Shown here: positions 1 to 64,000 of the stretch, piece by piece | Position numbering within the stretch: the stretch's first letter is position 1 | Layout of the letters: each line of letters starts with the position of its first letter | NCBI GenBank assembly: GCA_963662285.2 | Contig: CAXXMV010000008.1 | Location: 480,001-544,000, forward strand | DNA: 64,000 nucleotides | Reading direction: 5' to 3' | From: a bacterium | GTDB lineage: Bacteria > Hinthialibacterota > Hinthialibacteria > Hinthialibacterales > Hinthialibacteraceae | The notes under the pieces: model-generated | What the model saw: the letters and a program-made list of their open reading frames with translations, nothing else | Told to the model about the DNA's origin: nothing | The model's database searches: none | Made by a program: the position numbers and the translations under genes

Positions 1-1
1 A

Positions 2-1162
2 GATCAAGCAACTGGCGCGTCGAAATACGCTTATGATCCTAATGTTCCAGAGGAACTGCGCATACGTGATGGGTTGCCTAATTTTTTCGCCAAACTCGCT
101 GCTGGCGGTCCGGTGCGCATCGCCTATCTGGGCGGAAGCATCACTGCGGCTAACGGATGGCGTCCAAAGAGTTTTGCGTGGTTCAAATCACAGTATCCAA
201 AAGTTGAACTAATCCAGATCAACGCCGCTATATCAGGCACGGGGTCGGATTATGGGGCCTGCCGCATTGCTTCGGATGTTTTAGCCCATCAACCTGACCT
301 TATCTTTATGGAACACCGGGTGAATGGCGGCGCGGGATTTGAAGCCAAGTCGGTGGAAGGCATCATCCGTCAGATTTGGCGCAGTAATCCACACACTGAT
401 ATTTGTCTGGTGTACACCATATCACATAGTATGCTCAAGACTATCCAGTCGGGCAAGACGCCCGGCTTCGGCGCTATCATGGAGAAAGCGGCCAATGTTT
501 ACGGCATCCCATCAATCGATCTCGGCGTAGAAATCGCCAAACGCGAAAAAGCGGGTGAACTCATTTTTAAGGGCAAAGACCCTGTAGATGGGAAACTGGT
601 ATTTTCGGCGGATGGAGTTCATCCCGGAGGCGCTGGACATGATGTATACACAGAAGTCATTGCACGTTCAATGCTTAAAATGAAAGCAGAAGACAAAACG
701 CTGGAACATTCGCTTCCCAAACCGCTGGATTCTCTCTGTTGGGAAACGGCTACGCTGCTACCGATCACTGATGCTAAACTAAGTCCTGGTTGGAGCAGCG
801 TTGACGCCAAAACAGATGCTGTTTACCGCGACGATTTCGGTCGTACGCAGGGCATGCTGCATGAGGCGAAAAAATGCGGCCATGCAGGCGAGACCATCAC
901 GGTCAGATGGAATGGTCAAACAATCGGTTTCAGTGATATCCCCTATGGCGAAGGTATGGAAGTTGAAGTGACTATCGATGATGCAACAAAGCCGATTGTG
1001 ATCAAACGGGTGCAGAGAGAAAAAAGAAAATACGCCCGGTTCTTTTATTTACCTGAGCAGTCATCCGGAGAACACACAGCGGTGTTGCGGATCAAGCAAT
1101 TACCTGAAGGTTTGACCTACTATGCCGGACAGATACTGATCGTCGGCGAAGTGCTTCCATGA
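2..1162 (+). CDS. SGNH/GDSL-family hydrolase (5'-truncated by window edge)
   Basis: Block I LGGSIT, G in SGTGS, EHRVN, and DGVHP catalytic motif; frame is open back to nt 2 (DQATGASKYAYDPNVPEELRIRDGLPNFF). Confidence 0.85.
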   Translation, partial: DQATGASKYAYDPNVPEELRIRDGLPNFFAKLAAGGPVRIAYLGGSITAANGWRPKSFAWFKSQYPKVELIQINAAISGTGSDYGACRIASDVLAHQPDLIFMEHRVNGGAGFEAKSVEGIIRQIWRSNPHTDICLVYTISHSMLKTIQSGKTPGFGAIMEKAANVYGIPSIDLGVEIAKREKAGELIFKGKDPVDGKLVFSADGVHPGGAGHDVYTEVIARSMLKMKAEDKTLEHSLPKPLDSLCWETATLLPITDAKLSPGWSSVDAKTDAVYRDDFGRTQGMLHEAKKCGHAGETITVRWNGQTIGFSDIPYGEGMEVEVTIDDATKPIVIKRVQREKRKYARFFYLPEQSSGEHTAVLRIKQLPEGLTYYAGQILIVGEVLP

Positions 1163-1176
1163 ATAAATTATGGAAC

Positions 1177-1211
1177 GTGGTGGGCTACGCTTCGCTTTTA
1201 GCCCACCCTAC
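1177..1211. repeat. REP-like palindrome (family A, GGTGGG...CCCACC with CTAC end)
   Basis: gtggtgggctacgcttcgcttttagcccaccctac; same core at 3195-3227. Confidence 0.8.
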
Positions 1212-1285
1212 CAGCTGCTATGCCGGACAGATACTAGTCGTCGGCGCCGTGCTTCAATGAATTATTTAGAACGGAAATATATATA

Positions 1286-2191
1286 ATGAAACTGACAAAT
1301 CTTCCCCGGCGTAATTTTTTGCAATGTCTCAGCGCCTTGGCCGTTTCGGGCGGTATGTCTTCTTGCTGCACTAGCGCTTTGAAGAATGGACAGACATCAA
1401 CTCTCTCTGAGCGGTTGTTTGTGATGGATACCTTCTTTTGGGATGACGGCCTGGATGTTGAACAACAGATCAAACTTTTGCAACAGGTCAATCAATTCAA
1501 GGGAACCGATTGCCGGACCAACTGGGAAAAGTTCCCCGGAGTACTCGAAACCTTCGACCAACATAAAATCGAAATGGCTGCGGTTTACCTGCCCCTCTCC
1601 ATGGATGATCCAATCCCTGCGTTTGTCGCTCCCATGCTGCAAAGCCTGAAAGGGCGTGGGACGCTCATCTGGCTTAATCCCACCAGTCAAAAATTCAAAC
1701 CTTCCGATACGTCAGGCGATCCCGCCGCCATTGCGCTGATCCATAGGATATCGGATATGGCAATTGACAACCGCCTGCCAATTTCGCTTTACCATCACCG
1801 GGGGAACTGGATGGAACGGGTCAATGATACCTACCGGCTGGCCGTTAAATCAAAGCGGGATAATGTTGGATGCACATTCAACCTCTATCACTGGCTTTGC
1901 ACGGCTAATTCTGATAGTTTAGATTCAGTAGCCGCAATGGTGACGCCCAAACTCAATTGCATTACGATTAATGGCGCAATGAAAGACTCCGCCCGGTTGG
2001 ATGTCCGCAAAGCCATCCTGCCATTGAATCAGGGCGATTATGATGTTGAAAACTTTGTAAGGACATTCATAAACCTGGGATACCAAGGTTCGTTCTGTCT
2101 TCAAGGGTATGGTATAAGTGGAAATATAGAGAATAAATTATCACAATCCTTACATACATGGGAAAATATTTGCGACAGAATTCAAACATAA
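1286..2191 (+). CDS. Tat-exported sugar-phosphate isomerase/epimerase-like TIM-barrel protein
   Basis: RRNFLQ twin-arginine signal; LYHH, FNLYHW, ILPLNQGDYDV and GYQGSFCLQ motifs of the xylose-isomerase-like (AP_endonuc_2) fold. Confidence 0.75.
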   Translation: MKLTNLPRRNFLQCLSALAVSGGMSSCCTSALKNGQTSTLSERLFVMDTFFWDDGLDVEQQIKLLQQVNQFKGTDCRTNWEKFPGVLETFDQHKIEMAAVYLPLSMDDPIPAFVAPMLQSLKGRGTLIWLNPTSQKFKPSDTSGDPAAIALIHRISDMAIDNRLPISLYHHRGNWMERVNDTYRLAVKSKRDNVGCTFNLYHWLCTANSDSLDSVAAMVTPKLNCITINGAMKDSARLDVRKAILPLNQGDYDVENFVRTFINLGYQGSFCLQGYGISGNIENKLSQSLHTWENICDRIQT

Positions 2192-2204
2192 GGGAGATCA
2201 CATA

Positions 2205-3182
2205 ATGTCATCAGAAACCACTCGAAGGACGTTTATCCGCAATTCTCTCACCGCATCAATCGCCGTAGCCTCTACAGCTGGCGCTGCATCTTCCGAACCT
2301 TCCGCGAGCGATGCGCAGAAGAAAAAAGAGGCCGCCGGACAGTCGCTCCCCATGGGGAAAATCGGCGATCTGAATATAAGCCGTATTCTCCTGGGCGGCA
2401 ACCTGCTGACTCATTACACGCACAGCCGCGACTTGAAATATGTCTATAACCTGGCCAAACATTACAATACCGTAGATAAAATTTTAGAAACCATGGCCAT
2501 AGCCGAGGCCAACGGCGTCAACACCCTGGTTATTCATACCGCGCCTGGCGTTATGGAATTCCTACAGAAATACCGTAATGATCACAACGGCAATATCCAA
2601 TGGATAATCTGCCCGACCGCCAATATTGATGACTCCATGAACGATTACCGCAAACAGGTTCAACAAATCGTTGAGATGGGCGTTGATGCGATATACCTGT
2701 GGGGCGTTCGCGCCGACCAACTGGCATCTCAGGGGAGAATCGATCTGATTGAAAAAGCAGTGCAAATCGCTCAGGAAATGGGAGTGCCGTCCGGTGTGGG
2801 CGCTCATGACCTGAACGTGATTCAACAATGCGAGAAGCATGGCGTAGACGCAGATTTCTATGTCAAAACCCTGCACCACCACGATTACCCCACTGCGCCC
2901 AAACCTGAGGAACTCACAAAAATATATTCGGAAATTCCAGGTTATTGGTGCAACAAACCCGAAGAAGTTATCTCATTCATGAACGGCGTATCCAAACCTT
3001 TCATCGCCTACAAAGTAATGGCGGCTGGCGCCATCCCACCGGAAAACGCCTTCCAATACGCCTTCGATAAAGGCGCCGATTTCGTCCTGGCGGGAATGTT
3101 CGATTTCGAGATTGCCGAGAATGTCCGAACCGCCAATAGCGTTTTGAAAAAGGTAAACCGGACGCGGCCTTGGATGGCTTAG
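2205..3182 (+). CDS. Tat-exported aldo/keto-reductase-like TIM-barrel protein
   Basis: RRTFIR signal; LPMGKIGDLNISRILLGGN N-terminus and KPFIAYKVMAAG resemble the AKR fold; GGGAG RBS. Confidence 0.6.
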   Translation: MSSETTRRTFIRNSLTASIAVASTAGAASSEPSASDAQKKKEAAGQSLPMGKIGDLNISRILLGGNLLTHYTHSRDLKYVYNLAKHYNTVDKILETMAIAEANGVNTLVIHTAPGVMEFLQKYRNDHNGNIQWIICPTANIDDSMNDYRKQVQQIVEMGVDAIYLWGVRADQLASQGRIDLIEKAVQIAQEMGVPSGVGAHDLNVIQQCEKHGVDADFYVKTLHHHDYPTAPKPEELTKIYSEIPGYWCNKPEEVISFMNGVSKPFIAYKVMAAGAIPPENAFQYAFDKGADFVLAGMFDFEIAENVRTANSVLKKVNRTRPWMA

Positions 3183-3183
3183 A

Positions 3184-3235
3184 AGCAGTGGGATGTGGTG
3201 GGCTACGCTTCGCTTTTAGCCCACCACTCCCTGCT
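3184..3235. repeat. REP-like palindrome (family A) with extended stem
   Basis: Core gtggtgggctacgcttcgcttttagcccacc identical to the 1177 copy, flanked by agcag...ctgct. Confidence 0.8.
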
Positions 3236-3267
3236 AGCGAAGAACCATATTTTTTATAAATTGAAAC

Positions 3268-3299
3268 AAAAACGGAGCCTATTAGAGCTCCGTTTTTTT
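3268..3299. terminator. Bidirectional intrinsic terminator
   Basis: aaaaacggagc-ctattaga-gctccgttttttt between convergent genes. Confidence 0.8.
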
Positions 3300-3325
3300 A
3301 TCTTACATTAATTTTATTTTAGACA

Positions 3326-4198
3326 TTAAGGAATAAGTGATTCCTTATCACTGTTTCGGGAAGGCGTCTGATATGGAGTAGATTTGTTGCGTTTTTTGAA
3401 TTTATCTCTTATTTGCTTTGATTCAGAGTCAACCGCTGGTTCACTTTTTTCGGCTTTTTCCACTGTCTTTTCAGGGGTTGATTTTACCTTCTCTTCATCT
3501 TTTGAACGGTTGAAAACATTCAGGAAAGAAAAAATACCCTTTTTCTTTTCGGTTGAGGAGTTCTCAACGGCTTTCTCTTCAACATTTGTTCTGGACTCTG
3601 TTTTATAGGGAACGGTCTTTTTGTACTTATCCATGCCGGATTTTTCTTTGTTTTGTTGATAATCAGAAGGAGGCTTAATTTCTAATGGGCCGATCAATTC
3701 AACAAAGGTTCCATCAGGGTCTTTAACCAATACGAAATGCCGGTCTGTTCCAAGAGGAATCGGGGTGTTGCCCAAGAAAGGCACGTTATTCTTTTTAATT
3801 CGATCAATAAAAGGTTGCAGCGCAACGACGTTGATGGTCAGGTACTGAATACCGGTCTGGCTATGGAGATATTCATTTTCCTGTTTTTTCGCCCGGTCGC
3901 CGAAGGTCATTAACTTTAACTGAGTGGCATCGTCGCCAGCTCCGAGTTTGAGTATTTCAACATGAATCGGCAGACTATCAGTCAATCCCGACTTTTTACC
4001 GAAATCGGCGTCGACGTCGAATGAGGAATTGCCGATTTGCGACATGCCGATGACGTCTTTATAAAAATGCATTGATTCATCCAGGTCGGATACAATCATG
4101 CCGATGAGGATGGTTTTGGAACTAAATTCATCCGGTGCGCTAAATGCACTTAAACTTAAAACAGCGATTAAAACAAGAATGAAAGACGCGCGTTTCAT
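3326..4198 (-). CDS. Secreted VOC/glyoxalase-family protein with Lys/Glu-rich C-terminal tail
   Basis: Signal peptide; IVSDLDESMHFYKDVIG and VKDPDGTFVELI VOC motifs; AGGAG RBS before ATG 4198 (GTG 4201 alternative). Confidence 0.8.
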   Translation of the reverse strand: MKRASFILVLIAVLSLSAFSAPDEFSSKTILIGMIVSDLDESMHFYKDVIGMSQIGNSSFDVDADFGKKSGLTDSLPIHVEILKLGAGDDATQLKLMTFGDRAKKQENEYLHSQTGIQYLTINVVALQPFIDRIKKNNVPFLGNTPIPLGTDRHFVLVKDPDGTFVELIGPLEIKPPSDYQQNKEKSGMDKYKKTVPYKTESRTNVEEKAVENSSTEKKKGIFSFLNVFNRSKDEEKVKSTPEKTVEKAEKSEPAVDSESKQIRDKFKKRNKSTPYQTPSRNSDKESLIP

Positions 4199-4653
4199 CA
4201 CAGTTCTCCTATGCCCGATATTTTTATAATTCTATTACATAAATCGATTTAATGCAATTCCGTTACATTGGTGAATCTGATGGGATACGCTGCAATGGTG
4301 ATTTGAATACTATAGTATTCTTCGCTTTATCCCATCCACCAACTAATATTACACAATCCGATTTGACGCAATTCCAGCCTGGTTGCATCTTAGATTGGAT
4401 AACAACGCCCTGAATAATCATCTGAACGTTTTGACAGCTTATATATCGAAGGATATACTTCATTTGACTTATAGCAAGTGCCAAAAACAGATTCCATTTG
4501 AGACGGATAACACAAATAATCTCGCTTTAATCAGCATTTTGAGTTAAGATCGTTACTCAATGGATGAATCACTAGTTAAACCTATTAGAGAGACATTCTA
4601 TATACTATTGCTTCCTTTTGGCGTCTGTGCGAATTTCCTGGAAGGTGAATCAA

Positions 4654-5694
4654 ATGTCTGAACAAAAAAAATGTAAAGTAAAGATTATCGGAGCAACAGG
4701 ATACACTGGTGGAGAACTGATCCGGCTGTTGCTGACTCATCCCCACGTTGAAATCGTTTCTCTAACCGGAGCGGGCATCGGCGACCCTACGCCAGTATAC
4801 GAGTACTGGTCATGGCTGCGTAAAGTATGCGACATGAAGGTCTACGAAGAGGAAGTCGGCAAAACTGACGGCGCCGATATCGTCTTCTTAAGCACCCCTC
4901 ATGGCATATCCATGAAACTCGCTCCCGCCTATCTCGAAAAAGGCTGCCGCGTAATCGACCTATCCGCCGATTACCGCTTCAAAGACCTGGCCATTCGCAA
5001 TAAATGGTATGAAGGCGAACATACTTCGCCTGAATTATGCGCTGAAGCAGTTTATGGTATGCCCGAACTGTTCCGCGATGATGTAAAATCAGCCAAATTG
5101 ATCGCCAATCCCGGATGCTACCCGACTACTGTTATCCTGGGTCTCTATCCCGCGATAAAAAGCGGCTTGATCCAACCACAAGGCATTCATGTTAATTCTT
5201 CAACCGGCGTAACCGGCGCAGGAAAGCGGGCTAATCTCCTGTTCCATCATCCGGAACTTGACCAGAATTATTTCGCTTACCGCATCGGCAACCATCAGCA
5301 CTGTCCGGAAATGATGGCTATATTAAGCCAGGCGACCGCCAAAGATGTATCACTGACCTTCGCGCCCCATGTTCTGCCATTACAGCGCGGCATCCTTTCA
5401 ACCATGTACTGCCGCAAAGCGGATGGCGTTACTCTGCAACAGGTTTGGGATGCATACCAGAAACAGTATGGCGATGAACAATTCATCAGATTGTATCCTT
5501 TAGGAAAAGCGCCTGACCTACAGGCCGTCAGACTAAGCAACTTCGTGGATATCTCCATTCATGAAGACGCCAACACTGGCGATATTATTATTATGTCAGC
5601 CGAAGACAACCTGGTTAAAGGCGCCGCTGGTCAAGCTGTACAAAACTTGAATGTAATAATGGATTATCCCGAACGATTTGGATTATTACCCTAG
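4654..5694 (+). CDS. argC: N-acetyl-gamma-glutamyl-phosphate reductase
   Basis: IIGATGYTG, IDLSADYR, IANPGCYPT, DNLVKGAAGQAVQN; start ATG 4654 after GAAGGTG. Confidence 0.97.
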   Translation: MSEQKKCKVKIIGATGYTGGELIRLLLTHPHVEIVSLTGAGIGDPTPVYEYWSWLRKVCDMKVYEEEVGKTDGADIVFLSTPHGISMKLAPAYLEKGCRVIDLSADYRFKDLAIRNKWYEGEHTSPELCAEAVYGMPELFRDDVKSAKLIANPGCYPTTVILGLYPAIKSGLIQPQGIHVNSSTGVTGAGKRANLLFHHPELDQNYFAYRIGNHQHCPEMMAILSQATAKDVSLTFAPHVLPLQRGILSTMYCRKADGVTLQQVWDAYQKQYGDEQFIRLYPLGKAPDLQAVRLSNFVDISIHEDANTGDIIIMSAEDNLVKGAAGQAVQNLNVIMDYPERFGLLP

Positions 5695-5737
5695 CGCTAA
5701 TAAGTTGTCAAACAAATAATATCGGATAACCCATATT

Positions 5738-5823
5738 CTCCCCCCAAGTTTGGGGGGAGTTAGAGGGGGGTTGAATTTCAACGAATCAACTCCCCCCTAA
5801 CCGCCCCAGGCTTGGGAGCGGGA
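5738..5823. repeat. Inverted pair of CTCCC...GGGAG palindromic repeats (family C)
   Basis: ctccccccaagtttggggggagttagaggggggttga followed by an inverted copy tcaactccccc...gggagcggga; relatives at 28156, 35584 and 35803. Confidence 0.7.
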
Positions 5824-5879
5824 TAATAGAATAAGCAGTCACACTGTTTTTCATCCAGTTATTAATCGGGGAGCATAAT

Positions 5880-8800
5880 ATGAGACGTCTTTGTGTCTGG
5901 TTTTTCATTGGGATTCTTGTTCTTTTTGTAAATGTACTTTCTTCACAAGCCATATCGAAACCATCGTTGAATTCTCCTGCGCGGAATTCTACCTTTGCTC
6001 TACTCGATTCCACCAGAGATTCGGTGCGCCTGAATTATCGCAATGAATCAAAAAAAAGGCATGTCCTAACCAATTCGTCGATTTATGTCGGCATACCGGT
6101 CGATGCATCGTATGAAACGAATTTCATCTCGTGGGATTATCGTGAAAGCGCTTCGAATGGTAAAACCTCTAAAGATATCAACTTCAGTGATTTAACTGAA
6201 CAAGAACGCTCCATATTCAATAGCGACCTGCGTTCCTCAATCAACATCAAGCGCTATGCGTTTCAAGAACTCGATATTCTCAAAATTGAGATCGATTCCT
6301 CTATTAAACATAAGTCTGCTAACAAACAAACAATTTCTTTGAACCAGTTGGAATTTGAAATACATTGGACCGAAAGTAATGCTCCTCAAGCGAACGCTCC
6401 CAACCGCCCCGATGCTGGTTATAACCGTCTCTTTCGCAACCTCTGCATCAATGGAGACATGGCGCCCGAACTTAGGCGGAAACGAATCCTGCCCGAGAAA
6501 GAACTCGATGCAAAATTCAATCCCCAAATAGTAGGATTCAAAGAAACAGGTTCGTTGATTAACCTCGCCAAATCGCCTATCGCATCCAGAGCCGATGCCG
6601 TTCGCGTACGGATTAGAGATACCGGTATGCTGGCGATTCATACGGATGATCTCACCAAACAAGGCGTCCCGACAAACCGGGTCGCGCTTGATCAGGTGCG
6701 GGTCTGGCACGAGGACAAAGAAATTGCAGTATCCATTGATGATTATAATAACAACAGCGTTTTCGATGAAAATGACGCCATTATTTTCTATGGAGAAGAA
6801 TCCACCTCTGATTATACTAAGGACTCTCAATATTTCCTGACCTGGTTTGAACTGGAGTCGCCTCCCAAACGGATTGAACGGCAAGAGATTAAATTAAGCG
6901 AAAACGGCTCTTCTTCTTATAATGCACGTCAAATAGTGGATGATGACGTTATCCTGGTCGAAGAGAAAAGCCGGAAACAATATGGCTGGTATCTCTTCGA
7001 GATGGATAAAAAATTCAAAAGCCTTCTGCTGAATCTGCCTGATATAACAGAAGAGGGAGATATCAGCGTCAAACTTGAATCATTTAATAAAACCCGACTG
7101 AAATCCACCGGATTCACAGTTCAAATAGTTAACGCAGCAAATATAATTACGGCTACAGACATAATCAACGGTACAGTCATAAGCGACGCTTCTGCTCATT
7201 ACGCTTTATCTGGACGAGTTAATACCGCCACTACATACATTTTTTCGGCCTCCGCCTCACAAGACCTTAAATCAGCATCACTGTTAATCACGCTTGATCA
7301 GGAACCGGAAAAGTATATCGCCCCCAAACAAGGTTTAAGTGAAAAAGTCGGTAATGTACCCCACTTATTCTTTAATTCCATAGAAGTAACTTATCCCCGC
7401 AAAGCCATAATGAACGACGCTCCATTGTTATTCGACCGGGCATGTTTGGCGGCTGAAGCGGATGCAGTCGTTCTTCATGCTACCGCTGCTGATCGCGTTG
7501 TCAGCGCCTGGGTAATCGATGCCACCGGATGCTTCGCCAGACTATCCATCAAACCACCCATCAGTGAAAAATCTATACTACTGCCTGACCAGAATTGGGA
7601 TAGGATGGAATTGATCTATGATGACGCCATCGCGAGTCCGTATACCGTCGACCAGGATTTCGATTCTTCCCTGCACCGCAAAGATCAAGGATATGACTAT
7701 ATAATCATTACGCCGCGCTTTATGACTTCAGAAGCCAGAAAATTAGCCCGGCGGCGTACTCAAGATGGATTCAACGTACTACTGACTGATGTACAAGATA
7801 TTTACGATGAATTCAATTATGGTTATCCCAGTTGCAAAGCCATCAAAAATTTCCTGCGTTACGCGCAATCAGAATGGACTGGATTATCTCCTGAATTTGT
7901 GGTGTTTATCGGTGATTGCTCTTGGGATCATCGTGATCGCAGCGGAGAAGGCGCCAAAGATTTGCTGCCGACCTACACGCCGGATAACAATCCTATGGAT
8001 GACGCCTCAGATGAATGGTACGCCTATCTGTGGGGAGATTCGAATGATATATTCTCCGATATAATCACTGGACGGATATCGGTTCAAACCGTTGAGGATT
8101 TAGCGAATTATCTCACCAAACTGGATACCTATGAATCAGAATCCAAGGTTGGGCCATGGCGCGCCCGCAGCGTATACATCACCGATGATGATGATGGCCA
8201 ATTCAAGCGCTTCTCTATCACCAATTCAAACAAAAGTCTGCCGGATAACTATTATCCCGTTTTCATCCATCAAGAGGATTATCCACTGGTAACCAATCCT
8301 TATCTTTATTATAGATTTAAAGACAGCAAAGATCCCAGACATGAAGAATACCGCAATAAGAAATACTGCCCTTCATGCGCGCTGGATATTCTGAAAGAAT
8401 TTGATAAAGGCTCGCTTGTCTTGCAGTATATCGGACATGGTGGAAATCAGATATGGTCTGAAGAGCGTATCTTCTATGGCACTAAGAGTCCTAAAAGCAG
8501 CCTGCTGGAATTAAAACCAACTACCAGATTTCCATTCGTAGTTAGTTGGTCATGTCTGACGGGATATTTAAATTTTAATATCGAACCGTTCACCATTTGC
8601 ATGTCCGAAGAATTGATCCGTTATCCCGACCGCGGCGCAATCGCCGTCTGGGGACCAAGCGGCGGTGGAACCACCAACAAGCACATGGGGCTTTCAACGC
8701 TGATGCTGCGCAATATGACGCTTGATGGACTGAATCGCCTGGGAGAAGCCATGACCTTCACCAAGGTCGAATATTTACAGGAAGATTACAGCCCCGATAT

Positions 8801-11375
8801 AACCAATCAATACATACTTTTTGGCGACCCGGCGGTACAGTTAGCGGTTCCTCAAGAGAATACGCCGGTAACTGTAGAACCGTTTTTCTTTGTCTCGAAC
8901 AATGAAGAACAATTCACCCTCAAAGCCAATACTAATGGATTCAAGGAGGGTAAAGCAATTGTCTCCATGACGATTGGCGGCGACAATATATATACCAGTG
9001 AACAGTTCGATTTCACCAATGGCGAAATCACTCACCAATTCTCTGCTCCGGTTGGATTGGTTTCCAATCCTACCGCTGCTATCCGTTTTTATGCCTGGAA
9101 TGAAGCCGAGAACCGCGATGCCTGGGGCGCCGCCCAGATACCCCAAAAAAGCGTTCGCCTGGAGTTGGATAATCCAAGCGTCTCATGGGATGGTGATGCA
9201 GCAAAGATACAATTCGATATCATCAACCAATCTCCCTTTGATTTCGAAAACGTCAAATATTCACTCAATATCGGTAATCAAGAAGTAATTGCCGAGGCCG
9301 CCAACATCCCGGCCAATTCATCCATAACTACTGTTTGGTCAGGAGAAGTGGTAGATTCCATCAATTGCGCTTACGCCTCAATCCCCGCCGATCAAGAACA
9401 AGGGATTCTCGCAACTCAGCAAAATCAACCGCTTATCATCCCATTATATAAATCCGGCTCTAATCCAATCGTTCCTCTGCTGGGCATGATATCTTTTTCC
9501 AGCAAAGAGTTGGTAGAAAACAGTAAAATCCGCATACAGCTGCCAGTACGCAATTTTTCAGAAGACCAGGAACGCTATCTTTCAATGTCCCTGTCGGGTC
9601 CCGGAGCGGCGACTGACGTAAAAAGCGCAACTCTTGCAGCCGGGCGCGAACGCCGTTTGGATTTCTCTATCATACTGCCCGAAGTAGGCGACTATGAATA
9701 TACGCTATCCACTCAAAGCAACGATGCTCAACAAACTTATTCAATCCCGATAAACGTCCTGGGCAAACCCGATCTGGCGTTTGCTGAAGGTGAATTTGAG
9801 GTAATGCCGGAAAAACCGGTTATAGGGCAAACGGTTTACCTTAAAACCATGGTTTACAATGTCGGTGATGGCCCCGCCTCTGATATTATCGTAAAAGCAT
9901 ACGATGGCGATCCGTCACTGAAACGGGAATTACGGGCCTACAACACCCATCGTTCCGCCTCCATCGACCACTTGGAACCGGGAGAGATGAAAGAAGTGAC
10001 TATCACCTGGGATCCCACATCCTATGAGGGACTGGGAACGCATGAAATACACTTTGTAGTAGATCCGCAAAAGCATATTGATGAACTCAGCGAAGATAAT
10101 AACCGTTATTCAGCACAGCTAACTCTCCATAATTTACCTGACCTGAAAGTTGATAAATGGATCGACCATGGATTCCTTACCAAAATCGATGATGGCATAC
10201 CAGTCTGGGGACAGCCGCTCAGCCTTCTGGGACGATTGCGCAATGTCGGTGAATCCGACGCGGAATATGCGCGTCTTACCTTCATTCATAATGCAAAGGA
10301 CATTACGCATTTCTTCGAAAAAATACCCAAAGGCGTAATAGAAGAGACGCGCATTGAAGTGCCGCTCTACGCCAGTAAAAACACTTTGCGGGTTGTAACA
10401 GACATTTATAATCTGATAGGAGAGATGAACGATTCGTATATCATAGGCGGGAATAACGTCAGCGAACAACGGCGGCTTGATTTCCAACTACGCATGCCTC
10501 TTGCTCCTATTGTTAATGGACGCCGCATCTATCGCGTTACTGATGAAGCAACTTTCTCCGCAGGACGTGGAGAATATCTGATCTATGACGAACGGCATGA
10601 AGAGTTGTTAATGCATCCTGATCTAAATACGATTCGTTATCGCATTGTTCCCGCATTCGTCACTAATTTAGACGATTATTCTCTTTCATATCCCAGCCAG
10701 AAGTGGCAATGGAACACCAAATACAACTGCTTCTATTCACCATTGGCAAAGGACGTTCCATTACAACTAAAACTACCGGCGCCCAATGGTATCTACGACG
10801 TCTATCTGCATCTATTCAGCGCTTCGTATGTTAAAAACATAACCGAACAGATTAAAATCAAAACAGCCCAAGATACCGATTACATAGAAGTTAAACATGG
10901 TGAAGTGAGCGACGGAGACTATATGCGTAAAATCAGTTCCGCCTACCACATTCGCGATGATCAATTTTTACTCGAACTGCGTCCAGTGATTGGAGGCATC
11001 TCAACGAGTTTAGGAGACATTAAATTCGTACGGACAGAATTGGCTAAGCCGGTCTCTGCCGGTTATTTGTCGCCATATTATCCCGCTGATGGTTCTGGCG
11101 CCGGTCCCGCAATTATAAGTTGGAATGCTGATATACCTAAAGGAACCCAAATGCAAGTCAAAGCGCGCTGGGTAATGAAAAATAAAGAAGGAACACTCCG
11201 TTTCTTCCCTTGGGCTAGAATCACTAATGGAGAAGACGGGAAACTTACCCTGCCCGGTAAAGGTCAATTCTTGCAGTATTACGTGAACTTCATTCGCTTC
11301 AGGACTGATTCGGAGTCGCCCAAATTGCATAGCATCACGGTTTCCATCCCTTGTAAGGAATCAACCAATAAGTAA
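5880..11375 (+). CDS. Large secreted C25 (gingipain/PorU-like) cysteine peptidase with CARDB/Ig domains
   Basis: Signal peptide; YDYIIITP, VQDIYDEFNYG, VFIGD, GRISV, YIGHGG (catalytic His), SWSCLTG (catalytic Cys), ILFGDPA; CARDB repeats (PDL...VYNVGD...VDPQKHIDELSEDNN). Confidence 0.88.
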   Translation: MRRLCVWFFIGILVLFVNVLSSQAISKPSLNSPARNSTFALLDSTRDSVRLNYRNESKKRHVLTNSSIYVGIPVDASYETNFISWDYRESASNGKTSKDINFSDLTEQERSIFNSDLRSSINIKRYAFQELDILKIEIDSSIKHKSANKQTISLNQLEFEIHWTESNAPQANAPNRPDAGYNRLFRNLCINGDMAPELRRKRILPEKELDAKFNPQIVGFKETGSLINLAKSPIASRADAVRVRIRDTGMLAIHTDDLTKQGVPTNRVALDQVRVWHEDKEIAVSIDDYNNNSVFDENDAIIFYGEESTSDYTKDSQYFLTWFELESPPKRIERQEIKLSENGSSSYNARQIVDDDVILVEEKSRKQYGWYLFEMDKKFKSLLLNLPDITEEGDISVKLESFNKTRLKSTGFTVQIVNAANIITATDIINGTVISDASAHYALSGRVNTATTYIFSASASQDLKSASLLITLDQEPEKYIAPKQGLSEKVGNVPHLFFNSIEVTYPRKAIMNDAPLLFDRACLAAEADAVVLHATAADRVVSAWVIDATGCFARLSIKPPISEKSILLPDQNWDRMELIYDDAIASPYTVDQDFDSSLHRKDQGYDYIIITPRFMTSEARKLARRRTQDGFNVLLTDVQDIYDEFNYGYPSCKAIKNFLRYAQSEWTGLSPEFVVFIGDCSWDHRDRSGEGAKDLLPTYTPDNNPMDDASDEWYAYLWGDSNDIFSDIITGRISVQTVEDLANYLTKLDTYESESKVGPWRARSVYITDDDDGQFKRFSITNSNKSLPDNYYPVFIHQEDYPLVTNPYLYYRFKDSKDPRHEEYRNKKYCPSCALDILKEFDKGSLVLQYIGHGGNQIWSEERIFYGTKSPKSSLLELKPTTRFPFVVSWSCLTGYLNFNIEPFTICMSEELIRYPDRGAIAVWGPSGGGTTNKHMGLSTLMLRNMTLDGLNRLGEAMTFTKVEYLQEDYSPDITNQYILFGDPAVQLAVPQENTPVTVEPFFFVSNNEEQFTLKANTNGFKEGKAIVSMTIGGDNIYTSEQFDFTNGEITHQFSAPVGLVSNPTAAIRFYAWNEAENRDAWGAAQIPQKSVRLELDNPSVSWDGDAAKIQFDIINQSPFDFENVKYSLNIGNQEVIAEAANIPANSSITTVWSGEVVDSINCAYASIPADQEQGILATQQNQPLIIPLYKSGSNPIVPLLGMISFSSKELVENSKIRIQLPVRNFSEDQERYLSMSLSGPGAATDVKSATLAAGRERRLDFSIILPEVGDYEYTLSTQSNDAQQTYSIPINVLGKPDLAFAEGEFEVMPEKPVIGQTVYLKTMVYNVGDGPASDIIVKAYDGDPSLKRELRAYNTHRSASIDHLEPGEMKEVTITWDPTSYEGLGTHEIHFVVDPQKHIDELSEDNNRYSAQLTLHNLPDLKVDKWIDHGFLTKIDDGIPVWGQPLSLLGRLRNVGESDAEYARLTFIHNAKDITHFFEKIPKGVIEETRIEVPLYASKNTLRVVTDIYNLIGEMNDSYIIGGNNVSEQRRLDFQLRMPLAPIVNGRRIYRVTDEATFSAGRGEYLIYDERHEELLMHPDLNTIRYRIVPAFVTNLDDYSLSYPSQKWQWNTKYNCFYSPLAKDVPLQLKLPAPNGIYDVYLHLFSASYVKNITEQIKIKTAQDTDYIEVKHGEVSDGDYMRKISSAYHIRDDQFLLELRPVIGGISTSLGDIKFVRTELAKPVSAGYLSPYYPADGSGAGPAIISWNADIPKGTQMQVKARWVMKNKEGTLRFFPWARITNGEDGKLTLPGKGQFLQYYVNFIRFRTDSESPKLHSITVSIPCKESTNK

Positions 11376-11509
11376 AAAAGTACTGCGTCTCGTTGACAAC
11401 AGCATTGATGATGATTACCGTTTTTGATGAACAATGAATCATTGCGCCCTATCCTCTAATTGGATAGGGTGTGTTGTACATTCTGGAATGGGGTGAATCA
11501 AATACTATT

Positions 11510-12925
11510 ATGGATATTCCTAAGTATATTGAACGCGCTCAAATGGCATTAAAAGAGGGCGAAATTGAGCTTGCCCAACAATATTTCCAACAGATTCTTA
11601 AACAATACCCTAATAATCCTGATGCTCTGGCAGGGATGAAGGCTATCAAGATCGCCTTCTCTAAAAAACGAATTCCATTTTGGATGCGGGAAATCAAGTT
11701 ACTTTGGTTATCCACATCTTGCCTGTTTGGACGCTCGGACAAGATATATCCCGAAATGGAGTTCCTGTATGATTGTCAACCGGATCACATTCGGACGGCG
11801 ATGGCCTTTGCTCAATGCGCCGAAAAATCCAACCATTTAGAAAAATCGCACGAAGCCTATCAGAATGTTTTGCATTCTAACGCTACACACGTCAAAGCCT
11901 TAGCCGGAAATGCCGAAGTACTGGTCAAACTGGATCGCCTTGAGGAAGCCGCGGAACTCTATAAACGCCTGCAAGCCTTAAAACCCGATGATGATAAAAT
12001 TACTCATCGATTACGCGACATATCCGCCCAATCTTACTCACGCACCGGCATCCCCGAAAATCTTCAACATCGCCGCGCTATGATTGAAAAAGAGAAACTT
12101 GAAGCTGACGCGCCCCCTGAAATCATGGAGCAGATGGAAGATTTGCTGGCTTCATTTAAGAAAAATCCAGCGGATAAAGAAGCTGGCGTGGAAATCGCAG
12201 TTAATTACCGTAAAGCTGAACTGTATGACCAAGCCAATAAAACCTTGGCCATCATTCTGGATAAAGATCCAAATTTTGAACCTGCGCGTCGTGAACAAGC
12301 CCGCGTCTGGAAACAGTCGGGAGAGTTTCCTATAGCTCAAAACCTCTATAAGGAATTACTCGAATCATCACCCGATGACAAAGCGCTTAGGGATGAGTAC
12401 TTACTGACCTGCATCGAGCTGTTAAAACAACAACATAAAGATAATCCCAAAGATAACCAGATATTTTCACAGTTGGAATCGATTAAAATCAAGCGTGATC
12501 ATAACCGCATAGAACTTCTGGAAGAGATTATCGCCAAACATCCGGAAATCTTTGTCGAACGTCTCGAACTGGGCGAACTATTGATTAGAAATGGTAAACC
12601 CAACGAAGCCATTCCCATTCTTCAGCGCGTTATTCATGAACCGGGATTCGCCGGCAAGGGTTTATTTCTATTGGGACAGTGCTTCCGCGCTAAAGGTGAC
12701 ACGGCGTTAGCGGTTCAACAATTCGAAAAGTCCCTGGTCTTCTTCAAAAACAAAAGCTATTCCCATGTGCTGACCAACGAACTTAAGTCAGTTTATTATT
12801 TTCTTGGAACAGCCAAAGAGGAATTGGGAGACAAACAGGGCGCCAGTGAAGCTTATGGGGAAGTTTACTCAGCCGATATCAATTTCAAGGATATCCGGCA
12901 ACGCTACGAAAACCTGTTTAAATAA
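11510..12925 (+). CDS. Tetratricopeptide-repeat protein
   Basis: Multiple TPR helices (AQQYFQQILKQYPNN, LFLLGQCFRAKG, YYFLGTAKEELGD) and a C-terminal DINFKDIRQR; alternative GTG start at 11471. Confidence 0.85.
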   Translation: MDIPKYIERAQMALKEGEIELAQQYFQQILKQYPNNPDALAGMKAIKIAFSKKRIPFWMREIKLLWLSTSCLFGRSDKIYPEMEFLYDCQPDHIRTAMAFAQCAEKSNHLEKSHEAYQNVLHSNATHVKALAGNAEVLVKLDRLEEAAELYKRLQALKPDDDKITHRLRDISAQSYSRTGIPENLQHRRAMIEKEKLEADAPPEIMEQMEDLLASFKKNPADKEAGVEIAVNYRKAELYDQANKTLAIILDKDPNFEPARREQARVWKQSGEFPIAQNLYKELLESSPDDKALRDEYLLTCIELLKQQHKDNPKDNQIFSQLESIKIKRDHNRIELLEEIIAKHPEIFVERLELGELLIRNGKPNEAIPILQRVIHEPGFAGKGLFLLGQCFRAKGDTALAVQQFEKSLVFFKNKSYSHVLTNELKSVYYFLGTAKEELGDKQGASEAYGEVYSADINFKDIRQRYENLFK

Positions 12926-12954
12926 AGCGATATCATCCTGAAACACCTTCCCTG

Positions 12955-14193
12955 TCAGCCTTTTCGGGAGATAACCAGCATAGTGACGTCATCTTGGAAG
13001 GGCTGCTCCGTCTGAATCGTACCGATTTCTGTAATGATCGCTTCAATAAACTCCTGCGGGGGCAGATCGTGATATCTTAAAACAAGTTTTTCCAGACGCT
13101 CCGGAGAAAATAATGCCCCGTTCACATCACGAATCTCCACCAGGCCGTCTGTAAATAAGATTAACTTATCATTCGGCTTAAAATCTATTTCCTTTTCATC
13201 ATAATCATCTGATTCAAGCAGTTTCAAGGGAAATCCATGCGCTGTCTTTAAGTATTCGACCGAATGCTCCTTGGCGCGATAATGCATCATCGGCTCATGC
13301 CCGGCGGAGGCGTAACGAAATCTCATGGCATCCAGATTCAATACTCCATAAAACATTGTTACATAAATAGTGGGCGCCAGATGCTCGTTCAATTTCTCAT
13401 TAGCGACCTTCAGAGCCGTGCTGGGGAAACGAAACGTGTTGATAAACGCATGCATCAAGGTATGAGTTATGGCCATGACAACCGCTGCGGATGCGCCATG
13501 TCCGGTTACATCAGCGATCAAAAATCCAAGATGATCATGTCCAATCTCTATAACATCAAAATAATCTCCTCCCGCCTGGGTGCAGGGACCGTAATAATGC
13601 CCGAATTCAATCTCCGCATGGCGGGGGAAACGGGAAGGAATAAACGAACGTTGAATCGATCCGATTCTCTTCAATTCCTGCTCAATCGTATGCTGCGCTT
13701 TGCGAAGTTCTTCGTTGGTTAGCTGTAGTTCCCGTTTGGAATGCAGTAAGGTCTGCTGAAGGTCGCGTATGCGAAGCATGGCGCGAACTCGAGCTAACAA
13801 TTCCGCTTTAGTCGGCGGTTTCACCATATACTCGTCGGCGCCGGCATCCAGACCTTGAACTTTACTATCCTCATCATCCAGATTAGTCAACATCATAACT
13901 GGAACATAATGATAAGGATTTGAGGCTTTTATTTTTCGGCATGCATCAAATCCGCTTATACCCGGCATACAGACGTCCATCAGCACCAGATCTGGTGGAG
14001 ATTGAAGTACTATTTCTACAGCCTCTTCTCCTGTACTTGCTCTTTCGATCTGATAATTCTCATGACGCAGAATCAATTCCAAGAGGTCGAGATTGGTCTT
14101 TTCATCATCGACGATTAGAACACGCCGTTTATAGTTTGCAAAATTATCCATTTCCATATCGCCAACTCGTACATAACCAGATTCTCCGCTCAA
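12955..14193 (-). CDS. Response-regulator receiver + PP2C/SpoIIE phosphatase (RsbU/RsbP-like)
   Basis: VLIVDD, LMDVCMP and KP receiver; coiled coil; GGDYFD, ADVTGHG, FTDGL, QDDVT. Start uncertain: TTG 14193 follows AGGAGG; 14211 and 14157 are alternatives. Confidence 0.92.
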   Translation of the reverse strand: MSGESGYVRVGDMEMDNFANYKRRVLIVDDEKTNLDLLELILRHENYQIERASTGEEAVEIVLQSPPDLVLMDVCMPGISGFDACRKIKASNPYHYVPVMMLTNLDDEDSKVQGLDAGADEYMVKPPTKAELLARVRAMLRIRDLQQTLLHSKRELQLTNEELRKAQHTIEQELKRIGSIQRSFIPSRFPRHAEIEFGHYYGPCTQAGGDYFDVIEIGHDHLGFLIADVTGHGASAAVVMAITHTLMHAFINTFRFPSTALKVANEKLNEHLAPTIYVTMFYGVLNLDAMRFRYASAGHEPMMHYRAKEHSVEYLKTAHGFPLKLLESDDYDEKEIDFKPNDKLILFTDGLVEIRDVNGALFSPERLEKLVLRYHDLPPQEFIEAIITEIGTIQTEQPFQDDVTMLVISRKG

Positions 14194-14430
14194 ACACCAT
14201 ACCTCCTTCATTCAGGGATTACAAGAAAGGGCGCCAAAAAGTATATAAATAAAATCAGGCAGAACATTCATCATAGTTTCACAAAACTTCTATGACATTA
14301 CATTTGATTGAAATTCAATAACAATGCATACTTCATATAAAGCATTCGGAGAGGTTCTCCATATTCTGCTATTCAGTTCGACCTATATAATATAGGTTGC
14401 TAAACAAGAGAATTCAAAAGGAGTTTTTAC

Positions 14431-14829
14431 ATGCCAGAGCAAATAGCAAACCATTCAACATTTTTATATCTAGTGCTCGGTTTAACTGCGGGAATCCTGG
14501 GCGCCACGTTTGGCGTTGGTGGAGGCATAGTAATGGTTCCGGTTCTGACCATAATCGCCTCCATGCCCCAAAAGGAAGCCCAAGGCGTTAGCCTATCCGT
14601 TATGATATTTCTGGCCATTACCGCATCTTTGCGATATCACCTTAATCCTGATATTCATATTGACTGGCGAATTGTGGCCATAATGAGCGTCACTATGATT
14701 ATTGGCGCCAATATCGGTTCAACAATCGCTTCAACTATTTCAAGCAAGTATTTACAAATAGGTTTTGCAATCCTTCTTTTCGCCGCAGGCATCAGAATGA
14801 TTCTAACCGCCCTGAAGCCGGTTGCATAA
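14431..14829 (+). CDS. TauE/SafE sulfite-exporter family membrane protein (half-length)
   Basis: GLTAGILGATFGVGGGIVMVP and AQGVSL; four TM helices; AAGGAG RBS. Confidence 0.85.
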   Translation: MPEQIANHSTFLYLVLGLTAGILGATFGVGGGIVMVPVLTIIASMPQKEAQGVSLSVMIFLAITASLRYHLNPDIHIDWRIVAIMSVTMIIGANIGSTIASTISSKYLQIGFAILLFAAGIRMILTALKPVA

Positions 14830-14939
14830 CCTGGCGTGTCTATCGATATAATTTTATGTGCAGATTTTATAAATGTATTTGATATAACAAGTTATCTTTT
14901 TTTACATCCCAATAACATTATCGTAAAGTAGGTTTCATT

Positions 14940-16208
14940 ATGCATTTAAGAATAACAATCATCGCCCTATTTCTCCTATTATGCAGCCTGATTATCTCTT
15001 CCGCTGACGCCTGCCGTTATAACGTGCGCGACGTGGGATTTGTAGAATTTGGTGAGGCGCCATACCATTTATATGTTTTTATAGATAATCAAACGCCCGA
15101 TGATATCACGGAAACCTTTCGTCAAATAGTTTACGCCGCTCTGCTGGAAAGCAATATCGAATTGACTATTGTCAATATTGATGAAGAGGCCGATCACCCG
15201 GCGTTATCTTATATCAAGCAAAAACCGATGCCTGCTTTACCCTTCGTCATTCTAACCTCAGAGAAAAACAGCCCTTTACCCATTGCAATTAAATCCGGGG
15301 AAAAGAGTTTTAAGGATAATTTATGGCAAACCATTGATCAGGTTGTCTCTTCTCCGCTGAGGGAAAGAATTGTGGATGACGCCATAGAACATTACGGAGT
15401 CCTGCTTTTGTTTGAAGGTGTGGATAAAAAGAACAACCAACAATCCCGGCAAATCGCCAATACAATTATTGAGCAAGTAGATAAGAATCTGATTTCGCTG
15501 CCCAAAGAAATTAAGAAGCCGCCAGTTCTACACATTGTAAAGAGAGAAGATTTTGCTAAAGAACAAGTATTAATGTGGGCTTTGGGAGTGGAGACCGATT
15601 ACCAGGAACCACAGGCTGCCGTTGTTTACGGAAGAGCGCGGATGATTGGTTCATTGCTCAAAGGCGAAGAGATTACCAGTTTTGCATTGGGGCATATAGT
15701 AACCACAATAGGAGAATCCTGTGAATGCGGTTTGGAAAGATCGTGGATGATGGGAACAATAATCCCATTCCGCTGGACTAATAGTTATAGGGAGAAAATG
15801 GCCGAACATCTGGGATTTGATCCTGATAATCCTTTCGTCAAGACAGAGATCAGCCAGATATTATCAACCAGTGCTTCCGGTCGCGTCCAAACCGGTCAAG
15901 GAGGCAATTCGACGGATTTATTGATGGGCTACAGCGAAATATCACTGGATTATAATACGTCCGATGTTGAGCAGGATCAGATGGAAAATGCTTCGCCAAT
16001 CACTGATATTACACCAGACATCAATACCCGGACAATCGAAGATCAGGAAACAACGCCTGATATAAAAACAGTAGTAACATCTGAAGCAATGGAGCCTATC
16101 CCTTCTCATAAATCGGTAACCGTATCATTATTAATAAGTTTTATTGTTTTATTTGTTGTGGTAAGTTTATTTGGGGGAATAATCCTACTGATGAGATTAA
16201 GAAGATAA
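14940..16208 (+). CDS. Exported protein with C-terminal membrane anchor, unknown function
   Basis: Signal peptide ending ADA-C; CRYNVRDVGF and SCECGL motifs; acidic linker; C-terminal TM helix followed by RLRR. Confidence 0.7.
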   Translation: MHLRITIIALFLLLCSLIISSADACRYNVRDVGFVEFGEAPYHLYVFIDNQTPDDITETFRQIVYAALLESNIELTIVNIDEEADHPALSYIKQKPMPALPFVILTSEKNSPLPIAIKSGEKSFKDNLWQTIDQVVSSPLRERIVDDAIEHYGVLLLFEGVDKKNNQQSRQIANTIIEQVDKNLISLPKEIKKPPVLHIVKREDFAKEQVLMWALGVETDYQEPQAAVVYGRARMIGSLLKGEEITSFALGHIVTTIGESCECGLERSWMMGTIIPFRWTNSYREKMAEHLGFDPDNPFVKTEISQILSTSASGRVQTGQGGNSTDLLMGYSEISLDYNTSDVEQDQMENASPITDITPDINTRTIEDQETTPDIKTVVTSEAMEPIPSHKSVTVSLLISFIVLFVVVSLFGGIILLMRLRR

Positions 16209-16338
16209 AATGAGATTACATATCCTAAAATCATATTTACTTTGACCTGTTCATCAATGCGTTTATCGTGAAAACTAATCGCTCAATGAAAAGCATTCTA
16301 TTTATGATTTTGCACAGACAATCTATTGAGAAAACACA

Positions 16339-17487
16339 ATGATTACGATTCACCACCTAATAGTTAAAGAGATTATTCATCGCAAATTTAATTTCTCTCT
16401 GAGCTTGTTGGCGGTCACCGTAGCAGTCGGGCTGGCGGTAGCCTTCTTCACCACAGGCGAAGCATCCAAACGGGAAACCATCCGCTTAATGCGCGACATG
16501 GGATACAACCTGCGCATTATCGCCAAAGATACCAATATGGACCTGTTCTATGCAACAGGCTATTCCGATAAAACTTTTCCCGTTGAGTACGTCGAAAAAT
16601 TCTCTGCGCAGAAAGGTTTGCTTTACGCTCACCTACTCGCCACCTTGCAAAAATCAATCGAATGGCGCGGCCATCGGGCTATCCTAACCGGCATCGCTCC
16701 TGAAATATCTCCGATCGGCAAGCAAAAACCATCCATGATCTTCAAAATCGCACCGGGAACGGTTTACATAGGCTATGAACTCGCACAGGCTTTAGCCATT
16801 AAACCGGGTGACGCAGTTGAGATAATGGGTAAAGCATTCACCATCGAAAATTGCTTGCACGAAGCGGGCAGCGAAGACGACATCCGTATTCATGCCAATC
16901 TTAGTGATGTCCAGAGTTTACTGCAACTCGACGGTCTGATAAATGAAATCCAGGCGTTGAACTGTCACTGCGTTCTGGAGGGCGTTGAACCGCTAACCTT
17001 ATTACGCGAGCAATTGGCCAAAGTACTACCCGATACCCACGTAATCCAGAAACGCGCTATCGCTGATGCGCGAACCAACCAACGCGTATTAATGGAGAAC
17101 TATTTCGCTTTGATATTGCCCTTTATCCTGATTGTATGCGCCATTTGGATTGGAACGCTGGCGTTGTTAAATACCCACGACAGAAAATCCGAAATCGGCA
17201 TTCTCAGAGCGCTGGGATATGGCAGTTGGAAAATTGCCTTCTTATTTCTGGAAAAAGCAATACTGGTCGGCCTGATAGGATCTGTTCTAGGATTCATTTT
17301 TGGAACCGGCATCGCCCTTATATATGGAGCTGATGTTTTCACGGTTACTTTCGAAAAAATTCAGCCAATCTACAGCCTTCTGATTATCTCCATTATCGCC
17401 GCGCCGGTATTTACGGCCGTATCAAGTTTCATCCCAGCCATGATTGCAGCCACCCATGATCCGGCTGAGTCGCTGCGTGAGGAATAA
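16339..17487 (+). CDS. ABC transporter permease, FtsX/MacB/LolE family
   Basis: N-terminal TM, periplasmic domain, DRKSEIGILRALG, then three TM helices and a DPAESLRE end. Confidence 0.9.
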   Translation: MITIHHLIVKEIIHRKFNFSLSLLAVTVAVGLAVAFFTTGEASKRETIRLMRDMGYNLRIIAKDTNMDLFYATGYSDKTFPVEYVEKFSAQKGLLYAHLLATLQKSIEWRGHRAILTGIAPEISPIGKQKPSMIFKIAPGTVYIGYELAQALAIKPGDAVEIMGKAFTIENCLHEAGSEDDIRIHANLSDVQSLLQLDGLINEIQALNCHCVLEGVEPLTLLREQLAKVLPDTHVIQKRAIADARTNQRVLMENYFALILPFILIVCAIWIGTLALLNTHDRKSEIGILRALGYGSWKIAFLFLEKAILVGLIGSVLGFIFGTGIALIYGADVFTVTFEKIQPIYSLLIISIIAAPVFTAVSSFIPAMIAATHDPAESLREE

Positions 17488-17491
17488 TGCC

Positions 17492-18157
17492 ATGACCATG
17501 ATTCACATAGAAAAGTTAACCAAAAGTTATCCCACCAAAAACGGCGAAGTCAAAGCCATAGATAATATTTGTCTTGATGTCGAGGAACGTGAATTCATAA
17601 TAATCCGGGGTCCCAGTGGAAGTGGAAAGACGTCTCTGCTGCTATCTCTGGGGGGCATGCTGCATCCCTCTTCTGGCCGGATCATAATAAATGATGAAGA
17701 TATCTACCAGATGTCTAATAAAGACCGTGGGCGCTTTAGAGCGCAAAAAATTGGCTTTGTTTTCCAGATGTTTCACCTTATACCATATTTAAATATCCTG
17801 GAAAACGTCGCGCTTGCCGCGCATCATAGAATTTCGACCAATATCAGGCGTGATGCAATCAGCATTCTGGAAGGTTTAGGACTTTCGCACCGCATCAATC
17901 ATAAGCCATCAGAATTAAGCGCCGGAGAAAGACAACGCACCGCTATTGCCCGCGCCATGCTCAACCAGCCCAAAATAATCTTAGCCGACGAACCAACCGG
18001 CAACCTTGACCCTGACAGCGCCAGCGAGGTCATGAATTATCTGGTGACATTCCATCGACGCGGTGGAACGGTGTTTATGGTTACGCATGGTGTAGAAGCG
18101 GATCAATTCGCTGACCGGGTCGTCCTCTTGAGAGATGGCATGCTGCAAGAAGCATGA
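17492..18157 (+). CDS. ABC transporter ATP-binding protein (LolD/MacB-type)
   Basis: GPSGSGKT, FVFQMFHL, LSAGERQR, ILADEPTGNLD, VTH. Confidence 0.95.
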   Translation: MTMIHIEKLTKSYPTKNGEVKAIDNICLDVEEREFIIIRGPSGSGKTSLLLSLGGMLHPSSGRIIINDEDIYQMSNKDRGRFRAQKIGFVFQMFHLIPYLNILENVALAAHHRISTNIRRDAISILEGLGLSHRINHKPSELSAGERQRTAIARAMLNQPKIILADEPTGNLDPDSASEVMNYLVTFHRRGGTVFMVTHGVEADQFADRVVLLRDGMLQEA

Positions 18158-18159
18158 TC

Positions 18160-18273
18160 TAGAGTAATTTTCATAATAATGTTCTGATTGGCGATTCGAA
18201 AAAGCCAGAAAAGATTGGCTTTTTCGAAAACCAAAGGTAATAATAAACGAACATAATTTTGATAATCGCTCTA
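18160..18273. mobile_element. Putative MITE-like element (family E, TAGAG...CTCTA ends) with internal hairpin
   Basis: Imperfect terminal inverted repeats tagagtaattttca / tgataatcgctcta; internal ttcgaaaaagcca...tggctttttcgaa; related ends at 44911-44952 and 54796. Confidence 0.45.
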
Positions 18274-18420
18274 ATACAGACCTCCATCGATTTAATTTCA
18301 AAAGGGGATTAAAATAAATCCTGCATATCAGCGCACATTGTCAATCTACATTATGAAGAATCGCCTGACGCACAAAATCTACTTATCCCTTTTCTTACGA
18401 GAAGGCTAGGATGAAGATAA

Positions 18421-18840
18421 ATGCCTCATTTTGATAAACATTTTACTCTTGCTGAAGCATTGGCCTTACTTCCCCGGATACGTGAAATCTTTTTTAGGAT
18501 TCAAAAGTTATTCGATGAAGCCCGGGAAGGTCACACGATTATACTGAAAAATCCCGAAGAACTGACTTCCGGTCGAACCAACGGCGATCAAAAAAAATTC
18601 AAACCCCACCGCAACCGCGAAGAAATAACAAATGAAATAAACGAATTGGTGATAGAAATTGCTGATCAAGGCATTGTTATTCAGGACGTATATCGCGGTT
18701 TGATTGATTTCCCTGCTTACGTCAAAGGAGAAGAAGTTTTCCTGTGCTACGAACTAAATGATGGTGATTCAATCAACTATTTCCATAGTCTTGATACGGG
18801 TTACGCAGGACGCCTACCGCTGCCAGAAGATACTGTTTAG
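18421..18840 (+). CDS. DUF2203-family protein
   Basis: FTLAEALALLP, GLIDFPA, VFLCY, and YFHSLDTGYAGRLPL. Confidence 0.85.
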   Translation: MPHFDKHFTLAEALALLPRIREIFFRIQKLFDEAREGHTIILKNPEELTSGRTNGDQKKFKPHRNREEITNEINELVIEIADQGIVIQDVYRGLIDFPAYVKGEEVFLCYELNDGDSINYFHSLDTGYAGRLPLPEDTV

Positions 18841-18865
18841 CTTAAGAAATCTCTTCCAAAAGTAA

Positions 18866-18905
18866 AGTAGTCCAAAATCCCGAAAAAATGGGATTTTGGA
18901 CTACT
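18866..18905. terminator. 16-bp perfect hairpin between convergent genes (terminator or REP)
   Basis: agtagtccaaaatccc-gaaaaaat-gggattttggactact; followed by a GTAG-type gtaggatgggaca...tgtcccatc element. Confidence 0.65.
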
Positions 18906-18991
18906 AATAAAGTCGTAGGATGGGACAAAGCAAGTAAAATTCAATCCATTAAACCACTATCGTAGCGTGTCCCATCGTATACCAAACTCCC

Positions 18992-20836
18992 TTAATAGAG
19001 TTCCCATACGCTAACTGCAGTATTAACCTCAAGATCAGACAGCATATCAACCCCAGCGTTAATCCCGACCGGCCGGATCACGGCGTACCTGACCCTGCTG
19101 ATATGAATCGCGCCTAATTCAGAGAACGAGAAGCGAACAGCTGCTTGAGGACCTTGGTTGACTCCACTGAAATTGACGTCATTAACAATCCATACCGCCG
19201 TCTTCCATTCATCTGTTCCGGTAATGACTTGCCTGACTTCTTCCGGGACAAACTTGAACTGTAGAGTTCCAAATACATTGGATTGATACACTTGCGGTCC
19301 AAAATCTTCATCAATCAAAGCCGGATCATCATAATAATCCACTGCGATTTTCAAAACTGCGTTAGGTTGATCGGATGGTCCAAAATGTTCATTAATAATT
19401 GAGAAATTTATATGACTGTCAAACGGATCGCTGCCATCGCCTAAAGCTGGACGGATCGCGGAACGTTTATCACCCGCTGGACCAATATCATCTTCAACTA
19501 AATATTCCTGGTCGCCGCCGCTGGTTCCATAATCCAAACCAAAGTTTAAAGCAGGATCATCAATATTGAATTCCGCATAAATTTCGTATGGATCAGGATC
19601 AAATGGATAAGCATCGGGAATAGGATCGACATTCTCGTAGACTCCAGAACTGCGAACCATACCCACTCTTACGCGTGAGACATATACCGGACCGCCAAAA
19701 CTAAAACGGGCCGCTCCTTGAGGAGTAACATTTACGCCCTTTAATTTGACATCAGGAACATACCAAACAGCTTCGCGCCATAAACCGGTTCCTGCAAGAA
19801 CAGTTCGTTTTGCCTCCGAGAAGAAAGCCAAAGCATCGCCAGCTGTAACATAGACTTCCGGTCCAAAAATAGTTCCGGCAAGCGCAGGATCATCATAATA
19901 CTCAGCAACAATCTTTACTTTCGAACTAGGTTGGCTGGTTGGTCCAAAATGTTCATCTAAAATCGCCCAGTTAACATAAATATCTTGCGTAGCATCAGAA
20001 CCATCATCAAAAGCCGGTCGTACAGCCTGGCGTTTATCGTCTGCAGGACCAATATCGCTGGACTCAATGGTTTCCTGGTCTCCACCAGTAACGCGATGTA
20101 GATCCAAGCCATTGATCACGCCATTATTGATATCCCATTCGGCCATAATGGCATAATCATCCGGATTAAACTCGACTACTTTAGTCGTATTAATATCTTC
20201 CGGTTCGCCGAATGCGCCTTCAGGACCAATAGCAATAGCGCGAATTATCAAGCCATTAGTTCCTCCTAAACGTATGGTGCCTCCATTTACTCCGCCGTAT
20301 GTGATAGTTCCTTGAGAATCGTCGTGCACGTTTCCAGCCCAGGCGCCGGAATTATCAACCCGGAAGAGACGCCATTCAAATTGGTCAGTCACAGATTCAA
20401 AATTGAATCCATCAACGTAATTCATATAATCGCCAGGCAGCGTACCCAGCAGGAAACCCATATTGTCACGCTTGGATTCAGCATTGGCGAAATACTGCAC
20501 CAGAACATCAATCACAGGCAAGTCAGGTAATAAAAAATAAAGTTCATCAGCAATATTGAAATAGTTGGCAACCGACTTTTTAGCGTCTTTACCGGCGATT
20601 GAAATGTCTTCCGTTACCTGATCGCCACCAGTCAGGATAAGAATCGTTTCAGAAAATAGATTCCCTTGACCTGAAGGAATAGCTCCATAAAGAGCATCAT
20701 CCGCGCACCAATAATGCACATCCGCATCGAAATCAGTAGTTGGCGGCCACTGATCGATATCTTGTGAATATGCTGGCGTATAACCAATTAGTAATCCAAC
20801 AACCATGAAACAGACAAAAATTTTATTCATATTCAA
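18992..20836 (-). CDS. Secreted acidic protein with three internal beta-rich repeats and C-terminal WELY tag
   Basis: Signal peptide; three GGDQ-starting repeats, the last two with EHFGP/YYDDP/W.A.W; ends TAVSVWELY; AGGAGG RBS. Confidence 0.75.
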   Translation of the reverse strand: MNMNKIFVCFMVVGLLIGYTPAYSQDIDQWPPTTDFDADVHYWCADDALYGAIPSGQGNLFSETILILTGGDQVTEDISIAGKDAKKSVANYFNIADELYFLLPDLPVIDVLVQYFANAESKRDNMGFLLGTLPGDYMNYVDGFNFESVTDQFEWRLFRVDNSGAWAGNVHDDSQGTITYGGVNGGTIRLGGTNGLIIRAIAIGPEGAFGEPEDINTTKVVEFNPDDYAIMAEWDINNGVINGLDLHRVTGGDQETIESSDIGPADDKRQAVRPAFDDGSDATQDIYVNWAILDEHFGPTSQPSSKVKIVAEYYDDPALAGTIFGPEVYVTAGDALAFFSEAKRTVLAGTGLWREAVWYVPDVKLKGVNVTPQGAARFSFGGPVYVSRVRVGMVRSSGVYENVDPIPDAYPFDPDPYEIYAEFNIDDPALNFGLDYGTSGGDQEYLVEDDIGPAGDKRSAIRPALGDGSDPFDSHINFSIINEHFGPSDQPNAVLKIAVDYYDDPALIDEDFGPQVYQSNVFGTLQFKFVPEEVRQVITGTDEWKTAVWIVNDVNFSGVNQGPQAAVRFSFSELGAIHISRVRYAVIRPVGINAGVDMLSDLEVNTAVSVWELY

Positions 20837-21185
20837 TACCTCCTTTGGAATTGATCTTTCTACTATCCCATATATGAAGATAAAAAGATAGATTTATATG
20901 AAAATAATACGATAAAGCATTAGAATCGCATAGGCAAAATAGTTTCTATATATTTTAGAAAGAGGCAAAAACCTCCTAGTTAGTTGTTATGGAAAAACGT
21001 TAAGTACAGACCAATAAATGCCGAAAATAGAAGAAGATAAATCATCTTTACTTATTTTGGTACGTAATGTGCTTTTATATACTTTATATTTAATTGAGTT
21101 TTATTTGTTATCGGGTTGAAGATTACGAAGCGTCTTTACGATATTACAATGAGAAGCGCTTTAGAAACGAGGCATCGTGGTAATC

Positions 21186-21611
21186 ATGAAAATTCTAATA
21201 CACGAAACAGATCAAGATATCCGCAAACTTTACAAGGCGATTTTTTCTCCTTTCCCTGTACAGTTAACGTTCACCAATGAAGCTCGGGAAACATGCATTA
21301 AAGCAGACCGTTCCAATTACGATCTGGTTATGATGGACATTGAATTTCCCACTATGGAAGGTCTTGATATCGCACGCAATATGGTGCAAAACCATCCTGA
21401 GCAACCTTTATTATTGGTATCATCTATCCCATTGCGTAAAAGCGATTTGGGAGCATGCGCTTATCACTCGCGCAGCGCCATCATGATGAAACCTTTTGAT
21501 ATAGGTAAACTACGCAGCATGATAGAGAAAATGCTCAAGCCAAAGCAATATCCGGAAACGGACGAAGACAGGTCATCGCTGGGTTTCTTCCAACCGGCAT
21601 TAGTTAATTGA
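21186..21611 (+). CDS. Single-domain response regulator (atypical acidic pocket)
   Basis: MKILIHETD, VMMDIEFP, LVSS, MKPF. Confidence 0.85.
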   Translation: MKILIHETDQDIRKLYKAIFSPFPVQLTFTNEARETCIKADRSNYDLVMMDIEFPTMEGLDIARNMVQNHPEQPLLLVSSIPLRKSDLGACAYHSRSAIMMKPFDIGKLRSMIEKMLKPKQYPETDEDRSSLGFFQPALVN

Positions 21612-21788
21612 CAGTTCCAAACGCCTTATACAGACTCTGATCCACATTTTAAAAGCCCGCTACGCACAGTAACGGGCGTTTTAATATCACTAGTTTAGGC
21701 TTCCGACGTTTTAAAGCGTAGGCAACGCTGGCGAGCGTCCCGCGACAGACGGGCGCTGAAAGCCGCTTTTAATTAGTGATCTGGTAAC

Positions 21789-21827
21789 GGGTGGCAAGGG
21801 CAAGACCGCATAGCGGTCAGCCCTTGA
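21789..21827. repeat. Palindromic repeat, family B variant
   Basis: gggtggcaagggcaagaccgcatagcggtcagcccttga. Confidence 0.6.
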
Positions 21828-21901
21828 AGCAACTACTTTCGATCCCAATTTCCCTCAACGCTACGCGACAAATCATCTATGCGCGAATACAATAGCAACA
21901 A

Positions 21902-23302
21902 ATGAATGACGCCCGAATCTACCTTCGTGAAGACACTATAACTGCGCCATCGACTCCAAGCGGTCGGGGCGCCATCGCTATTATCCGCATCAGCGGCCCA
22001 GACGCCATCACGCTCTGCTCACGCATCTTTTCTCCTGTTAATGGTTCTTTGAGCCAGGCTCCCCGTCAAATGACCTACGGCAGGCTGGTTGATCCAACAA
22101 ACCATGAACATATAGATGACGTCTTATGCACATCGTTCCCCGCCCCCCGGTCATATACCGGAGAAAATATGGCTGAAATTTACTGCCATGGCAGCGAAGC
22201 GGTTATCCGTAAAACGCTCAAGATTCTGTACCGGGATGGAGCGCGTCCAGCTGAACCAGGAGAATTCACCTTCCGGGCGGTGCGCAACGGCAAGATGGAC
22301 CTGGCTCAAGCTGAAGCAGTCTCTTCTTTAATAGATAGCCGCACCCAACTGGCGCGCTCTCTATCCCTACGCATGTTAGAAGGCGAGTTTTCCAAAGACC
22401 TGGCGGCATTAAAAGAAGAACTTGTCTCGACATTAGTGGAAATAGAGACTCAGTTGGAATTTCCCGATGAAGCATCCGAAGAGAAACTGGACTCCAATAT
22501 TCAGGATAAAATGGCCGTTCTCCTGCAACATGCAGAATCACTGCAAAAAAGAGCGGTGCGTGAACGGCGTTTCGAACAAGGCATCGCCGTAGTTATCGCC
22601 GGACGGCCTAATGTCGGTAAGTCCAGTCTTTTCAACCGTCTGCTTGGCAGAGAGCGGGCTATCGTCACTCCCCATCCGGGAACCACGCGGGATAGCATCG
22701 AAGGAACCATCGAACTGGAGGGACGCCCGGTAACCTTGATCGATACCGCCGGTCTGCGGGAAACCCAGGAAGAGATCGAAGCCATAGGCATCCAACGTTC
22801 TCAGGAGTTATTATCAACCTCTCATATTATCATCTTTGTCTGCGATTGCGGCGACGGTCTTACAGGGCAAGACATTGCACTATTAAACCAGTTAAAAGAT
22901 GATCCATCCCAATCCAAAACCATCCTGGTGATGAACAAATGCGACCTTCATCCAGAATTTAACCCCGCAGAATTAGATGCAGATTGGGCGCTTGTCAAAG
23001 CCTCCTGCATAAATGAGACGGGCGTTAATGAATTAATAGGGATTCTTGAACAGGAAGTTAAGAACCTTATTCCGGCTGATACAGATTCAGCCTATCTGAT
23101 CAGTGCGCGCCAAGAGCGGATTCTGACCCGGTTACAGGATGATTTACACAACGCTGACCAATTCATAAATCAACAGACACCCCTCGAATTACCGGCAGAA
23201 GACCTGCGCTCAGCCCTCAAGAATATATCTGAGTTAGATGGCAGCGGAACACCGCCGGATATCATGTCTACCATCTTTTCACGCTTTTGCATCGGAAAAT
23301 AG
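21902..23302 (+). CDS. mnmE: tRNA modification GTPase MnmE/TrmE
   Basis: DTITAPST, SYTGEN, AEPGEFTFRA, GRPNVGKSS, GTTRD, DTAG, NKCD, FSRFCIGK. Confidence 0.98.
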   Translation: MNDARIYLREDTITAPSTPSGRGAIAIIRISGPDAITLCSRIFSPVNGSLSQAPRQMTYGRLVDPTNHEHIDDVLCTSFPAPRSYTGENMAEIYCHGSEAVIRKTLKILYRDGARPAEPGEFTFRAVRNGKMDLAQAEAVSSLIDSRTQLARSLSLRMLEGEFSKDLAALKEELVSTLVEIETQLEFPDEASEEKLDSNIQDKMAVLLQHAESLQKRAVRERRFEQGIAVVIAGRPNVGKSSLFNRLLGRERAIVTPHPGTTRDSIEGTIELEGRPVTLIDTAGLRETQEEIEAIGIQRSQELLSTSHIIIFVCDCGDGLTGQDIALLNQLKDDPSQSKTILVMNKCDLHPEFNPAELDADWALVKASCINETGVNELIGILEQEVKNLIPADTDSAYLISARQERILTRLQDDLHNADQFINQQTPLELPAEDLRSALKNISELDGSGTPPDIMSTIFSRFCIGK

Positions 23303-23307
23303 ATATA

Positions 23308-23339
23308 AAAAAGCCGTTGCATTTCTGCAACGGCTTTTT
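23308..23339. terminator. Bidirectional intrinsic terminator
   Basis: aaaaagccgttgca-tttc-tgcaacggcttttt; a reverse-complement twin lies at 49846-49877. Confidence 0.85.
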
Positions 23340-23368
23340 GAGGTTTTTCACAAGTTTACTGAATACAA

Positions 23369-24751
23369 TTATAACGTCCAACCTTTGCGATACTTGGGTT
23401 TAACCCATTTGTTGGCTTCGTCGTTATTGGTGAAACGGGCGTTGGGAGCATCCCAATACAGTTTCTGATCCGGGAATTTCAAGCAGAGGTTGCCCATTAC
23501 TATCCATTCGCTGAAAGGACCGGAATATTCGAAGTTCGAACCGGCGGGAGCGCCGCCCTTGCAAGCGCGAAGCCAGTCGATTTTCTGTTTTTGGTCATCG
23601 CCGTTCCCTGGTAAGCGTGGGATAATTTGTTGAGGCGCTTTGAAATCCTTCATGTGTTCGCCAGCAATCAAACGTGAGCCTTCGCCATAGGTTCCCGTCA
23701 CCAGGATGCCCTTGTCGCCGATGAAGAGTGAACCGCAGGAGCCTTTATCGATTTTGAAATTCTTAACGCCTTCCGGTATAGGAGGATGCAGATTGCCGTC
23801 GTACCAATACAGCGTTACCGGTGACATGTTTCCACGGCGTGGGAATTCAAAGCGAATTCTGGCTTCAGTCGGGAAGGTTTGATCATTGTTGCCTTTTTCA
23901 TGCAGGCACTCAACGCTTATAGGAGCGCCCAGACGCAAGGCCATGTTGGCTGGATCAAGTATATGACAGGCCATATCCGCTAAAGCGCCGCCGCCAAAGT
24001 CCCACCATCCGCGCCATTTGAATGGAGCGTATGCTGAGTTATAAGGACGATATATAGATGGTCCAATCCATGCATCCCAATTAATATTATCTGGCGCTTC
24101 TTCTTCTGGAAGAATTCCAGGTTTGCCATCTTCAAAGATGCCTTCGATGCCCTGCGGCCAGATAGGACGGTCAGTCCAGGCGTGAACTTCGCGGATATCT
24201 CCGGCGATGCCCGACCAGACCAATTCGCACATATCGCGAACGCCATCGCCTGAGTGACCCTGGTTGCCCATTTGGGTGGCAACGCCGTATTTTCTGGCGG
24301 CCAAAGTCAATTTGCGGGCTTCCCAGATGGTACGGGTCAATGGTTTCTGTACGTAAACATTGATGCCGCGTTCCATACACGCCATTGCTGCCACAGCGTG
24401 AACGTGGTCAGGAGTAGAAATTGTGCAGGCATCAATATTCTTTTCCTTGTCCAGCATTTGGCGGAAATCCTGATAAACCTTGGCGCCCGGGAATTTCTTG
24501 ATCGAGCCATTGGCCATTCTCTCATCAGGATCGGCCAGGGCAATAACGTTTTCGCCCAGATCGCCGCATTGGCCGATGTCTGACGATCCCTTGCCGCCTG
24601 CTCCAATAGCAGCCATGTTCAATTTTTCGTTAGGAGATTTGTATCCCAGCCGTTTCAGGCTTGGAACTGATTTTGTGGTTGCGCAACCAGCCATTGTCGC
24701 CGCAGCGCTTCCCATTAAAAAAATACGCCGGGAAAGTTTTGATTCACTCAT
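23369..24751 (-). CDS. Tat-exported Gfo/Idh/MocA oxidoreductase (copy 1)
   Basis: SRRIFL signal with MAGC lipobox; IGAGGKG, STPDHVH, VQKPL, GALADMACHILD. Confidence 0.92.
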   Translation of the reverse strand: MSESKLSRRIFLMGSAAATMAGCATTKSVPSLKRLGYKSPNEKLNMAAIGAGGKGSSDIGQCGDLGENVIALADPDERMANGSIKKFPGAKVYQDFRQMLDKEKNIDACTISTPDHVHAVAAMACMERGINVYVQKPLTRTIWEARKLTLAARKYGVATQMGNQGHSGDGVRDMCELVWSGIAGDIREVHAWTDRPIWPQGIEGIFEDGKPGILPEEEAPDNINWDAWIGPSIYRPYNSAYAPFKWRGWWDFGGGALADMACHILDPANMALRLGAPISVECLHEKGNNDQTFPTEARIRFEFPRRGNMSPVTLYWYDGNLHPPIPEGVKNFKIDKGSCGSLFIGDKGILVTGTYGEGSRLIAGEHMKDFKAPQQIIPRLPGNGDDQKQKIDWLRACKGGAPAGSNFEYSGPFSEWIVMGNLCLKFPDQKLYWDAPNARFTNNDEANKWVKPKYRKGWTL

Positions 24752-25018
24752 AATGCTCCCCTTCTTGGAAGATGTTTTTTTGCAGGAGATTACTTTTTCA
24801 TATACCTGCTATTGCGAAACTAATACCAGCTAAAAACAAGCAGGAATCAATCCGCACACGATTGGGATAGAACCTTTATAACCCTTTTATATTAAGAGAA
24901 ATCAACTGTGATAACAAGGTCTTGAAACCCGGGAACTATACGTCACAATAGAAAGACGCATTCATAATAAATGCGCCTTTCTTATTTCACAGATTAAGCG
25001 TGGTTTGCTTAACAACAA

Positions 25019-25315
25019 TCACTCATCTTCTTCGTCCATCTCAATCATATCACCTATTTCATTTTTGGGATTAGGTATGCTCTGCACGATTTCTTCCGCC
25101 TCAGTTACATCATCTTCAAGTACAAGAATACGAGAATGCCCTTTGACTGATTCAAATAATCCATCGAAAGCTTCGTCATGATATCCCTGAACCACATAAT
25201 GAATACCTGCATCATCAAGGGCGCTTGTGATAAAAGCTTCATGTATATCATCTTCGGTAATACCAACTTGTATCAGTTCTTCTTGGTCAGGATTCACGAT
25301 AAATTCTCCAATCAT
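25019..25315 (-). CDS. Small acidic protein, DUF2007 (PII-like fold) family
   Basis: EAFITSALDDAGI...RILVLEDDVTEAEEIV pattern. Confidence 0.65.
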   Translation of the reverse strand: MIGEFIVNPDQEELIQVGITEDDIHEAFITSALDDAGIHYVVQGYHDEAFDGLFESVKGHSRILVLEDDVTEAEEIVQSIPNPKNEIGDMIEMDEEDE

Positions 25316-25491
25316 GTATTGTGATAAAGTGATTCGACCTAATATGTATTTACAAAATGTTTAATGCAAAATCGCTAAATCTAATCTCTTTCTAACGATA
25401 TGTAGTTGATTATAAGTATTATTTCATCAACTCTTATATATGCTACTAGTCTAAGCGTATTTTGCACAAAAAAAATCAGAAATCAATTCTT

Positions 25492-26511
25492 TTATTTACA
25501 ATCCCCCCGCCATTCCAAACTTTGATCACGCATCAAACGCCAATCAAGTTCCGGCTCGCGACCGGCGGTGGTTAGATAGTTGCCCACCATCATACCGCTG
25601 GCCCCGGCGAAAAAAATCATACACTGTAAGTCATGCAAGTTTGATTCACGCCCGCCGCAAATTCTAATCGTCTTATCAGGAAGTATAAACCTAAAAAGTG
25701 AAATCGTCATCAAAATTTCCATCGGCGGCATAGGAGGTTGTTTTTCCAGAGGAGTTCCGGGGACTGAGTATAGAAAATTCATGGGAATCCCATCCACATC
25801 CAGTTCACGCAAAGTTAAAGCCAGGTCGATCCGGTCATTGATGGTCTCACCCAATCCGAAGATGCCCCCTGAGCATATTTTCATGCCAGCTTGATGAGAG
25901 GTTTTAATGGTTTTAATCCTCTCTTGAAAGGTATGGGTAGTGCAAATCGAAGGGAAAAAGCGTTCAGAGGTTTCAAGGTTATGATGTATGGTGGTAACGC
26001 CGCATTGACGTAAGTATCTTAATTGCTCAATATTTAATAAGCCAATTGAAGTATGAACGTCCAGCCCGGTCTTTTCTCTAATAATTATGGCAGCCTCACC
26101 AATTCGTTTCAACTCAGCTTCATTTTTCACGCCCGGGCCGCTGGTTACTAAGCCAAACGATTCAGCGCCATCTTGTTTAGCCTGTTGCGCCACTTTCAGC
26201 ATCTCGTCTATTTCCATCATAGAATAGACCGGCGCTCCAGTTTTATAACGCGATGATTGAGAGCAGAAAGCGCAATCCTCGCTGCATGCGCCCGATTTGG
26301 CGTTTACTATGGAACAAAGACTGACGTGGTTTTGATTATAATGTTCCCGGATACGGTTGGCATGATAAAACAGAAGCAAGGATTCTTTCGGATCAATCGC
26401 TCCAATTCGCTGCGCTTCGGAACGGTCGATTCGATATCCATGATTGATGATATTGTTTGATATATCTTCAAGAAATTTGCCAAGTGATTGATCTTCTTTA
26501 TTTTGATTCAT
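25492..26511 (-). CDS. bioB: Biotin synthase
   Basis: NAKSGACSEDCAFCSQS radical-SAM motif, HHNLETS, CSGGIFGLGE, IPMNFL, GNYLTT. Start moved to ATG 26511 because the upstream ORF extension is repeat DNA. Confidence 0.95.
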   Translation of the reverse strand: MNQNKEDQSLGKFLEDISNNIINHGYRIDRSEAQRIGAIDPKESLLLFYHANRIREHYNQNHVSLCSIVNAKSGACSEDCAFCSQSSRYKTGAPVYSMMEIDEMLKVAQQAKQDGAESFGLVTSGPGVKNEAELKRIGEAAIIIREKTGLDVHTSIGLLNIEQLRYLRQCGVTTIHHNLETSERFFPSICTTHTFQERIKTIKTSHQAGMKICSGGIFGLGETINDRIDLALTLRELDVDGIPMNFLYSVPGTPLEKQPPMPPMEILMTISLFRFILPDKTIRICGGRESNLHDLQCMIFFAGASGMMVGNYLTTAGREPELDWRLMRDQSLEWRGDCK

Positions 26512-26607
26512 GTTATTTCGACTTGTCCTTGTCGCCGATAGGGCTTTGCGTATTCCGGGCGCCCACGAGGGTAATGTCATTAAGTCAAGGAATTTCACCT
26601 TATCGTT

Positions 26608-26656
26608 GGTGGCTTGATCAAGGGCTGAGCGCAATGCGCTCTTGCCCTTGGCACCC
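26608..26656. repeat. Palindromic repeat family B
   Basis: ggtggcttgatcaagggc...gcccttggcaccc, reverse-complementary to 51956-51997. Confidence 0.7.
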
Positions 26657-26705
26657 AGCAATACAGATTATGCATTAATTATATGGATTTATGAACTTGC
26701 AAAAA

Positions 26706-27851
26706 TTATGGAAATATCTTAATAACAGGCTGCGTCAGGTTTCCTCCGCCATTATCCCATTTTATCAGACCGCTGGCGGCTTTATAGCCACTTAATTGAG
26801 TCAGGGATTTCGCCAAAGATGTGCGCTTTAATCCACTGGAACGAATAGACTTAATGATTAACTGCGCCGCATCATTGGCGTAAGTTGCAGAGAAAGTCGG
26901 GCGCTCAGCGAAGCGGCGTGAATATGAATGCTCAAACCGTAAATAAGGGCTGCATTTAGATGCATGTTCAAAAGGTTCAACCACATACAAAGTTCCAGAA
27001 TATTGGCTTGATATGACCTCAGCCTTAAATCCGGGAATCCAGGGAATGAAAAGCGGGCAATGCACCTTCCGCTTTACAAGCGAATCAATCAAACCAGCCA
27101 ATTGATTCGCTTGCAGACGAATCACCAGAGCATCCGGTTTGAACGAGTTTATACGTTCTATAATTTCATCAAATGATTGCAGATCAGCGTCAATAGTGAA
27201 ATGGAAAACTGGTGGAATATGTTTCTTATGCAAAGCCTCTTGTAATTCATCAGAAGAATATCTGCCGTCATGTTCGGTTGAAGATATCAAACCAATTCTT
27301 TGCAGTGTTTTGAGCTGCGCGATTTGACTAATCAACAGATCCGCTTGCACCCGGTCATCAGGAGGCAGACGAAATATCCAGGGCAGATTGATATGAGTTA
27401 ATGATGGATCAGAGGCAATAGGAGAAACCAACGGAACCCAAGCCTTGGTAACCACTTGCTGCGCGATATGGGTTGCATCTCCATTAATGGAGCCGATAAC
27501 CGCCCAGACGCGATCCTGGTAAACCAACTTGATCATCTCTTTTGAACCGGCGCCCCAGGGATCATCGGCCCAGCGTTGCACAACAGAAAAAGGTACGGAT
27601 TGATAACCACCCTCAGCATTGGCCTGTTCAATAGCCAGAGAAACTCCCTGTATTATGGCTCGCGCTACACCGCCGTCTTGCTGATATGGAGAGAATAGCC
27701 CGATTTTAATTGATTTAAGTTTTTCCACATCAGCAGTTTGGGTCTCCGGCCCGGAGAAAGGCTGGGGCGCGTCAAGCATACGATAAGGTTCTTGGGCGTT
27801 AATATTTATAGAGAGAAGAATGAAGATGGAAAAACAGATAATTGATCTCAT
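26706..27851 (-). CDS. LivJ-like (type I periplasmic-binding fold) substrate-binding protein
   Basis: Signal peptide MRSIICFSIFILLSININA; IKIGLFSP, GVSLAIEQANAEGG, WIFRLPPDD, ATYANDA; start 27851 because the upstream extension is repeat DNA. Confidence 0.85.
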   Translation of the reverse strand: MRSIICFSIFILLSININAQEPYRMLDAPQPFSGPETQTADVEKLKSIKIGLFSPYQQDGGVARAIIQGVSLAIEQANAEGGYQSVPFSVVQRWADDPWGAGSKEMIKLVYQDRVWAVIGSINGDATHIAQQVVTKAWVPLVSPIASDPSLTHINLPWIFRLPPDDRVQADLLISQIAQLKTLQRIGLISSTEHDGRYSSDELQEALHKKHIPPVFHFTIDADLQSFDEIIERINSFKPDALVIRLQANQLAGLIDSLVKRKVHCPLFIPWIPGFKAEVISSQYSGTLYVVEPFEHASKCSPYLRFEHSYSRRFAERPTFSATYANDAAQLIIKSIRSSGLKRTSLAKSLTQLSGYKAASGLIKWDNGGGNLTQPVIKIFP

Positions 27852-27868
27852 GTTATGGGCTATTATAT

Positions 27869-28192
27869 TGTCTGAATCTGGATACCCAGGATGGGTGGCA
27901 AGTGCAGTGTGTTGTCTGCCCTTGATCGAGTCACCTCTTATTTCAAGAATTCCCACTAACAATCCACACTGAAGACGGTATCATAGGATTGATTTCGTTT
28001 ATCCATGATTATCTAATCAAGGGCAGAAAGGACAACGTCCTTGGCGCCCACGCCTCACCGACCCATCAAAAAACCACCCATTCAATCAGAAAGCCACTCT
28101 CCGCTATGTCAGGGAAAATTCAATAGGGGGATTTTTCTTGCCAGGGTGGTTATTATCAACCCTCTCCTAGCCTCTCCCAATCTTGGGAGAGG
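27869..28192. repeat. Composite repeat cluster (families D, B inverted pair, A fragment, C)
   Basis: tgtctgaatctggatacccagg (27869); B arms 27893-27926 and 28016-28049; cgcctcaccgacccatc similar to 52030; tcaaccctctcc...gggagagg (28156-28192). Confidence 0.75.
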
Positions 28193-28208
28193 GATGATTA
28201 TTCTACAT

Positions 28209-29600
28209 TTAATTCTTCGAGACCTTGGTTTTTTGCTCTCCGAAGATGTCTTGGTATGAGTAGAACTTAAACTCTCTATCTTCTGCTATAGCCAGGGAGG
28301 AAGGGCTGATGTTATTGAAAATCTGGTCGAACTCTTTTAGCCCGGTGACGCCATTATATTGAGTCACTTTGGCTAATTCATCGCGGATCAGGGCGCGGTT
28401 GAGTCCGGCGCGTTCGATAGCGTCAATAATCATGGTCATGCCATCATAGGCATGGGCGGCGTAGGTTTCGGGAGCATCGCCAAAACGGTCGCTGAATGAT
28501 TTGACGAAATCGGTATATTTGGAGTCGCGGCTTTCTGGATCATAGGGATATCCGGCGATGACATTGCCGATGTTCTCTCCGGCCATTTCAAAGAATTTAG
28601 GTGATACCATACGGTCGCTGCCCAGGAATAGTTGATTCATACCCATAGCCCGCATTTGCTTAAGTATTAGAGCGGATTCTTCGCAGTCGCCATAAGTTAT
28701 TACTGCTTCTGGTTTTAGCGCTTTGATACGCTCAAGTTGTGGAGTGTAATCTGTATCGCCTACTTTGTAATTAAGTTCAGTTAAGAATGGATGACCGGAA
28801 CGGGTGGCGGCGTCGCGGAACTCATCGATGCTCATGCGTCCATAACGGTTATTAGCCCGCAAGGCGGCGACGCGGGTATACCCCAGTTTTTTGAAGACGT
28901 AATCAGCCATGAAATAGCACATCTGACGGTCATCGGTGATGCATCTAAATACCCAGGGGATATTGGTTTCAATAAAAGTGGGATCAGTATCGCCGGTATT
29001 CATCATGGGAATTTCAGCCTTCAAAGCCACCCGGATAGCAATATGGCTGTTAGCGCCATCAATTGATCCGAGTATAGCCCAGACATTATCTTTATAGGCC
29101 AAGTGGACGATTTCACTGCCGCTGGCGCCCCAAAGGCCGTTGTCGTTGCGGACTTTCAATTCATAGGGAACGCCGCTTCCTCTGTAACCACCGTTTGCAT
29201 TGGCGTGTTCAATGGCAAGACGGGCGCCTTGCATCATTTTGTGGCCTAAGGGTTCTTCATGAGACGCCCCGCCAGTAGCGACCGAAACGGTTTTCATGAT
29301 GGGACCTAAAAAGCCGATTTTGATCGAATCGAGATTCTTTGGCTCAGGAATATGACGCCCGTATCCCCGGTATTGTAATGGTTCACGGAAAAAACGGCGG
29401 TATGGTTCGGTGAATTCACCATAGGGGAAATATTCATCAGGCGTACGGCCATAGTTTTTCTTTAATAATTCAGGATCAGCCTTTTGAACCTTGGTAGTTC
29501 CATGAATTCTCGAATCGTCTAAAACTGTATCATCGCTGGCGATAGCGCTGCTTCCCCCGAAGAGCGCCATGACTAAAAACATCCCGATTATCTTTTTCAT
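28209..29600 (-). CDS. LivJ-like substrate-binding protein with N-terminal extension
   Basis: Signal peptide; IKIGFLGP, GARLAIEHANANGG, WVFRCITDD, AAHAYDG, GVTG; paralog of 26706-27851. Confidence 0.88.
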   Translation of the reverse strand: MKKIIGMFLVMALFGGSSAIASDDTVLDDSRIHGTTKVQKADPELLKKNYGRTPDEYFPYGEFTEPYRRFFREPLQYRGYGRHIPEPKNLDSIKIGFLGPIMKTVSVATGGASHEEPLGHKMMQGARLAIEHANANGGYRGSGVPYELKVRNDNGLWGASGSEIVHLAYKDNVWAILGSIDGANSHIAIRVALKAEIPMMNTGDTDPTFIETNIPWVFRCITDDRQMCYFMADYVFKKLGYTRVAALRANNRYGRMSIDEFRDAATRSGHPFLTELNYKVGDTDYTPQLERIKALKPEAVITYGDCEESALILKQMRAMGMNQLFLGSDRMVSPKFFEMAGENIGNVIAGYPYDPESRDSKYTDFVKSFSDRFGDAPETYAAHAYDGMTMIIDAIERAGLNRALIRDELAKVTQYNGVTGLKEFDQIFNNISPSSLAIAEDREFKFYSYQDIFGEQKTKVSKN

Positions 29601-29630
29601 GTAAATTTACCCCTTTGCTTAGATTTGACA

Positions 29631-29857
29631 GGGCGCCAAGGGCAGTGTATTTTCTGCCCTTGATAGAGTCCACTTTATTTAATTCAACAATTATTATCAA
29701 CGATTCACTCAAAAAAAACAAAAATATAATAAGTTTTAAAGTTTTGGTACATAGAGCCATATATGAATAATACTATAAAAGAATAAATCATCATAGAAAT
29801 TATTCTGCATCTATACAGTTGTCATCAAGGGCAGAAAGAACACTGCCCTTGGCGCCC
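29631..29857. mobile_element. REPIN/MITE-like element with 34-bp inverted family-B arms
   Basis: gggcgccaagggcagtgtattttctgcccttgat (29631-29664) and atcaagggcagaaagaacactgcccttggcgccc (29824-29857) around an AT-rich spacer. Confidence 0.75.
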
Positions 29858-29876
29858 GAGCACCCTACATTGGGTA

Positions 29877-30998
29877 TTACTTCAATCCAGCGTAATAACC
29901 TTTGCCGATGCCGTGCGCCAGGCCGTGGCCGGTTCCGATCCAGACATCGTCGCCCTGAAATTCTGAACAGATTATGAAATGATTGGGCAACGATAGTTTG
30001 GTGGGAACCGAACGGATTATTTTATCCTGCACCATCAAGTGAGCCGTCCAATGCTCTGCGTCATCCGCGTCGCGTTTATAGGTAACCCATGTATCGGATT
30101 CAAAATCCGCTAAGACCGCTAAACCCAGGTCGGTACTGCAATAACAGGTATTTTTGTCGCGTCCGACGGCGAAATTGATAAAATCGCTGATTAAACCGCT
30201 ATCAACCTTGGTATACCCCCGCCAGTGACGACCGTCATATCGGCTCAGGCCGAAATAGGTTGAAGCCCACATGATATCATCGCGAAATGAAACCGATGTG
30301 GTGATTATGTGGATCAAGCCATCATCGCGGTATAGATCTATTTCCATTTCATGATCGGGATCGCGATGGGCGTCCCAGTGTTTGGTTTCGACGTCCCATT
30401 CGAGGATTCCGCCGCCCCATACTGCTACATATACTCTTTTGCCGTGTGAATCAATACTGTAACACCAGATCTCTTCCATAGGCGCATTCTGATCGGTGAA
30501 GATTTCCCATTCGCCAGTGACGGTATTGTATGAACTGACTCCGGCGGTGGTGGCCACCCATAGTTCATCATCCAGGATAGTCAAAGCATAGACCACGTCA
30601 TTAACTAAACCGCTGTTTAATTGATGGAAATGATCGAAGCGACCGCCGCTGAAGCGGGCTACTCCGCCGCCAAAAAGCCCTAGCCAGACATCCCCGGTTT
30701 TCTGACTGACCGCGATGCCGCTGACTACCTTAAATGGCAGACCGTCTTTTTCCTGCCATACTTTCCACTTACCGTCTTCTAAAAGAGCCAGACCATCTTC
30801 AGTTCCAACCCACAGACGGTCGCCATCGGCTCTCAAGGAGAAGATATGGTCATTGGGAAGTCCGTTTTCTTCTGCGTAGAAAGTTTCCCACTCGGTATAA
30901 ACATAGGGTTCACCCGCCAATTGAGGAATTTCTTCACCCGCGCACAAAAGAAGCGGAAGTCCAGCGAATAATATAATTATTAATGTAAGACGCGTCAT
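29877..30998 (-). CDS. Secreted beta-propeller protein (two-component regulator propeller-like, no kinase)
   Basis: Signal peptide; repeats GLPND.I...LWVGT..GL, SGLVNDVVY...LWVAT..GV, SGLISDFI and LPNHFI...VWIGT..GL. Confidence 0.8.
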   Translation of the reverse strand: MTRLTLIIILFAGLPLLLCAGEEIPQLAGEPYVYTEWETFYAEENGLPNDHIFSLRADGDRLWVGTEDGLALLEDGKWKVWQEKDGLPFKVVSGIAVSQKTGDVWLGLFGGGVARFSGGRFDHFHQLNSGLVNDVVYALTILDDELWVATTAGVSSYNTVTGEWEIFTDQNAPMEEIWCYSIDSHGKRVYVAVWGGGILEWDVETKHWDAHRDPDHEMEIDLYRDDGLIHIITTSVSFRDDIMWASTYFGLSRYDGRHWRGYTKVDSGLISDFINFAVGRDKNTCYCSTDLGLAVLADFESDTWVTYKRDADDAEHWTAHLMVQDKIIRSVPTKLSLPNHFIICSEFQGDDVWIGTGHGLAHGIGKGYYAGLK

Positions 30999-31015
30999 AA
31001 TTTAACTCCCCCACT

Positions 31016-33871
31016 TTATAGCGTTTTTAAGTATTCAACTAAATCTTTGAGTTGATCTTTAGTCATATCATTGGTCACCCCATGCCGATCAAAGGGATTA
31101 TAACGGGTCCAGATTTCTTCCAGGGTTTCCGCACGCCCGTCATGCATATAAGGCGCCGTCTCATAAATATTATTCAAATGAGGAATATCAAATTCCAAAT
31201 CAGTATCCAATTCGGAAATCACGCCGATATTAACCACATCGCGGCTGGTGTAATAAGGCGCCGGGTGACAGGAGTTGCACCTGTTATCCAAGGGAATCTC
31301 TTTACCCGAATTATCCATAGTGCGTTCAAATATTATTTTGCCGCGCCGTTGGGCGGGCGTCATTTCACCGTCCAAACGAAAGCGATTGGGGTTGCGCGGA
31401 ATGGTGCATATATAGCGGTCTAAGGCTTTAACCTGTTCGGGAGTAAAAGGATCAATTCTAGTGAAGAACACAGCCAAACGGGGGCCGCACTGTCTGCTGA
31501 GAGAAGGATTCTTGCCGGTCCACTTAAATGGCGCGGTATCCAGGATGCCGCGCAGGGTTCGATTATCTACCGGATTGATGCCGATGCCGTCCGGTTCGAT
31601 ATCATAAGTTACGCCATCAACCCCGCCGTCGGGATGACAAGAGTGACAAGAGAACTGACGCCCGAATGTTACTTCCGCATTATGGAAAATACGCTCGCCC
31701 ATGCGTTCTTCAGTGATTTGCTGGGGGCCGCCCAGGTCGATGGTTTTTATACGCTCTTGTTTTGCGACGTCGATGACGGATATGGCATCATCCAAGGCAT
31801 CGGCGACGTAAACGTATTTACCATCAGGAGAAACGGTCAGGCCGCGCGGCCCGATGCCCACTGTTATACGCTTAAGGATAAACTCGGTTGATACGCCCAG
31901 ATGATTTGGTAGAAGGTTTTTGCGTTCTTCATCAGTCGCGTTTTTCAAGATGGATTTCATCTTATCAAGATCGATAACCGCAACCGCATCAATGCCGCCG
32001 CCGGTGACATAGGCGTATTTGCCGTCAGGCGTTATAACCACATCGGTGGGATCGGCGAATCCGTTATCCAGTTCATCCAGGGGCAGTTGATCGACGCGGC
32101 CGTCTTTCCAAAGAACGCCCAGAGTATTGGTCATAACCCATCCCTGGATAACGCGGGTCATGGGAACCAGGTTTTTGGTGCGCACCATAGTAACCAGAGC
32201 GAACTCACCATCTGGAGAACAATCGACGCCCTGCACCAGATTAGCCTCGGGAATTACGATGCGCGTATCTATGAAATCGCGTTTGGTTTCGATAACGGTA
32301 ACTTCGGAACGGCATGGTTCGCGGAATTTGACGAAATGAGAGAGGTTGTTGGTTACATAAACCGACTCACCATCCGATGAGCGCGAAACGCCCCAGGCGC
32401 CCCGTGCGGCGGAAAGCCGTTTGGCCTCTTGGCCTTTTTGGATATCAACGATTGACACGTCATCAGAACCAGCGTTGGCGACGTATAAGCGCGTACCCTC
32501 CAGGTTAGTGGTCATTTGGTGGGGTTCATCGCCAACCGGGATTGTTTTGATGATGGCAAAGGATTGAGAGTCAATCACCGACACAGTATCGGCGCCCCGG
32601 TTGCTGACAAAAACCTGTGATTGATCAGGCGACAGGCAGACTCCATGAGGCAGGTTTTCAACCTGAATTTCCGCAATGCGTTGGCCGCTGGCAGCTTCTA
32701 CAACAATTAGACTATCAGAGGCTTCGCAAGCAATATATAGCCGCTCCCCATCGCGGGACACGGCTATATTAAAAGGGGTTTTATATTCTATCCCCGCTGA
32801 AGCAGTCTTATCCTTCTTCTTGAAATGCTCAATTTTCTTTACAGCTTTTTCATAGTCGAATGGTTTGCCATCAACCTCTTTGGGATGGCAGCGCAGACAA
32901 GTTTCACGGTTCACTTTCCATAAACCTGATTCACGCGAGGCGATGGGATCAAGCATGACCGCTTCGAGCATATATTCACTGCCAGGACCATGACAACTCT
33001 CACATTGAACGCCTTGAGCAACATCGAAGGATTCAGTAAACCATCCCGCCTGCTCGCCATGTCCGGTGGAATGGCATTTCAAGCATTGTTCAGCTTGTTG
33101 GGGATTTCCCTCAATGCCTCTTTTCTTAGCGATTTCCTTGGCTTTTTGAGTCCCTAGCACAGCAAAGGCTTTGGAATGACTGGAGAGACGCCATTTACTG
33201 ACGGCGTAGCCCATCATCGCACCCCGGTGACACTCAGCGCATGACATGGCGCCGACATATTTAGGACCGTCAATTAATTTTTTGGGCTTTTTAGGTTCTT
33301 CAGGAATAGGACCGCCCTTGCCGCTGTGAGCAATCTCGCCCAGAGCCATCTTGTAATCGAATTTCTTGACTTTCAAAACCGCCAGATGCGAACCTTTATC
33401 TTTATGGCAGATCATACAATCCTGCTCGGTGGGCATCTTCAGACCAGCCATCATGGCGGCATTGGGATTTCGCATAACATCCAGTTCGGCGTACTCGCTG
33501 CCCGATCCATGACATAATTCGCATTGCACGCCATCCTGTATATGAAAGGTTTCATCCAGTTCCCAGTCTTCGACATTGGACGCAGTGGCATGGCAACCCA
33601 GGCAGACCGGACTATCAAATGGGTTGTCAGCAATACCCGATAGTTTGGCGATTTCTTGTGATTCCGGCATGGCTAAAACCGCATAGGCGTTGGCATGTTT
33701 GGTTAAACGCCACTTATTATACTGGTCGCGCTGACCTGCATTATGATGACAGGCGCGGCATTTCTGCTCGCCAATATAGACGCGATCCGCCGCCCATGAG
33801 TCCAGCGAAGCGCTGATAGATATCATGACTAAAAGCCCGGCAGCCAGAAGCCCCTTCTTGTATCCCAACAT
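31016..33871 (-). CDS. Secreted decaheme fusion: two cytochrome c554-like tetraheme domains + YVTN beta-propeller + CCP/MauG-type diheme domain (HzsB/C-like)
   Basis: Ten CxxCH: CRACH, CLGCH, CELCH, CMICH, CAECH, CLKCH, CESCH, CLRCH, CHSCH, CNSCH. Also YIG..C..CH/W..H/GVQCE.CHG.GS c554 pattern, YVAN/YVTN/YVTG/YVAD blades, TAPFKWTG and TAPYMHDG. Confidence 0.9.
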   Translation of the reverse strand: MLGYKKGLLAAGLLVMISISASLDSWAADRVYIGEQKCRACHHNAGQRDQYNKWRLTKHANAYAVLAMPESQEIAKLSGIADNPFDSPVCLGCHATASNVEDWELDETFHIQDGVQCELCHGSGSEYAELDVMRNPNAAMMAGLKMPTEQDCMICHKDKGSHLAVLKVKKFDYKMALGEIAHSGKGGPIPEEPKKPKKLIDGPKYVGAMSCAECHRGAMMGYAVSKWRLSSHSKAFAVLGTQKAKEIAKKRGIEGNPQQAEQCLKCHSTGHGEQAGWFTESFDVAQGVQCESCHGPGSEYMLEAVMLDPIASRESGLWKVNRETCLRCHPKEVDGKPFDYEKAVKKIEHFKKKDKTASAGIEYKTPFNIAVSRDGERLYIACEASDSLIVVEAASGQRIAEIQVENLPHGVCLSPDQSQVFVSNRGADTVSVIDSQSFAIIKTIPVGDEPHQMTTNLEGTRLYVANAGSDDVSIVDIQKGQEAKRLSAARGAWGVSRSSDGESVYVTNNLSHFVKFREPCRSEVTVIETKRDFIDTRIVIPEANLVQGVDCSPDGEFALVTMVRTKNLVPMTRVIQGWVMTNTLGVLWKDGRVDQLPLDELDNGFADPTDVVITPDGKYAYVTGGGIDAVAVIDLDKMKSILKNATDEERKNLLPNHLGVSTEFILKRITVGIGPRGLTVSPDGKYVYVADALDDAISVIDVAKQERIKTIDLGGPQQITEERMGERIFHNAEVTFGRQFSCHSCHPDGGVDGVTYDIEPDGIGINPVDNRTLRGILDTAPFKWTGKNPSLSRQCGPRLAVFFTRIDPFTPEQVKALDRYICTIPRNPNRFRLDGEMTPAQRRGKIIFERTMDNSGKEIPLDNRCNSCHPAPYYTSRDVVNIGVISELDTDLEFDIPHLNNIYETAPYMHDGRAETLEEIWTRYNPFDRHGVTNDMTKDQLKDLVEYLKTL

Positions 33872-33887
33872 TACTTTTCCTCCAAAT

Positions 33888-35531
33888 TCAGGACTTAGGT
33901 TCTTTCACTTTTAATATCTGGTTGGCGGTGACGTCTGTCAAAGTCTGTTTTATACCGCCCGGCCAGGATATCTCGACTTTGTCGGCTTTTTTATGACTAC
34001 TCAATCCGAAATGGGCGCGGTAATCGCTTTGCGACAAATAACCCGAACTGCTCAAAATATCGCGCGTCTGGGTCAGATCGCCGATGGTCACGCGAATCCG
34101 GGCGCCGATGGCGTCGCGGTTGCATTGGGTTCCTTCCAGGGCGATCATCAACCAGTTATTCTTGTTCCCGCCGTCATTACGCAGCAAGCGGGGGCGGTTG
34201 TTGATATTTAGAATCAATGCGTCCAAATCTCCATCATTGTCAATATCACCGGTAGCCGAACCCCGGCTGACGAATTTCTCCTGGAAGTCCTTGCCGCATT
34301 TTGAGGAGATATCGATGAACTTACGGCCCTGATCATTCCAGAAGATGACGTCTTCCTCCGGTTCGAGATGATGGGCGTCGCCATTCACGATCAGTATATC
34401 GATATACTGGTCGCAATCATAATCAAAAAAGTTGCCCGACCAGCTGACATATTGTCCTAAAACCGAGGCCAAACCCATCTGGGCGCTCATTTCCTCGTAT
34501 AAACCATCACCAGTATTGAGGTATAAACAGCCATAACCCATATCCGGTACCAGTAGATCAAGCAGTCCGTCAAGGTTGAAATCGCCGAACTCCGGCCCCA
34601 TGGCTGAGGTGGCTTCGCCGCTCTGCCCGAATCCTGTAGCGGTTAACATGGCGATATTGGTGAAGGTTCCATCACCGTTATTCTGGTACATATAATTTTC
34701 CATGGCATCATTGGCCACGAAAATATCTATATCGCCATCATTATCAATGTCGCAGGTGGTCACTCCCATAGCCCGGCCTTCGGGATTAAGAACGCCTGCT
34801 TTTTCGGTAACTTCTTCAAAGGTTCCATCGCCCTTGTTGTGATACAGAATATCCGGCTGGCCTTTGTATGACAGCGGTCCGGGAAAAGCATCTGCGGCAT
34901 AGTAATATTTATATTCGGGATCGTATTCTACATAGTTGCCTACATAAAGATCAAGCAGGCCATCTTCGTCATAATCGAAGAATGAGGCGCCTAATCCCCA
35001 CAAGTCATTCTCGACGCCTGCCGCTTTGGTTTTATCGGTGAAGGTTCCATCGCCGTTGTTTTGATAGAGTACATTGGGGCCGTAATTGGTAACAAAGAGA
35101 TCAGCGTCGCCGTCATTGTCATAATCAGCGGAGACGCAGGCCATGCCATAACCTTTATGACCAACGCCGGCTGCTTCAGTCACATCGGTGAAGGTTCCAT
35201 CGCCGTTATTACGATATAGGGCATTTTGTAACTTGTCGGCCAGTTTCCGGCCTCTGGGGTGGCTGACAATTTTATTGTATTGTTCATTGATCAGGTAGAT
35301 ATCAAGATCGTCGTCTCCATCGTAATCGAAGAATGCGCAACCCGCTCCCGTCGATTCGACTATATTGCTCATGTCGGGATCGCCCATGTTGTGTTGAAAC
35401 GTGATGCCCGCTTTTTGGGTGATATCAACCATTTGGGGACAGAGGTCCGGTTGCCCGCCAATATTCACCGGCGAAATTAATGTAATAATGGAAATAGAAA
35501 AAACGGCGCAATAAAACAAATGCTGCTTCAT
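33888..35531 (-). CDS. CRTAC1/ASPIC-UnbV family FG-GAP repeat protein
   Basis: Signal peptide; repeated DYDxDGxxD and LYxNNGDGTFTD; C-terminal RDAIGAR...GYLSQSD...HFGL...VEISWP (ASPIC/UnbV). Confidence 0.92.
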   Translation of the reverse strand: MKQHLFYCAVFSISIITLISPVNIGGQPDLCPQMVDITQKAGITFQHNMGDPDMSNIVESTGAGCAFFDYDGDDDLDIYLINEQYNKIVSHPRGRKLADKLQNALYRNNGDGTFTDVTEAAGVGHKGYGMACVSADYDNDGDADLFVTNYGPNVLYQNNGDGTFTDKTKAAGVENDLWGLGASFFDYDEDGLLDLYVGNYVEYDPEYKYYYAADAFPGPLSYKGQPDILYHNKGDGTFEEVTEKAGVLNPEGRAMGVTTCDIDNDGDIDIFVANDAMENYMYQNNGDGTFTNIAMLTATGFGQSGEATSAMGPEFGDFNLDGLLDLLVPDMGYGCLYLNTGDGLYEEMSAQMGLASVLGQYVSWSGNFFDYDCDQYIDILIVNGDAHHLEPEEDVIFWNDQGRKFIDISSKCGKDFQEKFVSRGSATGDIDNDGDLDALILNINNRPRLLRNDGGNKNNWLMIALEGTQCNRDAIGARIRVTIGDLTQTRDILSSSGYLSQSDYRAHFGLSSHKKADKVEISWPGGIKQTLTDVTANQILKVKEPKS

Positions 35532-35583
35532 ATTTGCTCCCCGAAAGAAATGCTATAACTCAATGATAATAAGATTATCGCTA

Positions 35584-35669
35584 TCAACCCTCTCCTAACC
35601 TCTCCCAGTCTTGGGAGAGGAATCCTTTGCCACCCAAGCGTAGGGTGGGTCGCGCTTCACTGACCCACC
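35584..35669. repeat. Family C palindrome followed by a GTAG-type REP (family A)
   Basis: tcaaccctctcctaacctctcccagtcttgggagagg and gtagggtgggtcgcgcttcactgacccacc. Confidence 0.75.
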
Positions 35670-35892
35670 AAAGATGCACCTTGTTATCTCTCAAAATCCC
35701 TCTCTATAGAAATTTTTATACGTAATGGGATTCATTCTATCCTATTTGATACACCGGCTAGAAGCCGATGCTCCCCACTCTATGATTCTCCCCGTTTCAT
35801 TCTCCTCTCCTGAGTTGTGTCCGGAGAGGAAACCAGGGGGAGAGGGGATTTGGTTGCCCGAAATTACCAGGTTGTCAGGTATAGATAAAATC

Positions 35893-37860
35893 TTAATTTT
35901 CATTTACAGCAGGCAATCCACCAATATCGTACAAAGCGCCCAGGTCAATCCACTCAATTAACAATGCCTTCTCCAGAGCAGTAAGAGATTGCTTGGGCGG
36001 CATTTGAATATCAGACGGATTAAGCGAATCATCTAAAAACGTGACATGCTCACCTATAACATACTTAATCAATGGACTCTTGCGGGCGCTGCCGGGAACT
36101 ACATAAGATAAATGATCTTCATCAGAGGCGTTCGACAGAAGACTCTCATAAACCGTAAGCATTGATTTTTTACTATTGGAAAATGATGAGAGTTTGTCAA
36201 CATCCAATTCAGGTTTAACGCCGCCTGCGGCATGGCAATCAGTTCCAGAACATCTGGCTTGCAGGATGGGCTTTATCTGATTGACGAAATCAACCGTTCT
36301 ACGGCGCTGTGGCGGCAGAGTGAGTTTCCTGGCTGTCTTGGCCAAGGCCTGCACCAGGCGGTTGGGCGGCGCCAGTTCGCGGTCTTCATGACACCCGATG
36401 CAGCCGCGCCATTCACGCGGCATTACATAGGTCCAGCTGCGCTGTTCAGCTACAGAAAGACCGTGCTCATCCAGCAACTGAAAGCGTACTGGAATATGAG
36501 AAGGAATTTCTATATGAAATGATCCATCCGCTTCGACTGGAACAACCCCCAGTATGCGCTGCGGAGTTGAAGCGTCTATCCGGGGGGGCGCCTGGTTATT
36601 ATCGTTTTCACTTAACAACGGCAAGCCTTCGATGACTCGCATCCGTTTAACTGTTCCCGGCGCAAGTTCTTTAATCTTTGGAAACTGGCTCTCATATACA
36701 TTCAAGCAGAAGAAGACTCCGGTATCCTTCTCTAGATTAACCACCGATGAACGGCCTTTGACTTTGGCGTGCGGCGCCAGAACCTGGGCGTCAACGCAAT
36801 GCCAGTTTTCGGCTGAATAGAGTTGCTTAATCCGCTGGCCGTTGCCGGGATTTATCTGATAAAGGCTGAAGCATTGCTGCGGATCATTTTTTCTGTATGA
36901 GGCGATCAATCCACCATCCGGCGTTGCGCATGGACTATGGAACAGGCCGCCATTTTCATGACTCAGCGTCTGATAAGAATGAAGCGGGCGACGCAATGTC
37001 ACATAAGCCAGGTCGCCGCCGCCCAGCCATAGCGTTGGATCAGATGCAATCATATAAGCGCGTCCGGCGCTGTCGGCGATATGAACCATATCCAGATAAA
37101 GGGTGGAGGAATGATCCACAAAATAGGGCAGCATATCGGCGCCATCATTATTTATCGCCATCAATCCGTAGCCGCTGGATTTCTTCCAACTGGAATATAC
37201 CAAACGCCCGTTGGGCAAGACGTCAGGGGAGAAATCTGAACTGAGGTTATAGGTAATCCGGGTGGAATGGCTGCCATCAAGTTGAGCGGAATATATTGAA
37301 AAGCATGATCCCGAACCGGATTCATTAATCCAACCTGATTCGGAACTGAGGTATGCAATCTGATCAGTAGGCAAAGCGTCGTTGAGATGAAAAAGAGAAC
37401 CGACGTATAAAGGCGACACGCAATCACCCTTAGAATGCGTCAGTCGGGTTTTTGCGCCGCCATCATGATTCATACGCCAAATCTGCCAGGCGTCGCCTTG
37501 ATTCTTCTTACCTGCAAACAGGATTTGTTGACCATCAAAGGAGACGGCAGGATCGCAGGCTGAGAAAAACTCAGGAGTGAGCACAACCAGTTTTTCCGGT
37601 GGATCAGTGGCTTGATGACAAACAATGCGCATACCATCCACATAGCGGTCGTCGGGTAAATAGAAAGATTTTTGATAAGGAGAAGATTGCGCTGGAATCT
37701 GAACAAAAATCAAATCAGAGCCTTGCGCCGAGTCAGCTATGCTGCAACCCCACACCAGGATCAAAACATAAACCAACCATAGAGGAAAAACCCGCCGTAC
37801 TATTCTATCCGCCCGATGATCCGGGATCAAATAGAGCGCATCAGTTAGCATCCTGTTCAT
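35893..37860 (-). CDS. Hydrazine synthase alpha-subunit-like protein (TolB-like propeller + HZS-alpha middle domain + C-terminal cytochrome c)
   Basis: DPAVSFDGQQILFAG/WQIWRM propeller; GVFFCLNVYES, VKRMRVIEG, LGVVPVEADGSF.IEIP..IPVRFQLLD.HG...SW...GCIGCHE; C-terminal IKPILQARCSGTDCH...MPP...WIDLGA. Confidence 0.85.
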   Translation of the reverse strand: MNRMLTDALYLIPDHRADRIVRRVFPLWLVYVLILVWGCSIADSAQGSDLIFVQIPAQSSPYQKSFYLPDDRYVDGMRIVCHQATDPPEKLVVLTPEFFSACDPAVSFDGQQILFAGKKNQGDAWQIWRMNHDGGAKTRLTHSKGDCVSPLYVGSLFHLNDALPTDQIAYLSSESGWINESGSGSCFSIYSAQLDGSHSTRITYNLSSDFSPDVLPNGRLVYSSWKKSSGYGLMAINNDGADMLPYFVDHSSTLYLDMVHIADSAGRAYMIASDPTLWLGGGDLAYVTLRRPLHSYQTLSHENGGLFHSPCATPDGGLIASYRKNDPQQCFSLYQINPGNGQRIKQLYSAENWHCVDAQVLAPHAKVKGRSSVVNLEKDTGVFFCLNVYESQFPKIKELAPGTVKRMRVIEGLPLLSENDNNQAPPRIDASTPQRILGVVPVEADGSFHIEIPSHIPVRFQLLDEHGLSVAEQRSWTYVMPREWRGCIGCHEDRELAPPNRLVQALAKTARKLTLPPQRRRTVDFVNQIKPILQARCSGTDCHAAGGVKPELDVDKLSSFSNSKKSMLTVYESLLSNASDEDHLSYVVPGSARKSPLIKYVIGEHVTFLDDSLNPSDIQMPPKQSLTALEKALLIEWIDLGALYDIGGLPAVNEN

Positions 37861-37887
37861 AATTTATCAGTTATTCTAACAATACAA

Positions 37888-39021
37888 TTATTTAGATAAT
37901 ATTGCCGTTGCATCCAGTTCGTATAACAGTTCGTCGCGACATACATCAGCCAAAGTGCAAACCACAGGTATCTTATCCAAACCCATGCGGCTGGCGATAG
38001 AGTAGTACATCTCAACATCCTGAGGCCGTTTTACAAACGAAGTAGCCTGACATATATCATCGAGTCCAGCGCCGCCTACTTCTAAAAGGGCTTGTACATT
38101 TTCCAGAGTTCGCACCGTTTGCCGTTCAAAATCCCCTTCAAAAACGCTTACGCCCTTTTCATCAATAGCCGCAGTACCTGAAACAAATATATATTGACAA
38201 GAGTCAGTCTCCACCGATAAAGCGCGGGCGAAGGCTGAACCATATTCCGGCGCCTCGTTCTGCTTTGGGTTAATCAACCGCTTCGCTTCAAAGGTCTGAC
38301 CATCAATAGGCTTCATAGCCAACAGATCAAGAGTGCACCAACCGCCATCAGCATTTCGCCCCTGGATGCCAGTGCTGGCGGGAATGGAACTGAGGGGATT
38401 GCCATTAAACAGCCCCATTCGCTTGAAAGCATCATTACGGACTAGATTAAACTCATCATACCAGTCCAGAATATTATGCAGATAAAACCAGGTACGCCGG
38501 ACATCATTAAATTTCCATTTTTGTTTATCTAAAATATGCTCGATTAATTCAAAGGTTCTGCTGGTCTCTTCGCCAGGTGATTGCCCCCCGGTTTCACGCA
38601 CCAGGCGTCCGACATCAGACAGAGTCAAATAACGGGCGTCATTACCTGTAACAATGCGGCCGCAAGCCTCGCCTTGCCATTCCAGCAGAGTGGATTCCGG
38701 TTGGTTTTTACCTTGCAAAGCTACAGCATGAATCCCGGCTACGCCTGAACCGCTGAACGGCGTACCTTCAACAAAAGTCGGCGGGATATCTGATTTAACG
38801 CCTTTCTCATCAAAAATCCGTTTACGCTCTTGCAGGATAGTATAAGATGATTTGCTTTCACCATATATACGTTCATGCAACAATATAGTTTGCTGATATT
38901 GAAGATAATCCGCTATTTTTCCAAAGCCTTGAGCAACAATATCGTCTATCGAATGATCAGTCGAGTCAGGAATCCAGGAAAGAAAAATCAGATCGCCTGG
39001 ACCATCAGTTGAAAAGAACAT
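37888..39021 (-). CDS. Rid/YjgF-superfamily multi-domain protein (FkbO/Hyg5 chorismatase-like architecture)
   Basis: VRRTWFYL..I...Y..FN..R, PASTGI, NPKQ.EA.EYG..F.RA, IFVSGTAAID, ADVCRDELLYELDA; AAGGAG RBS before ATG 39021. Confidence 0.8.
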   Translation of the reverse strand: MFFSTDGPGDLIFLSWIPDSTDHSIDDIVAQGFGKIADYLQYQQTILLHERIYGESKSSYTILQERKRIFDEKGVKSDIPPTFVEGTPFSGSGVAGIHAVALQGKNQPESTLLEWQGEACGRIVTGNDARYLTLSDVGRLVRETGGQSPGEETSRTFELIEHILDKQKWKFNDVRRTWFYLHNILDWYDEFNLVRNDAFKRMGLFNGNPLSSIPASTGIQGRNADGGWCTLDLLAMKPIDGQTFEAKRLINPKQNEAPEYGSAFARALSVETDSCQYIFVSGTAAIDEKGVSVFEGDFERQTVRTLENVQALLEVGGAGLDDICQATSFVKRPQDVEMYYSIASRMGLDKIPVVCTLADVCRDELLYELDATAILSK

Positions 39022-39381
39022 AAAATACCCCACTCCTTAAATTCAAATAATTCAACCGATTACTGCCCAGTAACACCGGTTGAATCCTCCCAAAAAGTAC
39101 AAATAGCGATAGCGATCTTCGCATAACGCCGAACCAAATCAACTTATTTTATCGAATATCTTCAGCAGCTTCAAGAGAAGGGGGAACTAATCATAGTTAA
39201 GTGCATAATCGAAACAATGAAAGTATGCCTTTGGGTGATAGCGTAAAGGATGTCATAACAGGTAATTCGGGTAATTAACCGTTAATATAGCAATTTTTCC
39301 TTGAGATACACTTCAGATTACAGAAGTACCCTCTAGAATAGCCCTTGGATCACCTAATGAAGAATAAAAGGTTTGATAATC

Positions 39382-39819
39382 ATGAATCCAGCTAAAATTG
39401 GAGATACGGTCACCGTACACTATACGGGAACCCTAAAAGATGGATCCGTTTTTGATACATCAGAAAACCAGGAGCCCCTAAATTTCACTCTGGGCAACAA
39501 TGAAATGATCCCCGGCTTTGAAAATGCGATTATCGGATTATCCAAGGGAGAGAGCAAAACTTTCACCCTGACTCCAGATGAAGCCTATGGCGAACAAGAT
39601 GATGAATTGATCATTAACATGCCCCGGTCAGAATTCCCTCCCGAAATTGATCCGGAAGTGGGAATGGTGCTTAAAGTAACCAATGAGGACGACGAAGAAG
39701 AAGACACGCACCTGATGATTACTGAATTGACTGATGACGAAATCACGCTTGATGGCAATCATCCATTAGCTGGAGAAGAACTCACTTTTGAAATTAATAT
39801 AGTTGAGATCGTTGAATGA
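39382..39819 (+). CDS. FKBP-type peptidyl-prolyl isomerase (SlyD/FkpB-like, no His-rich tail)
   Basis: VHYTGTL.DG.VFDTS, MIPGFE, EAYG, DGNHPLAGEELTFEI. Confidence 0.93.
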   Translation: MNPAKIGDTVTVHYTGTLKDGSVFDTSENQEPLNFTLGNNEMIPGFENAIIGLSKGESKTFTLTPDEAYGEQDDELIINMPRSEFPPEIDPEVGMVLKVTNEDDEEEDTHLMITELTDDEITLDGNHPLAGEELTFEINIVEIVE

Positions 39820-41267
39820 ACCTATCACGTCGGCTTTTCTTACAGAAAACAGGCGCCGCTGCATTGCTCGCCGCAACTGGTTTGGAAAAAAGCGCACTGG
39901 CGCAAGAACGCCCTAATATCTTATGGATAATCGGAGAAGACCTGTGCCCCGATTTAGGATGCTATGGCAATAAATTAGTCCATACCCCAAATCTAGATCA
40001 ACTGGCCAGCCAAGGCGTCCGCTTCACCAATGCCTTCACCACAGCTCCAGTCTGTTCGGCGGTGCGGTCTGCATTTATGACGGGAATGTACCAGACATCC
40101 ATCGGCGCCCATAACCACCGCAGCCACCGTACAGATGGTTACCGGCTGCCATCAGGAGTCCGGCTAGTCACCGATTATTTCCGCGACGCCGGTTATTTTA
40201 CCTGTAATGTCAAAACCATTGCGCCCGGAGTTAAGGGAACCGCCAAAACCGATTTTAATTTTACGGTTGATAAACCTTTTGACGGGACGGACTGGAATCA
40301 ACGCCGGGAGGGCCAACCCTTCTTCGCCCAGATCAATCTGCAGGAAGCCCATCGGAAATTTAAACGCGCCAAGGATAATGCGGTTAATCCTGATGACGTC
40401 GAGATTCCACCTTACTATCCAGATCACCCCATCACGCGACGCGACTGGGCTGACTATCTCGATACCATAGGATATCTGGATAAAAATATTGGCGTAATTC
40501 TAGAACGATTGGAAAACGAGGGTCTGGCCGACAACACGGTCGTTCTCTTCATGGGAGATCATGGCCGATGCCATGTACGCGGTAAACAATGGCTCTACGA
40601 CGGCGGCATCCATATCCCGCTTATAGTGCGCTGGCCGGGCAGAATCAGGGCTGAACAGGTGCGAGATGAAATGGTCAGTTCAATAGACGTGACAGCTACT
40701 TTGCTCAAAACCGCTGGCATTGAACCTCCCCGCAATATGGAAGGCCAGGTCTTTCTTGGCCCCAATCGCGACCCGGAACGTGAGTATATTATCGCGGCGC
40801 GTGATCGCTGCGACGAAACAGTCGATTGCATCCGATGCGTTAGATCCAAGGATTTCAAGTACATACGCAATTACCTACCCGAACGTCCCTACTCGCAATT
40901 AAACCGTTATAAAGAATGCTCCTATCCCGTATTGCGCCTGATGCGCCGTCTTAATAAAGCAGGAGAACTGACGCCAGCGCAGGCCAGGTTCATGGCGCCA
41001 GTCAGGCCTAAAGAGGAACTTTATGATTTACGCAATGATCCCCATGAAATTCATAACCTGGCTGGTGATGCTAACAGCGCTGACACGCTGATAAAGATGC
41101 GCGGCATACTCGATAACTGGGTAAAGGATACCGGCGATCAAGGACAGACGCTCGAAGAACCTTCAATTCATGAATACCACCTGAAGGCTCTTAAGCAAAG
41201 TTACGATAAACGGCTGAAGAAACTTTATGACGATGAGGGAATGGGATTAGAGGATATAAACCTCTAA
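39816..41267 (+). CDS. Tat-exported Cys-type (formylglycine) sulfatase
   Basis: SRRLFL signal; RPNILWI, TPNLDQLA, CSAVRSAFMTG, GDHG, EELYDL..DPHE..NLA. Confidence 0.93.
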   Translation: MNLSRRLFLQKTGAAALLAATGLEKSALAQERPNILWIIGEDLCPDLGCYGNKLVHTPNLDQLASQGVRFTNAFTTAPVCSAVRSAFMTGMYQTSIGAHNHRSHRTDGYRLPSGVRLVTDYFRDAGYFTCNVKTIAPGVKGTAKTDFNFTVDKPFDGTDWNQRREGQPFFAQINLQEAHRKFKRAKDNAVNPDDVEIPPYYPDHPITRRDWADYLDTIGYLDKNIGVILERLENEGLADNTVVLFMGDHGRCHVRGKQWLYDGGIHIPLIVRWPGRIRAEQVRDEMVSSIDVTATLLKTAGIEPPRNMEGQVFLGPNRDPEREYIIAARDRCDETVDCIRCVRSKDFKYIRNYLPERPYSQLNRYKECSYPVLRLMRRLNKAGELTPAQARFMAPVRPKEELYDLRNDPHEIHNLAGDANSADTLIKMRGILDNWVKDTGDQGQTLEEPSIHEYHLKALKQSYDKRLKKLYDDEGMGLEDINL

Positions 41268-41290
41268 GACTAAGCAAAGATAAAGATAGA

Positions 41291-41321
41291 AAAAAGCCCA
41301 ATCAAATCTGATTGGGCTTTT
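41291..41321. terminator. Bidirectional intrinsic terminator
   Basis: aaaaagcccaatca-aatc-tgattgggctttt between convergent genes. Confidence 0.85.
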
Positions 41322-41359
41322 CGTTATGCATTTTCAAAAGGCTTTATTCCAACAAAGAC

Positions 41360-43852
41360 TTATCGGAACAATTCCCAATTTTCATAGGATGATGCAGGTA
41401 GATTATCCGAATATGTCAGTATTTCTTTACCTGTATAATAACCAAAGAGATACTCAGCATAGAATTTCCACTCCACTTCATCATCATCCGAAGATACCTG
41501 ATAAAAAGCAAAATTGCCATATTCACGGTCGCCATTTTCAGTCATCAATAGACTCGATAATAGACCGACTGTTTCCTCGGTTACGTTAAATAATGCTTCA
41601 ACCGACTGTTCTGCATCAGGAGCGGACGGCCAACCCATGTCTTCCATCATCAAGACATACATCCATAAGCATTCATAGGCTGCAACATCAAAGGCCCGCG
41701 GCTCATTATCAATGTGCGTAGCGATATCGTTGATAACAACACAGGGTGGAAGGCTTAAATGGTGCGTCTGGTCCACTCCAATTATGGAGGCGGTAAACCG
41801 TAGTTGACTGGCAATCTCCGCAGATTCCGGGTTTTCTAAAATACCGTTATTGAGCGCAGTGGAATCAGTCCCAAACCAGCGGAACTTATTCAAAGAAGAG
41901 TTATCGGGAATAGCAGAGAAAATGTCTGCTATTTCATCATAAGCAATAACAACAATAGCTGTTTTCATGATATTCTGGTTCTGGATGTTATTCTTGAGTT
42001 GATCTACAACGGGGGAGAAATCCGTCGTTCCGATATCATACGAGATGCTTTCGCCAAATTGTCCGCCTAGTTCTTCAAACGCCGTTTTCAAGTTGGAATA
42101 TAAACCTGATCCATAAGTATCATTGCGGTATAGCGCATTGATCTTTGAGTATCCCTGATCTTTAATCAACGCCGCAATCGCTGTGACCTGTTTGTAGTCG
42201 TTCATTACCAGGCGGAAAATGTTATCCTTTTTTGATAGCGTAGTGGCAGTACTGGAAGGAGAAAGAAGCATTATTCCATTTTCCTCAACAAAAGGAGCAA
42301 CTTTTTCCAAAGCGGAACTGGTTACAGGGCCAATGAAATAACGAATGCCCTGGGCGTACATTTCCTGCATCTTTTGCAAGGCCGTATCAGGATCAGTCGC
42401 AGTATCTTCAACCACCAGTTCAACGCTTGAACCGGGCGTATGAACGCGCTTAAAAATTTCGTTAACATGAAGGCTAGCCAATTCCAATGATTTATTGATC
42501 AATTGTCCACCTTCCGCATAATCACCGGATAGAGGCATCAAAGCGCCAATTTTAAGGTATTTATCCAGATTGTCTGGAATATATATCTCGCTGGAGAATT
42601 TCTCACGAACAATGTTGCCGCCAAATAGATAGCAAGAATAGGAACCGGCCGGGGTCCATTTTTGATCTTCTAAATATTGATAAAATCCATATATGGCATT
42701 TATAGAGTCGCCATTTTGATCGAAAAATGGATAACCTTTAAATCCCATAAAAATTGTGGATATTCGAATCAGTTCATTTTTCAAATCATAAGTTCCCTCG
42801 AACTGAGAAATCCCAGCCATCCAGAGTGCATCATAAGAAGCGGATTCGAGAGAAGTCATTTGATAATTAGTTTTTGATATGATCTTGGAATATAAGAGTT
42901 CATCGGTTAATGAATAATGAAAGAAGGGGTAAAACCGCGCGTCAGATGTAGACATTGAGGCCGTAAATTCGACCTGCGCGGCAAAAGCAGAAGCGATGTC
43001 ATCTTGACTAATGATTTCATTCCTGGCAGTTCCATCAGCTCCAAACCAACGAACAGCTTTGAGAATATCTTGGCTGGAAGCGGCTTTAAGTATTTCTGCT
43101 ACCTCATCAAATGAAACAACAACGATTCCTACCTTGGCTTCAGCATTTTCCTGTTGAATAGTATCAACTACATTTGTAAGTTGAGCAATCAAAGTTTGAT
43201 AATCAGTAGTTTGCACATCATAAAAAATCGGTTCTGATAGAGTACCTATTTCTGCGTAACTTGATTGAAACGCAGCGGCGAAGTCCTGACCATAATTATC
43301 ATTTCGCGAAATAAGGACGATATGATCGACATCTTCGGACTGAATAAACTTGGCTAAAGCAACTGACTGCAGGCTATCGTTTGTGCAAAGCCTGAAAATG
43401 TTATCATCCAGCGCCAGAGAGAGCGCCGTGCTGGTTGGTGATATCAAAACGCAGTTATTCTCATCCGCAAACGGTTTGACGCGCAACAGCGCTTCACTCG
43501 AAAAAGGACCTACAAATATTCGGAATCCTGCCTGATATAAAGATTGCAATTTGGTTAATGCAGTTTCCGGGTCTGTACCAGTATCTTCAATTACCAAATT
43601 AATGTGAACCTTTGGATACTCACGCTCAAAGTCTTCCAGTGCAACTTCCAATGTGGCTTTTGCAGCATTCCCTAAATTAACGAGAGAACCTGTTAATGGT
43701 ACTAAAGCGCCGATTGATAGCGTTGTTTCTCCTGGTGGAGCGGGAAAAACGACTTGAGAATTACTCGCGCCCGGTAATCCGATTAAAACGGTAAGCAGAA
43801 TCGGTAAAAAAAGCATACCCATTCTATTGTTCCATCTGCTGCATAAATTCAT
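41360..43852 (-). CDS. Secreted protein with two tandem LivJ-like binding domains and C-terminal WELFR tag
   Basis: Signal peptide; duplicated IGAL.PL.G...EDT.TDP.TAL...GP..S...SP.ST...IFRL..ND...RND.YG...RWFG.D; ends SSYENWELFR. Confidence 0.85.
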   Translation of the reverse strand: MNLCSRWNNRMGMLFLPILLTVLIGLPGASNSQVVFPAPPGETTLSIGALVPLTGSLVNLGNAAKATLEVALEDFEREYPKVHINLVIEDTGTDPETALTKLQSLYQAGFRIFVGPFSSEALLRVKPFADENNCVLISPTSTALSLALDDNIFRLCTNDSLQSVALAKFIQSEDVDHIVLISRNDNYGQDFAAAFQSSYAEIGTLSEPIFYDVQTTDYQTLIAQLTNVVDTIQQENAEAKVGIVVVSFDEVAEILKAASSQDILKAVRWFGADGTARNEIISQDDIASAFAAQVEFTASMSTSDARFYPFFHYSLTDELLYSKIISKTNYQMTSLESASYDALWMAGISQFEGTYDLKNELIRISTIFMGFKGYPFFDQNGDSINAIYGFYQYLEDQKWTPAGSYSCYLFGGNIVREKFSSEIYIPDNLDKYLKIGALMPLSGDYAEGGQLINKSLELASLHVNEIFKRVHTPGSSVELVVEDTATDPDTALQKMQEMYAQGIRYFIGPVTSSALEKVAPFVEENGIMLLSPSSTATTLSKKDNIFRLVMNDYKQVTAIAALIKDQGYSKINALYRNDTYGSGLYSNLKTAFEELGGQFGESISYDIGTTDFSPVVDQLKNNIQNQNIMKTAIVVIAYDEIADIFSAIPDNSSLNKFRWFGTDSTALNNGILENPESAEIASQLRFTASIIGVDQTHHLSLPPCVVINDIATHIDNEPRAFDVAAYECLWMYVLMMEDMGWPSAPDAEQSVEALFNVTEETVGLLSSLLMTENGDREYGNFAFYQVSSDDDEVEWKFYAEYLFGYYTGKEILTYSDNLPASSYENWELFR

Positions 43853-43918
43853 AAATCTTCTCCATCATTTTTTAATCATACGGTAGATATTCCCTAATAA
43901 TATAAGTATAACTCAAAA

Positions 43919-43970
43919 CTGCTCCTATTGTGAAAAATACTAATCACAGAATTTTTCACAATAGGAGCAG
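43919..43970. terminator. 20-bp perfect hairpin downstream of csp
   Basis: ctgctcctattgtgaaaaat-(12 nt)-atttttcacaataggagcag. Confidence 0.65.
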
Positions 43971-44029
43971 AGATTAAAAAGTTAAAAGATTTGATATTAT
44001 TAAGATTCGTGGATGCTAAAAAACATAAA

Positions 44030-44230
44030 TCAGACTATCACTACATTAACCGCTTTGGGACCTTTGTCCCCATCGGTGACATCGTATTCGACTTGGTCGC
44101 CTTCTTGCAGATTTTTGAAACCGTCACCCTTTATTCCACTATAATGAACGAAGATATCTTTGCCCTCTTGTTGTTCAATAAAACCATACCCCTTCTGCTT
44201 GTTGAACCATTTGACTGTCCCGATTAGCAT
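44030..44230 (-). CDS. csp: Cold-shock protein
   Basis: [27 protein letters not shown]; AAGGAG RBS. Confidence 0.97.
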
Positions 44231-44374
44231 TATTACTCTGCTCCTTTTCTCTTATTATGCATTGCCTGAAGTGTTTCAACACAATAAACGGCAGCATTAT
44301 ACATAATATTTGATGAAGCGCTACAGCAGGCGCCGATTATGCAACATTATTACAGGCTATTCTCAGAGATTGGT

Positions 44375-44797
44375 TCAACCAAAAGAGAGACCGGTTAATT
44401 GTTGGCCTTTTTCTTCCCATGCCATTCCTTCTTTAGCCCAGTCCATGACCTGATCGTGAAAACCCGGATCGATAGATAACGCAGTTTGAATCGCATCAAT
44501 TGATTTCTGCTCTTCACTGGTTATTTCGTTATTGGCCAATAATAAAAGGACGCATTGCTGATAAATGAATTTTTTCTGCGCTTCATCCTCGAATAGTTCT
44601 AAACGTTTCTTGATAGATTCGAGCGACTCAAAATCTTCCGATAACGCTTCATCGATTTTGGCGGCGTGCAGATCCATCTTTAATCCGATCAGACGAATTC
44701 GCACGGCTTCCAGTAGATCAAAATTCCTATCGATAGAGGCCAGGTCCCGCAAGATGGTGATAATCTGATATTTTTGGTCTTCAGATAATTTCGACAT
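44375..44797 (-). CDS. TerB-like protein
   Basis: LASIDRNFDLLE and LLANNEITSEE duplicated helical motifs; AAGGAG RBS. Confidence 0.7.
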   Translation of the reverse strand: MSKLSEDQKYQIITILRDLASIDRNFDLLEAVRIRLIGLKMDLHAAKIDEALSEDFESLESIKKRLELFEDEAQKKFIYQQCVLLLLANNEITSEEQKSIDAIQTALSIDPGFHDQVMDWAKEGMAWEEKGQQLTGLSFG

Positions 44798-44949
44798 AAG
44801 ATAACTCCTTTGGTTTGAGTGATATAGTTTTTTTTTATCATATTATATAATTTTTACAACATTAATATTACGAATATAATAGAGGCTTTATTCTATAGAT
44901 TTGCTCAGATTAGAGTGGTTTGCATAATAACGCTCTTAGATAGACCACT

Positions 44950-45555
44950 CTATCGATACAATTCATTTTCTTTAATATATTCCTGCACTAGATCAGGAGT
45001 TAGATCAGTAACGGGAAGCCCGTCCTTAATACGTTGACGAATGAGGGAAGAAGAGATATCAAGCAGAGGCATTTCAACATACTGCACACGGGGATTGGGC
45101 ATATTTACTCCATCGGCGCCAATATTAGAACCGGGTCGGGAAAAAATAGCGATATCAAATTCTTGCAGAAGTTTATCGCCTTCTTTCCAAGAGGGAATCC
45201 GGCTTATCCAATCTCCCCCGGTCAACAGTATTATATCGCATCCCGCAAGCTCATTTTTCTGGAAATGACGCAGGGTATCAACCGTATACGAGAAATCCTC
45301 ACGCTCTGCTTCATAAGAGCTCAGTTCAAACCGGGGATTTGCGGTTATCGCCAGACGGAGCATCTCCAAGCGGTGCGCCGCGGGAGCGACTTCGCCTTCA
45401 TCTTTATAACACGTGCGTCCACCGGATGGAACGAATATCACCCTATCAAGCAATAACTTGTCTAACGCCGTTTGCGCCAGAACCATATGGGCTGTATGAA
45501 CCGGATTAAAGCGTCCCCCGTATATTCCAATGCGTTTCTTGTTGTAGTCGTTCAC
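44950..45555 (-). CDS. nadD: Nicotinate-nucleotide adenylyltransferase
   Basis: IGIYGGRFNPVHTAH, HRLEML, SYTVDTL, ISSSLIR; follows proA as is common. Confidence 0.95.
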   Translation of the reverse strand: MNDYNKKRIGIYGGRFNPVHTAHMVLAQTALDKLLLDRVIFVPSGGRTCYKDEGEVAPAAHRLEMLRLAITANPRFELSSYEAEREDFSYTVDTLRHFQKNELAGCDIILLTGGDWISRIPSWKEGDKLLQEFDIAIFSRPGSNIGADGVNMPNPRVQYVEMPLLDISSSLIRQRIKDGLPVTDLTPDLVQEYIKENELYR

Positions 45556-45566
45556 TCTTCCGCCAT

Positions 45567-45650
45567 GTAGGGTGGGTCACGCTTTACCGACCCACTATAT
45601 AAATAAATACGTAATTGATTCGGTGGATCATAAAACGCGACCCACCCTAC
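45567..45650. repeat. Inverted pair of GTAG REPs (REPIN-like doublet)
   Basis: gtagggtgggtcacgctttaccgacccac ... ggtggatcataaaacgcgacccaccctac. Confidence 0.8.
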
Positions 45651-45671
45651 AGGATTGTTATAAACATTATG

Positions 45672-46955
45672 CTATGTTCTGATATGCCCATCACCGTAGA
45701 CGATGAATTTCTGACATGTCAGTTCAACGATCCCCATCGGGCCGCGGGCGTGCATTTTGTCAGTCGAGATGCCCATTTCGGCGCCTAAGCCATACTCGCC
45801 GCCATCAGAAAAACGGGTGGAAGCGTTAATCATAACGGATGAAGAATCCACTTCTCTGAGGAAGCGTTGAGTGGAGGCGTAATCGTTGGATACGATAGAT
45901 TCAGTATGCCGCGATGAATATTTCTCTATATGCTCCAAGGCTTCGTCAAAACTATCGACTATTTTAAGCGCTACGATAAGATCGAGATATTCTTCGCTCC
46001 AATCCTCTTCAGTAGCCGCTTTTAGATCTGGATATAGTTCCAGAGTCTTGGCGCATCCACGAACTTCCACATTTTTCTCTTTGAGATCAGCCAGCAGTTT
46101 TTTGAGTAACTCGCCCGACTGCGCTTTATGCACCAGGAATGTTTCAGCGGCGTTACAGACGCCCGGACGTTGGATTTTGGCGTTCAAACATATATTACGA
46201 GCCATCTGCTCATCAGCGTATTGATCGACGTAAACATGACAGTTGCCGTCATAATGCTTCAAAACCGGAATGGTGGCATGTTCGACAACCGCCTCGATCA
46301 ACGACTTACCGCCTCGCGGGATAATCACATCAACCAATCCCCGCAGACGGCACATGGCTCTAACCGCCTGCCGGTCAGTAGTCTCGATAAACGAAACCGC
46401 CGCTTTGGGCAGACCATTATCAATCATGGCTTCCTGCAACAATTTGGCGAGAACCGTATTGGAATGGATGGCTTCAGAACCGCCGCGCAAAAGACAAGCA
46501 TTGCCCGATTTAAGGCATAAGGCCGCAGCATCAGCAGTTACGTTGGGGCGCGATTCATAGATCAAGCCGATGACGCCCAGGGGAACGCGCATCCGGCCTA
46601 CCCGCATTCCATTAGGGCGGACGCGCAAATCGGTCACTTCTCCGACGGGATCAGGCAGCGCGGCCACTTCTTCCAACATGGCCGCGACAGATTCCAGGCG
46701 GCTGTCAGTCAGTTCCAGGCGATCCAGCATGGCGGAACTGAGACCTTTCTCTTTTCCCGCTTCGAGATCAAACTGGTTTTGCTGCTGGATATCCGGCGCA
46801 CATCGGCGAACAAGCGCCGCCGCTTCACGTAAGGCGCGGTTTTTAACTTCCGTTGAAGTCCGGGCCAATTCGACCGAGGCTTTGCGGGCCTCTTCGGCAA
46901 TGCCTCTAACGTAGGCTTCGACGTCTTTTATGGTTCCATTGGTTGAATCAGACAT
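45672..46955 (-). CDS. proA: Gamma-glutamyl phosphate reductase
   Basis: VPLGVIGLIYESRPNVT, LRGGSEA, PRGG, CNAAET, NASTRFSDG, STDKMHARGPMG. Confidence 0.98.
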   Translation of the reverse strand: MSDSTNGTIKDVEAYVRGIAEEARKASVELARTSTEVKNRALREAAALVRRCAPDIQQQNQFDLEAGKEKGLSSAMLDRLELTDSRLESVAAMLEEVAALPDPVGEVTDLRVRPNGMRVGRMRVPLGVIGLIYESRPNVTADAAALCLKSGNACLLRGGSEAIHSNTVLAKLLQEAMIDNGLPKAAVSFIETTDRQAVRAMCRLRGLVDVIIPRGGKSLIEAVVEHATIPVLKHYDGNCHVYVDQYADEQMARNICLNAKIQRPGVCNAAETFLVHKAQSGELLKKLLADLKEKNVEVRGCAKTLELYPDLKAATEEDWSEEYLDLIVALKIVDSFDEALEHIEKYSSRHTESIVSNDYASTQRFLREVDSSSVMINASTRFSDGGEYGLGAEMGISTDKMHARGPMGIVELTCQKFIVYGDGHIRT

Positions 46956-47064
46956 AATGATCCTCAAAATCTGTATGTTTGTAATAAAACTTAAGTAAAG
47001 TGATACTCTGGCTTAGTAATGGTATTTCGTCAAGATAATTGGGTAAAAGTGCTAAAATCCAGCC

Positions 47065-47143
47065 GGGCGCCAAGGGCAGTGTATTTTCTGCCCTTGATTG
47101 AGTCCACCTCTTATTACCAGAATTCCCACCAGTAATCGACATC
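47065..47143. repeat. Family B repeat with extended arm
   Basis: gggcgccaagggcagtgtattttctgcccttgat identical to 29631, plus an extension similar to 27927-27969. Confidence 0.8.
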
Positions 47144-47162
47144 TTATATTAAGGTGAAAGCG

Positions 47163-48089
47163 CTAGAATCCGGTGAAAATACGCCGGGCGTATTCGCCGC
47201 TCAGTTTTAGCGCTGGTACGGTTGTCATGGTTTTAGGAGTTCCCTTCTCCACCGCCTGTTCCAGAACGATATGAGGTTTGATTCCCGCCTTTAAGAGAAA
47301 GTCGGCCAATGCAATGTAATCGATGTCGCCTTCAGCAAAAGTTTCTGACCATACCCCATCATTGGATTGCCGCAGATGCAACTCAACGATGCGGGATGCA
47401 TAGAGTTTCATGATATCAAACAGAGCAACCTCCGAGTCGCCCGAACCCCGGTATACCCAGTGAGAATCAAGACACAATTTGACGTATCGTGGATCGGTTC
47501 CGATCATCATGTGGTGGAATTCACGGGCGGCGTTTCGCAGTTCTACGTCGTGGTTATGGTATGCCAGAGTTAATCCCATATCCGCCAGTTTTTCGCCCAG
47601 CGTCTCCAGCGACGCCGCTTGAATTCTCAGTTGCCCATCATCTTTATTCTGAGGACCACTCCATTGGATCGGGCTGGGATTGGTGACGATGATTGTGGTT
47701 CCGGCGGATTTTGCTTTTTCTGCAATAGCCAGAACGCTGTCGATGCTCTCGGTCGCACTCTTCTGGTCATGAAGAACGCTGTTGACGTAAAGCGAGCGCA
47801 TTTCAAGACCATTCTTCCGTAATAATGGCGCATATAAATCAATTTGCTCTGGCTCGGTGATCGAAGGCTCCAGTCCATCCATTCCACTGGCGGCGATAGC
47901 TTCGAAACCTTCTTCCAACGACTTATTGAAATCGCGACCGTCTCTACTGAAGTAGACAGTCCAGGAATACTGGTTGGAAGCAATGTGCAGTTTTTTTTCA
48001 CGGGCTGCGCTTTCACCCGCTCCCGCCAAAAAAGCGCCTGCCGCCAGCCCGGTGTATTTAATCATTGTCCGGCGTGATATATAACTCAT
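47163..48089 (-). CDS. Tat-exported sugar-phosphate isomerase/epimerase (IolE/xylose-isomerase-like TIM barrel)
   Basis: SRRTMI signal; LAYHNH, CLDSHW, ELHLRQ, EGDIDY, VLEQ. Confidence 0.88.
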   Translation of the reverse strand: MSYISRRTMIKYTGLAAGAFLAGAGESAAREKKLHIASNQYSWTVYFSRDGRDFNKSLEEGFEAIAASGMDGLEPSITEPEQIDLYAPLLRKNGLEMRSLYVNSVLHDQKSATESIDSVLAIAEKAKSAGTTIIVTNPSPIQWSGPQNKDDGQLRIQAASLETLGEKLADMGLTLAYHNHDVELRNAAREFHHMMIGTDPRYVKLCLDSHWVYRGSGDSEVALFDIMKLYASRIVELHLRQSNDGVWSETFAEGDIDYIALADFLLKAGIKPHIVLEQAVEKGTPKTMTTVPALKLSGEYARRIFTGF

Positions 48090-48432
48090 TGTTTTGGTTC
48101 TCCCTTAGTTTCTATAAATTCCATTACATTGGCCTATTCAATCATATCACAATTGACTCGGAAAAGTTGAGTTCTAATGCCTTCAAATGCAAAATAGATA
48201 CGGCTTGTTAGAATAACCTAATTTATAAAAAATCTGTATCAGGTAAAAAAGGATACCTATCTCATCAAGACCTTGTTGTGCTTATTGATTTCTTTTAATA
48301 TAAATGGATCATTACGGTTCTATCCCAATCGTGTACGGATTAACACATTCTTATTAATAGGTGTTCAATTCGTATAAGCAGGTATATGAAAAAATCTCCT
48401 GCAAAAAAACATCTTCCAAAAAGGGGAGCATT

Positions 48433-49815
48433 ATGAGTGAATCAAAACTTTCCCGGCGTATTTTTTTAATGGGAAGCGCTGCGGCGACGATGGCCGGTTG
48501 CGCAACTACCAGTTCCATTCCGAGCCTGAAACGGTTGGGATACAAATCTCCTAACGAAAAATTGAATATGGCTGCTATCGGAGCAGGCGGCAAGGGCACG
48601 TCAGATATTGGCCAATGCGGCGATTTGGGCGAAAACGTTATTGCGCTAGCCGATCCAGATGCGAAAACAGCTAATACTTCGATCCAGAGATTCACTGGCG
48701 CTACTGTTTATCAGGATTTCCGCCAAATGCTGGACAAGGAAAAGAATATTGATGCCTGCACAATTTCTACTCCTGACCACGTTCACGCTGTGGCAGCCAT
48801 GGCATGTATGGAACGCGGCATCAATGTTTATGTACAGAAACCATTGACCCGTACCATCTGGGAAGCCCGCAAATTGACTCTGGCCGCCAGAAAATACGGC
48901 GTCGCCACTCAAATGGGCAACCAGGGACACTCCGGCGACGGCGTTCGCGATATGTGCGAATTGGTCTGGTCGGGCATTGCTGGCGATATCACTGAAGTTC
49001 ACGCCTGGACTAACCGTCCAGTATGGCCTCAGGGCATCGAGGGCGTCTTTGCTGATGGTAAACCTGGACTGCTTCCTGAAGAAGATATTCCAGATAATAT
49101 TGATTGGGATGCATGGATTGGACCTGCGAAATATCGTCCTTACAACTCAAAATACGCTCCATTCAACTGGCGTGGATGGTGGGACTTCGGCGGCGGCGCA
49201 CTAGCAGACATGGCCTGCCATATTCTCGATCCAGCCAACATGGCCTTATGTCTCGGCGCTCCAACAAGCGTTGAGTGTCTCTATGAAAAAGACAACAACG
49301 ACCAGACCTTCCCCAATGAAGCCAGAATTCGCTTTGAGTTCCCACGTCGTGGAAGCATGCCAGCTCTAAAACTATATTGGTACGACGGCAACCTGCATCC
49401 TCCGATACCTGAAGGCGTTAAAGACTTCAAAATCAGTGATGGCTCCAGTGGTTCAATCTTCATCGGCAGCAAAGGCGTTCTGGCGACAGGAACCTATGGC
49501 GGCGGCTCACGCTTGATTGCCGGCGAAAACATGAAAGATTTCCAAAAACCACAACAAATCCTCCCACGCTTACCAGGGAAGGAAGACGACTACAAACAGA
49601 AAATCGACTGGCTGCGCGCATGCAAGGGCGGCGCTCCCGCAGGCTCGAACTTTGAATATTCCGGCCCCTTCAGCGAATGGATTGTAATGGGCAACCTGTG
49701 CTTGAAATTCCCCGGCCAGAAACTGCTGTGGGATGCTCCCAACGCACGCTTCACTAATAACAGTGCAGCCAACAAATGGGTTAAACCAGATTACCGCAAA
49801 GGTTGGACATTGTAA
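48433..49815 (+). CDS. Tat-exported Gfo/Idh/MocA oxidoreductase (copy 2)
   Basis: Same length (460 aa) as 23369-24751, with 55 substitutions by manual count; start ATG 48433 after GGGGAG. Confidence 0.92.
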   Translation: MSESKLSRRIFLMGSAAATMAGCATTSSIPSLKRLGYKSPNEKLNMAAIGAGGKGTSDIGQCGDLGENVIALADPDAKTANTSIQRFTGATVYQDFRQMLDKEKNIDACTISTPDHVHAVAAMACMERGINVYVQKPLTRTIWEARKLTLAARKYGVATQMGNQGHSGDGVRDMCELVWSGIAGDITEVHAWTNRPVWPQGIEGVFADGKPGLLPEEDIPDNIDWDAWIGPAKYRPYNSKYAPFNWRGWWDFGGGALADMACHILDPANMALCLGAPTSVECLYEKDNNDQTFPNEARIRFEFPRRGSMPALKLYWYDGNLHPPIPEGVKDFKISDGSSGSIFIGSKGVLATGTYGGGSRLIAGENMKDFQKPQQILPRLPGKEDDYKQKIDWLRACKGGAPAGSNFEYSGPFSEWIVMGNLCLKFPGQKLLWDAPNARFTNNSAANKWVKPDYRKGWTL

Positions 49816-49845
49816 TTTCACCCAACTAGCTAACAACAATTATTC

Positions 49846-49877
49846 AAGCCGTTGCAGAAATGCAACGGCTTTTTTTT
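49846..49877 (+). terminator. Intrinsic terminator
   Basis: aagccgttgca-gaaa-tgcaacggctttttttt. Confidence 0.85.
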
Positions 49878-49892
49878 ATAGGAATGTTTTTT

Positions 49893-49980
49893 TGTCTGAA
49901 TCATGATAACCAGGATGAAAGGATGCGCATGATGAAAAATCCTGAATATCCTGCTAATCCAGGGTATCCAGATTCAGACA
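49893..49980. repeat. Family D inverted-repeat element
   Basis: tgtctgaatc...gattcagaca ends with internal caggat/atcctg units; partial copy at 27869. Confidence 0.65.
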
Positions 49981-50137
49981 TTTTATAACCAGTTCCCCGT
50001 TCTTTAAGAAAAAGCGTTTTATGCATTGAAAAAGGCGCTTTTCTTTTCTATCATAACTTTTCAAGAAAAAAACTTGATAAAGGTTGCTTTCTGATTCATG
50101 AACTGTTTGTAAAAATAAGCATAAGAAGATTTTTAAT

Positions 50138-51876
50138 ATGTTTCCTAAACGTGATTTAATTATTTTTTTTTTATTTCTTGCTTTTTATTATCTATAAGGT
50201 TTCTTCTTGTTCAGCCGGAAAAATTTCTCTGGGATATTTATTACACTCGAATGGCGCTAAATCCCTATTGGGGAGAGGGAGCGCCATGGGGTAGCAGAAT
50301 CTTAACTTCCTATCTTGTTTATTTATGTCCCATTAGCACCTCTCTTGCTTTCTATATTGTAAATCTTATATCCTTGCTTTTATCTACTATTGTATTAATG
50401 CTTCTTTGCAAAGATCTGGGGATGCGCAACGGATTACCGATTGCCGCAGCCGCATCATACTTATTTTCTTCCGGTGTGGAATGGCAAATTAAAGAGATAT
50501 GGTTTAATGATGCAATAAGTCATTTATTTTTAGTATTAATGATTTACTCTATGCTTAAAAAATATGATGCATGGGTGTGTCTTTTTTCTTTATTAGGAGC
50601 CTTAAATAGAACAACGGCGCTATATTTTCTCCCTGTTTGGTATATATACCGTTTTGGTTGGTCAATACACTTAAGAAATATTCGCTATCTTATCTTTGTT
50701 TGGAGTCCACCAGTTATCATAACAATATTGATACATGCTTTATGGTTTCCTCTTACTAGTTATTCATGTATCAAGAATATTGGCGGATTTGTGAGTAATT
50801 ACAATTTCTTTGAGTTTTATTTTGAGGATTTTTTTCTACATACTTCTTCATTCAACGATTTTGTAGATAGAATTTTCTCTCTTAATTTGGCCAATAACTT
50901 TTTTGGTATTTTGTTGCCACTGTTTTTAGTGGCAGTTTTTCGCCTTAAAAATCATTATAAAATCCTATCAATTTGGATAGTGATTGTATGGCTACAATTT
51001 TTTGTAGCTAGAGATGTCGGACGTTTGGAAACATATGCTTTCCCTGCAATGATCCCAATCTCGCTTCTTTATGTCGCTCAATCAATACAATCTGCAACCT
51101 ACCAAAAAATTACAGCGCTAGTGATAATTGTGCTTTCGATTTTTTTACCGATATCTTGTTTTTTCATAATGGGCTGCATAATATCTGCGTTTGTGTTCTA
51201 CATTGGAGAAAATAGGATTAACATATTAACTGTTTCTCTTGATATAGAAAAAGAACAAATAACCTCAAACCAGAACAATTATTTTTTGATACATATTCCA
51301 TGTATTTTGATGTTTCTGACTTTTGTTTGGTTTGGCGCTTTTTGTATGGAGACATACACATTGCGTCCAAGACCAATTTTTGGTTATCCACAATCATTGA
51401 TTAACCAGCAAAATAAAAGCATGACTCTTGGAGTTGCTGATTCAAAAGGAAATTTAAGGAGCATTCATAATTACTCCAACAAAAACACAAATGATTTATC
51501 GATGATTACTATCAGTGAATCTTATGAACAAATAATTATTCCTTTGGAGGATATGGAAAAAACAGATGCTAAACTTACTTTTCTACTAAAAATGTGGGGA
51601 ACAATTGAATTGGGGAACAGATTATATGTTGATCTAGGATTTGTGGATGGAAAAGAATTGATTCCCACCTTCAACCAATTCTCACAAATTTCTTCTAATT
51701 ATAGTATTAATCATTTCTCACAGTTATTCTTTCTTTATCGCTTAAAGAACGAGAATTGCTTAATAATCGGTCGCGATAACACTTGGAAAGGGAGATTTCA
51801 ATTTATGCTCTTTGATGTCACCCATATAACAAGAAAAACAAAAGAGTCTCCTATAAAAATCAAGGTAACGTTTTAG
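50138..51876 (+). CDS. AT-rich polytopic membrane protein, GT-C glycosyltransferase-like; 5' end frameshifted at a T10 tract
   Basis: Main ORF 50251-51876 has about 12 TM helices; its frame is open upstream to 50155 and contains LWDIYYTRMA. ATG 50138 joins this frame if T10 (50163-50172) is T11. Confidence 0.6.
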
Positions 51877-51905
51877 TCTTCTGAAAAAATAAATTACACT
51901 GAGCC

Positions 51906-52204
51906 GGGCGCCAAGGACAAAACCCCCTTGCGTCCAGCCGGATGTTGATATTCCAGGCGCCAAGGTCAGTGTATTTTCAGCCCTTGATCAAGCCACCAAA
52001 GAAAACAATCCACCGCCGCGTAGGGTGGGTCGGCCTCATCGACCCACCAAAAATCCACCTCAACAAACAAACCATTCTCGACTAACCACTGAAAAAAAAC
52101 CTCGAATCATCACGACGCGCCTGATATTCCGAGCGCCCATAAAAAGCGCCCCTACAAAAAATCCACCTACAATAAAAAGTAGGGGCAATCCTTTATGGTT
52201 GCCC
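51906..52204. repeat. Composite repeat cluster (two family B, three GTAG REPs)
   Basis: B at 51906-51930 and 51956-51997; gtagggtgggtc...gacccacc 52020-52048; gagcgcc...gcgcccctac 52131-52155; gtaggggcaa...ttgccc 52179-52204. Confidence 0.75.
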
Positions 52205-52275
52205 GGTGATAATTTCCACTTGCGGTTTATGCATGGGTAAAGACCAATCTGGAGAAAGAGCGTCTCATCCAATAC

Positions 52276-53757
52276 CTAAGCATCCGAATGCAGCAGACGC
52301 TTTAAGTGGCGCCCCGCCAGGAATTTGAAGGTATGCCAGGTGTGTCTGGGGCGGAGAATTAGGCGTTTGAATTGGCGGAAATCCTTGAATGGGCGAATAG
52401 TTTTATGCCAGTCCCACTCGTTGTACGCCATGCGTAAAGCGCGTTCCAGGTCTTCGCCGCTGAGGGCGTCCGTCCTGACAACAGCGGTGGTTCCGCCATC
52501 GTATTTCGACCAGTCGTGAGTTAGCAACTTGCCTTCTTCCTCCAACATCCGGTAGAAAGTCGAACCGGGGAATGGAGTCATGATGGAGAATTGGATGGTT
52601 TCGGGATTAAGGCGTTTGGCGAAATCAATGGTTTGACGCACGGTTTCCCAGGTCTCGCCGGGAAGCCCGAAACTGAAGGTCAAATGCTGGTTGATGCCCA
52701 ACTCGCGGGTGGCGCAGACCATCTCTTCCACTATTTTGAGGTCAAGACCCTTCTTGGCGTTATCGACCAGTTGCTGCGAACCTGATTCAACGCCGTACTT
52801 GATGCCAACCAGACCAGCGTCCTTCATAGCCGCCAGGGTTTCACGGTCAGTGGTATCAGCGCGCGCCATGGCAGCCCAGGGCAGATTGAGGTTGCGCTTC
52901 TTGATCTCATCGCAAAGCGCCAGTAGACGTTTCTTGCCAATGTTGAATGTGTCATCATCAAAATAGAACGAACGGAAGCCGTATTTTTCCACCATGGCTT
53001 CGATCTCGTCGACTACGTCTTTAGGATCGCGGGTGCGGTAGCGGTTGTTGCCATACATTATCTGCGGCCATGCGCAAAAGATGCACTGGAACGGGCAGCC
53101 CCGCGAAGCCCACATCTGCAAACTCGGTTCGGGAATCCCGCCAGGTAAATCCCAATAGCTGTGCATGGGAAGCTGGTCGCGCGAAGGCCAGGGGATGGTA
53201 TCCAAATCATCAATCAGTTCGCCGCGCTCCGTCTGATGAGCGACGCCTTGATCATCGCGATAAACCAGGTTTGGTATTGTTGAATAATCGCTGTTGGATT
53301 CGATGGCTTGGATTAATTGATGTAGAACAAAATCATATTCACCCTTGAGGACAAAATCCACCAGGGGATTCTCGTCCAGAAACTGGGTACGATACATGTC
53401 GACATGGATGCCGCAAAATATGATACGCGTATCAGGGCAAGTGTCTTTGATTTTCTGCGCCTGACGTAGGTCCGTATCGAATGAAGCGGTAGAGATTTCC
53501 AAAACTGTAATGTCCGGCTTAAAATCAATAGCGCGTTGGATAAAATCAGCTTCGCATATTCTCTCGGCTATGCCATCTACTAAACAGCAATCATAACCGG
53601 ACTTCTCCAGAATTGCGGTTGCGTAAGCCAAATAGAAAGGAAATGGAAGATAACGGGCGCCCTCTTCTTCAAAATGCGGCCAGCGCGAACCTGCGCGTAC
53701 GCCATAGTAACCTTTTTTAAACCAAGGGCCATTGCCAAGAAAAATTTTAATAGACAT
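52276..53757 (-). CDS. B12-binding-domain radical SAM protein (HpnJ-like)
   Basis: RAGSRWP, PFYLAYA, GEYD, SRGCPFQCIFC, FDDDTF, GVESG, GLPGET, TPFPGS. Confidence 0.88.
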   Translation of the reverse strand: MSIKIFLGNGPWFKKGYYGVRAGSRWPHFEEEGARYLPFPFYLAYATAILEKSGYDCCLVDGIAERICEADFIQRAIDFKPDITVLEISTASFDTDLRQAQKIKDTCPDTRIIFCGIHVDMYRTQFLDENPLVDFVLKGEYDFVLHQLIQAIESNSDYSTIPNLVYRDDQGVAHQTERGELIDDLDTIPWPSRDQLPMHSYWDLPGGIPEPSLQMWASRGCPFQCIFCAWPQIMYGNNRYRTRDPKDVVDEIEAMVEKYGFRSFYFDDDTFNIGKKRLLALCDEIKKRNLNLPWAAMARADTTDRETLAAMKDAGLVGIKYGVESGSQQLVDNAKKGLDLKIVEEMVCATRELGINQHLTFSFGLPGETWETVRQTIDFAKRLNPETIQFSIMTPFPGSTFYRMLEEEGKLLTHDWSKYDGGTTAVVRTDALSGEDLERALRMAYNEWDWHKTIRPFKDFRQFKRLILRPRHTWHTFKFLAGRHLKRLLHSDA

Positions 53758-53814
53758 CCGGTTGCATCCTCTGCTTTATTGCGGTGTAAATGATAAGAGA
53801 GTAATCCTCAAGAG

Positions 53815-54627
53815 TTATATTATTCCGAAAACGACCATAAAAGAAACCATCACTGGAACAACGGAAACGCAAAGCGCTTGCAAGAAAGTCAGTTTTTGTA
53901 CAATTTGAAATCCGCGCATACACATCATCACCGAGCCGATTTCCGCCATAAAAATACCGACAAACGGGATGATCAGCAGACATTGCGCTATCATCGAATA
54001 ACATCGAATCTGAAATGTAGCGTTAAATCCTTCCCTTCCCTTGAATAACAGAATTAAAACCTGCTGCATCATCGAAGCCAGAAATATATGAAATAATAAA
54101 TAGTTCAGCGGCATGGAAAGGATTTGCGAATTAGTAACCGATAAAAATCTCTGCTTGATCTCCTCTTGCATTTCAGCGGGAGATTGCTCTGCATCAGTTT
54201 GAAAAAGAACCATACCCTCAGGAGATATATTATCGAGAATTGATGGAAAAATGTATTTTATATAAATAATGTTCATCGGAAACCAGAAAACCATTATGCA
54301 GATTACGGCGAAAAGCAGCGGAGCAAGCATCTCTTTCTCTTTAGGAAGATTAGAGAAAAAGCGCACTGGTTGAAAAACGGCTTGCTTAGCGGTATCTAAA
54401 AATGCTCTTAGAGGCCCTAATTCACGCCAACTTTGCCAGGGGATGCTCTTGGCCGGTTTCGGTTTTTCTTCTTTAATATCCCTGACGCCAGCCGCATATC
54501 CATCCCAACATATTTGACAAAAAGGCTCGCCTTCCACTGTAATAGTGCAGGACTCACATATTTCGCGTTGACAATGGCGGCAAGTATGAACCGCTTCTTT
54601 ACTTGAATGATATTTACATTGACTCAT
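53815..54627 (-). CDS. B-box-like zinc-finger + Yip1-like membrane protein
   Basis: CKYH...CRHC...ICESC...CQIC N-terminus; IPW...P.RFF then about five TM helices ending LIIPFVG. Confidence 0.75.
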   Translation of the reverse strand: MSQCKYHSSKEAVHTCRHCQREICESCTITVEGEPFCQICWDGYAAGVRDIKEEKPKPAKSIPWQSWRELGPLRAFLDTAKQAVFQPVRFFSNLPKEKEMLAPLLFAVICIMVFWFPMNIIYIKYIFPSILDNISPEGMVLFQTDAEQSPAEMQEEIKQRFLSVTNSQILSMPLNYLLFHIFLASMMQQVLILLFKGREGFNATFQIRCYSMIAQCLLIIPFVGIFMAEIGSVMMCMRGFQIVQKLTFLQALCVSVVPVMVSFMVVFGII

Positions 54628-54965
54628 AAGATTTCAGGTAACAATAATTTCCAATATTTCTAAATTTTATACAAAACAGCGCTTTGAATATGCATAAAGA
54701 TTTGCTAAACATAACAACAGCAGCCTCTATAGTATGATATCGCAATCAACCTGAATATGTAAGAAATCGGGTTAAATTCATTTGAATCGTAATTTCAGAG
54801 CGGTTTGCATAATCACATTTGGCCTCCCCAAAAAGCCATTTATGACAAGAAAAATCTTCAAAAAACGAACTTTGCACGGAAAATGACATTTACAAACCTA
54901 GTAATTACAAATACTTATACCGCACTTTTCAACTAAGATCAATCATTTGATCTTAACAAAATAAT

Positions 54966-55000
54966 CCAGGGCGCATTGGATTTTACCCAACACGCCCCGG
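54966..55000 (-). terminator. Probable intrinsic terminator of 55031-55921
   Basis: On the minus strand ccggggcgtgttgg...ccaatgcgccctgg followed by attatttt. Confidence 0.55.
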
Positions 55001-55030
55001 TTTTTTATGTATAACATAAACACGATGCAT

Positions 55031-55921
55031 CTATTCAAATAAAGCCCAATTATCCAGTCCGGCGTCTGCTAGTTTGGTCATTTCGTAGGTTCCTGAAAAG
55101 GTTTTGGATACCAGATTGGAAACGTCTACGGTGAATTCCCAGGTTCCTGCTATATGAGTATTATCATCATTGCCCTGCCCTGTACCACTCAGGGTGAAAG
55201 TTGTTTCACCAACTATGGGAAGTTCAACAGGTTCAGTAGTATAGGTAAAATCAAATTCTTTCTGTTGTGAATAAGAGAAAAGTCCGGCCAACGCCAGCAT
55301 TTGGGCATTAGAAGACCCGGTTGGAGCATAGTTGCCCATCAGGGTTCCATCGGGATTCATGGTCACTTCGCCGGTCCAGTCGATATTGGCGCCAGTTAGA
55401 GTAATTTCCCACACGCCAGCCAACGCTGCTCCGGGAGTTCCGGGATCAAAACCATCTCTGGTGAGGATGAATGATTTTCCATCTGAATCGCTAATGTTGC
55501 CATCTGGAGTAGTATAAGTTTCTAAATTCTTCCATACGCCGACCACCATATTAGCGTCATCTGATATCATGCCTGATCCAGTCACAACAAGTTTAACAGA
55601 TATGGCGCCATCTGCATCCAAGGCTGTTCCATTGCCAACTCCGGTATATAAAAGTTGTCCATCTGCCAGAGCGGTAAACTTACCAGTATGACCCACGTCA
55701 AAAATATACTCGGTTTCACCAATTATGTACGGATAGGTTTCCGAAAAAACAGTATTACCATTGTTACTAATAGTAACTATACTTTGTTCGCCTCCCTCGA
55801 TATCCGTCTCTAGATTCCAATCGCCCTCAAGTTGATCAACCTGAGCCCAAACAGGCGACAGAGAAATAAGAATCCCTGCGCAAACCATCATAAGAAAAGC
55901 ATTGCGTTTGTTCAGATACAT
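55031..55921 (-). CDS. Secreted protein with two beta-barrel-like (lipocalin/avidin-like) repeats and C-terminal WALFE tag
   Basis: GGAGG RBS, signal peptide ending VWA; LEGDW...VGVW and LAGVW...AGTW repeats; ends AGLDNWALFE. Confidence 0.7.
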   Translation of the reverse strand: MYLNKRNAFLMMVCAGILISLSPVWAQVDQLEGDWNLETDIEGGEQSIVTISNNGNTVFSETYPYIIGETEYIFDVGHTGKFTALADGQLLYTGVGNGTALDADGAISVKLVVTGSGMISDDANMVVGVWKNLETYTTPDGNISDSDGKSFILTRDGFDPGTPGAALAGVWEITLTGANIDWTGEVTMNPDGTLMGNYAPTGSSNAQMLALAGLFSYSQQKEFDFTYTTEPVELPIVGETTFTLSGTGQGNDDNTHIAGTWEFTVDVSNLVSKTFSGTYEMTKLADAGLDNWALFE

Positions 55922-56289
55922 AAAAAAACCTCCATTAATAATTTTGAGGTTAGTTAATAGCAAAAGATTTGCCATAATATATAAATAATAAAAATATCAC
56001 TTAATCGTATCAAATATACCATGAAATACATAAAATATTTACATGTTCAATAATACAAATAATAGATTAATTCATCTTTTGTACTACACTGTAATCCTGG
56101 GATTTGTGAATCTGAATTTAGAGTGATTTCTAGATGGATAACAATAAATAAATAAATATATTTATTGTTATAGGTATAAATCTATAAGGATAAGTTACTT
56201 AAAATCAATAAAAATGAGAATCAGAAGGCAAAATACTCCCTTTCATGTAAGAGAACAGTAATTCATGCCATAAATACCATTGCAACATA

Positions 56290-57390
56290 TCAATATGGAA
56301 AACGGTATTGCAGCGGCGAGTGAGTTTGGTTTCTAGAGATATTACTCAGACCTTCGGATAGATAATCCAATAGGCTGCTTTCTCGTTTTTTGCGTTCAAT
56401 AACGGTCGGTTCGCCGCTGATTCCAGACATTTCAGCTGCAAGTTTAATGGCGTCTTCCAGCGATCCCAGTTTATCCACCAAACCCACCTTCAAAGCCTGC
56501 CGTCCGGTGTAGACTTTTCCTTCAGATACGGCGCGGGTGAAAGCAAGCAGCGTTTCCTTATCCGGGGTTGGATCAATTTTCACAGCAGTAGTAGTATCAT
56601 CAATATCACTACTGGCCGATAAGACAGTATCAGAAACAACGAGACCAGTCATGTCGTCATCAGGAAGCGTCCGCTGATATTTTTCAACAATATTCACAAC
56701 ATCCTGGGAAAGCGGGTATTTCACTTCTGTAGCGTCATCCCACTTATTCATCAGATGGGAAAACGGTTCTTTACGTCCTTTCATGACGGCTTCGACGAAC
56801 TGCTCATAGGTATCATCGATCACGCCCTGCATCATCTCACGTTCTTTATAGGAGAGACCTCTTTCCATTGAACCGAAATCCTTGTATTCGCCTGCTTTAA
56901 CTGTGTCGTAGGTAAAACCGATTTTCTCCATCAGTTCTTTGGCTACGGGAAACTTGGCGTAAACGCCGATGCTTCCCGTCATCGAACCGGCGGCGGAAAC
57001 GATCTGATCGGCGTTGCATGCCACATAATACCCTCCTGACGCAGCCACAGATCCGAACGACGCCACTACAATTTTTCCGTATTCCTCTTGGGCTTTAACC
57101 AGCGCCTCATATAAATCCTGCGAAGGACCGACCGCGCCGCCGGGACTTTCCACGCGCAGCACAATTGCCTGGACGGATGAATCTTCCTGATAATCCTGCA
57201 CCTGATCAATCCAATCCTCTGCATCGTAGATAATGCCTTCAACCCGCACCAGGGCTATTCGTTTTGATCCAAGTAAATTAGGCGTCGTGCCTTGCAACAC
57301 AAAAACCATCATCGTTGCGAATAATCCAACCACCACAATTACTACAATCAAGAAGGTTAAAAGAAGCAATATTCCAGTGCTCTTTTTCAT
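56290..57390 (-). CDS. sppA: Signal peptide peptidase SppA (36K type, S49) with internal insertion
   Basis: LRVESPGG, AASGGYY, TGSIGV, KAGEYKD, GKVYTGRQA..GLVD.LG. Confidence 0.93.
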   Translation of the reverse strand: MKKSTGILLLLTFLIVVIVVVGLFATMMVFVLQGTTPNLLGSKRIALVRVEGIIYDAEDWIDQVQDYQEDSSVQAIVLRVESPGGAVGPSQDLYEALVKAQEEYGKIVVASFGSVAASGGYYVACNADQIVSAAGSMTGSIGVYAKFPVAKELMEKIGFTYDTVKAGEYKDFGSMERGLSYKEREMMQGVIDDTYEQFVEAVMKGRKEPFSHLMNKWDDATEVKYPLSQDVVNIVEKYQRTLPDDDMTGLVVSDTVLSASSDIDDTTTAVKIDPTPDKETLLAFTRAVSEGKVYTGRQALKVGLVDKLGSLEDAIKLAAEMSGISGEPTVIERKKRESSLLDYLSEGLSNISRNQTHSPLQYRFPY

Positions 57391-57600
57391 AATCGATTTC
57401 AACCGTATCCTTAAGTATTGATTTTTATTTATAATACTATGTTCTTAATATTATTAGAACGATTCTTAAAATTAAGTGGATTAAAATCCCCAAATATGAG
57501 ACTTTACGCCGATACAACGCTTCTCATAAACTTTTGTGATCCGCTATAATCGAAATAATATAGTGATATCCTAAGTGTTAATTAAGAATTGAGCAATAGC

Positions 57601-58659
57601 ATGCCGAATGAATATTTCATCGTTTTCATTATCAGTGCTTTAACATCGTTGGTCATGACTCCGCTCATGCGGCGGCTGGCCGCCGTATTGGATATCACCG
57701 ATCATCCATCAGAGCGGAAAATCCATACACGTCCCATACCATATTTAGGCGGCTTGGCCTTTCATTTCTCTATGACAGCGGCGCTGCTGTTTATTTTTAT
57801 TCGTGCGCCTTACATGCTTGGCATACAGATATCGCCCCGTCAATTACTGGCGCTTTATTTTACCGCAATGGGTTTCCAAGTATTGGGAATCTATGACGAT
57901 ATCCGGCCAGTGGCGCCCAGAGTCAAATTATTTTTTCAAGCCTTACTGGCGTTTATGCTGGTTCGTGAAGGTTTCCTGATAGATCAAATGACCAATCCAT
58001 TAGGCGGAACCATTCCTCTGGGCTGGCTGGGATGGGCGGTTTCAATTCTGTGGATTCTGACCATCGTCAACGCCATCAATTTCATTGACGGTCTTGACGG
58101 TTTGGCTGCGGGGATAGTCTTTTTCGCCGCTTTGGCCAATTTCGTTATTGCGCTGCACCCCTGGCAGAATTTCATCTGCATCATTTCGCTTATACTAATG
58201 GGCGCCACCCTGGGCTTTTTGCCCTATAATTTCTCCCCGGCCAGGATATTCATGGGCGACGCGGGCAGTCTTTATCTTGGAGTATTGATAGCCGGATCGT
58301 CGCTAGTCAGCAATACCAAAGGCGCCACAGTCATGTCTCTGTCGCTGCCGCTGGTTATTTTGTCCATCCCCTTACTGGATACCACATTGACGGTAATCCG
58401 CCGGGGTCAGAGAGGGCTGAAATTCTTCACCGCCGACCGGGAGCATATTCACCACCGGGTATTGCGGCTGGGTTTCACCGATCGGCAGGCGGTTCTGTCG
58501 ATCTATGGCTTATGTTTTCTACTGGCCATGTCGGCTATTCTGGCCGATCAGCTGCCGGAGCAATATAAACTGATTTTTATGTTTGTATTTTTAACCGCTA
58601 TCGCGTGGGGATTCTGGATATTCTCAGCGTTAGAAGAGAGAGTCATAACGAAAAAGTAA
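57601..58659 (+). CDS. wecA: Undecaprenyl-phosphate GlcNAc-1-phosphate transferase (WecA/TagO, GT4-MraY family)
   Basis: RKIH..PIPYLGG, YDD, NAINFIDGLDGL, IFMGDAGS, DREHIHH. Confidence 0.9.
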   Translation: MPNEYFIVFIISALTSLVMTPLMRRLAAVLDITDHPSERKIHTRPIPYLGGLAFHFSMTAALLFIFIRAPYMLGIQISPRQLLALYFTAMGFQVLGIYDDIRPVAPRVKLFFQALLAFMLVREGFLIDQMTNPLGGTIPLGWLGWAVSILWILTIVNAINFIDGLDGLAAGIVFFAALANFVIALHPWQNFICIISLILMGATLGFLPYNFSPARIFMGDAGSLYLGVLIAGSSLVSNTKGATVMSLSLPLVILSIPLLDTTLTVIRRGQRGLKFFTADREHIHHRVLRLGFTDRQAVLSIYGLCFLLAMSAILADQLPEQYKLIFMFVFLTAIAWGFWIFSALEERVITKK

Positions 58660-58731
58660 AAAACGGTTTTCATGGTCAGAATAATTTTGTGGTTTTTTGA
58701 TGGGTCGATAAGGCTAACTCATCAACATTGG

Positions 58732-59865
58732 CTAGTGCAAGTCCTCATAAAACGATGCGGCGGATTGAGTTGATTTGCTTTGTTGGAACAACCATTGATA
58801 TAACCCAGGATAGGTAAGTGCATGCATAACGCAATCATGACCAACATCGGGAAAAACAGTGTATTTAACATTGCCTCCCAGCGCCCGTAGATTATTAACG
58901 GTTTCAGCATCCCACGCTTCAGGGACAACACTGTCTTTGGCGCCATGAAAGGCCCAGACCGGGACGGATACCAGAGGTTCCAAATTAACCGCTGGTATCG
59001 AATAACCTGCATCAGTAGCCGCCACTCCGGCGCCGCAGATGGGAACCGCAGCGGCGATCAATTCTGGATAAGCGCTGGCAAAACTCCATGTGCCAAATCC
59101 TCCCATGCTGCCTCCAAATATATAAATCCGCTTTGTATTAATACTTAATTTCGATGTTAATTCAGTAACTGTTTCATTCAAGCGACGATCCGACCACACT
59201 GCACTATAACAATATGGAATCACAATAACGCATTCAAATAATTGAGGAAATTTTTCCCGATTTGATGGATTACTTACCAATTGCAGCGGCCCTCCATTTC
59301 TTAGAACATTCATTTCTTCTGATAGAGGGCCTCCATGCAACCATATAATTATAGGCCATTCTTTTTCTATGGTCTTGTAATCCTCAGGTACATATAACCA
59401 ATAGTTATATGATAATTCAGAATTAATCGGGACTTGTTCCCCTGGAGTAGGTTTGGGATATAACAAAATCTTGGTTCCAGTAATCTCTACTTCATCCACT
59501 TTGCCGGAAAAAACTCCATCCCGGTCGGCATTGGTCGGCGACTTAAGAAAATACTTAATGGTTTTTTCTCCAGTAAATTCGGTTAAATTCCATGTGATTT
59601 TTCCGTCAACTCTGGAGCCGTCATTCATTACTCGAGTGATCGTCCAACCTACCGGTGGTTGTTCTATTACGGTGATAGAACCTGGATCGCCTGATATAGT
59701 GATCGAGACGATAATGGGTTCTCCCTGGAGAAAATATTCATCGATCGCGCCTGACAATGTTCGCGTTGCTTGTACGTCGCCTTGGGCAGTAATTTCTACG
59801 AAAAAAAATGTCAGGAAAAATGTAATTACCAGAAAATGGATTCGCATCATAATATCCTTTTGCAT
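58732..59865 (-). CDS. Secreted alpha/beta-hydrolase (predicted esterase/peptidase) with N-terminal Ig/cohesin-like domain
   Basis: Signal peptide; YWLYVP, IWLHG, GGSMGGFG nucleophile, FHGAKDSVVP, GHD; ends SAASFYEDLH. Confidence 0.85.
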   Translation of the reverse strand: MQKDIMMRIHFLVITFFLTFFFVEITAQGDVQATRTLSGAIDEYFLQGEPIIVSITISGDPGSITVIEQPPVGWTITRVMNDGSRVDGKITWNLTEFTGEKTIKYFLKSPTNADRDGVFSGKVDEVEITGTKILLYPKPTPGEQVPINSELSYNYWLYVPEDYKTIEKEWPIIIWLHGGPLSEEMNVLRNGGPLQLVSNPSNREKFPQLFECVIVIPYCYSAVWSDRRLNETVTELTSKLSINTKRIYIFGGSMGGFGTWSFASAYPELIAAAVPICGAGVAATDAGYSIPAVNLEPLVSVPVWAFHGAKDSVVPEAWDAETVNNLRALGGNVKYTVFPDVGHDCVMHALTYPGLYQWLFQQSKSTQSAASFYEDLH

Positions 59866-59937
59866 TAATCGCGCAGATCAGATTTTTATAAACATCGTAA
59901 TCCTCTTACAAAGGGTGAGGCATAATCCTTCACCCGG

Positions 59938-60741
59938 TTATAGGCGATCCAGATCATTCTGAACCCGGCGACTCCTTAAATAGAGAACGCCAATAACAAC
60001 AATAAACACTATCAGGACAGCCCAGATAAACCGCACAATCTGAAGATCGCTATCCCAATAGAATTGCTCATACTCTTTCTTTTCGGGCATCTGAATTGAT
60101 GCAGCAACTTTTTGAACGCCGGATTGCGGCAAGTTAATTTCGATGTTAATCGATTCAGTAGCGGGGAAATATCCTTTATCCGCCATAGCGGGAAAGTCGA
60201 ATTTAGTCACATCCTTATAAGGAATATGCCCACTATATTTCACTCCACCTTGGGTGGAGAATCCCACTTGCTTCCAACCGGGAATAACCAACAGGCTATC
60301 ATCTTTATAATTTAGCGGCACAGTGGCTTGCCGGGGTATATCAGCAGGAATGGAACATTTGTAGGCGATATCTATCTTAATGACGCTCATGCCATTATGT
60401 CCATACGACTCATAAGCGTCTCCCTGGACGAATTGCAATTCAAGTTTCGTCTGACCGATAACAAGCGTTTGATTGTTGGCATATTTCTGCGCCGCAGTAT
60501 TAACATACTCATCACGCTCTTGATCGGTAATAGTTCCATCTTTATCAGCATCAAGCATACGAACCGCTAAAGCAGTAGGATTCTTACCAAGCAATAATTC
60601 ATAAATAATCACCAGATTATCGGGAGTTAAGGTTATATGGGCGTAACGATCAATGCTGTCCGGGTGTAAAGCATGGCTACAGACGTTAAGCGTTGGCAGC
60701 AGAAGGGGGAACAATAACAGAAGTAATTTATGTATTTTCAT
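59938..60741 (-). CDS. Exported protein with N-terminal His motif, EF-hand-like loop and C-terminal TM anchor
   Basis: Signal peptide then HALHPD; DADKDGTITDQE loop; C-terminal TM followed by RSRR. Resembles domains fused to Ni/Co transporters (inference). Confidence 0.6.
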   Translation of the reverse strand: MKIHKLLLLLFPLLLPTLNVCSHALHPDSIDRYAHITLTPDNLVIIYELLLGKNPTALAVRMLDADKDGTITDQERDEYVNTAAQKYANNQTLVIGQTKLELQFVQGDAYESYGHNGMSVIKIDIAYKCSIPADIPRQATVPLNYKDDSLLVIPGWKQVGFSTQGGVKYSGHIPYKDVTKFDFPAMADKGYFPATESINIEINLPQSGVQKVAASIQMPEKKEYEQFYWDSDLQIVRFIWAVLIVFIVVIGVLYLRSRRVQNDLDRL

Positions 60742-60788
60742 TCTATCCCAAGATTAAACAACATTTTAATTTGGATTATCAAAACGCA

Positions 60789-62099
60789 TTATTCAGACTC
60801 AACAGACCGGAAAAGCAGTCCAGTAGGTATTTTTGGATAAAAATCGGTGGATTTCTGCGGCATGCGTACATTATACTGCGACACATCATAAACGGTTTGA
60901 GGAGAAAGCCCGCCAAGCAGAAAGGCCGCTTGAGCTTCACCCGATTTCACCAGGGATATTGCGTTTTCCTCACCCCGGACATATTTGGTAATTGATTGCA
61001 AATCCTCGGCTGCAAGCCCTAAACACGACTCAAATATAAAATTATGCAAAATAGAGACATTCAAACGCCTTAAAGGCGCTTCCAAAGCCTGTAAAGAGGA
61101 AGGTTCCGCATCAGGCTTGAATTTGATCAATAAACTCCGGTCATCGCCAATCACGGCAATGGTCTGTTGATGTTCAGGTTGCGCTAACATATCGCGCAGT
61201 GCAGAACCATTACAATCGGTTAGTTCTTCAATATCACAATAGGGAGCGGCTTTTGACTTTATCTGCTCCATCCAGCCATCCGGCGCTTTTTTCAACACCC
61301 GGTGCGTCGGGAGTACCAATAATCCAGGGCTGTTCATGGGGACAATCAATGCCATTACGCTGCCCCAAGGTTGATTATCAGGATTTAGACCAGTTTGCTC
61401 CATCATCTGGCGCTTATAATTCTGAGAGGTTTCATATCGATGATGCCCATCTGCAATAACCAGGATCAAACTGTTGATATATTGCTGGACGGCTTGAACT
61501 GCATCAGCATCTGAAATGGGTAATAATTCATGCTTCTGACCATCCAGACCATTAAACGAAACCAATGGTTCACCTGTTTGAGTTAGAATACCATTCCATG
61601 AGTCATACTCGCCATCAGCTATTAAGAAAATAGGTGAAAGATTTGAATGCGAGGCGTTAATCAAGCGTAAACGATCCGCTTTGGGGCCTTCAAAAGTTCT
61701 TTCATGCGACAAAGGAGCATCATTATCATCCAACTTAAGTGATACAAACAATCCGGTTCGCGTATAAGGTTGATCCATATAAGTATATGTCTGACGATAT
61801 ACGTAAAATTGGCAGGGATCAGTTTGCAATACTCCATTCTCTCGCCAGGCGCGATATTGGGCGGCGGCTGACTGATACCAGTCTCCAGATTCAGATTCGG
61901 TAGATTGAGTGGCTACATCAACATCAGAATCACCAGGCGGTGGAAGAATCAGGCGCACAACATTTTTATCATGCTGATTCCATAATATCTTACGATCTTC
62001 CGCCGAGATATTATCATAGGGCTGTGAAATAACCGAAGCCAAATTATCGAAGCAATCCAGGTTATACCGAATTCCGGGAAAAGGTGATACATTAGCCAT
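60789..62099 (-). CDS. DUF1015-family protein
   Basis: PFPGIRY, SQPYD, SHERT, IADGHHRYET, LPTHR, MPQKSTDFYPK..TGL. Confidence 0.9.
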   Translation of the reverse strand: MANVSPFPGIRYNLDCFDNLASVISQPYDNISAEDRKILWNQHDKNVVRLILPPPGDSDVDVATQSTESESGDWYQSAAAQYRAWRENGVLQTDPCQFYVYRQTYTYMDQPYTRTGLFVSLKLDDNDAPLSHERTFEGPKADRLRLINASHSNLSPIFLIADGEYDSWNGILTQTGEPLVSFNGLDGQKHELLPISDADAVQAVQQYINSLILVIADGHHRYETSQNYKRQMMEQTGLNPDNQPWGSVMALIVPMNSPGLLVLPTHRVLKKAPDGWMEQIKSKAAPYCDIEELTDCNGSALRDMLAQPEHQQTIAVIGDDRSLLIKFKPDAEPSSLQALEAPLRRLNVSILHNFIFESCLGLAAEDLQSITKYVRGEENAISLVKSGEAQAAFLLGGLSPQTVYDVSQYNVRMPQKSTDFYPKIPTGLLFRSVESE

Positions 62100-62103
62100 G
62101 ATT

Positions 62104-63999
62104 TTAATCCAAGTTCGTAAACAACAGTTCGTTTCTGGAAGGTTGCTGATCAAACAAAATAAACCGGTTTATCTCATTCCGGTATGGTCGTAGTGAATCT
62201 TGACCGTGGATAGGGCAATGGTCAAGCGGTTCAGTTCCGATTGCAAATGGAAGTTGCTTGGTAAACGCGCATTCGGGCGAGGCGATGGCGCCGCTTTTTG
62301 TGCAAATTGTGTGAAATTTTATATTAGAGGGAGGTTCAATTTCACCGAATAATTCTGGACGAACCTCATAGGCCTGCTTCATAAAATCGATCCAGACCGG
62401 TAAGGCTACTTTCGATCCGGTCATAGTTTTACCCAGAGAAAACTGGGGATCATCGTAGCCCAGATAAACTATACATAAAATATCTTTGGAATAACCCGCA
62501 AACCAGGCATATTTGCAATCATCTGTAGTTCCGGTTTTACCTACGCAGTAAAATGGTAAATCTTTAGCAGGCTTGCCGGTTCCCTCTAACACCACATTGC
62601 GCATCATGTAAGTGACCAGATAGGCCGTTTCCGGAGTTATTCGTTGTTGAGAAGCATCATGCGGATCAAACTCATAGAGTAGATTATTAAATTCCTGACG
62701 TCCATCGCGCCGCTGATAGACTTTATCCACCATGTGCAGCCGGACAAAATTTCCGTGATTAGCCAGTACGCTATATGCTTGAGCCAGTTGAAATGGCGTT
62801 GTCCCTGATGATCCCAGAGCAATAGTTAAATCGGGTTGTTCAACATACAGGTCAAAAACATGACGGCAAAAATTACGGAAATCACGGATGCCGGATTCAC
62901 GGGAATCTTTATAATTATCCAATAGCCAGATAGTGGCGGCATTGAGTGATTCCACCAGGGTGAAATTCATAGTCACCGGGCCAAAATACTCGTCCTTATA
63001 ATTTCTCGGCGTCCAACCTTTCCAATACTCTTTCTTTTCATCCTGAAGGATGGAAGCGATATTCCATTTTTTATCAGCATCAGATAATACAGCAGCCATC
63101 AACAAAGGCTTAAACGCGCTTCCTGGTTGGATGCCGCTTGCCTGGGTGGTGCGGATAAAATTGCCTGCATTAGATTTGTCGTTAAAATCATATCCGCCAA
63201 CATCAGCCAGAATCTCTCCGGTTGAAGGGCGTACGGCAATCAATGCGCCTTGTACATGCTTGTCATTGGCTAACTGAAAAACAACTTGATCATCCTGCTT
63301 GACCGCTTTGACGCTGATGTAGTTTTTTTCCTTAAACAGGTCGAACTCATCATACCAGGTCTTATCCTGCTCGATTTCAACATGAAAAGGCCCCTTCCCT
63401 CCCCGCACGTTAGGAATGGAAACATCCACCACATCGGCCATGGGACTGCAATCGGCTACAATTCTTGCATCATATTCAGCGCCGACTTTAATAACCGAAG
63501 GTCCGTTTTGGTTCGCTCCCTTATATCCAGGAGCGCCCCAACCTTTACCCCCGCCGGGGCGCTTACGCTGCTCTTGATCGACAATCCCTTTTCGTAACGC
63601 AGATTCAGCAATCTCCTGCATGGCCACATTCAAGGTTGATTCGATATCAACACCCTGCTCGAAAATATCGATGGGGATGCCGCCGGGCGTCTCAATCTGC
63701 TTGTTGAAGAACTTGCGCCGCACTGCCTCGGAAAAATAGGGGTACAAGGCTAGTTGCTTCCTACGGGCGCCTTGGGTATTTAAGTTGAATTTTTCGTTTT
63801 TAGCCTGCTGATACTCTTCTTCAGTTATATAGCCCCGCCTGAGCATTACCTGTAAAACTATATTGGTGCGTCTTTGAGCAGATTCGGGATTTCGAGTGGG
63901 TGAATAAGCATTGGGGCCTTGCAGCATGCCGGCAAATAAGGCGCACTCTTTCAAATTGAGTTCTGAGGTATCTTTACCGAAATAATAATCCGCCGCCGC
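62104..63999 (-). CDS. mrcA: Class A penicillin-binding protein 1A (5'-truncated by window edge)
   Basis: AAADYYFGK...LNLKECALFAGM transglycosylase end; QPGSAFKP (SxxK), SLN and GKTGT transpeptidase motifs. Confidence 0.92.
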   Translation of the reverse strand, partial: AAADYYFGKDTSELNLKECALFAGMLQGPNAYSPTRNPESAQRRTNIVLQVMLRRGYITEEEYQQAKNEKFNLNTQGARRKQLALYPYFSEAVRRKFFNKQIETPGGIPIDIFEQGVDIESTLNVAMQEIAESALRKGIVDQEQRKRPGGGKGWGAPGYKGANQNGPSVIKVGAEYDARIVADCSPMADVVDVSIPNVRGGKGPFHVEIEQDKTWYDEFDLFKEKNYISVKAVKQDDQVVFQLANDKHVQGALIAVRPSTGEILADVGGYDFNDKSNAGNFIRTTQASGIQPGSAFKPLLMAAVLSDADKKWNIASILQDEKKEYWKGWTPRNYKDEYFGPVTMNFTLVESLNAATIWLLDNYKDSRESGIRDFRNFCRHVFDLYVEQPDLTIALGSSGTTPFQLAQAYSVLANHGNFVRLHMVDKVYQRRDGRQEFNNLLYEFDPHDASQQRITPETAYLVTYMMRNVVLEGTGKPAKDLPFYCVGKTGTTDDCKYAWFAGYSKDILCIVYLGYDDPQFSLGKTMTGSKVALPVWIDFMKQAYEVRPELFGEIEPPSNIKFHTICTKSGAIASPECAFTKQLPFAIGTEPLDHCPIHGQDSLRPYRNEINRFILFDQQPSRNELLFTNLD

Positions 64000-64000
64000 C

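Follow-up and report, generated by a model that had tools for sequence, protein, structure and literature searches.

A short C-terminal tail shared by unrelated exported proteins in an uncultured bacterial lineage: a candidate sorting signal

Why should exported proteins of different folds end in the same few residues? The question is raised by a window of 64,000 nucleotides of bacterial DNA (the whole stretch that was analysed), in which several unrelated exported proteins have, at the extreme C-terminus, some nine residues that finish in Trp-x-Leu-Tyr/Phe. The first-pass annotation of this DNA had singled out three signal-peptide proteins that end in TAVSVWELY, SSYENWELFR and AGLDNWALFE, and on re-reading both the coordinates and the peptides proved exact. 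It had added a fourth, weaker case, to which we return below. The genes, their tails and their stop codons are located as follows.

18992..20830, minus strand: family 1 gene (612 amino acids from the ATG at 20830, 614 as modelled), encoding a Sec signal peptide, three jelly-roll/CBM-like beta domains and an unstructured tail of ~25 residues that carries the tag
18995..19021, minus strand: tag TAVSVWELY, directly before the stop
41360..43822, minus strand: family 2 gene (820 amino acids, ATG at 43822), encoding a signal peptide, two Peripla_BP_6/ANF_receptor domains and a tail with the tag
41363..41392, minus strand: tag SSYENWELFR, directly before the stop
55031..55921, minus strand: family 3 gene (296 amino acids, in a family given as 314 amino acids), encoding a signal peptide, two 8-stranded avidin/streptavidin-like beta-barrels and a free tail with the tag
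55034..55063, minus strand: tag AGLDNWALFE, directly before the stop
58732..59847, minus strand: alpha/beta-hydrolase gene (esterase/PHB-depolymerase-like) with a signal peptide and a Trp-less tail; a doubtful or variant member
58735-58764, minus strand: tail SAASFYEDLH of this hydrolase, Trp absent
18992-18994, 41360-41362, 55031-55033 and 58732-58734, minus strand: stop codons of the four candidates

Altogether, 20 tails from six families or architectures yielded the consensus [ST]-[ST]-[VIA]-x-x-W-[ED]-[LI]-[YF]-x(0-1)-COOH, in near-exact agreement with the one originally proposed. The tails end in Y, F, FR, FE, YE, YN, YQ, YP, YR, FH and similar, the aromatic being followed by a non-aromatic residue in 11 of the 20. 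Since all 20 carry between 0 and 2 residues after the W-x-[LI]-[YF] core, recognition cannot hang on the exact free carboxylate. Such independence is unusual among known C-terminal peptide receptors and speaks against a signal.

The concentration of this motif at protein ends is far from what chance would produce. Among six-frame, stop-to-stop segments of at least 100 amino acids in the window, W[EA]L[FY] occurs three times, and all three occurrences are these C-termini. In a set of 43 window genes chosen by hand, the looser pattern W.[LIVM][FY] occurs nine times, three of them within two residues of a C-terminus; 0.036 such C-terminal occurrences were expected by chance, and none of 20000 shuffles reached the three observed. 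The likeness is confined to the protein level, as the 3' ends of the genes share no DNA beyond the codons.

The three window families examined structurally have three different folds, as had been claimed for the carriers of the tag: a triple jelly-roll, tandem type-I periplasmic binding domains and tandem avidin-like barrels. The family 1 protein had no match in Pfam, and structure comparison of its AlphaFold model (mean pLDDT 86.9) gave jelly-roll/CBM-like matches. Family 2 matched its Pfam domains with an E value of 1.7e-63 over two stretches. For family 3, one barrel matched streptavidin and tamavidin with TM scores (target) of 0.56-0.59, and the best ESM Atlas score, 0.85 against a threshold of 0.9, gave an avidin-like hint consistent with these matches.

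The tag is non-random, is kept across orthologues and is under selection, the last because it has been retained in homologues of all three families. Of 117 homologues of family 1, the two closest keep it, P0012 (86% identity) ending in ..TEVNLWELY and P0013 (52% identity) in ..TSIGQWSLY. Two of three family 2 homologues do so as well (P0131, 69% identity, ..SSHANWELYR; P0132, 43% identity, ..SSTGQWELYP), and the third, P0133 (34% identity), ends in ..SNVLSAPYLR without the Trp. In family 3 the tail was present in 10 of 10 other members down to 45% identity and the Trp was invariant in all 11 sequences (45-100% identity) while neighbouring residues varied. After the Trp, two members of this family deviate, P0008 (..WCLLDG) and P0010 (..WESL). 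Together with the Trp-less P0133, they are counterpoints to reading the tail as a signal.

Unrelated families carry the tag in at least two genomes, those of the window and of L002, as do proteins of other public contigs. A query of genome contigs with MnmE returned 13 loci, only three of them close (57-60% identity). In L002, from a related genome, two further unrelated signal-peptide proteins end in ..SSHAAGWDIYE and ..GTSVVHWELY; L001 and L003, close loci with mostly cytoplasmic or ribosomal genes, contained no tag. On another contig, P0168, an esterase-family hydrolase with an extra domain, ends in ..KSTIGDWELYN, and one metagenome-assembled genome (locus-tag prefix C4527, labelled Candidatus Omnitrophota bacterium at NCBI) has tagged members of both families 2 and 3.

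Could the resemblance nevertheless be a matter of chance or of biased composition, or a side effect of some DNA element at the ends of genes, such as a repeat or terminator? We defined the motif with the data already in view, and across 130 kb of loci from unrelated phyla one of 406 raw segments, in the Cytophagales locus L009, matched it strictly. This match, however, has neither a signal peptide nor the S/T-S/T-hydrophobic preface. Given the outcome of the shuffles, the fact that the tag turns up independently in L002 and among database homologues, and the lack of shared DNA, we reject an origin in a repeat or terminator and consider chance effectively refuted and scarcely credible.

The fourth candidate is less clear. 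The first-pass annotation had ranked SAASFYEDLH as a weaker case; its in-register similarity to the tag holds up, whereas the Trp and clear membership do not. The three closest orthologues of the hydrolase share a lineage-specific tail of ~12 residues (..PSAVTFYENFR, ..QSAVLYSMDLK and ..PSAVKSGTDM), and the more distant homologues printed end ~10 residues earlier. The tails of the window hydrolase and of P0135 run in register with the tag, having a small-small-hydrophobic start, Tyr at the Trp position and then Glu. The tail of P0147 aligns only after a shift of one residue, and that of P0160 has lost the aromatic. Judged from these alignments, SAASFYEDLH is a variant or decayed form of the tag rather than a clear member.

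What the carriers of the tag have in common is a putative signal for export. All four window candidates begin with a hydrophobic, signal-like segment. Using our own heuristic for such N-terminal segments, we found the tail in 5 of 28 genes that have one and in 0 of 32 that do not, in a small census of 60 genes from two genomes (the window and L002). Within that sample the tag is limited to signal-peptide proteins, and the earlier statement that no cytoplasmic protein ends this way stands. By our reading of N-termini, it occurs on 3 of ~13 Sec-type signal-peptide proteins in the window; in L002, two of the four Sec-exported proteins bear it. A tag present on only 3 of ~13 such proteins is not a general requirement for export. 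What we observe in this small sample is the pattern expected of a sorting signal: many unrelated families, the extreme C-terminus, and exported proteins only.

We favor, as the best though still tentative reading, a short linear signal, specific to the lineage, that soluble proteins exported through Sec carry at the C-terminus and that has a role in sorting or anchoring. Recognition, destination and processing are all inferred. The cargo would cross the inner membrane via Sec and lose its signal peptide. The flexible C-terminal peptide, lying outside any fold, would then be recognized in linear form by an envelope component specific to it. This component would direct the cargo to, or keep it in, its final location, for which the cell surface or outer membrane is most likely; it would either pass the cargo on to a translocon of the outer membrane or act as its tether. 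A possible site of processing or attachment is the S/T-S/T doublet that precedes the Trp by five residues.

In support of a free tail, the AlphaFold models of families 1 and 3 show no secondary structure after the last strand of the final domain. In family 1 that strand spans residues 579-588 and residues 609-614 have pLDDT <50; in family 3 no strand follows residue 286 of 296, and residues 288-296 have pLDDT <50. Low model confidence is suggestive and does not prove that the tail is free in vivo. The types of cargo, namely CBM-like jelly-rolls, binding proteins, avidin-like barrels and an esterase, fit an extracytoplasmic binding or degradative role. Against a surface location, type-I binding proteins such as family 2 are classically periplasmic, and periplasmic retention or docking fits them equally well.

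Docking alone is indeed an alternative, if an unlikely one: the tail would act like a miniature dockerin that binds a scaffold, a partner enzyme or a membrane complex, whether periplasmic or at the surface, and would assemble tagged proteins into a complex, with no part in translocation or covalent anchoring. Family 1 bears on this point and on the favored reading alike. Thirty of its 117 homologues contain the motif that marks the end of the conserved core. In two of these 30 the tag follows 24-25 residues past that motif; in 17 a module ending in [FY][FY]R[LA] is found instead, 74-100 residues past the core end in 16 and 319 in one. Two of the 30 have Cys-rich, dockerin-like ends by pattern, as do P0014 and P0106 by eye, and the remaining nine have other ends or are fragments. 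By sequence comparison, the family 1 tag thus sits where more distant homologues bear other C-terminal modules, which also speaks for the favored reading of a sorting or anchoring signal. A kinship between the tag and the first strand of the '..W..V....[FY][FY]RL' module was considered and was not demonstrable.

The Cys-rich, dockerin-like ends found there in some of these homologues favor docking, as does a cargo consisting mostly of binding modules. The hydrophobic residue at -3, the Trp at 0 and the [YF] at +3 would, in the geometry we infer, form one face of a short helix, and variable residues after the aromatic suit binding in a groove better than recognition of a carboxylate. On the other hand, no scaffold candidate was found, and a motif of 4-9 residues implies a weak interaction unless it is multivalent. 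The tagged proteins had no match to dockerin itself (the Ca-binding, duplicated EF-hand-like domain; Pfam Dockerin_1), and among family 1 homologues only the distant P0039 gave a weak, sub-threshold one. The present data do not separate docking from sorting.

An exposed, unstructured tail, as the models predict, might also be a signal for proteolysis or quality control. Apolar or aromatic C-termini are recognized by tail-specific proteases and by PDZ domains of the DegS type, and a periplasmic protease that is tail-specific (Prc/Ctp-type) or bears a PDZ domain, or else a stress sensor, could in this way set the turnover or processing of an exported regulon. An S49 peptidase gene (56290-57402) adjoins the family 3 gene; S49/SppA is, however, a common housekeeping gene, and the adjacency was seen only once. 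PDZ domains require their ligands to lie at a set distance from the carboxylate, whereas the number of residues after the aromatic varies here, and a degradation tag would hardly be expected to persist for so long in six unrelated families with its Trp unchanged and its preface conserved. We consider this explanation improbable.

Even less probable, in our judgment, is that the tail packs against the protein that bears it, or is exchanged between copies, gating a ligand site or forming oligomers, and recurs as a convenient hydrophobic cap. Pockets for ligands do exist in several cargo proteins (the avidin-like barrels and the binding proteins), but a single motif on three folds would need three docking sites, and the models show no packing of the tail, whose confidence is very low. 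That the preface [ST][ST][VIA] is conserved from family to family speaks instead for one common reader.

A large C25-family peptidase is encoded in the window at 5880-11375. C25 is the family of PorU; beyond this membership nothing supports a PorU-like sortase, and we set the candidate aside. Neither did L002b prove to be the syntenic counterpart of the family 1 protein, for although both are encoded beside MnmE they are not homologous. The B12-radical-SAM genes found near tagged genes in the window and in L002 are merely paralogues with 29% identity, and we take their presence as coincidence.

A motif that can be written as a cheap regular expression could be used to pick out, in metagenomes, the proteins that these organisms display or secrete and, through phylogenetic profiling, could provide a handle on the cognate machinery; should a receptor be found, the tag might also be employed as a very small label. 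If, on the contrary, each proteome has only a handful of carriers, the tag would be a curiosity of a few gene families. We found no description of the motif in the full text of the open-access and bioRxiv literature searched. Its information content is an estimated ~15-18 bits, and we deem E values of 10 or lower to be out of reach for it among 5.8 billion proteins.

How, then, does the tag compare with C-terminal signals already known? The view that it fits neither the tripartite CTERM signals, the T9SS C-terminal domain (CTD) nor the beta-signal of BAM substrates is upheld, as it lacks the defining features of each. Nor does it coincide with a sorting-domain model already defined in Pfam or NCBIfam, none of which matched the tagged proteins; the NCBIfam searches reached E values of 1 for window proteins and 0.1 for L002a, L002b, P0013 and P0168. 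With LPXTG/sortase, PEP-CTERM/exosortase, GlyGly-CTERM/rhombosortase and MYXO-CTERM/myxosortase it shares a short C-terminal signature, restriction to a lineage, and occurrence on signal-peptide proteins of many unrelated families. Haft's preprint (bioRxiv 10.1101/2023.06.07.544157) describes the tripartite signals as a signature motif followed by a transmembrane helix and then an Arg-rich cluster. In contrast, at most two residues follow the motif in all 20 tails, leaving no transmembrane segment, and there is no terminal cluster rich in Arg or Lys.

T9SS CTDs, too, are carried by cargo that leaves via Sec and is then moved through the outer membrane or fastened to it. They are described (PMC11285876) as folded, Ig-like 3+4 beta-sandwiches of seven strands. 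The tag is far too short to be such a domain, and none of our results supports the earlier remark that its start recalls the linker preceding T9SS CTDs. In the models, its last 6-9 residues have pLDDT <50 and no strand is predicted in the last ~10 residues of family 3 or the last 26 of family 1; no Por_Secre_tail or TIGR04183-type match was found in window proteins with Pfam and NCBIfam. The beta-signal of outer-membrane proteins is similar in that the exported proteins of a diderm-type organism end in an aromatic-rich stretch. Our cargo, however, has soluble folds rather than membrane barrels, family 2 having an alpha/beta fold and the barrels of family 3 being charged and soluble, and the hydrophobic residues of the tag stand at 0, +2 and +3 instead of alternating, often with a polar residue after the aromatic.

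A W-x-L near the C-terminus of surface proteins also recalls the WxL domain of Firmicutes, the source of >91% of its known sequences according to PMC9772566, where it is described as a folded C-terminal domain with two buried WxL motifs ~68-106 residues apart. The tag, by comparison, is a single W-x-L in an unstructured tail, and the tagged proteins had no Pfam WxL match. The only other W.[LIVM][FY] of family 1 lies 456 residues upstream of the tag, and families 2 and 3 have none.

Further parallels are eukaryotic, and they are analogies only, not homologies, involving different kingdoms and machineries. The peroxisomal signal PTS1 (-SKL) and the KDEL/HDEL signals consist of a few terminal residues that are read on unrelated soluble proteins by one receptor, and KDEL proteins combine an N-terminal signal peptide with the C-terminal one. 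These motifs sit exactly at the carboxylate, whereas our tag tolerates extra residues beyond its core. By this analogy the tag may be, although we regard it as doubtful, the substrate label of a new bacterial sorting pathway in an uncultured lineage: a peptide of ~9 residues with no transmembrane helix or folded domain, read in linear form, as KDEL and PTS1 are, by a dedicated receptor or transpeptidase, and borne by perhaps a fifth of Sec-exported proteins, a share extrapolated from the window and L002 counts. Among prokaryotic C-terminal sorting signals, all those that are well described are, to our knowledge, either folded domains or tripartite, with a motif, a membrane helix and a basic tail. 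A terminal sorting peptide of ~9 residues would, if true, represent a different principle of recognition and imply a new envelope machine in these poorly known uncultured bacteria.

Forty-three plausible genes were hand-picked from the ORF list of the window (G+C ~44-47%). Three of their products end in the tag, a tail of about nine residues closing on Trp-x-Leu-Tyr/Phe, and their C-termini as given in the first-pass annotation agree exactly with our translations:

18992-20830, minus strand: family 1 gene, C-terminus ...NTAVSVWELY before the stop (sequence)
41360-43822, minus strand: family 2 gene, C-terminus ...ASSYENWELFR before the stop (sequence)
55031-55921, minus strand: family 3 gene, C-terminus ...DAGLDNWALFE before the stop (sequence)

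As had been proposed, all three carry Sec-type signal peptides, called by our own heuristic on N-termini (positive n-region, 15-20 hydrophobic residues, small-x-small site), and the tag sits on unrelated folds. Family 1 (614-aa ORF) matches nothing in Pfam or NCBIfam; its AlphaFold model, built with 30 homologues, shows three beta jelly-roll domains (mean pLDDT 86.9) whose closest PDB structures are jelly-rolls of CBM-like and reelin type, with the low TM scores expected because the query is multidomain. Family 2 (830-aa ORF) contains a tandem pair of type-I periplasmic binding domains (Peripla_BP_6, Pfam E 1.7e-63). The AlphaFold model of family 3 (296 aa, mean pLDDT 72.7) consists of two eight-stranded barrels similar in structure to streptavidin/tamavidin (TM 0.56-0.59 on target for one barrel).

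In families 1 and 3 the tail is predicted to lie outside any fold. The last strand spans residues 579-588 of 614 in family 1 and ends at 286 of 296 in family 3; no secondary structure follows the last domain strand in either model, and pLDDT is below 50 at residues 609-614 and 288-296, respectively. That the tail plays an intramolecular role is improbable.

The tag is real, conserved and lineage-restricted. Family 3 has 11 database sequences (45-100% identity), all of which keep the Trp; nine end in [ED]-[ST]-x-hydrophobic-x-x-W-x-[LVMI]-[FY]-x(0-1), and P0008 (..WCLLDG) and P0010 (..WESL) depart from this pattern beyond the Trp. Two of the three family 2 homologues are tagged, P0131 (69%, ..SSHANWELYR) and P0132 (43%, ..SSTGQWELYP), and the third, P0133 (34%, ..SNVLSAPYLR), lacks the Trp. 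Of 117 family 1 representatives at E <=0.001, only the two closest bear the tag, P0012 (86%, ..EVNLWELY) and P0013 (52%, ..SIGQWSLY). Taking in all 20 known tails, with each family weighted equally, the consensus reads [ST](-5) [ST/small](-4) [VIA](-3) x x W [ED] [LI] [YF] x(0-1); the separate alignment of 14 tails left out P0003, identical in its tail to P0002, and the deviants P0008 and P0010.

A fourth tail, SAASFYEDLH on the alpha/beta-hydrolase at 58732-59847 (minus strand), had been listed as a weaker example, and this stands in part. With Tyr set at the Trp position, the window protein and its orthologue P0135 read S(-5) A(-4) [AV](-3) .. Y E [DN] [LF] [HR], so that the S/T-S/T-hydrophobic start of the tag (the preface), the spacing and the Glu are retained in register, and Trp and Leu are gone. 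The three closest orthologues (48-55% identity) end in ..PSAVTFYENFR, ..QSAVLYSMDLK and ..PSAVKSGTDM; P0147 fits the register only through a one-residue shift, and P0160 no longer has the aromatic residue. Remoter homologues (P0136-P0170 of 120 listed) end ~10 residues earlier, except P0168 and a few divergent ones. Read from sequence, SAASFYEDLH is a putative variant or decaying tag.

Further carriers came from other genomes. A genome scan with an MnmE query returned 13 loci, three of them close (57-60% identity). L001 and L003 hold no tag, and their genes are mostly cytoplasmic; the 21-kb locus L002 encodes two more signal-peptide proteins with the tail, neither matching Pfam or NCBIfam:

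L002:7535-8332: signal peptide and tag, C-terminus ..SLSSHAAGWDIYE before the stop
L002:8512-9660: signal peptide and tag, C-terminus ..PAGTSVVHWELY before the stop

The second, the one compared, is unrelated to family 1. One protein is tagged among the 120 top-ranking of the hydrolase's 1,668 homologues: P0168 (38% identity, ending ..KKSTIGDWELYN before the stop), which has a signal peptide, the full preface and an extra C-terminal domain of ~200 residues. Tag carriers thus number six families or architectures in total. In one NCBI MAG (locus tags C4527_..., labelled Candidatus Omnitrophota bacterium), families 2 and 3 are each represented by tagged proteins, and a hydrolase orthologue without the Trp is also encoded.

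Chance is hardly credible as the origin of the tag. A search of all six-frame stop-to-stop segments of >=100 aa for W[EA]L[FY] gave three matches, which are the C-termini of families 1-3. The 43 window genes (18,626 residues) hold nine occurrences of W.[LIVM][FY], three of them <=2 residues from the C-terminus against 0.036 expected, and none of 20,000 shuffles reached three. A looser C-terminal pattern also matched two shadow ORFs (53 and 30 aa), which we regard as non-genes. In L004-L013 (~130 kb, unrelated phyla) the strict pattern matched one of 406 raw segments, which has neither signal peptide nor preface. At the DNA level, the 3' ends of the tagged genes share nothing beyond the tag codons, with ordinary terminator-like hairpins downstream, and a repeat element is therefore excluded.

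The claim that no cytoplasmic protein ends in this way was borne out across 60 hand-picked genes of the window and L002: the tag occurs in 0/32 without an N-terminal hydrophobic segment versus 5/28 with one. The latter class also counts multi-pass membrane proteins, and L002 MnmE, read from an upstream start, is a false positive in it, perhaps not the only one. By our reading of N-termini, the window encodes ~13 Sec-type and six Tat-type signal peptides. Just three of the former bear the tag, which is thus confined to part of the exported set.

Gln follows the predicted signal-peptidase site in tagged proteins (..AYS|QD, ..SNS|QV, ..VWA|QV, ..VLA|QS, ..SYS|QG and ..CDA|QE, from window 20762-20830, 43742-43822 and 55841-55921, L002:7535-7600, P0013 and P0168), with L002:8512-9660 as the exception; in family 3 it directly follows the hydrophobic region in all 11 aligned sequences. 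It also occurs in untagged exports (the C25 protein at 5880, the hydrolase at 58732, the binding protein at 26706) and in many family 1 homologues outside the lineage. This recalls the 'Q-rule', Bacteroidetes-specific by its authors' description (PMC5837995).

What do relatives carry in place of the tag? An end-of-core motif (RVRYAVIRP-like) was found in 30 of the 117 family 1 homologues. The two tagged ones end 24-25 residues past it. Seventeen carry a module L.LSWP....LQ....W..V........[FY][FY]R[LA] plus 1-20 residues, its end 74-100 residues past the motif in 16 and 319 in one; two have Cys-rich dockerin-like ends by pattern (P0014 and P0106 add to these by eye), and nine have other ends or are fragments. 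Overall, 24/117 show the [FY][FY]R[LA]-type end. Since relatives end differently past the core, the tag fills the slot of larger C-terminal modules elsewhere. Modules of that type serve in surface attachment, and this is the best case, if an indirect one, for the tag acting in sorting or anchoring. No Pfam or NCBIfam model covers either of the two modules. The [FY][FY]R[LA] module, seen among P0015-P0090 and ~75 residues long where measurable, may be an undescribed sorting/anchoring domain of other lineages.

We tentatively favour, at somewhat under even chances, a linear-motif signal that would act on its cargo after Sec and be read by one putative envelope component, which would direct or hold the cargo, most likely at the surface. 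Three points complicate this view: binding proteins normally reside in the periplasm, as many as two residues may come after the aromatic, and no candidate reader was found. The main rival, a tag purely for docking to a scaffold, is rather unlikely, and a turnover signal would be a long shot. As for genes nearby, we treat the S49 peptidase (56290-57402), the 1831-aa C25 peptidase (5880-11375) and an FtsX/ABC pair (16339-18157) as no more than neighbours.

Other genes of the window and L002 include:

5880-11375, plus strand: 1831-aa signal-peptide protein, untagged; domains Peptidase_C25 (gingipain/PorU family; residues 607-988) and CARDB (1296-1411)
23369-24751, minus strand, and 48361-49815, plus strand: paralogous Gfo/Idh/MocA oxidoreductases, each with a Tat-type signal; they match at all 22 N-terminal residues shown and at nearly all of the C-terminal 25
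26706-29600: two untagged Peripla_BP_6 proteins
29877-37860, minus strand: exported proteins (Reg_prop beta-propeller; 951-aa multihaem cytochrome fused to a beta-propeller; FG-GAP/ASPIC protein; protein with a hydrazine-synthase-alpha middle domain), which look like an extracytoplasmic redox module
52276-53757, minus strand, and L002:5808-7268, plus strand: B12-binding radical-SAM genes (29% identity), in both genomes <=2 kb from tagged genes, probably by coincidence
L002:3793-4413 and L002:12595-13140: prepilin-type pseudopilin genes
L002:13183-15589: two tandem near-identical signal-peptide genes (400 and ~385 aa), untagged

In conclusion, we class the tag, as a putative member, with the sorting or anchoring signals known at C-termini. 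That a pathway of a new kind lies behind it would matter if true, and is possible, if on balance unlikely. Full-text searches of open-access and bioRxiv literature yielded no description of the motif. As had been suggested, the tag matches none of three established systems: it lacks the membrane helix and basic cluster of tripartite CTERM signals (Haft, bioRxiv 10.1101/2023.06.07.544157), the seven-strand sandwich of the T9SS CTD (PMC11285876) and the defining features of the OMP beta-signal. Nor does it have the two WxL motifs, buried and spaced 68-106 residues apart, that characterise the WxL domain of Firmicutes (PMC9772566). All four resemble it in outline, as C-terminal labels on exported proteins. 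In form, the closest analogues are the eukaryotic KDEL and PTS1 peptides.

Follow-up and report, generated by a model that had tools for sequence, protein, structure and literature searches.

Seven genes at positions 26706-39033 of the window (the whole stretch of 64,000 nucleotides that was analyzed) probably constitute a clade I cassette of hydrazine synthase (HZS) homologues, in which an alpha-like and a beta-gamma-like protein act jointly and hydrazine is not the product. The domain content, the homology to HZS, the states of key residues, the synteny, and the lack of the anammox partner enzyme family were observed directly, and the locus is best read as encoding a two-site periplasmic redox complex of HZS architecture that acts on a small substrate. 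All seven open reading frames are co-oriented on the minus strand, as had been described in an earlier note on this DNA, and are listed below in gene order together with the three parts of the fusion protein.

g1, 37888-39033, minus strand: cytoplasmic Rid-family / chorismatase-fold protein, 381 aa
g2, 35893-37860, minus strand: HzsA-like dihaem protein, 655 aa
g3, 33888-35531, minus strand: secreted FG-GAP / ASPIC-UnbV (CRTAC1-type) propeller, 547 aa
g4, 31016-33871, minus strand: 10-haem fusion of two c554-like tetrahaem units, an HzsB-like propeller, and an HzsC/CCP-like dihaem domain, 951 aa
g4 residues 1-355, 32807-33871, minus strand: signal peptide and eight CXXCH motifs in two cytochrome c554-like tetrahaem units
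g4 residues 356-715, 31727-32806, minus strand: HzsB-like seven-blade (YVTN/lactonase-type) propeller
g4 residues 716-951 and stop, 31016-31726, minus strand: HzsC/CCP-MauG-like dihaem domain
g5, 29877-30998, minus strand: secreted sensor-type (Reg_prop) single beta-propeller, 373 aa
g6, 28209-29600, minus strand: secreted LivJ-type (Peripla_BP_6) solute-binding protein, 463 aa
g7, 26706-27962, minus strand: second, more divergent LivJ-type binder, 418 aa; probable start 27851

The core of the cassette would comprise the six periplasmic proteins g2 to g7, often preceded by the cytoplasmic Rid-family g1. When the sequences were inspected by eye, classic N-terminal signal sequences were seen in g3, g4, g5, and g6, a signal sequence starting from an internal Met was seen in g7, and g2 began with a long hydrophobic helix (modelled as helix 14-44). 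No signal peptide was seen in g1, and the proposal that six of the seven proteins carry one held with this exception. The ATG at 27851 is the likelier start of g7 because alignments with its homologues begin only near residue 37. Some of the seven genes are separated by intergenic gaps of 246-361 bp. In total, the cassette includes 12 haem sites, four propellers, and two binders, and genes for a membrane quinol dehydrogenase, an ABC permease, or an ATPase were not found within it. The downstream neighbour at 25492-26661 encodes the biotin synthase BioB (376 bits) and lies outside the gene set. The 64-kb window also encodes a PorU-like type IX secretion sortase, and an affiliation of the host with the PVC group was not borne out.

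The HzsA-like protein g2 matched Pfam HZS_alpha with 85.5 bits (cut-off 26.6) and is ordered as an N-terminal hydrophobic helix, a TolB-like propeller, an HZS_alpha middle domain, and a C-terminal haem domain. The motif of haem alpha-I (C487-IG-C490-H491, CXXCH) lies within the middle domain, and that of haem alpha-II (C537-SGTD-C542-H543, CX4CH) within the C-terminal domain. The only sequence match in the PDB was HzsA (5c2v_A, 6e-40), in four stretches spanning the protein; the same chain was the top structural match of the g2 model (pLDDT 83.7) over its whole length (E 9.5e-39, TMq 0.73), followed by TolB at a TMq of 0.35. Against the NCBIfam family hydrazine_alpha, g2 scored 164 bits, below the equivalog cut-off of 800, where true HzsA genes scored 1518-1606 bits. 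In HZS, haem alpha-I has Tyr591 as a ligand, with the CXXCH His587 and Cys303 holding a Zn, and haem alpha-II is a bis-His haem with His772 as the distal ligand. All 54 HzsA-like rows of the alignment kept the CXXCH motif of alpha-I; in each of them Tyr591, Ser590, and Cys303, which are present in six of six true HzsA sequences, fell in gaps, and His772 was missing. The alpha-II motif was kept as CX2CH or CX4CH, and a Met-Pro-Pro motif was located near it in most of the printed rows, from which we infer a possible His/Met ligation of this haem. The alpha-like protein was the least conserved member of the cassette, with identities of 33-55%.

The fusion protein g4 contains 10 CXXCH motifs (at residues 38, 90, 117, 152, 211, 263, 290, 325, 742, and 865), a number shared by 79 of 80 orthologues. 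Pfam identified Cytochrome_C554 in two stretches and a lactonase/YNCE-type propeller; the N-terminal part matched cytochrome c554 in the PDB (1bvb, 4.7e-9), and the top PDB match of the propeller was HzsB (5c2v_B, 2.7e-43). The top NCBIfam families for the locus were hydrazine_BC, hydrazine_beta, and hydrazine_alpha, with g4 scoring 231 bits for hydrazine_BC (cut-off 1250), 194 bits for hydrazine_beta over profile positions 31-369 of 372 (cut-off 560), and 71 bits for hydrazine_gamma (cut-off 625). An identity as hydrazine synthase was rejected at 164, 231, and 194 bits for the alpha, BC, and beta families, against equivalog cut-offs of 800, 1250, and 560. The dihaem domain matched HzsC (5c2v_C) at 2.5e-18 and the dihaem peroxidase 1iqc at 1.3e-6, while matches to dihaem peroxidases, MauG, and MbnH were weak overall (1e-6 to 1e-4), with those to ordinary peroxidases or MbnH at 1e-6 to 1e-5. 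Of the profiles suggested in the earlier note, HZS_alpha was confirmed in g2 and CCP_MauG was not confirmed in g4, where its 22.1 bits were just below the cut-off of 25.6.

Within the dihaem domain, the haem sites C742-HS-C745-H746 and C865-NS-C868-H869 flank Trp784 and Cys795. Cys795 aligned with gamma Cys165, the extra haem-linking Cys of HzsC, in all 80 rows, and together with the HzsC match this sets the domain apart from an ordinary peroxidase or MbnH. The gamma-144 position was Trp (Trp784) in 80 of 80 rows and His in six of six HzsC sequences; according to the main text of PMC12758564, a Trp in this column occupies the conserved Trp position of CCP and MauG. The distal Asp near haem gamma-I of HZS, as named in PMC12607021, did not seem by eye to be conserved in the printed alignment, and the Glu of the HZS beta loop was not kept in g4 in the loop alignment, likewise in PMC12758564. 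A quick tree of 10-haem fusions, short fusions, and true HZS placed g4 in the 10-haem group apart from both the short fusions and true HZS, the latter on a long separate branch.

The identities proposed for the seven proteins (Rid/chorismatase, HZS-alpha, CRTAC1/ASPIC, multihaem fusion, sensor propeller, and two LivJ-like binders) were supported by Pfam. The Ribonuc_L-PSP domain was found in two stretches of g1 (60.3 bits), whose PDB matches included Rid proteins and the chorismatase-fold 5ag3, and which scored 46.7 bits against the NCBIfam FkbO/Hyg5 chorismatase family (cut-off 325). FG-GAP_3 (183 bits) and UnbV_ASPIC (78.5 bits) were identified in g3, and Reg_prop in g5. The g5 model (pLDDT 91.9) had as its top PDB matches the periplasmic sensor propellers BT4663, BT3049, and BT4673 (E about 2e-13, TMq 0.65), and no close paralogue of g5 was found in the host genome, where the next match was at 38 bits. 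Both binders matched Peripla_BP_6, with 156 bits for g6 and 85.9 bits for g7. The nearest PDB relatives of g6 were binders of branched-chain and other amino acids (about 1e-25), and no transporter genes were present beside it.

Judging from predicted complexes, the HzsA-like protein and the 10-haem fusion most likely form an assembly like that of hydrazine synthase. Domain-cut chains (g4 355-951 and g2 372-655), with alignments built in the present analysis, were co-folded in three runs, giving ipSAE values of 0.70, 0.66, and 0.51 (median 0.66), where the best of three controls reached 0.01; in a benchmark, 58 of 80 solved complexes attained the mark applied, as did two of 110 mismatched pairs. 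At least 73% of the contacts were common to the runs, and the pLDDT of the partners was at least 70. The alpha/beta-gamma interface that the earlier note had anticipated was thereby predicted with controls passed, and it would join g2 493-502, directly after the haem alpha-I motif, to the conserved beta loop 564-581 of g4. Interface residues were more conserved than the rest in both g4 (0.745 vs 0.588) and g2 (0.612 vs 0.381), with p-values of about 0.02 and 0.01 that overstate the significance because the residues are contiguous. The result of the co-folding may reflect a memory of the solved HZS complex 5C2V.

The cassette was found in at least 306 related loci of species-representative genomes from many phyla. 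Neighbours were counted in the best 80 of these 306 loci, including only loci with room to judge. In this set, g2 was in place in 60 of 61 judgeable loci, g3 was directly upstream of g4 in 68 of 69, g5 followed g4 in 73 of 74, g6 was present in 64 of 66, and g7 in 49 of 58, where several of the nine misses had a second binder that scored nearer to g6. The long form of g1 was upstream in 18 of 56 judgeable loci of the same set, and a Rid-domain gene of some kind was near g2 in 28 loci; g1 is hence a frequent, not a universal, upstream member. Across phyla, identities ranged from 48 to 79% for g3 and from 49 to 77% for g6. Among 17 loci from related genomes (16 of the same family and one of the same order), 12 had all seven genes intact and in order, and the remaining five included one ordered with breaks, three cut by contig ends, and one without g7. 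The proposed conservation of gene order was found elsewhere: among the best 80 of 306 loci, nearly all maintain the order from g2 to g7, and the gene set is far beyond chance because this order recurs across phyla. An alpha-like gene beside or near a short beta-gamma fusion also recurs in the paralogous loci L030, L031, and L032. Many carriers were labelled as groups of strict anaerobes, such as Sedimentisphaerales, Aminicenantes, and Thermoanaerobaculia. Peptidase genes were scattered in the flanks and differed from locus to locus, and a second HZS-like locus of the host genome contains an M14-like gene.

A publication of December 2025 had already presented this gene arrangement. Clade I clusters of HZS homologues, as presented in the main text of Hagglund et al. 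(2025, Genome Biol Evol, PMC12758564), have the alpha gene upstream, followed by FG-GAP/CRTAC1, fused beta-gamma, and, downstream, two substrate-binding-protein genes; members named there include Aquisphaera, Thermogutta, Novipirellula, Syntrophobacter, Paludibaculum, and Opitutus, and their beta-gamma homologue has eight extra N-terminal haem motifs in two c554 domains. The locus examined here has the same gene order, the same two c554 domains with eight extra haems, and both alpha haem sites. The residue states described in that paper (the two-residue gap at alpha Ser590/Tyr591, the lack of both Cys303 and His772 in alpha, a Cys at gamma-165, and a Trp at gamma-144) are also those of the present proteins, as is the beta-loop Glu that is not kept, and its authors concluded that the clade I homologues are not hydrazine synthase. 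The carrier lineage is different: a few cultured carriers are named in the paper, and at least 306 related loci were found here. The main text of PMC12758564 does not name the sensor-type propeller or the Rid/chorismatase-like gene, and among the passages listed its use of 'propeller' concerns HZS or beta homologues. The present analysis adds the sensor-type propeller g5 as a fixed member, the cytoplasmic Rid-family gene as a frequent upstream neighbour, a wider distribution of at least 306 loci, and a predicted alpha/beta-gamma interface, and otherwise little beyond what that main text contains.

A related pairing was reported for Phycisphaerae UBA1845 MAGs (FEMS Microbiol Lett 2023, PMC10732223), non-anammox genomes in which a fused hzsBC-like gene is directly preceded by an hzsA-like gene, and where the authors suggest a broader family of HZS-like enzymes with other substrates. 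In the account given there, the two genes are adjacent and hao/nxr-type genes are present, whereas here an FG-GAP gene lies between them and HAO was not found in the genome. The weight that the earlier note had placed on the pairing of alpha with beta-gamma as its notable part was therefore not sustained, as the pairing was already in print in PMC10732223 and PMC12758564.

The HZS chains are the closest solved relatives, and the two architectures, HzsA-like and HzsB/HzsC-like, do lie one gene apart as proposed. Shared with anammox HZS (PDB 5C2V) are the three-domain alpha, the seven-blade beta, the dihaem gamma, the extra Cys linking haem gamma-I, and a contact between alpha and beta-gamma beside haem alpha-I, which is a predicted one here. 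Sequence identity to the anammox chains is about 23-31%. Unlike in anammox HZS, beta and gamma form one fused chain with eight haems ahead of them, the alpha gene comes first, the Tyr ligand and the Zn site of alpha-I and His772 of alpha-II are absent, alpha-II is a CX4CH site, gamma His144 is replaced by Trp, and HDH/HAO was not found in the genome. The HAO/HDH family (PF13447) had no matches in the host genome, which is 92.5% complete, in comparison with 14 and nine matches in two true anammox genomes searched as controls, in agreement with the earlier view of a non-anammox genome. NrfA, NirK, and Sec-type NosZ were also not found in this 92.5%-complete genome. The suggestion of N-N or N-O chemistry was not upheld; the HZS catalytic residues alpha Tyr591, Cys303, and His772 were missing in 54 of 54 rows, and gamma-144 was in the CCP/MauG state, Trp, in 80 of 80 rows.

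Several other readings were weighed. With respect to substrates, peroxide-driven or peroxidase-type chemistry ranks first while itself unlikely, amine or amino-acid chemistry and N-oxide chemistry follow together at a somewhat lower probability, and the remainder falls to something else. For the first of these, the gamma-like domain would be of the CCP/MauG/MbnH type and use H2O2 (or O2), either for detoxification with octahaem electrons or for a hole-hopping oxidation of a partner protein or ligand via Trp784. The domain shares with these proteins two CXXCH haems, the CCP-type fold, and the conserved Trp between haem domains, found at gamma-144 in all 80 rows, as well as weak matches to the CCP_MauG, MbnH, and MauG families; for both MauG and MbnH, the gene of the protein acted upon lies next to their own. 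Against this reading, CCP_MauG was below the Pfam cut-off, HzsC was much closer than any peroxidase, and the domain differs in its fusion to a propeller and an octahaem unit and in its HzsC-type extra Cys. A simple peroxidase would also need no alpha-like partner, three further propellers, or two binders, and many carriers are labelled as strictly anaerobic groups.

Rather doubtful is an oxidation for which the LivJ-type binders would supply the ligand, an amine, an amino acid, or a peptide-derived compound, and in which electrons would leave by the haem wire and the Rid protein would handle a reactive imine or enamine. Amino-acid binders as the closest solved relatives of g6, the Rid-family gene near g2 in 28 loci, the TolB-like N-terminal propeller of alpha, the peptidase genes in the flanks, and the M14-like gene of the second HZS-like locus are consistent with it. 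However, the Rid proteins lack a signal peptide while the enzyme is periplasmic, the flanking peptidase genes vary between loci, and we know of no c-type haem enzyme that oxidizes free amino acids.

A similarly low probability applies to a reductase of small N-oxides (NO or hydroxylamine to ammonium) of the kind ancestral to HZS, where gamma-I would make hydroxylamine and alpha-I would finish the reaction. This would fit the two-site architecture, the multi-electron store of 10 plus two haems, the c554-type domains, and the ordinary His ligation at alpha-I; the Tyr-ligated alpha-I haem of HZS is described in PMC12607021 as not reducible. N-oxide readings are weakened by the negative searches of the 92.5%-complete host genome for NirK, NrfA, Sec-type NosZ, and HAO; moreover, the distal Asp near gamma-I appears not to be kept, and such a reductase leaves the two amino-acid-type binders without a role, as well as the FG-GAP protein and the sensor-type propeller.

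It is very unlikely that the alpha-like and beta-gamma-like proteins are mere neighbours working separately. The gaps of 246-361 bp would permit separate transcription of some genes, and HZS_alpha proteins are abundant alone, with 11 matches in the host genome, but different phyla share the gene order (60-73 of 61-74 judgeable loci among the best 80 of 306), the co-fold stood out clearly from its controls, and paralogous loci show the pairing again. A hydrazine synthase that is genuine but divergent, by which the organism would make hydrazine in a cryptic anammox-like chemistry, is close to refuted and extremely improbable: the complete alpha, beta, and gamma architecture, HZS as the closest solved relative, and the kept equivalent of gamma Cys165 are set against the missing Tyr591, Ser590, Cys303, and His772 in 54 of 54 rows, the Trp at gamma-144 in 80 of 80, the zero HAO/HDH-family matches in the 92.5%-complete genome, and the long separate branch of true HZS. 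The main text of PMC12758564 likewise rejects this reading.

For the two-site complex of HZS architecture, a path of electrons can be proposed by transfer from HZS, where the path and any particular substrate should be regarded as much less certain than the identity of the locus. Electrons would pass from the N-terminal octahaem c554-like wire to haem gamma-II and onwards, by way of the CCP/MauG-type Trp784, to the haem gamma-I as the catalytic site, where Cys795 probably provides a third covalent link. A small species would then reach haem alpha-I through a channel whose lining includes the conserved loop 564-581 of the beta propeller. This haem is probably redox-turning, because an ordinary CXXCH-His site replaces the Tyr/Zn arrangement of HZS, and would have an electronic connection to haem alpha-II. 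Among the other proteins, the FG-GAP/ASPIC propeller, the sensor-type propeller, and both LivJ-type binders are fixed members that may serve as accessory subunits and capture or present the substrate. As a long shot, gamma-I would make a reactive reduced nitrogen (or oxygen) species, which a redox-competent alpha-I would couple to an amine- or amino-acid-type ligand delivered by the binders, and the six-gene cassette, present in ordinary heterotrophs of many phyla, would encode a functional tunnel enzyme with two sites, like the one from which HZS arose. If true, the coupling at alpha-I would represent periplasmic N-N, N-O, or N-C bond chemistry outside the anammox bacteria.

For a long time, hydrazine synthase was regarded as an enzyme without relatives, and the search for its origin continues. 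The nearest relatives now known belong to a periplasmic cassette of bacteria outside the anammox group, one that is tightly conserved and has been widely transferred. The chemistry of this cassette, once worked out in any cultured carrier, would show the ancestry of HZS and could uncover a new periplasmic redox reaction.

Seven minus-strand ORFs were identified between positions 26706 and 39033 of the window, with intergenic gaps ranging from 16 to 361 bp. The domains that the earlier note had named in them were all confirmed by Pfam and NCBIfam searches, and the resulting cassette (g1 to g7, with g1 furthest upstream) comprises the following genes:

g1, 37888-39033, minus strand: Rid-family protein, with a weak chorismatase-family match (Pfam, NCBIfam)
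g2, 35893-37860, minus strand: alpha-like protein with an HZS_alpha middle domain
g3, 33888-35531, minus strand: FG-GAP/ASPIC protein
g4, 31016-33871, minus strand: beta-gamma-like fusion of 951 residues with ten CXXCH motifs
g5, 29877-30998, minus strand: Reg_prop-type propeller
g6, 28209-29600, minus strand: LivJ-type binder
g7, 26706-27962, minus strand: LivJ-type binder

Among solved structures, the matches of g1 were Rid proteins and one chorismatase-fold structure. The g4 fusion is ordered as eight CXXCH motifs in two c554-like units, a YVTN/lactonase-type propeller, and a CCP-like dihaem domain. The presence of N-terminal export signals in six of the seven proteins held upon inspection by eye, g1 being the one without. 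The next gene downstream of g7 encodes a biotin synthase (NCBIfam) and is unrelated to the cassette. No Rfam family reached its gathering score across positions 25000-44500, the g2-g3 gap included. Promoter-like sites numbered 32 against 24.7 expected and terminator-like sites 25 against 15.5 expected in a scan, and no terminator stood out clearly on the minus strand within the intergenic gaps of the cassette. At 361 bp, the g2-g3 gap (35532-35892) is longer than the roughly 30-160 bp seen in most of the orthologous loci, and is similarly long in locus L018.

Conservation of the seven-gene order, proposed earlier as a check, was observed in related genomes. A strong g4 orthologue was found in 16 of the 19 same-family genomes searched and in one of six same-order genomes. 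Among the 17 loci from these genomes, 12 retained the complete set of seven genes, unbroken and in the same order, one contained breaks, three were cut by contig ends, and one lacked g7. Scanning a single genome for each species gave 306 related loci, the best 80 of which had a g4 identity of 51-71% and carried labels including Acidobacteriota, Planctomycetota, Verrucomicrobiota, Gemmatimonadota, Calditrichia, Anaerolineales, and others. Within these best 80, restricted to loci with enough sequence for a judgement, g2 to g6 were nearly universal:

Occurrence of cassette genes among the best 80 of 306 loci (present/judgeable)
g2: 60/61
g3: 68/69
g5: 73/74
g6: 64/66
g7: 49/58
long g1: 18/56

Several of the loci missing g7 still have a second binder, which scored closer to g6. 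In two same-family loci, L026 (genome G018) and L027 (genome G002), g4 is shorter (795-800 aa), and in its N-terminal haem region a single unit is aligned instead of two. In its alignment, this shorter form recalls the four-motif Opitutus terrae variant described in the text of PMC12758564. In L028, from a same-family MAG (G001:C5), the g2, g4, and g7 orthologues are each in two pieces, with one in-frame TGA in g4; these broken genes may reflect assembly error or decay.

The closest structural relatives of the two central proteins were subunits of the anammox hydrazine synthase (HZS). HzsA (5c2v_A, 6e-40) was the sole match of g2 among solved structures, in four stretches covering all three domains. 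The AlphaFold model of g2 (pLDDT 83.7) matched 5c2v_A over its full length (E 9.5e-39, TMq 0.73), followed by TolB proteins, which matched the propeller only (TMq 0.35). Similarly, HzsB was the closest solved relative of g4 (2.7e-43), and the C-terminal domain of g4 matched HzsC at 2.5e-18 versus 1e-6 to 1e-5 for dihaem peroxidases and MbnH. With HzsC so far ahead, the CCP-like domain does not group with ordinary peroxidases, an outcome that the earlier note had named as counting against its reading.

The cassette proteins are nevertheless not a hydrazine synthase. Their NCBIfam scores were between one fifth and one third of the equivalog cut-offs. References of true HzsA, HzsB, and HzsC were drawn from anammox genomes; within one phylum, the HzsA cut-off was exceeded in 14 of 301 genomes. 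Residues were numbered by the anammox locus L123, which carries the published Kuenenia numbering. In the alpha-like alignment (54 cassette rows and six true HzsA), the haem alpha-I CXXCH motif was invariant, while the positions of Tyr591, Ser590, Cys303, and His772 were gaps in all 54 cassette rows. The haem alpha-II motif was CX2CH or CX4CH among the cassette rows, and reads C-SGTD-CH in g2 of the window. In the gamma alignment (80 cassette rows and six true HzsC), both CXXCH motifs were kept and a Cys aligned with gamma Cys165 in 80/80 cassette rows, while the gamma His144 position was Trp in every one of them. The HZS beta loop was still recognisable in g4, with its acidic residues replaced. 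The alignments were made by MAFFT with faster settings. In a quick g4 tree, with SH-aLRT support only, the window's g4 was placed within the 10-haem fusions, separate from true HZS and from the shorter fusions.

No HAO/HDH-family match was found in the window's own genome (7.29 Mb, 92.5% complete), while the same search returned 14 and nine matches in two true anammox genomes. Searches of this 92.5% complete genome for NrfA, NirK, and Sec-type NosZ were likewise negative. The suggestion that the cassette performs N-N or N-O chemistry found no support, and the missing HZS residues and the lack of the N-oxide genes searched for weaken it.

An interface between the alpha-like and beta-gamma-like proteins, as the earlier note had anticipated, was predicted by co-folding. 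The cut domains g4 355-951 and g2 372-655, each with a 50-row alignment, scored 0.70, 0.66, and 0.51, a median of 0.66, while the highest of three controls reached 0.01. Of 80 solved complexes, 58 attained the mark applied, as did two of 110 mismatched pairs. The runs had at least 73% of contacts in common, with a partner pLDDT of at least 70. On the g2 side, the predicted contacts fall within residues 484-506, directly past the haem alpha-I motif, and on the g4 side they involve two loops of high conservation, 564-581 and 652-659. In both proteins the residues at the interface were more conserved than the remainder, with permutation p-values that are generous because these residues are contiguous. 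Since the HZS complex has already been solved, the co-fold result may reflect likeness to that structure rather than binding.

A short beta-gamma fusion is likewise paired with an alpha-like protein in a second locus of the same genome, which also contains an FG-GAP gene and an M14-like gene. Two loci from class-level relatives show this pairing too, their alpha-like proteins bearing F5/8-type-C domains. The second, looser HZS-like locus (G000:C6:1127813-1137110; L030 7813-17110) encodes a short beta-gamma fusion of 628 aa, a divergent FG-GAP protein of 413 aa, a Peptidase_M14-like protein of 936 aa, and an HZS_alpha protein of 829 aa. Histidine kinases, including a hybrid one, flank this locus. 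In total, the genome contains 11 HZS_alpha matches.

A Rid-domain gene, long or short, was located near g2 in 28 of the best 80 of 306 loci. The idea of a periplasmic Rid protein was rejected, as the 12 short Rid genes inspected had hydrophilic N-termini and no signal peptide. A DAHP-synthase-family gene lay directly upstream of g2 in six of the 80 loci (L038, L040, L044, L059, L103, and L108), preceded by a short Rid gene in four (L038, L040, L044, and L108); these were too few, and a shikimate link was dropped. The flanks of 22 loci (104 ORFs) contained no recurrent quinol dehydrogenase, transporter, or haem-maturation genes, and the sole feature shared beyond the core g2 to g7 was large TPR and FG-GAP/ASPIC proteins. 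Such proteins, with TPR, FG-GAP, and UnbV/ASPIC domains, flank L041, L042, L049, L052, L058, L062, L067, L072, L078, L089, L096, and L105, often on the opposite strand just past the second binder. In the window, the cassette's strand also encodes an 830-aa protein with two tandem LivJ-type (Peripla_BP_6) domains (41360-43852, minus), located 2.3 kb upstream of the cassette, and a divergent FKBP isomerase (39373-39819) and a sulfatase (39816-41267) lie in between.

Of the accessory proteins, g5 was modeled as a propeller (pLDDT 91.9), with periplasmic sensor propellers of Bacteroides hybrid two-component systems as its top solved matches, and no close g5 paralogue was found in its own genome. 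Residues 213-227 of g5 form an acidic loop, D-P-D-x-E-M-E-x-D-L-x-R-D-D-G, that was invariant in all 61 aligned orthologues and may bind a cation or a ligand. The closest solved relatives of g6 were amino-acid binders.

A PVC affiliation of the host was not borne out. The window encodes an 1831-aa protein (5880-11372, plus strand) that matches PorU, a type IX secretion sortase, below the family cut-off (232 versus 420 bits), which hints at an FCB-type rather than PVC-type cell envelope. The proposed glycan-degrading lifestyle fits a BT_2158-family glycoside 3-dehydrogenase-like protein (48361-49812, plus strand; 439 bits versus a cut-off of 750), the sulfatase, and a GFO/IDH/MocA oxidoreductase (23369-24751). 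Positions 50001-52000 have a GC content of 0.33 versus 0.40-0.50 elsewhere in the window and may be foreign DNA; a 541-aa ORF there (50251-51873) had no NCBIfam match at 1e-20.

The observation of this cassette is real and was correctly described, and its kind of gene cluster is already in print. The text of Hagglund et al. (PMC12758564, Dec 2025) describes clade I, a group of HZS-homologue gene clusters that share this precise arrangement and the same residue states, and regards its proteins as HZS homologues incapable of making hydrazine, proposing no function in that text. Cultured carriers named there include Opitutus terrae, Thermogutta terrifontis, Paludibaculum fermentans, and Syntrophobacter fumaroxidans. 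A Rid or chorismatase gene is absent from its main text and the "propeller" passages there do not concern g5, though figures or supplements may show either. Fused hzsBC-like genes with hzsA-like genes upstream were described from Phycisphaerae MAGs in PMC10732223 (2023), where a broader enzyme family was suggested. Only these two papers on the topic, and no functional study of the cassette, were found in literature searches. The cassette is best read as encoding a periplasmic redox complex of HZS architecture, with 12 haems, two sites, and fixed accessory propellers and binders.

Follow-up and report, generated by a model that had tools for sequence, protein, structure and literature searches.

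A decaheme protein with hydrazine synthase beta- and gamma-like domains in a conserved six-gene bacterial cassette

Results

Layout of the locus

The gene under study lies on the reverse strand of the window (the whole 64,000-nucleotide stretch of DNA that was analysed), and the features around it are listed in Table 1. Its product carries a hydrophobic N-terminal leader, judged by eye, and a motif scan of the translation found ten CxxCH motifs. Four of these start at residues 38, 90, 117 and 152 (nt 33760-33404) in the first tetraheme block, four at residues 211, 263, 290 and 325 (nt 33241-32885) in the second, and two at residues 742 and 865 (nt 31648 and 31279) in the diheme domain. When 38 ORFs of the window were screened, one of them in the wrong frame, heme motifs occurred only in this protein and in its neighbour resembling the alpha subunit of hydrazine synthase (HZS). 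For this reason, and because ten motifs also recur in homologues, the ten are not attributed to chance.

Table 1. Genes and domains at the decaheme locus. Positions are those in the window; fractions of loci have in the denominator only loci long enough to judge.
Feature	Position	Strand	Length	Remarks
Peripla_BP_6 binding protein 2	26706..27962	-		Weakly conserved; 59/62 loci, median identity 40%
Peripla_BP_6 binding protein 1	28209..29600	-		Strongly conserved; 68/70 loci, median identity 60%
Second propeller (Reg_prop repeat)	29877..30998	-	373 aa	17 bp downstream of the decaheme gene; 78/79 loci
Decaheme fusion	31016..33871	-	951 aa ORF	Leader, c554, c554, HZS-beta-like propeller, HZS-gamma-like diheme
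HZS-gamma-like diheme domain	31019..31732	-		CCP/MauG fold
YVTN propeller	31733..32788	-		HZS beta homologue including the insertion region; sequence and fold matches
Tetraheme c554-type module 2	32813..33271	-		Ligand candidates kept in alignment: H232 (65/65), H349 (64/65), M306 (55/65)
Tetraheme c554-type module 1	33317..33790	-		Extra ligand candidates kept in alignment: H59 and H162 (65/65), H182 (61/65), M133 (59/65)
FG-GAP / ASPIC-UnbV protein	33888..35531	-	547 aa	16 bp upstream of the decaheme gene; 73/75 loci
HZS-alpha-like protein	35893..37860	-	655 aa	Upstream of the decaheme gene; Pfam HZS_alpha; 68/69 loci
Chorismatase-like (Hyg5/FkbO fold) protein	37888..39033	-		27 bp upstream of the alpha-like gene; accessory; no leader

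The number of heme motifs varies with distance. Ten were present in 79 of the 120 best homologues (the decaheme protein itself counted), and six, not ten, in 8 of 76 loci proteins. Distant relatives mostly had two or three, as seen in 37 aligned representatives; these are the ones, among 150 listed, that reach into the diheme domain, the others being repeat proteins or fragments. By these counts the c554 modules are dispensable in relatives.

A conserved cassette of six exported proteins

The genes for the alpha-like protein, the FG-GAP protein, the decaheme protein, the second propeller and the two binding proteins form an exported cassette that is near-invariant across 80 genome loci from many phyla. 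Its hosts include Sedimentisphaerales, which have been described as strictly fermentative. The decaheme family is large, with 4344 matches among 8000 candidates scored and 424 genome stretches. A plasmid search returned distant matches only, with coverage of at least 80% in 4 of 37 records, at 24-28% identity. A promoter scan gave 34 sites versus 29.2 ± 5.8 in shuffled sequences, no excess to read from.

The second propeller has many invariant Trp residues and a near-invariant loop, DPDxEMEIDLYRDDG, whose pattern was found in 67 of 67 aligned rows, with the Tyr in 65. Binding protein 1 has 93 near-invariant columns and binding protein 2 has 20. No permease or ATPase gene was conserved within 10 kb of the binding-protein genes across the loci, and a role for the two proteins in an ABC importer was rejected on that ground. 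bioB was also rejected as a cassette member, being present in 4 of 57 loci only. None of the cassette genes encodes a membrane electron donor, and no acceptor complex is conserved in its neighbourhood.

The c554-type modules and the propeller

The first-pass annotation, made without database searches, had described eight CxxCH in two homologous tetraheme blocks, a YVTN propeller and two further CxxCH in a CCP/MauG-like domain. All of this was borne out, and its coordinates were off by a few tens of bases at most. The two modules are homologous (58 of 151 positions identical, 38%, E 6e-36), Pfam Cytochrome_C554 matched two stretches of the protein, one in each module, and module 2 matched residues 5-98 of the Nitrosomonas cytochrome c554 (CycA) structure 1bvb (E 4.7e-9). 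The match to CycA is partial only, and here the domain is fused and duplicated. In its known setting c554 is the electron acceptor for HAO. That role, which the annotation had brought in, found no support: the decaheme protein scored 68.9 against an NCBIfam cut-off of 400 for CycA, and no hao or amo family was found among the 41 window proteins scanned. The idea that the protein stores or conducts electrons to serve a multi-electron reaction fared better, since it fits the conserved candidate His/Met ligands and the bis-His second heme of the diheme domain; these features would suit the eight extra hemes and that second heme to electron transfer.

The structure model and fold search placed the propeller at about residues 362-713, and TIGR02276 recognised YVTN repeats in four stretches of the protein. 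A sequence search matched it to HZS beta (5c2v_B, E 2.7e-43), and HZS beta was likewise the best fold match (Z 47.3, rmsd 1.8, 339 aligned; next match Z 40.0). Fold searches with the full-length decaheme protein gave result lists filled by propellers.

The diheme domain and its heme pockets

The diheme domain was closest in fold to HZS gamma (5c2v_C, Z 22.9, rmsd 2.0, 228 aligned), with bCCPs (Z 16.6-16.7), the MbnH-type 6e1c (16.8) and MauG (15.6) behind. Searched against the Atlas, the gamma domain from homologue P0002 matched generic CCP/MauG clusters only. The full-length model had a pLDDT of 82.3 and a pTM of 0.79, with residues 751-804, the first heme pocket, mostly below 50; when the diheme domain was folded alone (84.9), the low confidence over this pocket was gone.

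By alignment, the first heme site comprises C742, C745 and H746 with a third cysteine, C795, and the second comprises C865, C868, H869 and H930, a His/His pair. W784, Q794 and R798 line the first pocket, and all of these heme and pocket residues were kept in 76 of 76 loci proteins. C795 aligns with Cys165 of HZS gamma and H930 with His332, in an HZS numbering obtained by applying a constant offset to the alignment. M909 was poorly kept (5 of the 120 best homologues), and H930 is the invariant distal candidate. The position of HZS gamma His144, between the hemes, is taken by W784. Asp168, which sits near the heme gamma-I iron in HZS, has no equivalent: the register is ambiguous, and depending on the alignment its position is that of R798 or L799, both kept in 76 of 76 proteins and neither acidic. 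R771, R793 and R798 were present in 76 of 76 proteins and R805 in 75. Q794 fits the distal Gln of the MauG/BthA triad by spacing and by alignment to bCCP; R798 and T804 replace the triad Pro and Glu by spacing only, and D807 nearby could serve. A mechanism of N-O or O-O cleavage is weakened by a pocket that lacks the acid of both HZS (Asp168) and CCP/MauG (Glu113).

The HZS-alpha-like neighbour

The alpha-like protein matched 5c2v_A in sequence (E 6e-40) and profile searches (E 4.5e-97). It has the heme motif CIGCHEDRE, followed by a CX4CH motif, CSGTDCH. Four residues after the motif His, where HZS has Tyr591, stands Glu495, invariant in 53 of 53 rows; no Tyr after the heme motif was present in the aligned alpha-like proteins, and M620 occupies the HZS His772 position. 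All NCBIfam HZS cut-offs were missed, at 230.6 against 1250 for the fused beta-gamma model (hydrazine_BC), 193.9 against 560 for beta, 71.2 against 625 for gamma and 164.2 against 800 for alpha.

The first-pass annotation had named HZS gamma as an analogy only. The relationship is one of homology: sequence searches and fold comparisons of the predicted structure relate the propeller and diheme domain to HZS beta and gamma, with an alpha-like partner gene upstream and a conserved six-gene cassette around them.

Chorismatase-like and DAHP synthase genes

With a family profile of the chorismatase-like protein, the best solved matches were 5ag3 (1.2e-21), 5a3k (1.3e-19) and FkbO 4bps (3e-16), with RidA behind (2.2e-14). 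E372, R270, R199 and Y192 align with FkbO residues 338, 228, 162 and 155, and G286 and C365 align with Hyg5 residues 240 and 327, a Gly/Cys pair as in Hyg5. The catalytic Glu is thus kept (Glu334 in Hyg5). The aligned Tyr and Arg residues, which presumably serve the substrate, are kept as well. In contrast to this likeness, the protein scored 46.7 bits against the TIGR04444 cut-off of 325 (31.9-60.7 for five relatives), and a single-domain form occurs in some loci.

Rid/chorismatase-like genes occur in 32 of the 80 cassette-bearing loci, on both main branches of a FastTree tree built without an outgroup. Of 59 loci that extend far enough for a verdict, 29 have no chorismatase-like gene upstream. 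Since the three-domain form falls mostly within a single branch of good support, shared inheritance accounts for much of the count. Seven of the 80 loci have a DAHP synthase gene next to the cassette and in the same orientation, and three of three DAHP synthases tested scored above the NCBIfam cut-off. In one locus (L040) the Rid-DAHP pair is downstream, not upstream, which indicates that the pair stays with the cassette after rearrangement. The chorismatase-like protein has no leader whereas the cassette proteins do, and this leaves a transport step unexplained. Frequent neighbours of a kind that would make aromatic acids hint that the job of the cassette differs from hydrazine synthesis.

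Discussion

Hägglund et al. 2025 (PMC12758564) have described the same architecture as clade I HZS homologues, naming Syntrophobacter fumaroxidans, Aquisphaera giovannonii and Paludibaculum fermentans among the species. By the account in that text, clade I and the present cassette share a fused beta-gamma protein whose N-terminal part bears eight hemes, spread over two c554 domains; a gene order running from alpha through FG-GAP to beta-gamma, and two binding-protein genes further downstream; the third heme Cys (C795) and a Trp for gamma His144 (W784); and an alpha protein with two heme sites and neither Tyr591 nor His772. Clade I alpha proteins also lack Cys303, and we found no difference in kind from what the text describes. 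It makes no mention of the loss of Asp168, of chorismatase or DAHP synthase neighbours or of the second propeller gene, which its figures could show. The architecture is therefore already in print, and its function is uncharacterised in the literature found. New here are the near-invariance of the six-gene cassette in 80 loci, the extra propeller, the two permease-less binding proteins and the chorismatase-like/DAHP synthase link.

Anammox HZS (PDB 5C2V) is the best sequence and fold match for the propeller, the diheme domain and the alpha-like neighbour, and by alignment it shares the triple-Cys heme and bis-His second heme. Beta and gamma are also fused in Ca. Scalindua HZS. The present system differs in its own eight-heme module, in the Trp for His144, the missing acid at Asp168 and the alpha Glu at the Tyr591 spacing, and in a reversed gene order with four extra cassette genes. 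Our best reading is that the complex is laid out as HZS is but is not HZS. Tentatively, and with somewhat less than an even chance, we see in the decaheme protein a beta-gamma fusion that brings its own electron wire to a periplasmic HZS-like complex of clade I, which would act on an organic co-substrate in a non-anammox bacterium. Electrons leaving the c554-type hemes would first reach the bis-His heme (H869/H930) and then cross W784 to the open-site heme, which would be held by three cysteines and could reductively activate a small N-O or O-O ligand such as NO, nitrite or peroxide. The reactive product would then travel via the propeller to the alpha-like heme, as proposed for HZS, and act there on the organic co-substrate instead of ammonia. 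The most plausible candidate is an aromatic acid derived from chorismate, which the permease-less binding proteins would hold. Both the substrate and the direction of electron flow are conjectural in this scheme. Against it count the acid-free pocket, the dispensability of the c554 modules and the lack of a membrane electron donor in the cassette, and, for the aromatic part, the patchy occurrence of the chorismatase-like gene and the low TIGR04444 score and missing leader of its product. A more specific form, in which the gamma-like heme reduces NO or nitrite to hydroxylamine with c554 electrons and the nitrogen is transferred to a chorismate-derived hydroxybenzoate at the alpha-like heme, is a distinctly doubtful proposal. 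If it held, the hydroxybenzoate would be brought by the cassette binding proteins, and organic-substrate chemistry present across many uncultured phyla would be the source of anammox HZS.

The electron direction cannot be fixed from sequence, and the complex might instead be a periplasmic dehydrogenase or oxidase, in which a substrate would lose electrons at the alpha or the gamma heme and the c554 modules would drain them, as c554 does for HAO. The Arg-rich, acid-free pocket (R771, R793, R798, R805) would suit an anionic substrate, and in its known setting c554 accepts electrons. We nevertheless consider this unlikely: HZS gamma, the closest solved relative, has been proposed to work reductively, with a potential near 0 mV at the active heme, higher than at the low-spin hemes, and the neighbourhood has no conserved acceptor complex. 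Somewhat more doubtful is a peroxide- or NO-detoxifying diheme peroxidase or reductase with fused donor hemes, for which the remaining genes would be accessory. The bCCP-like fold and its rank next in the fold search speak for it, as does the bCCP/MauG spacing of the inter-heme W784 and Q794 ten residues on, and the triheme YhjA shows that a donor heme can be fused in this way. Against it, the Pro at +14 and Glu at +20 described as conserved in bCCP, MauG and BthA are, by spacing, replaced by R798 and T804, the second heme is His/His where the bCCP electron-transfer heme is Met/His, a third Cys is present, and simple detoxification would not account for an alpha-like, an FG-GAP, a propeller and binding-protein partners that are almost always present.

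W784 and Q794 would also fit the alternative raised in the first-pass annotation, a MauG/MbnH-like maturase whose diheme oxidises a Trp or Tyr of a partner propeller into a protein-derived cofactor. An adjoining propeller is on hand in 78 of 79 loci, with its unexplained near-invariant Met/Tyr loop and invariant Trp, and the MauG, MbnH and BthA folds are related (Z 14.6-16.8), MauG sharing the inter-heme Trp and the distal Gln at +10. This too is improbable. The fold is nearer HZS gamma, the NCBIfam scores fall far below the cut-offs (MauG 22.5 versus 443.85 bits, MbnH 30.5 versus 362.85), no mau genes were found among the window proteins scanned, and unlike those enzymes the protein is fused to a propeller and a multiheme part. 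Its six-coordinate heme has H930 instead of Tyr in 76 of 76 proteins, so membership among the MauG/BthA bis-Fe(IV) enzymes was rejected; the Y463H variant of BthA was unable to form bis-Fe(IV). A high-valent oxidant would also probably be quenched by the eight attached hemes. Very improbable is a true but divergent HZS. Three subunit types in one cassette and the retained third Cys and bis-His heme favour it, and anammox-like chemistry outside Brocadiia has been argued for hzs-like clusters (PMC11828985, PMC10732223). Yet Asp168 and His144 of gamma are not retained, nor are Tyr591 and His772 of alpha, the beta-gamma and alpha scores lie far under their cut-offs, no hao or hdh family was found in the window proteins scanned, and the hosts include Sedimentisphaerales, described as strictly fermentative; the text of Hägglund et al. 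(PMC12758564) rejects the idea. Between these positions, our residue comparison sides against anammox for this cassette.

A family of this size can confuse surveys that use such genes as nitrogen-loss markers. It is also one of the closest relatives of HZS known, so the reaction it really catalyses matters for the origin of hydrazine synthesis. Concrete and cheap handles for tests are offered by the link to chorismatase and DAHP synthase genes, by the invariant loop of the second propeller and by Glu495 of the alpha-like protein, invariant as well, and cultured carriers of clade I homologues are named in the text of PMC12758564.

Identity of the decaheme protein

A motif scan of the translated decaheme ORF counted ten CxxCH: residues 38-156 and 211-329 hold four each, and the last two lie at 742 and 865. 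The tetraheme blocks share 38% identity (58/151, E 6e-36) and both match Pfam Cytochrome_C554, and domain profiles and a structure model placed a YVTN propeller and then a CCP-type diheme downstream. Motif scan, alignment and Pfam bore out every feature described in the first-pass annotation (eight CxxCH in two homologous blocks, a YVTN propeller and a CCP/MauG-like diheme).

The top sequence matches among solved structures were the beta and gamma chains of anammox hydrazine synthase (HZS), 5c2v_B (E 2.7e-43) and 5c2v_C (E 2.5e-18). The fold search agreed with HZS beta for the propeller (Z 47.3, rmsd 1.8 over 339 residues) and, for the diheme domain folded alone, with HZS gamma (Z 22.9, rmsd 2.0 over 228 residues), ahead of MbnH-type 6e1c (Z 16.8), YhjA (16.7), bCCP (16.6), MauG (15.6) and BthA (14.6). 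An HZS-alpha homologue lies two genes upstream (5c2v_A, E 6e-40, the sole match in that search). From these matches, the protein is a c554-c554-beta-gamma fusion in a cassette shared with the alpha-like gene.

This architecture, assumed to be undescribed when it was first noticed, was already described by Hägglund et al. 2025 (PMC12758564), who call it clade I of the HZS homologues. In the accessible text of that paper, clade I combines genes for alpha, an FG-GAP protein and two binding proteins with a fused beta-gamma that carries eight additional hemes in a pair of c554 domains; the third Cys is retained, Trp replaces His144, and alpha is without Tyr591, Cys303 and His772. The same text concludes that clade I is not anammox and offers no function for it. 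Clusters of hzs-like genes are interpreted as possible anammox in the accessible portions of PMC11828985 and PMC10732223, a reading that PMC11266412, in its accessible portion, could not confirm. The decaheme protein is a real feature and a further member of the kind described in December 2025; its family sits within a live dispute, and its gene neighbourhood supplies testable leads.

Spread of the family and its cassette

Of 8000 candidates scored in a search with residues 360-951, 4344 were matches, and the best 119 other than the decaheme protein itself have 66-76% identity. Ten heme motifs were counted in 79 of the top 120 homologues and six in 31. Distant representatives (29-48% identity; 37 of 150 aligned) were mostly without c554 modules and had a variable third Cys. 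Record titles of relatives include Ca. Omnitrophota, Acidobacteriota, Aminicenantes, Calditrichia, Fidelibacterota, Gemmatimonadota, Verrucomicrobiota, Planctomycetota and Rhodothermales, and the nearest named relatives are labelled Ca. Omnitrophica/Omnitrophota.

Relatives are encoded in 424 of 463 matched stretches of GTDB genomes, and the best 80 of the 424 were compared as loci. Among loci that had a match or enough sequence to judge, the cassette carried the alpha-like gene in 68/69, FG-GAP in 73/75, the second propeller in 78/79, binding protein 1 in 68/70 and binding protein 2 in 59/62. The gene bioB was near the cassette in only 4/57 loci, and its position here is probably lineage-specific. 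By eye, each of the six core proteins starts with a hydrophobic leader; no permease, ATPase or membrane donor was conserved within 10 kb of the cassette in the loci compared. The second propeller carries a near-invariant acidic loop, DPDxEMEIDLYRDDG (residues about 213-227; 67/67 aligned rows, Tyr in 65); possible roles are metal binding, donation of a heme ligand, or docking.

Long open frames in L011, L040 and L076, three of the loci, suggest putative within-cassette fusions, as read from the frames themselves. Among upstream regions (L026, L027), that of L027 has a sigma-54 response regulator gene ahead of the cassette, from a cluster occurring in 3 loci, and a carbon-nitrogen hydrolase is nearby in 4 (L072 and relatives). 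Proteins with c554 plus TPR, and additional FG-GAP/ASPIC genes, are often near the cassette (L017, L024, L026, L042, L049).

Features in the window and in compared loci (locus-own coordinates for L-numbers)
Feature	Coordinates	Strand	Remark
Decaheme protein	31016-33871	-	951 aa
Second propeller	29877-30998	-	
FG-GAP protein	33888-35531	-	
Alpha-like protein	35893-37860	-	second heme motif CX4CH at residues 537-543, likewise in many relatives
Chorismatase-like protein	37888-39033	-	
bioB	25492-26661	-	44 bp after the cassette
Gfo/Idh/MocA oxidoreductase	23369-24751	-	
Gfo/Idh/MocA paralogue	48361-49815	+	
Third Peripla_BP_6 protein (Pfam)	41360-43852	-	tandem double, 830 aa; upstream, outside conserved cassette; W-x-L-F/Y tail
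Tailed protein	18992-20836	-	W-x-L-F/Y tail
Tailed protein	55031-55975	-	W-x-L-F/Y tail
Low-GC stretch	about 50001-52000		GC 0.33 vs about 0.45 elsewhere
L011 open frame	3520-6003		two binding proteins joined
L040 open frame	12912-15431		two binding proteins joined
L076 open frame	6888-9464		second propeller joined to binding protein
L029 gene	12466-14226		above cut-off for NCBIfam DS2_3 anti-phage protein; splits cassette directly after beta-gamma
L072 carbon-nitrogen hydrolase	15325-16383		

A chorismatase-like neighbour

A Rid-fold protein is encoded 27 bp upstream of the alpha-like gene, and its family profile matched Hyg5-type chorismatase (1.2e-21) and FkbO (3e-16) ahead of RidA. It retains an aligned Tyr, two Arg and the Hyg5 Gly/Cys pair, residues with functional roles in chorismatases. 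Also retained is the equivalent of Hyg5 Glu334, the catalytic Glu in the accessible text of PMC7170507. It scored only 46.7 on TIGR04444 against a cut-off of 325 and is therefore called chorismatase-like, not a filed member. Functions of Rid4-Rid7 are described as unknown in the accessible text of PMC4433059.

A profile search found such genes in 32 of the 80 loci (23 long forms, 9 short single-domain forms); upstream, the gene was absent in 29 of 59 judged loci. In 7 loci a DAHP synthase gene is adjacent to the cassette and runs in the same direction, and an eighth, partial, is on the opposite strand; the 3 tested were all above cut-off. In L040 the pair of chorismatase-like and DAHP synthase genes lies downstream of the cassette rather than upstream. 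In a midpoint-rooted FastTree tree of 77 sequences, built without an outgroup, nearly all long forms group in a single branch (support 1.0), to which the window also belongs, and L073 and three short forms fall in the other. This distribution suggests a few independent placements beside the cassette, not 32. A literature search, covering few subscription papers, found no paper tying HZS homologues to chorismate; PMC11705231, the one paper to come up in one query, does not treat this link in its accessible text. Chorismatase or DAHP synthase neighbours may be shown in figures or supplementary files of PMC12758564 and PMC11828985 outside their accessible portions.

Active-site residues and possible mechanism

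Residues W784, Q794, C795, R798, L799, H869 and H930 were invariant in all 76 proteins counted; 4 of the 80 loci, split or partial, were excluded. C795 aligns with HZS gamma Cys165 and H930 with the gamma His counted as 332, so by alignment the second heme of the diheme domain should be His/His. In the alpha-like protein, an invariant Glu stands at heme His +4 (53/53 rows), the spacing of HZS Tyr591; the accessible alignment of Hägglund et al. (PMC12758564) has a two-residue gap there instead. Six of the 53 rows have a single heme motif. Structural facts on HZS (Dietl 2015) were taken from accessible parts of citing papers.

From homology, these residues and the cassette we infer an electron path and chemistry, and tentatively favour a c554-fed reductive site. 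Electrons would pass from the c554 hemes to the bis-His heme and across W784 to the open triple-Cys heme, where a small N-O or O-O ligand would be reductively activated; the product would then reach the alpha-like heme and react there with an organic co-substrate, for which a chorismate-derived aromatic acid is plausible. An oxidative enzyme whose electrons drain into the c554 hemes we consider unlikely. A detoxifying peroxidase or NO reductase appears decidedly unlikely.

The MauG-like maturase raised as an alternative in the first-pass annotation has a slim chance. By spacing, W784 and Q794 correspond to MauG Trp93 and Gln103, but R798 and T804 fall, on the same spacing, at MauG Pro107 and Glu113, and the Tyr ligand required for bis-Fe(IV) is missing (accessible text of PMC6405878). 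A true HZS, to which the three chains are homologous, is highly improbable: Asp168 of HZS lies 4.08 A from the iron (accessible text of bioRxiv 10.1101/2023.01.22.525020), and the decaheme protein has no acidic counterpart, the position aligning with R798 in two alignments and with L799 in another.

Other features of the window

The Gfo/Idh/MocA paralogues are near-identical at their N- and C-terminal ends. The low-GC stretch lies over an ORF of 541 aa that has no Pfam match. The similar short tails of the three W-x-L-F/Y proteins, two of which are without a Pfam match, are possibly a shared sorting signal.
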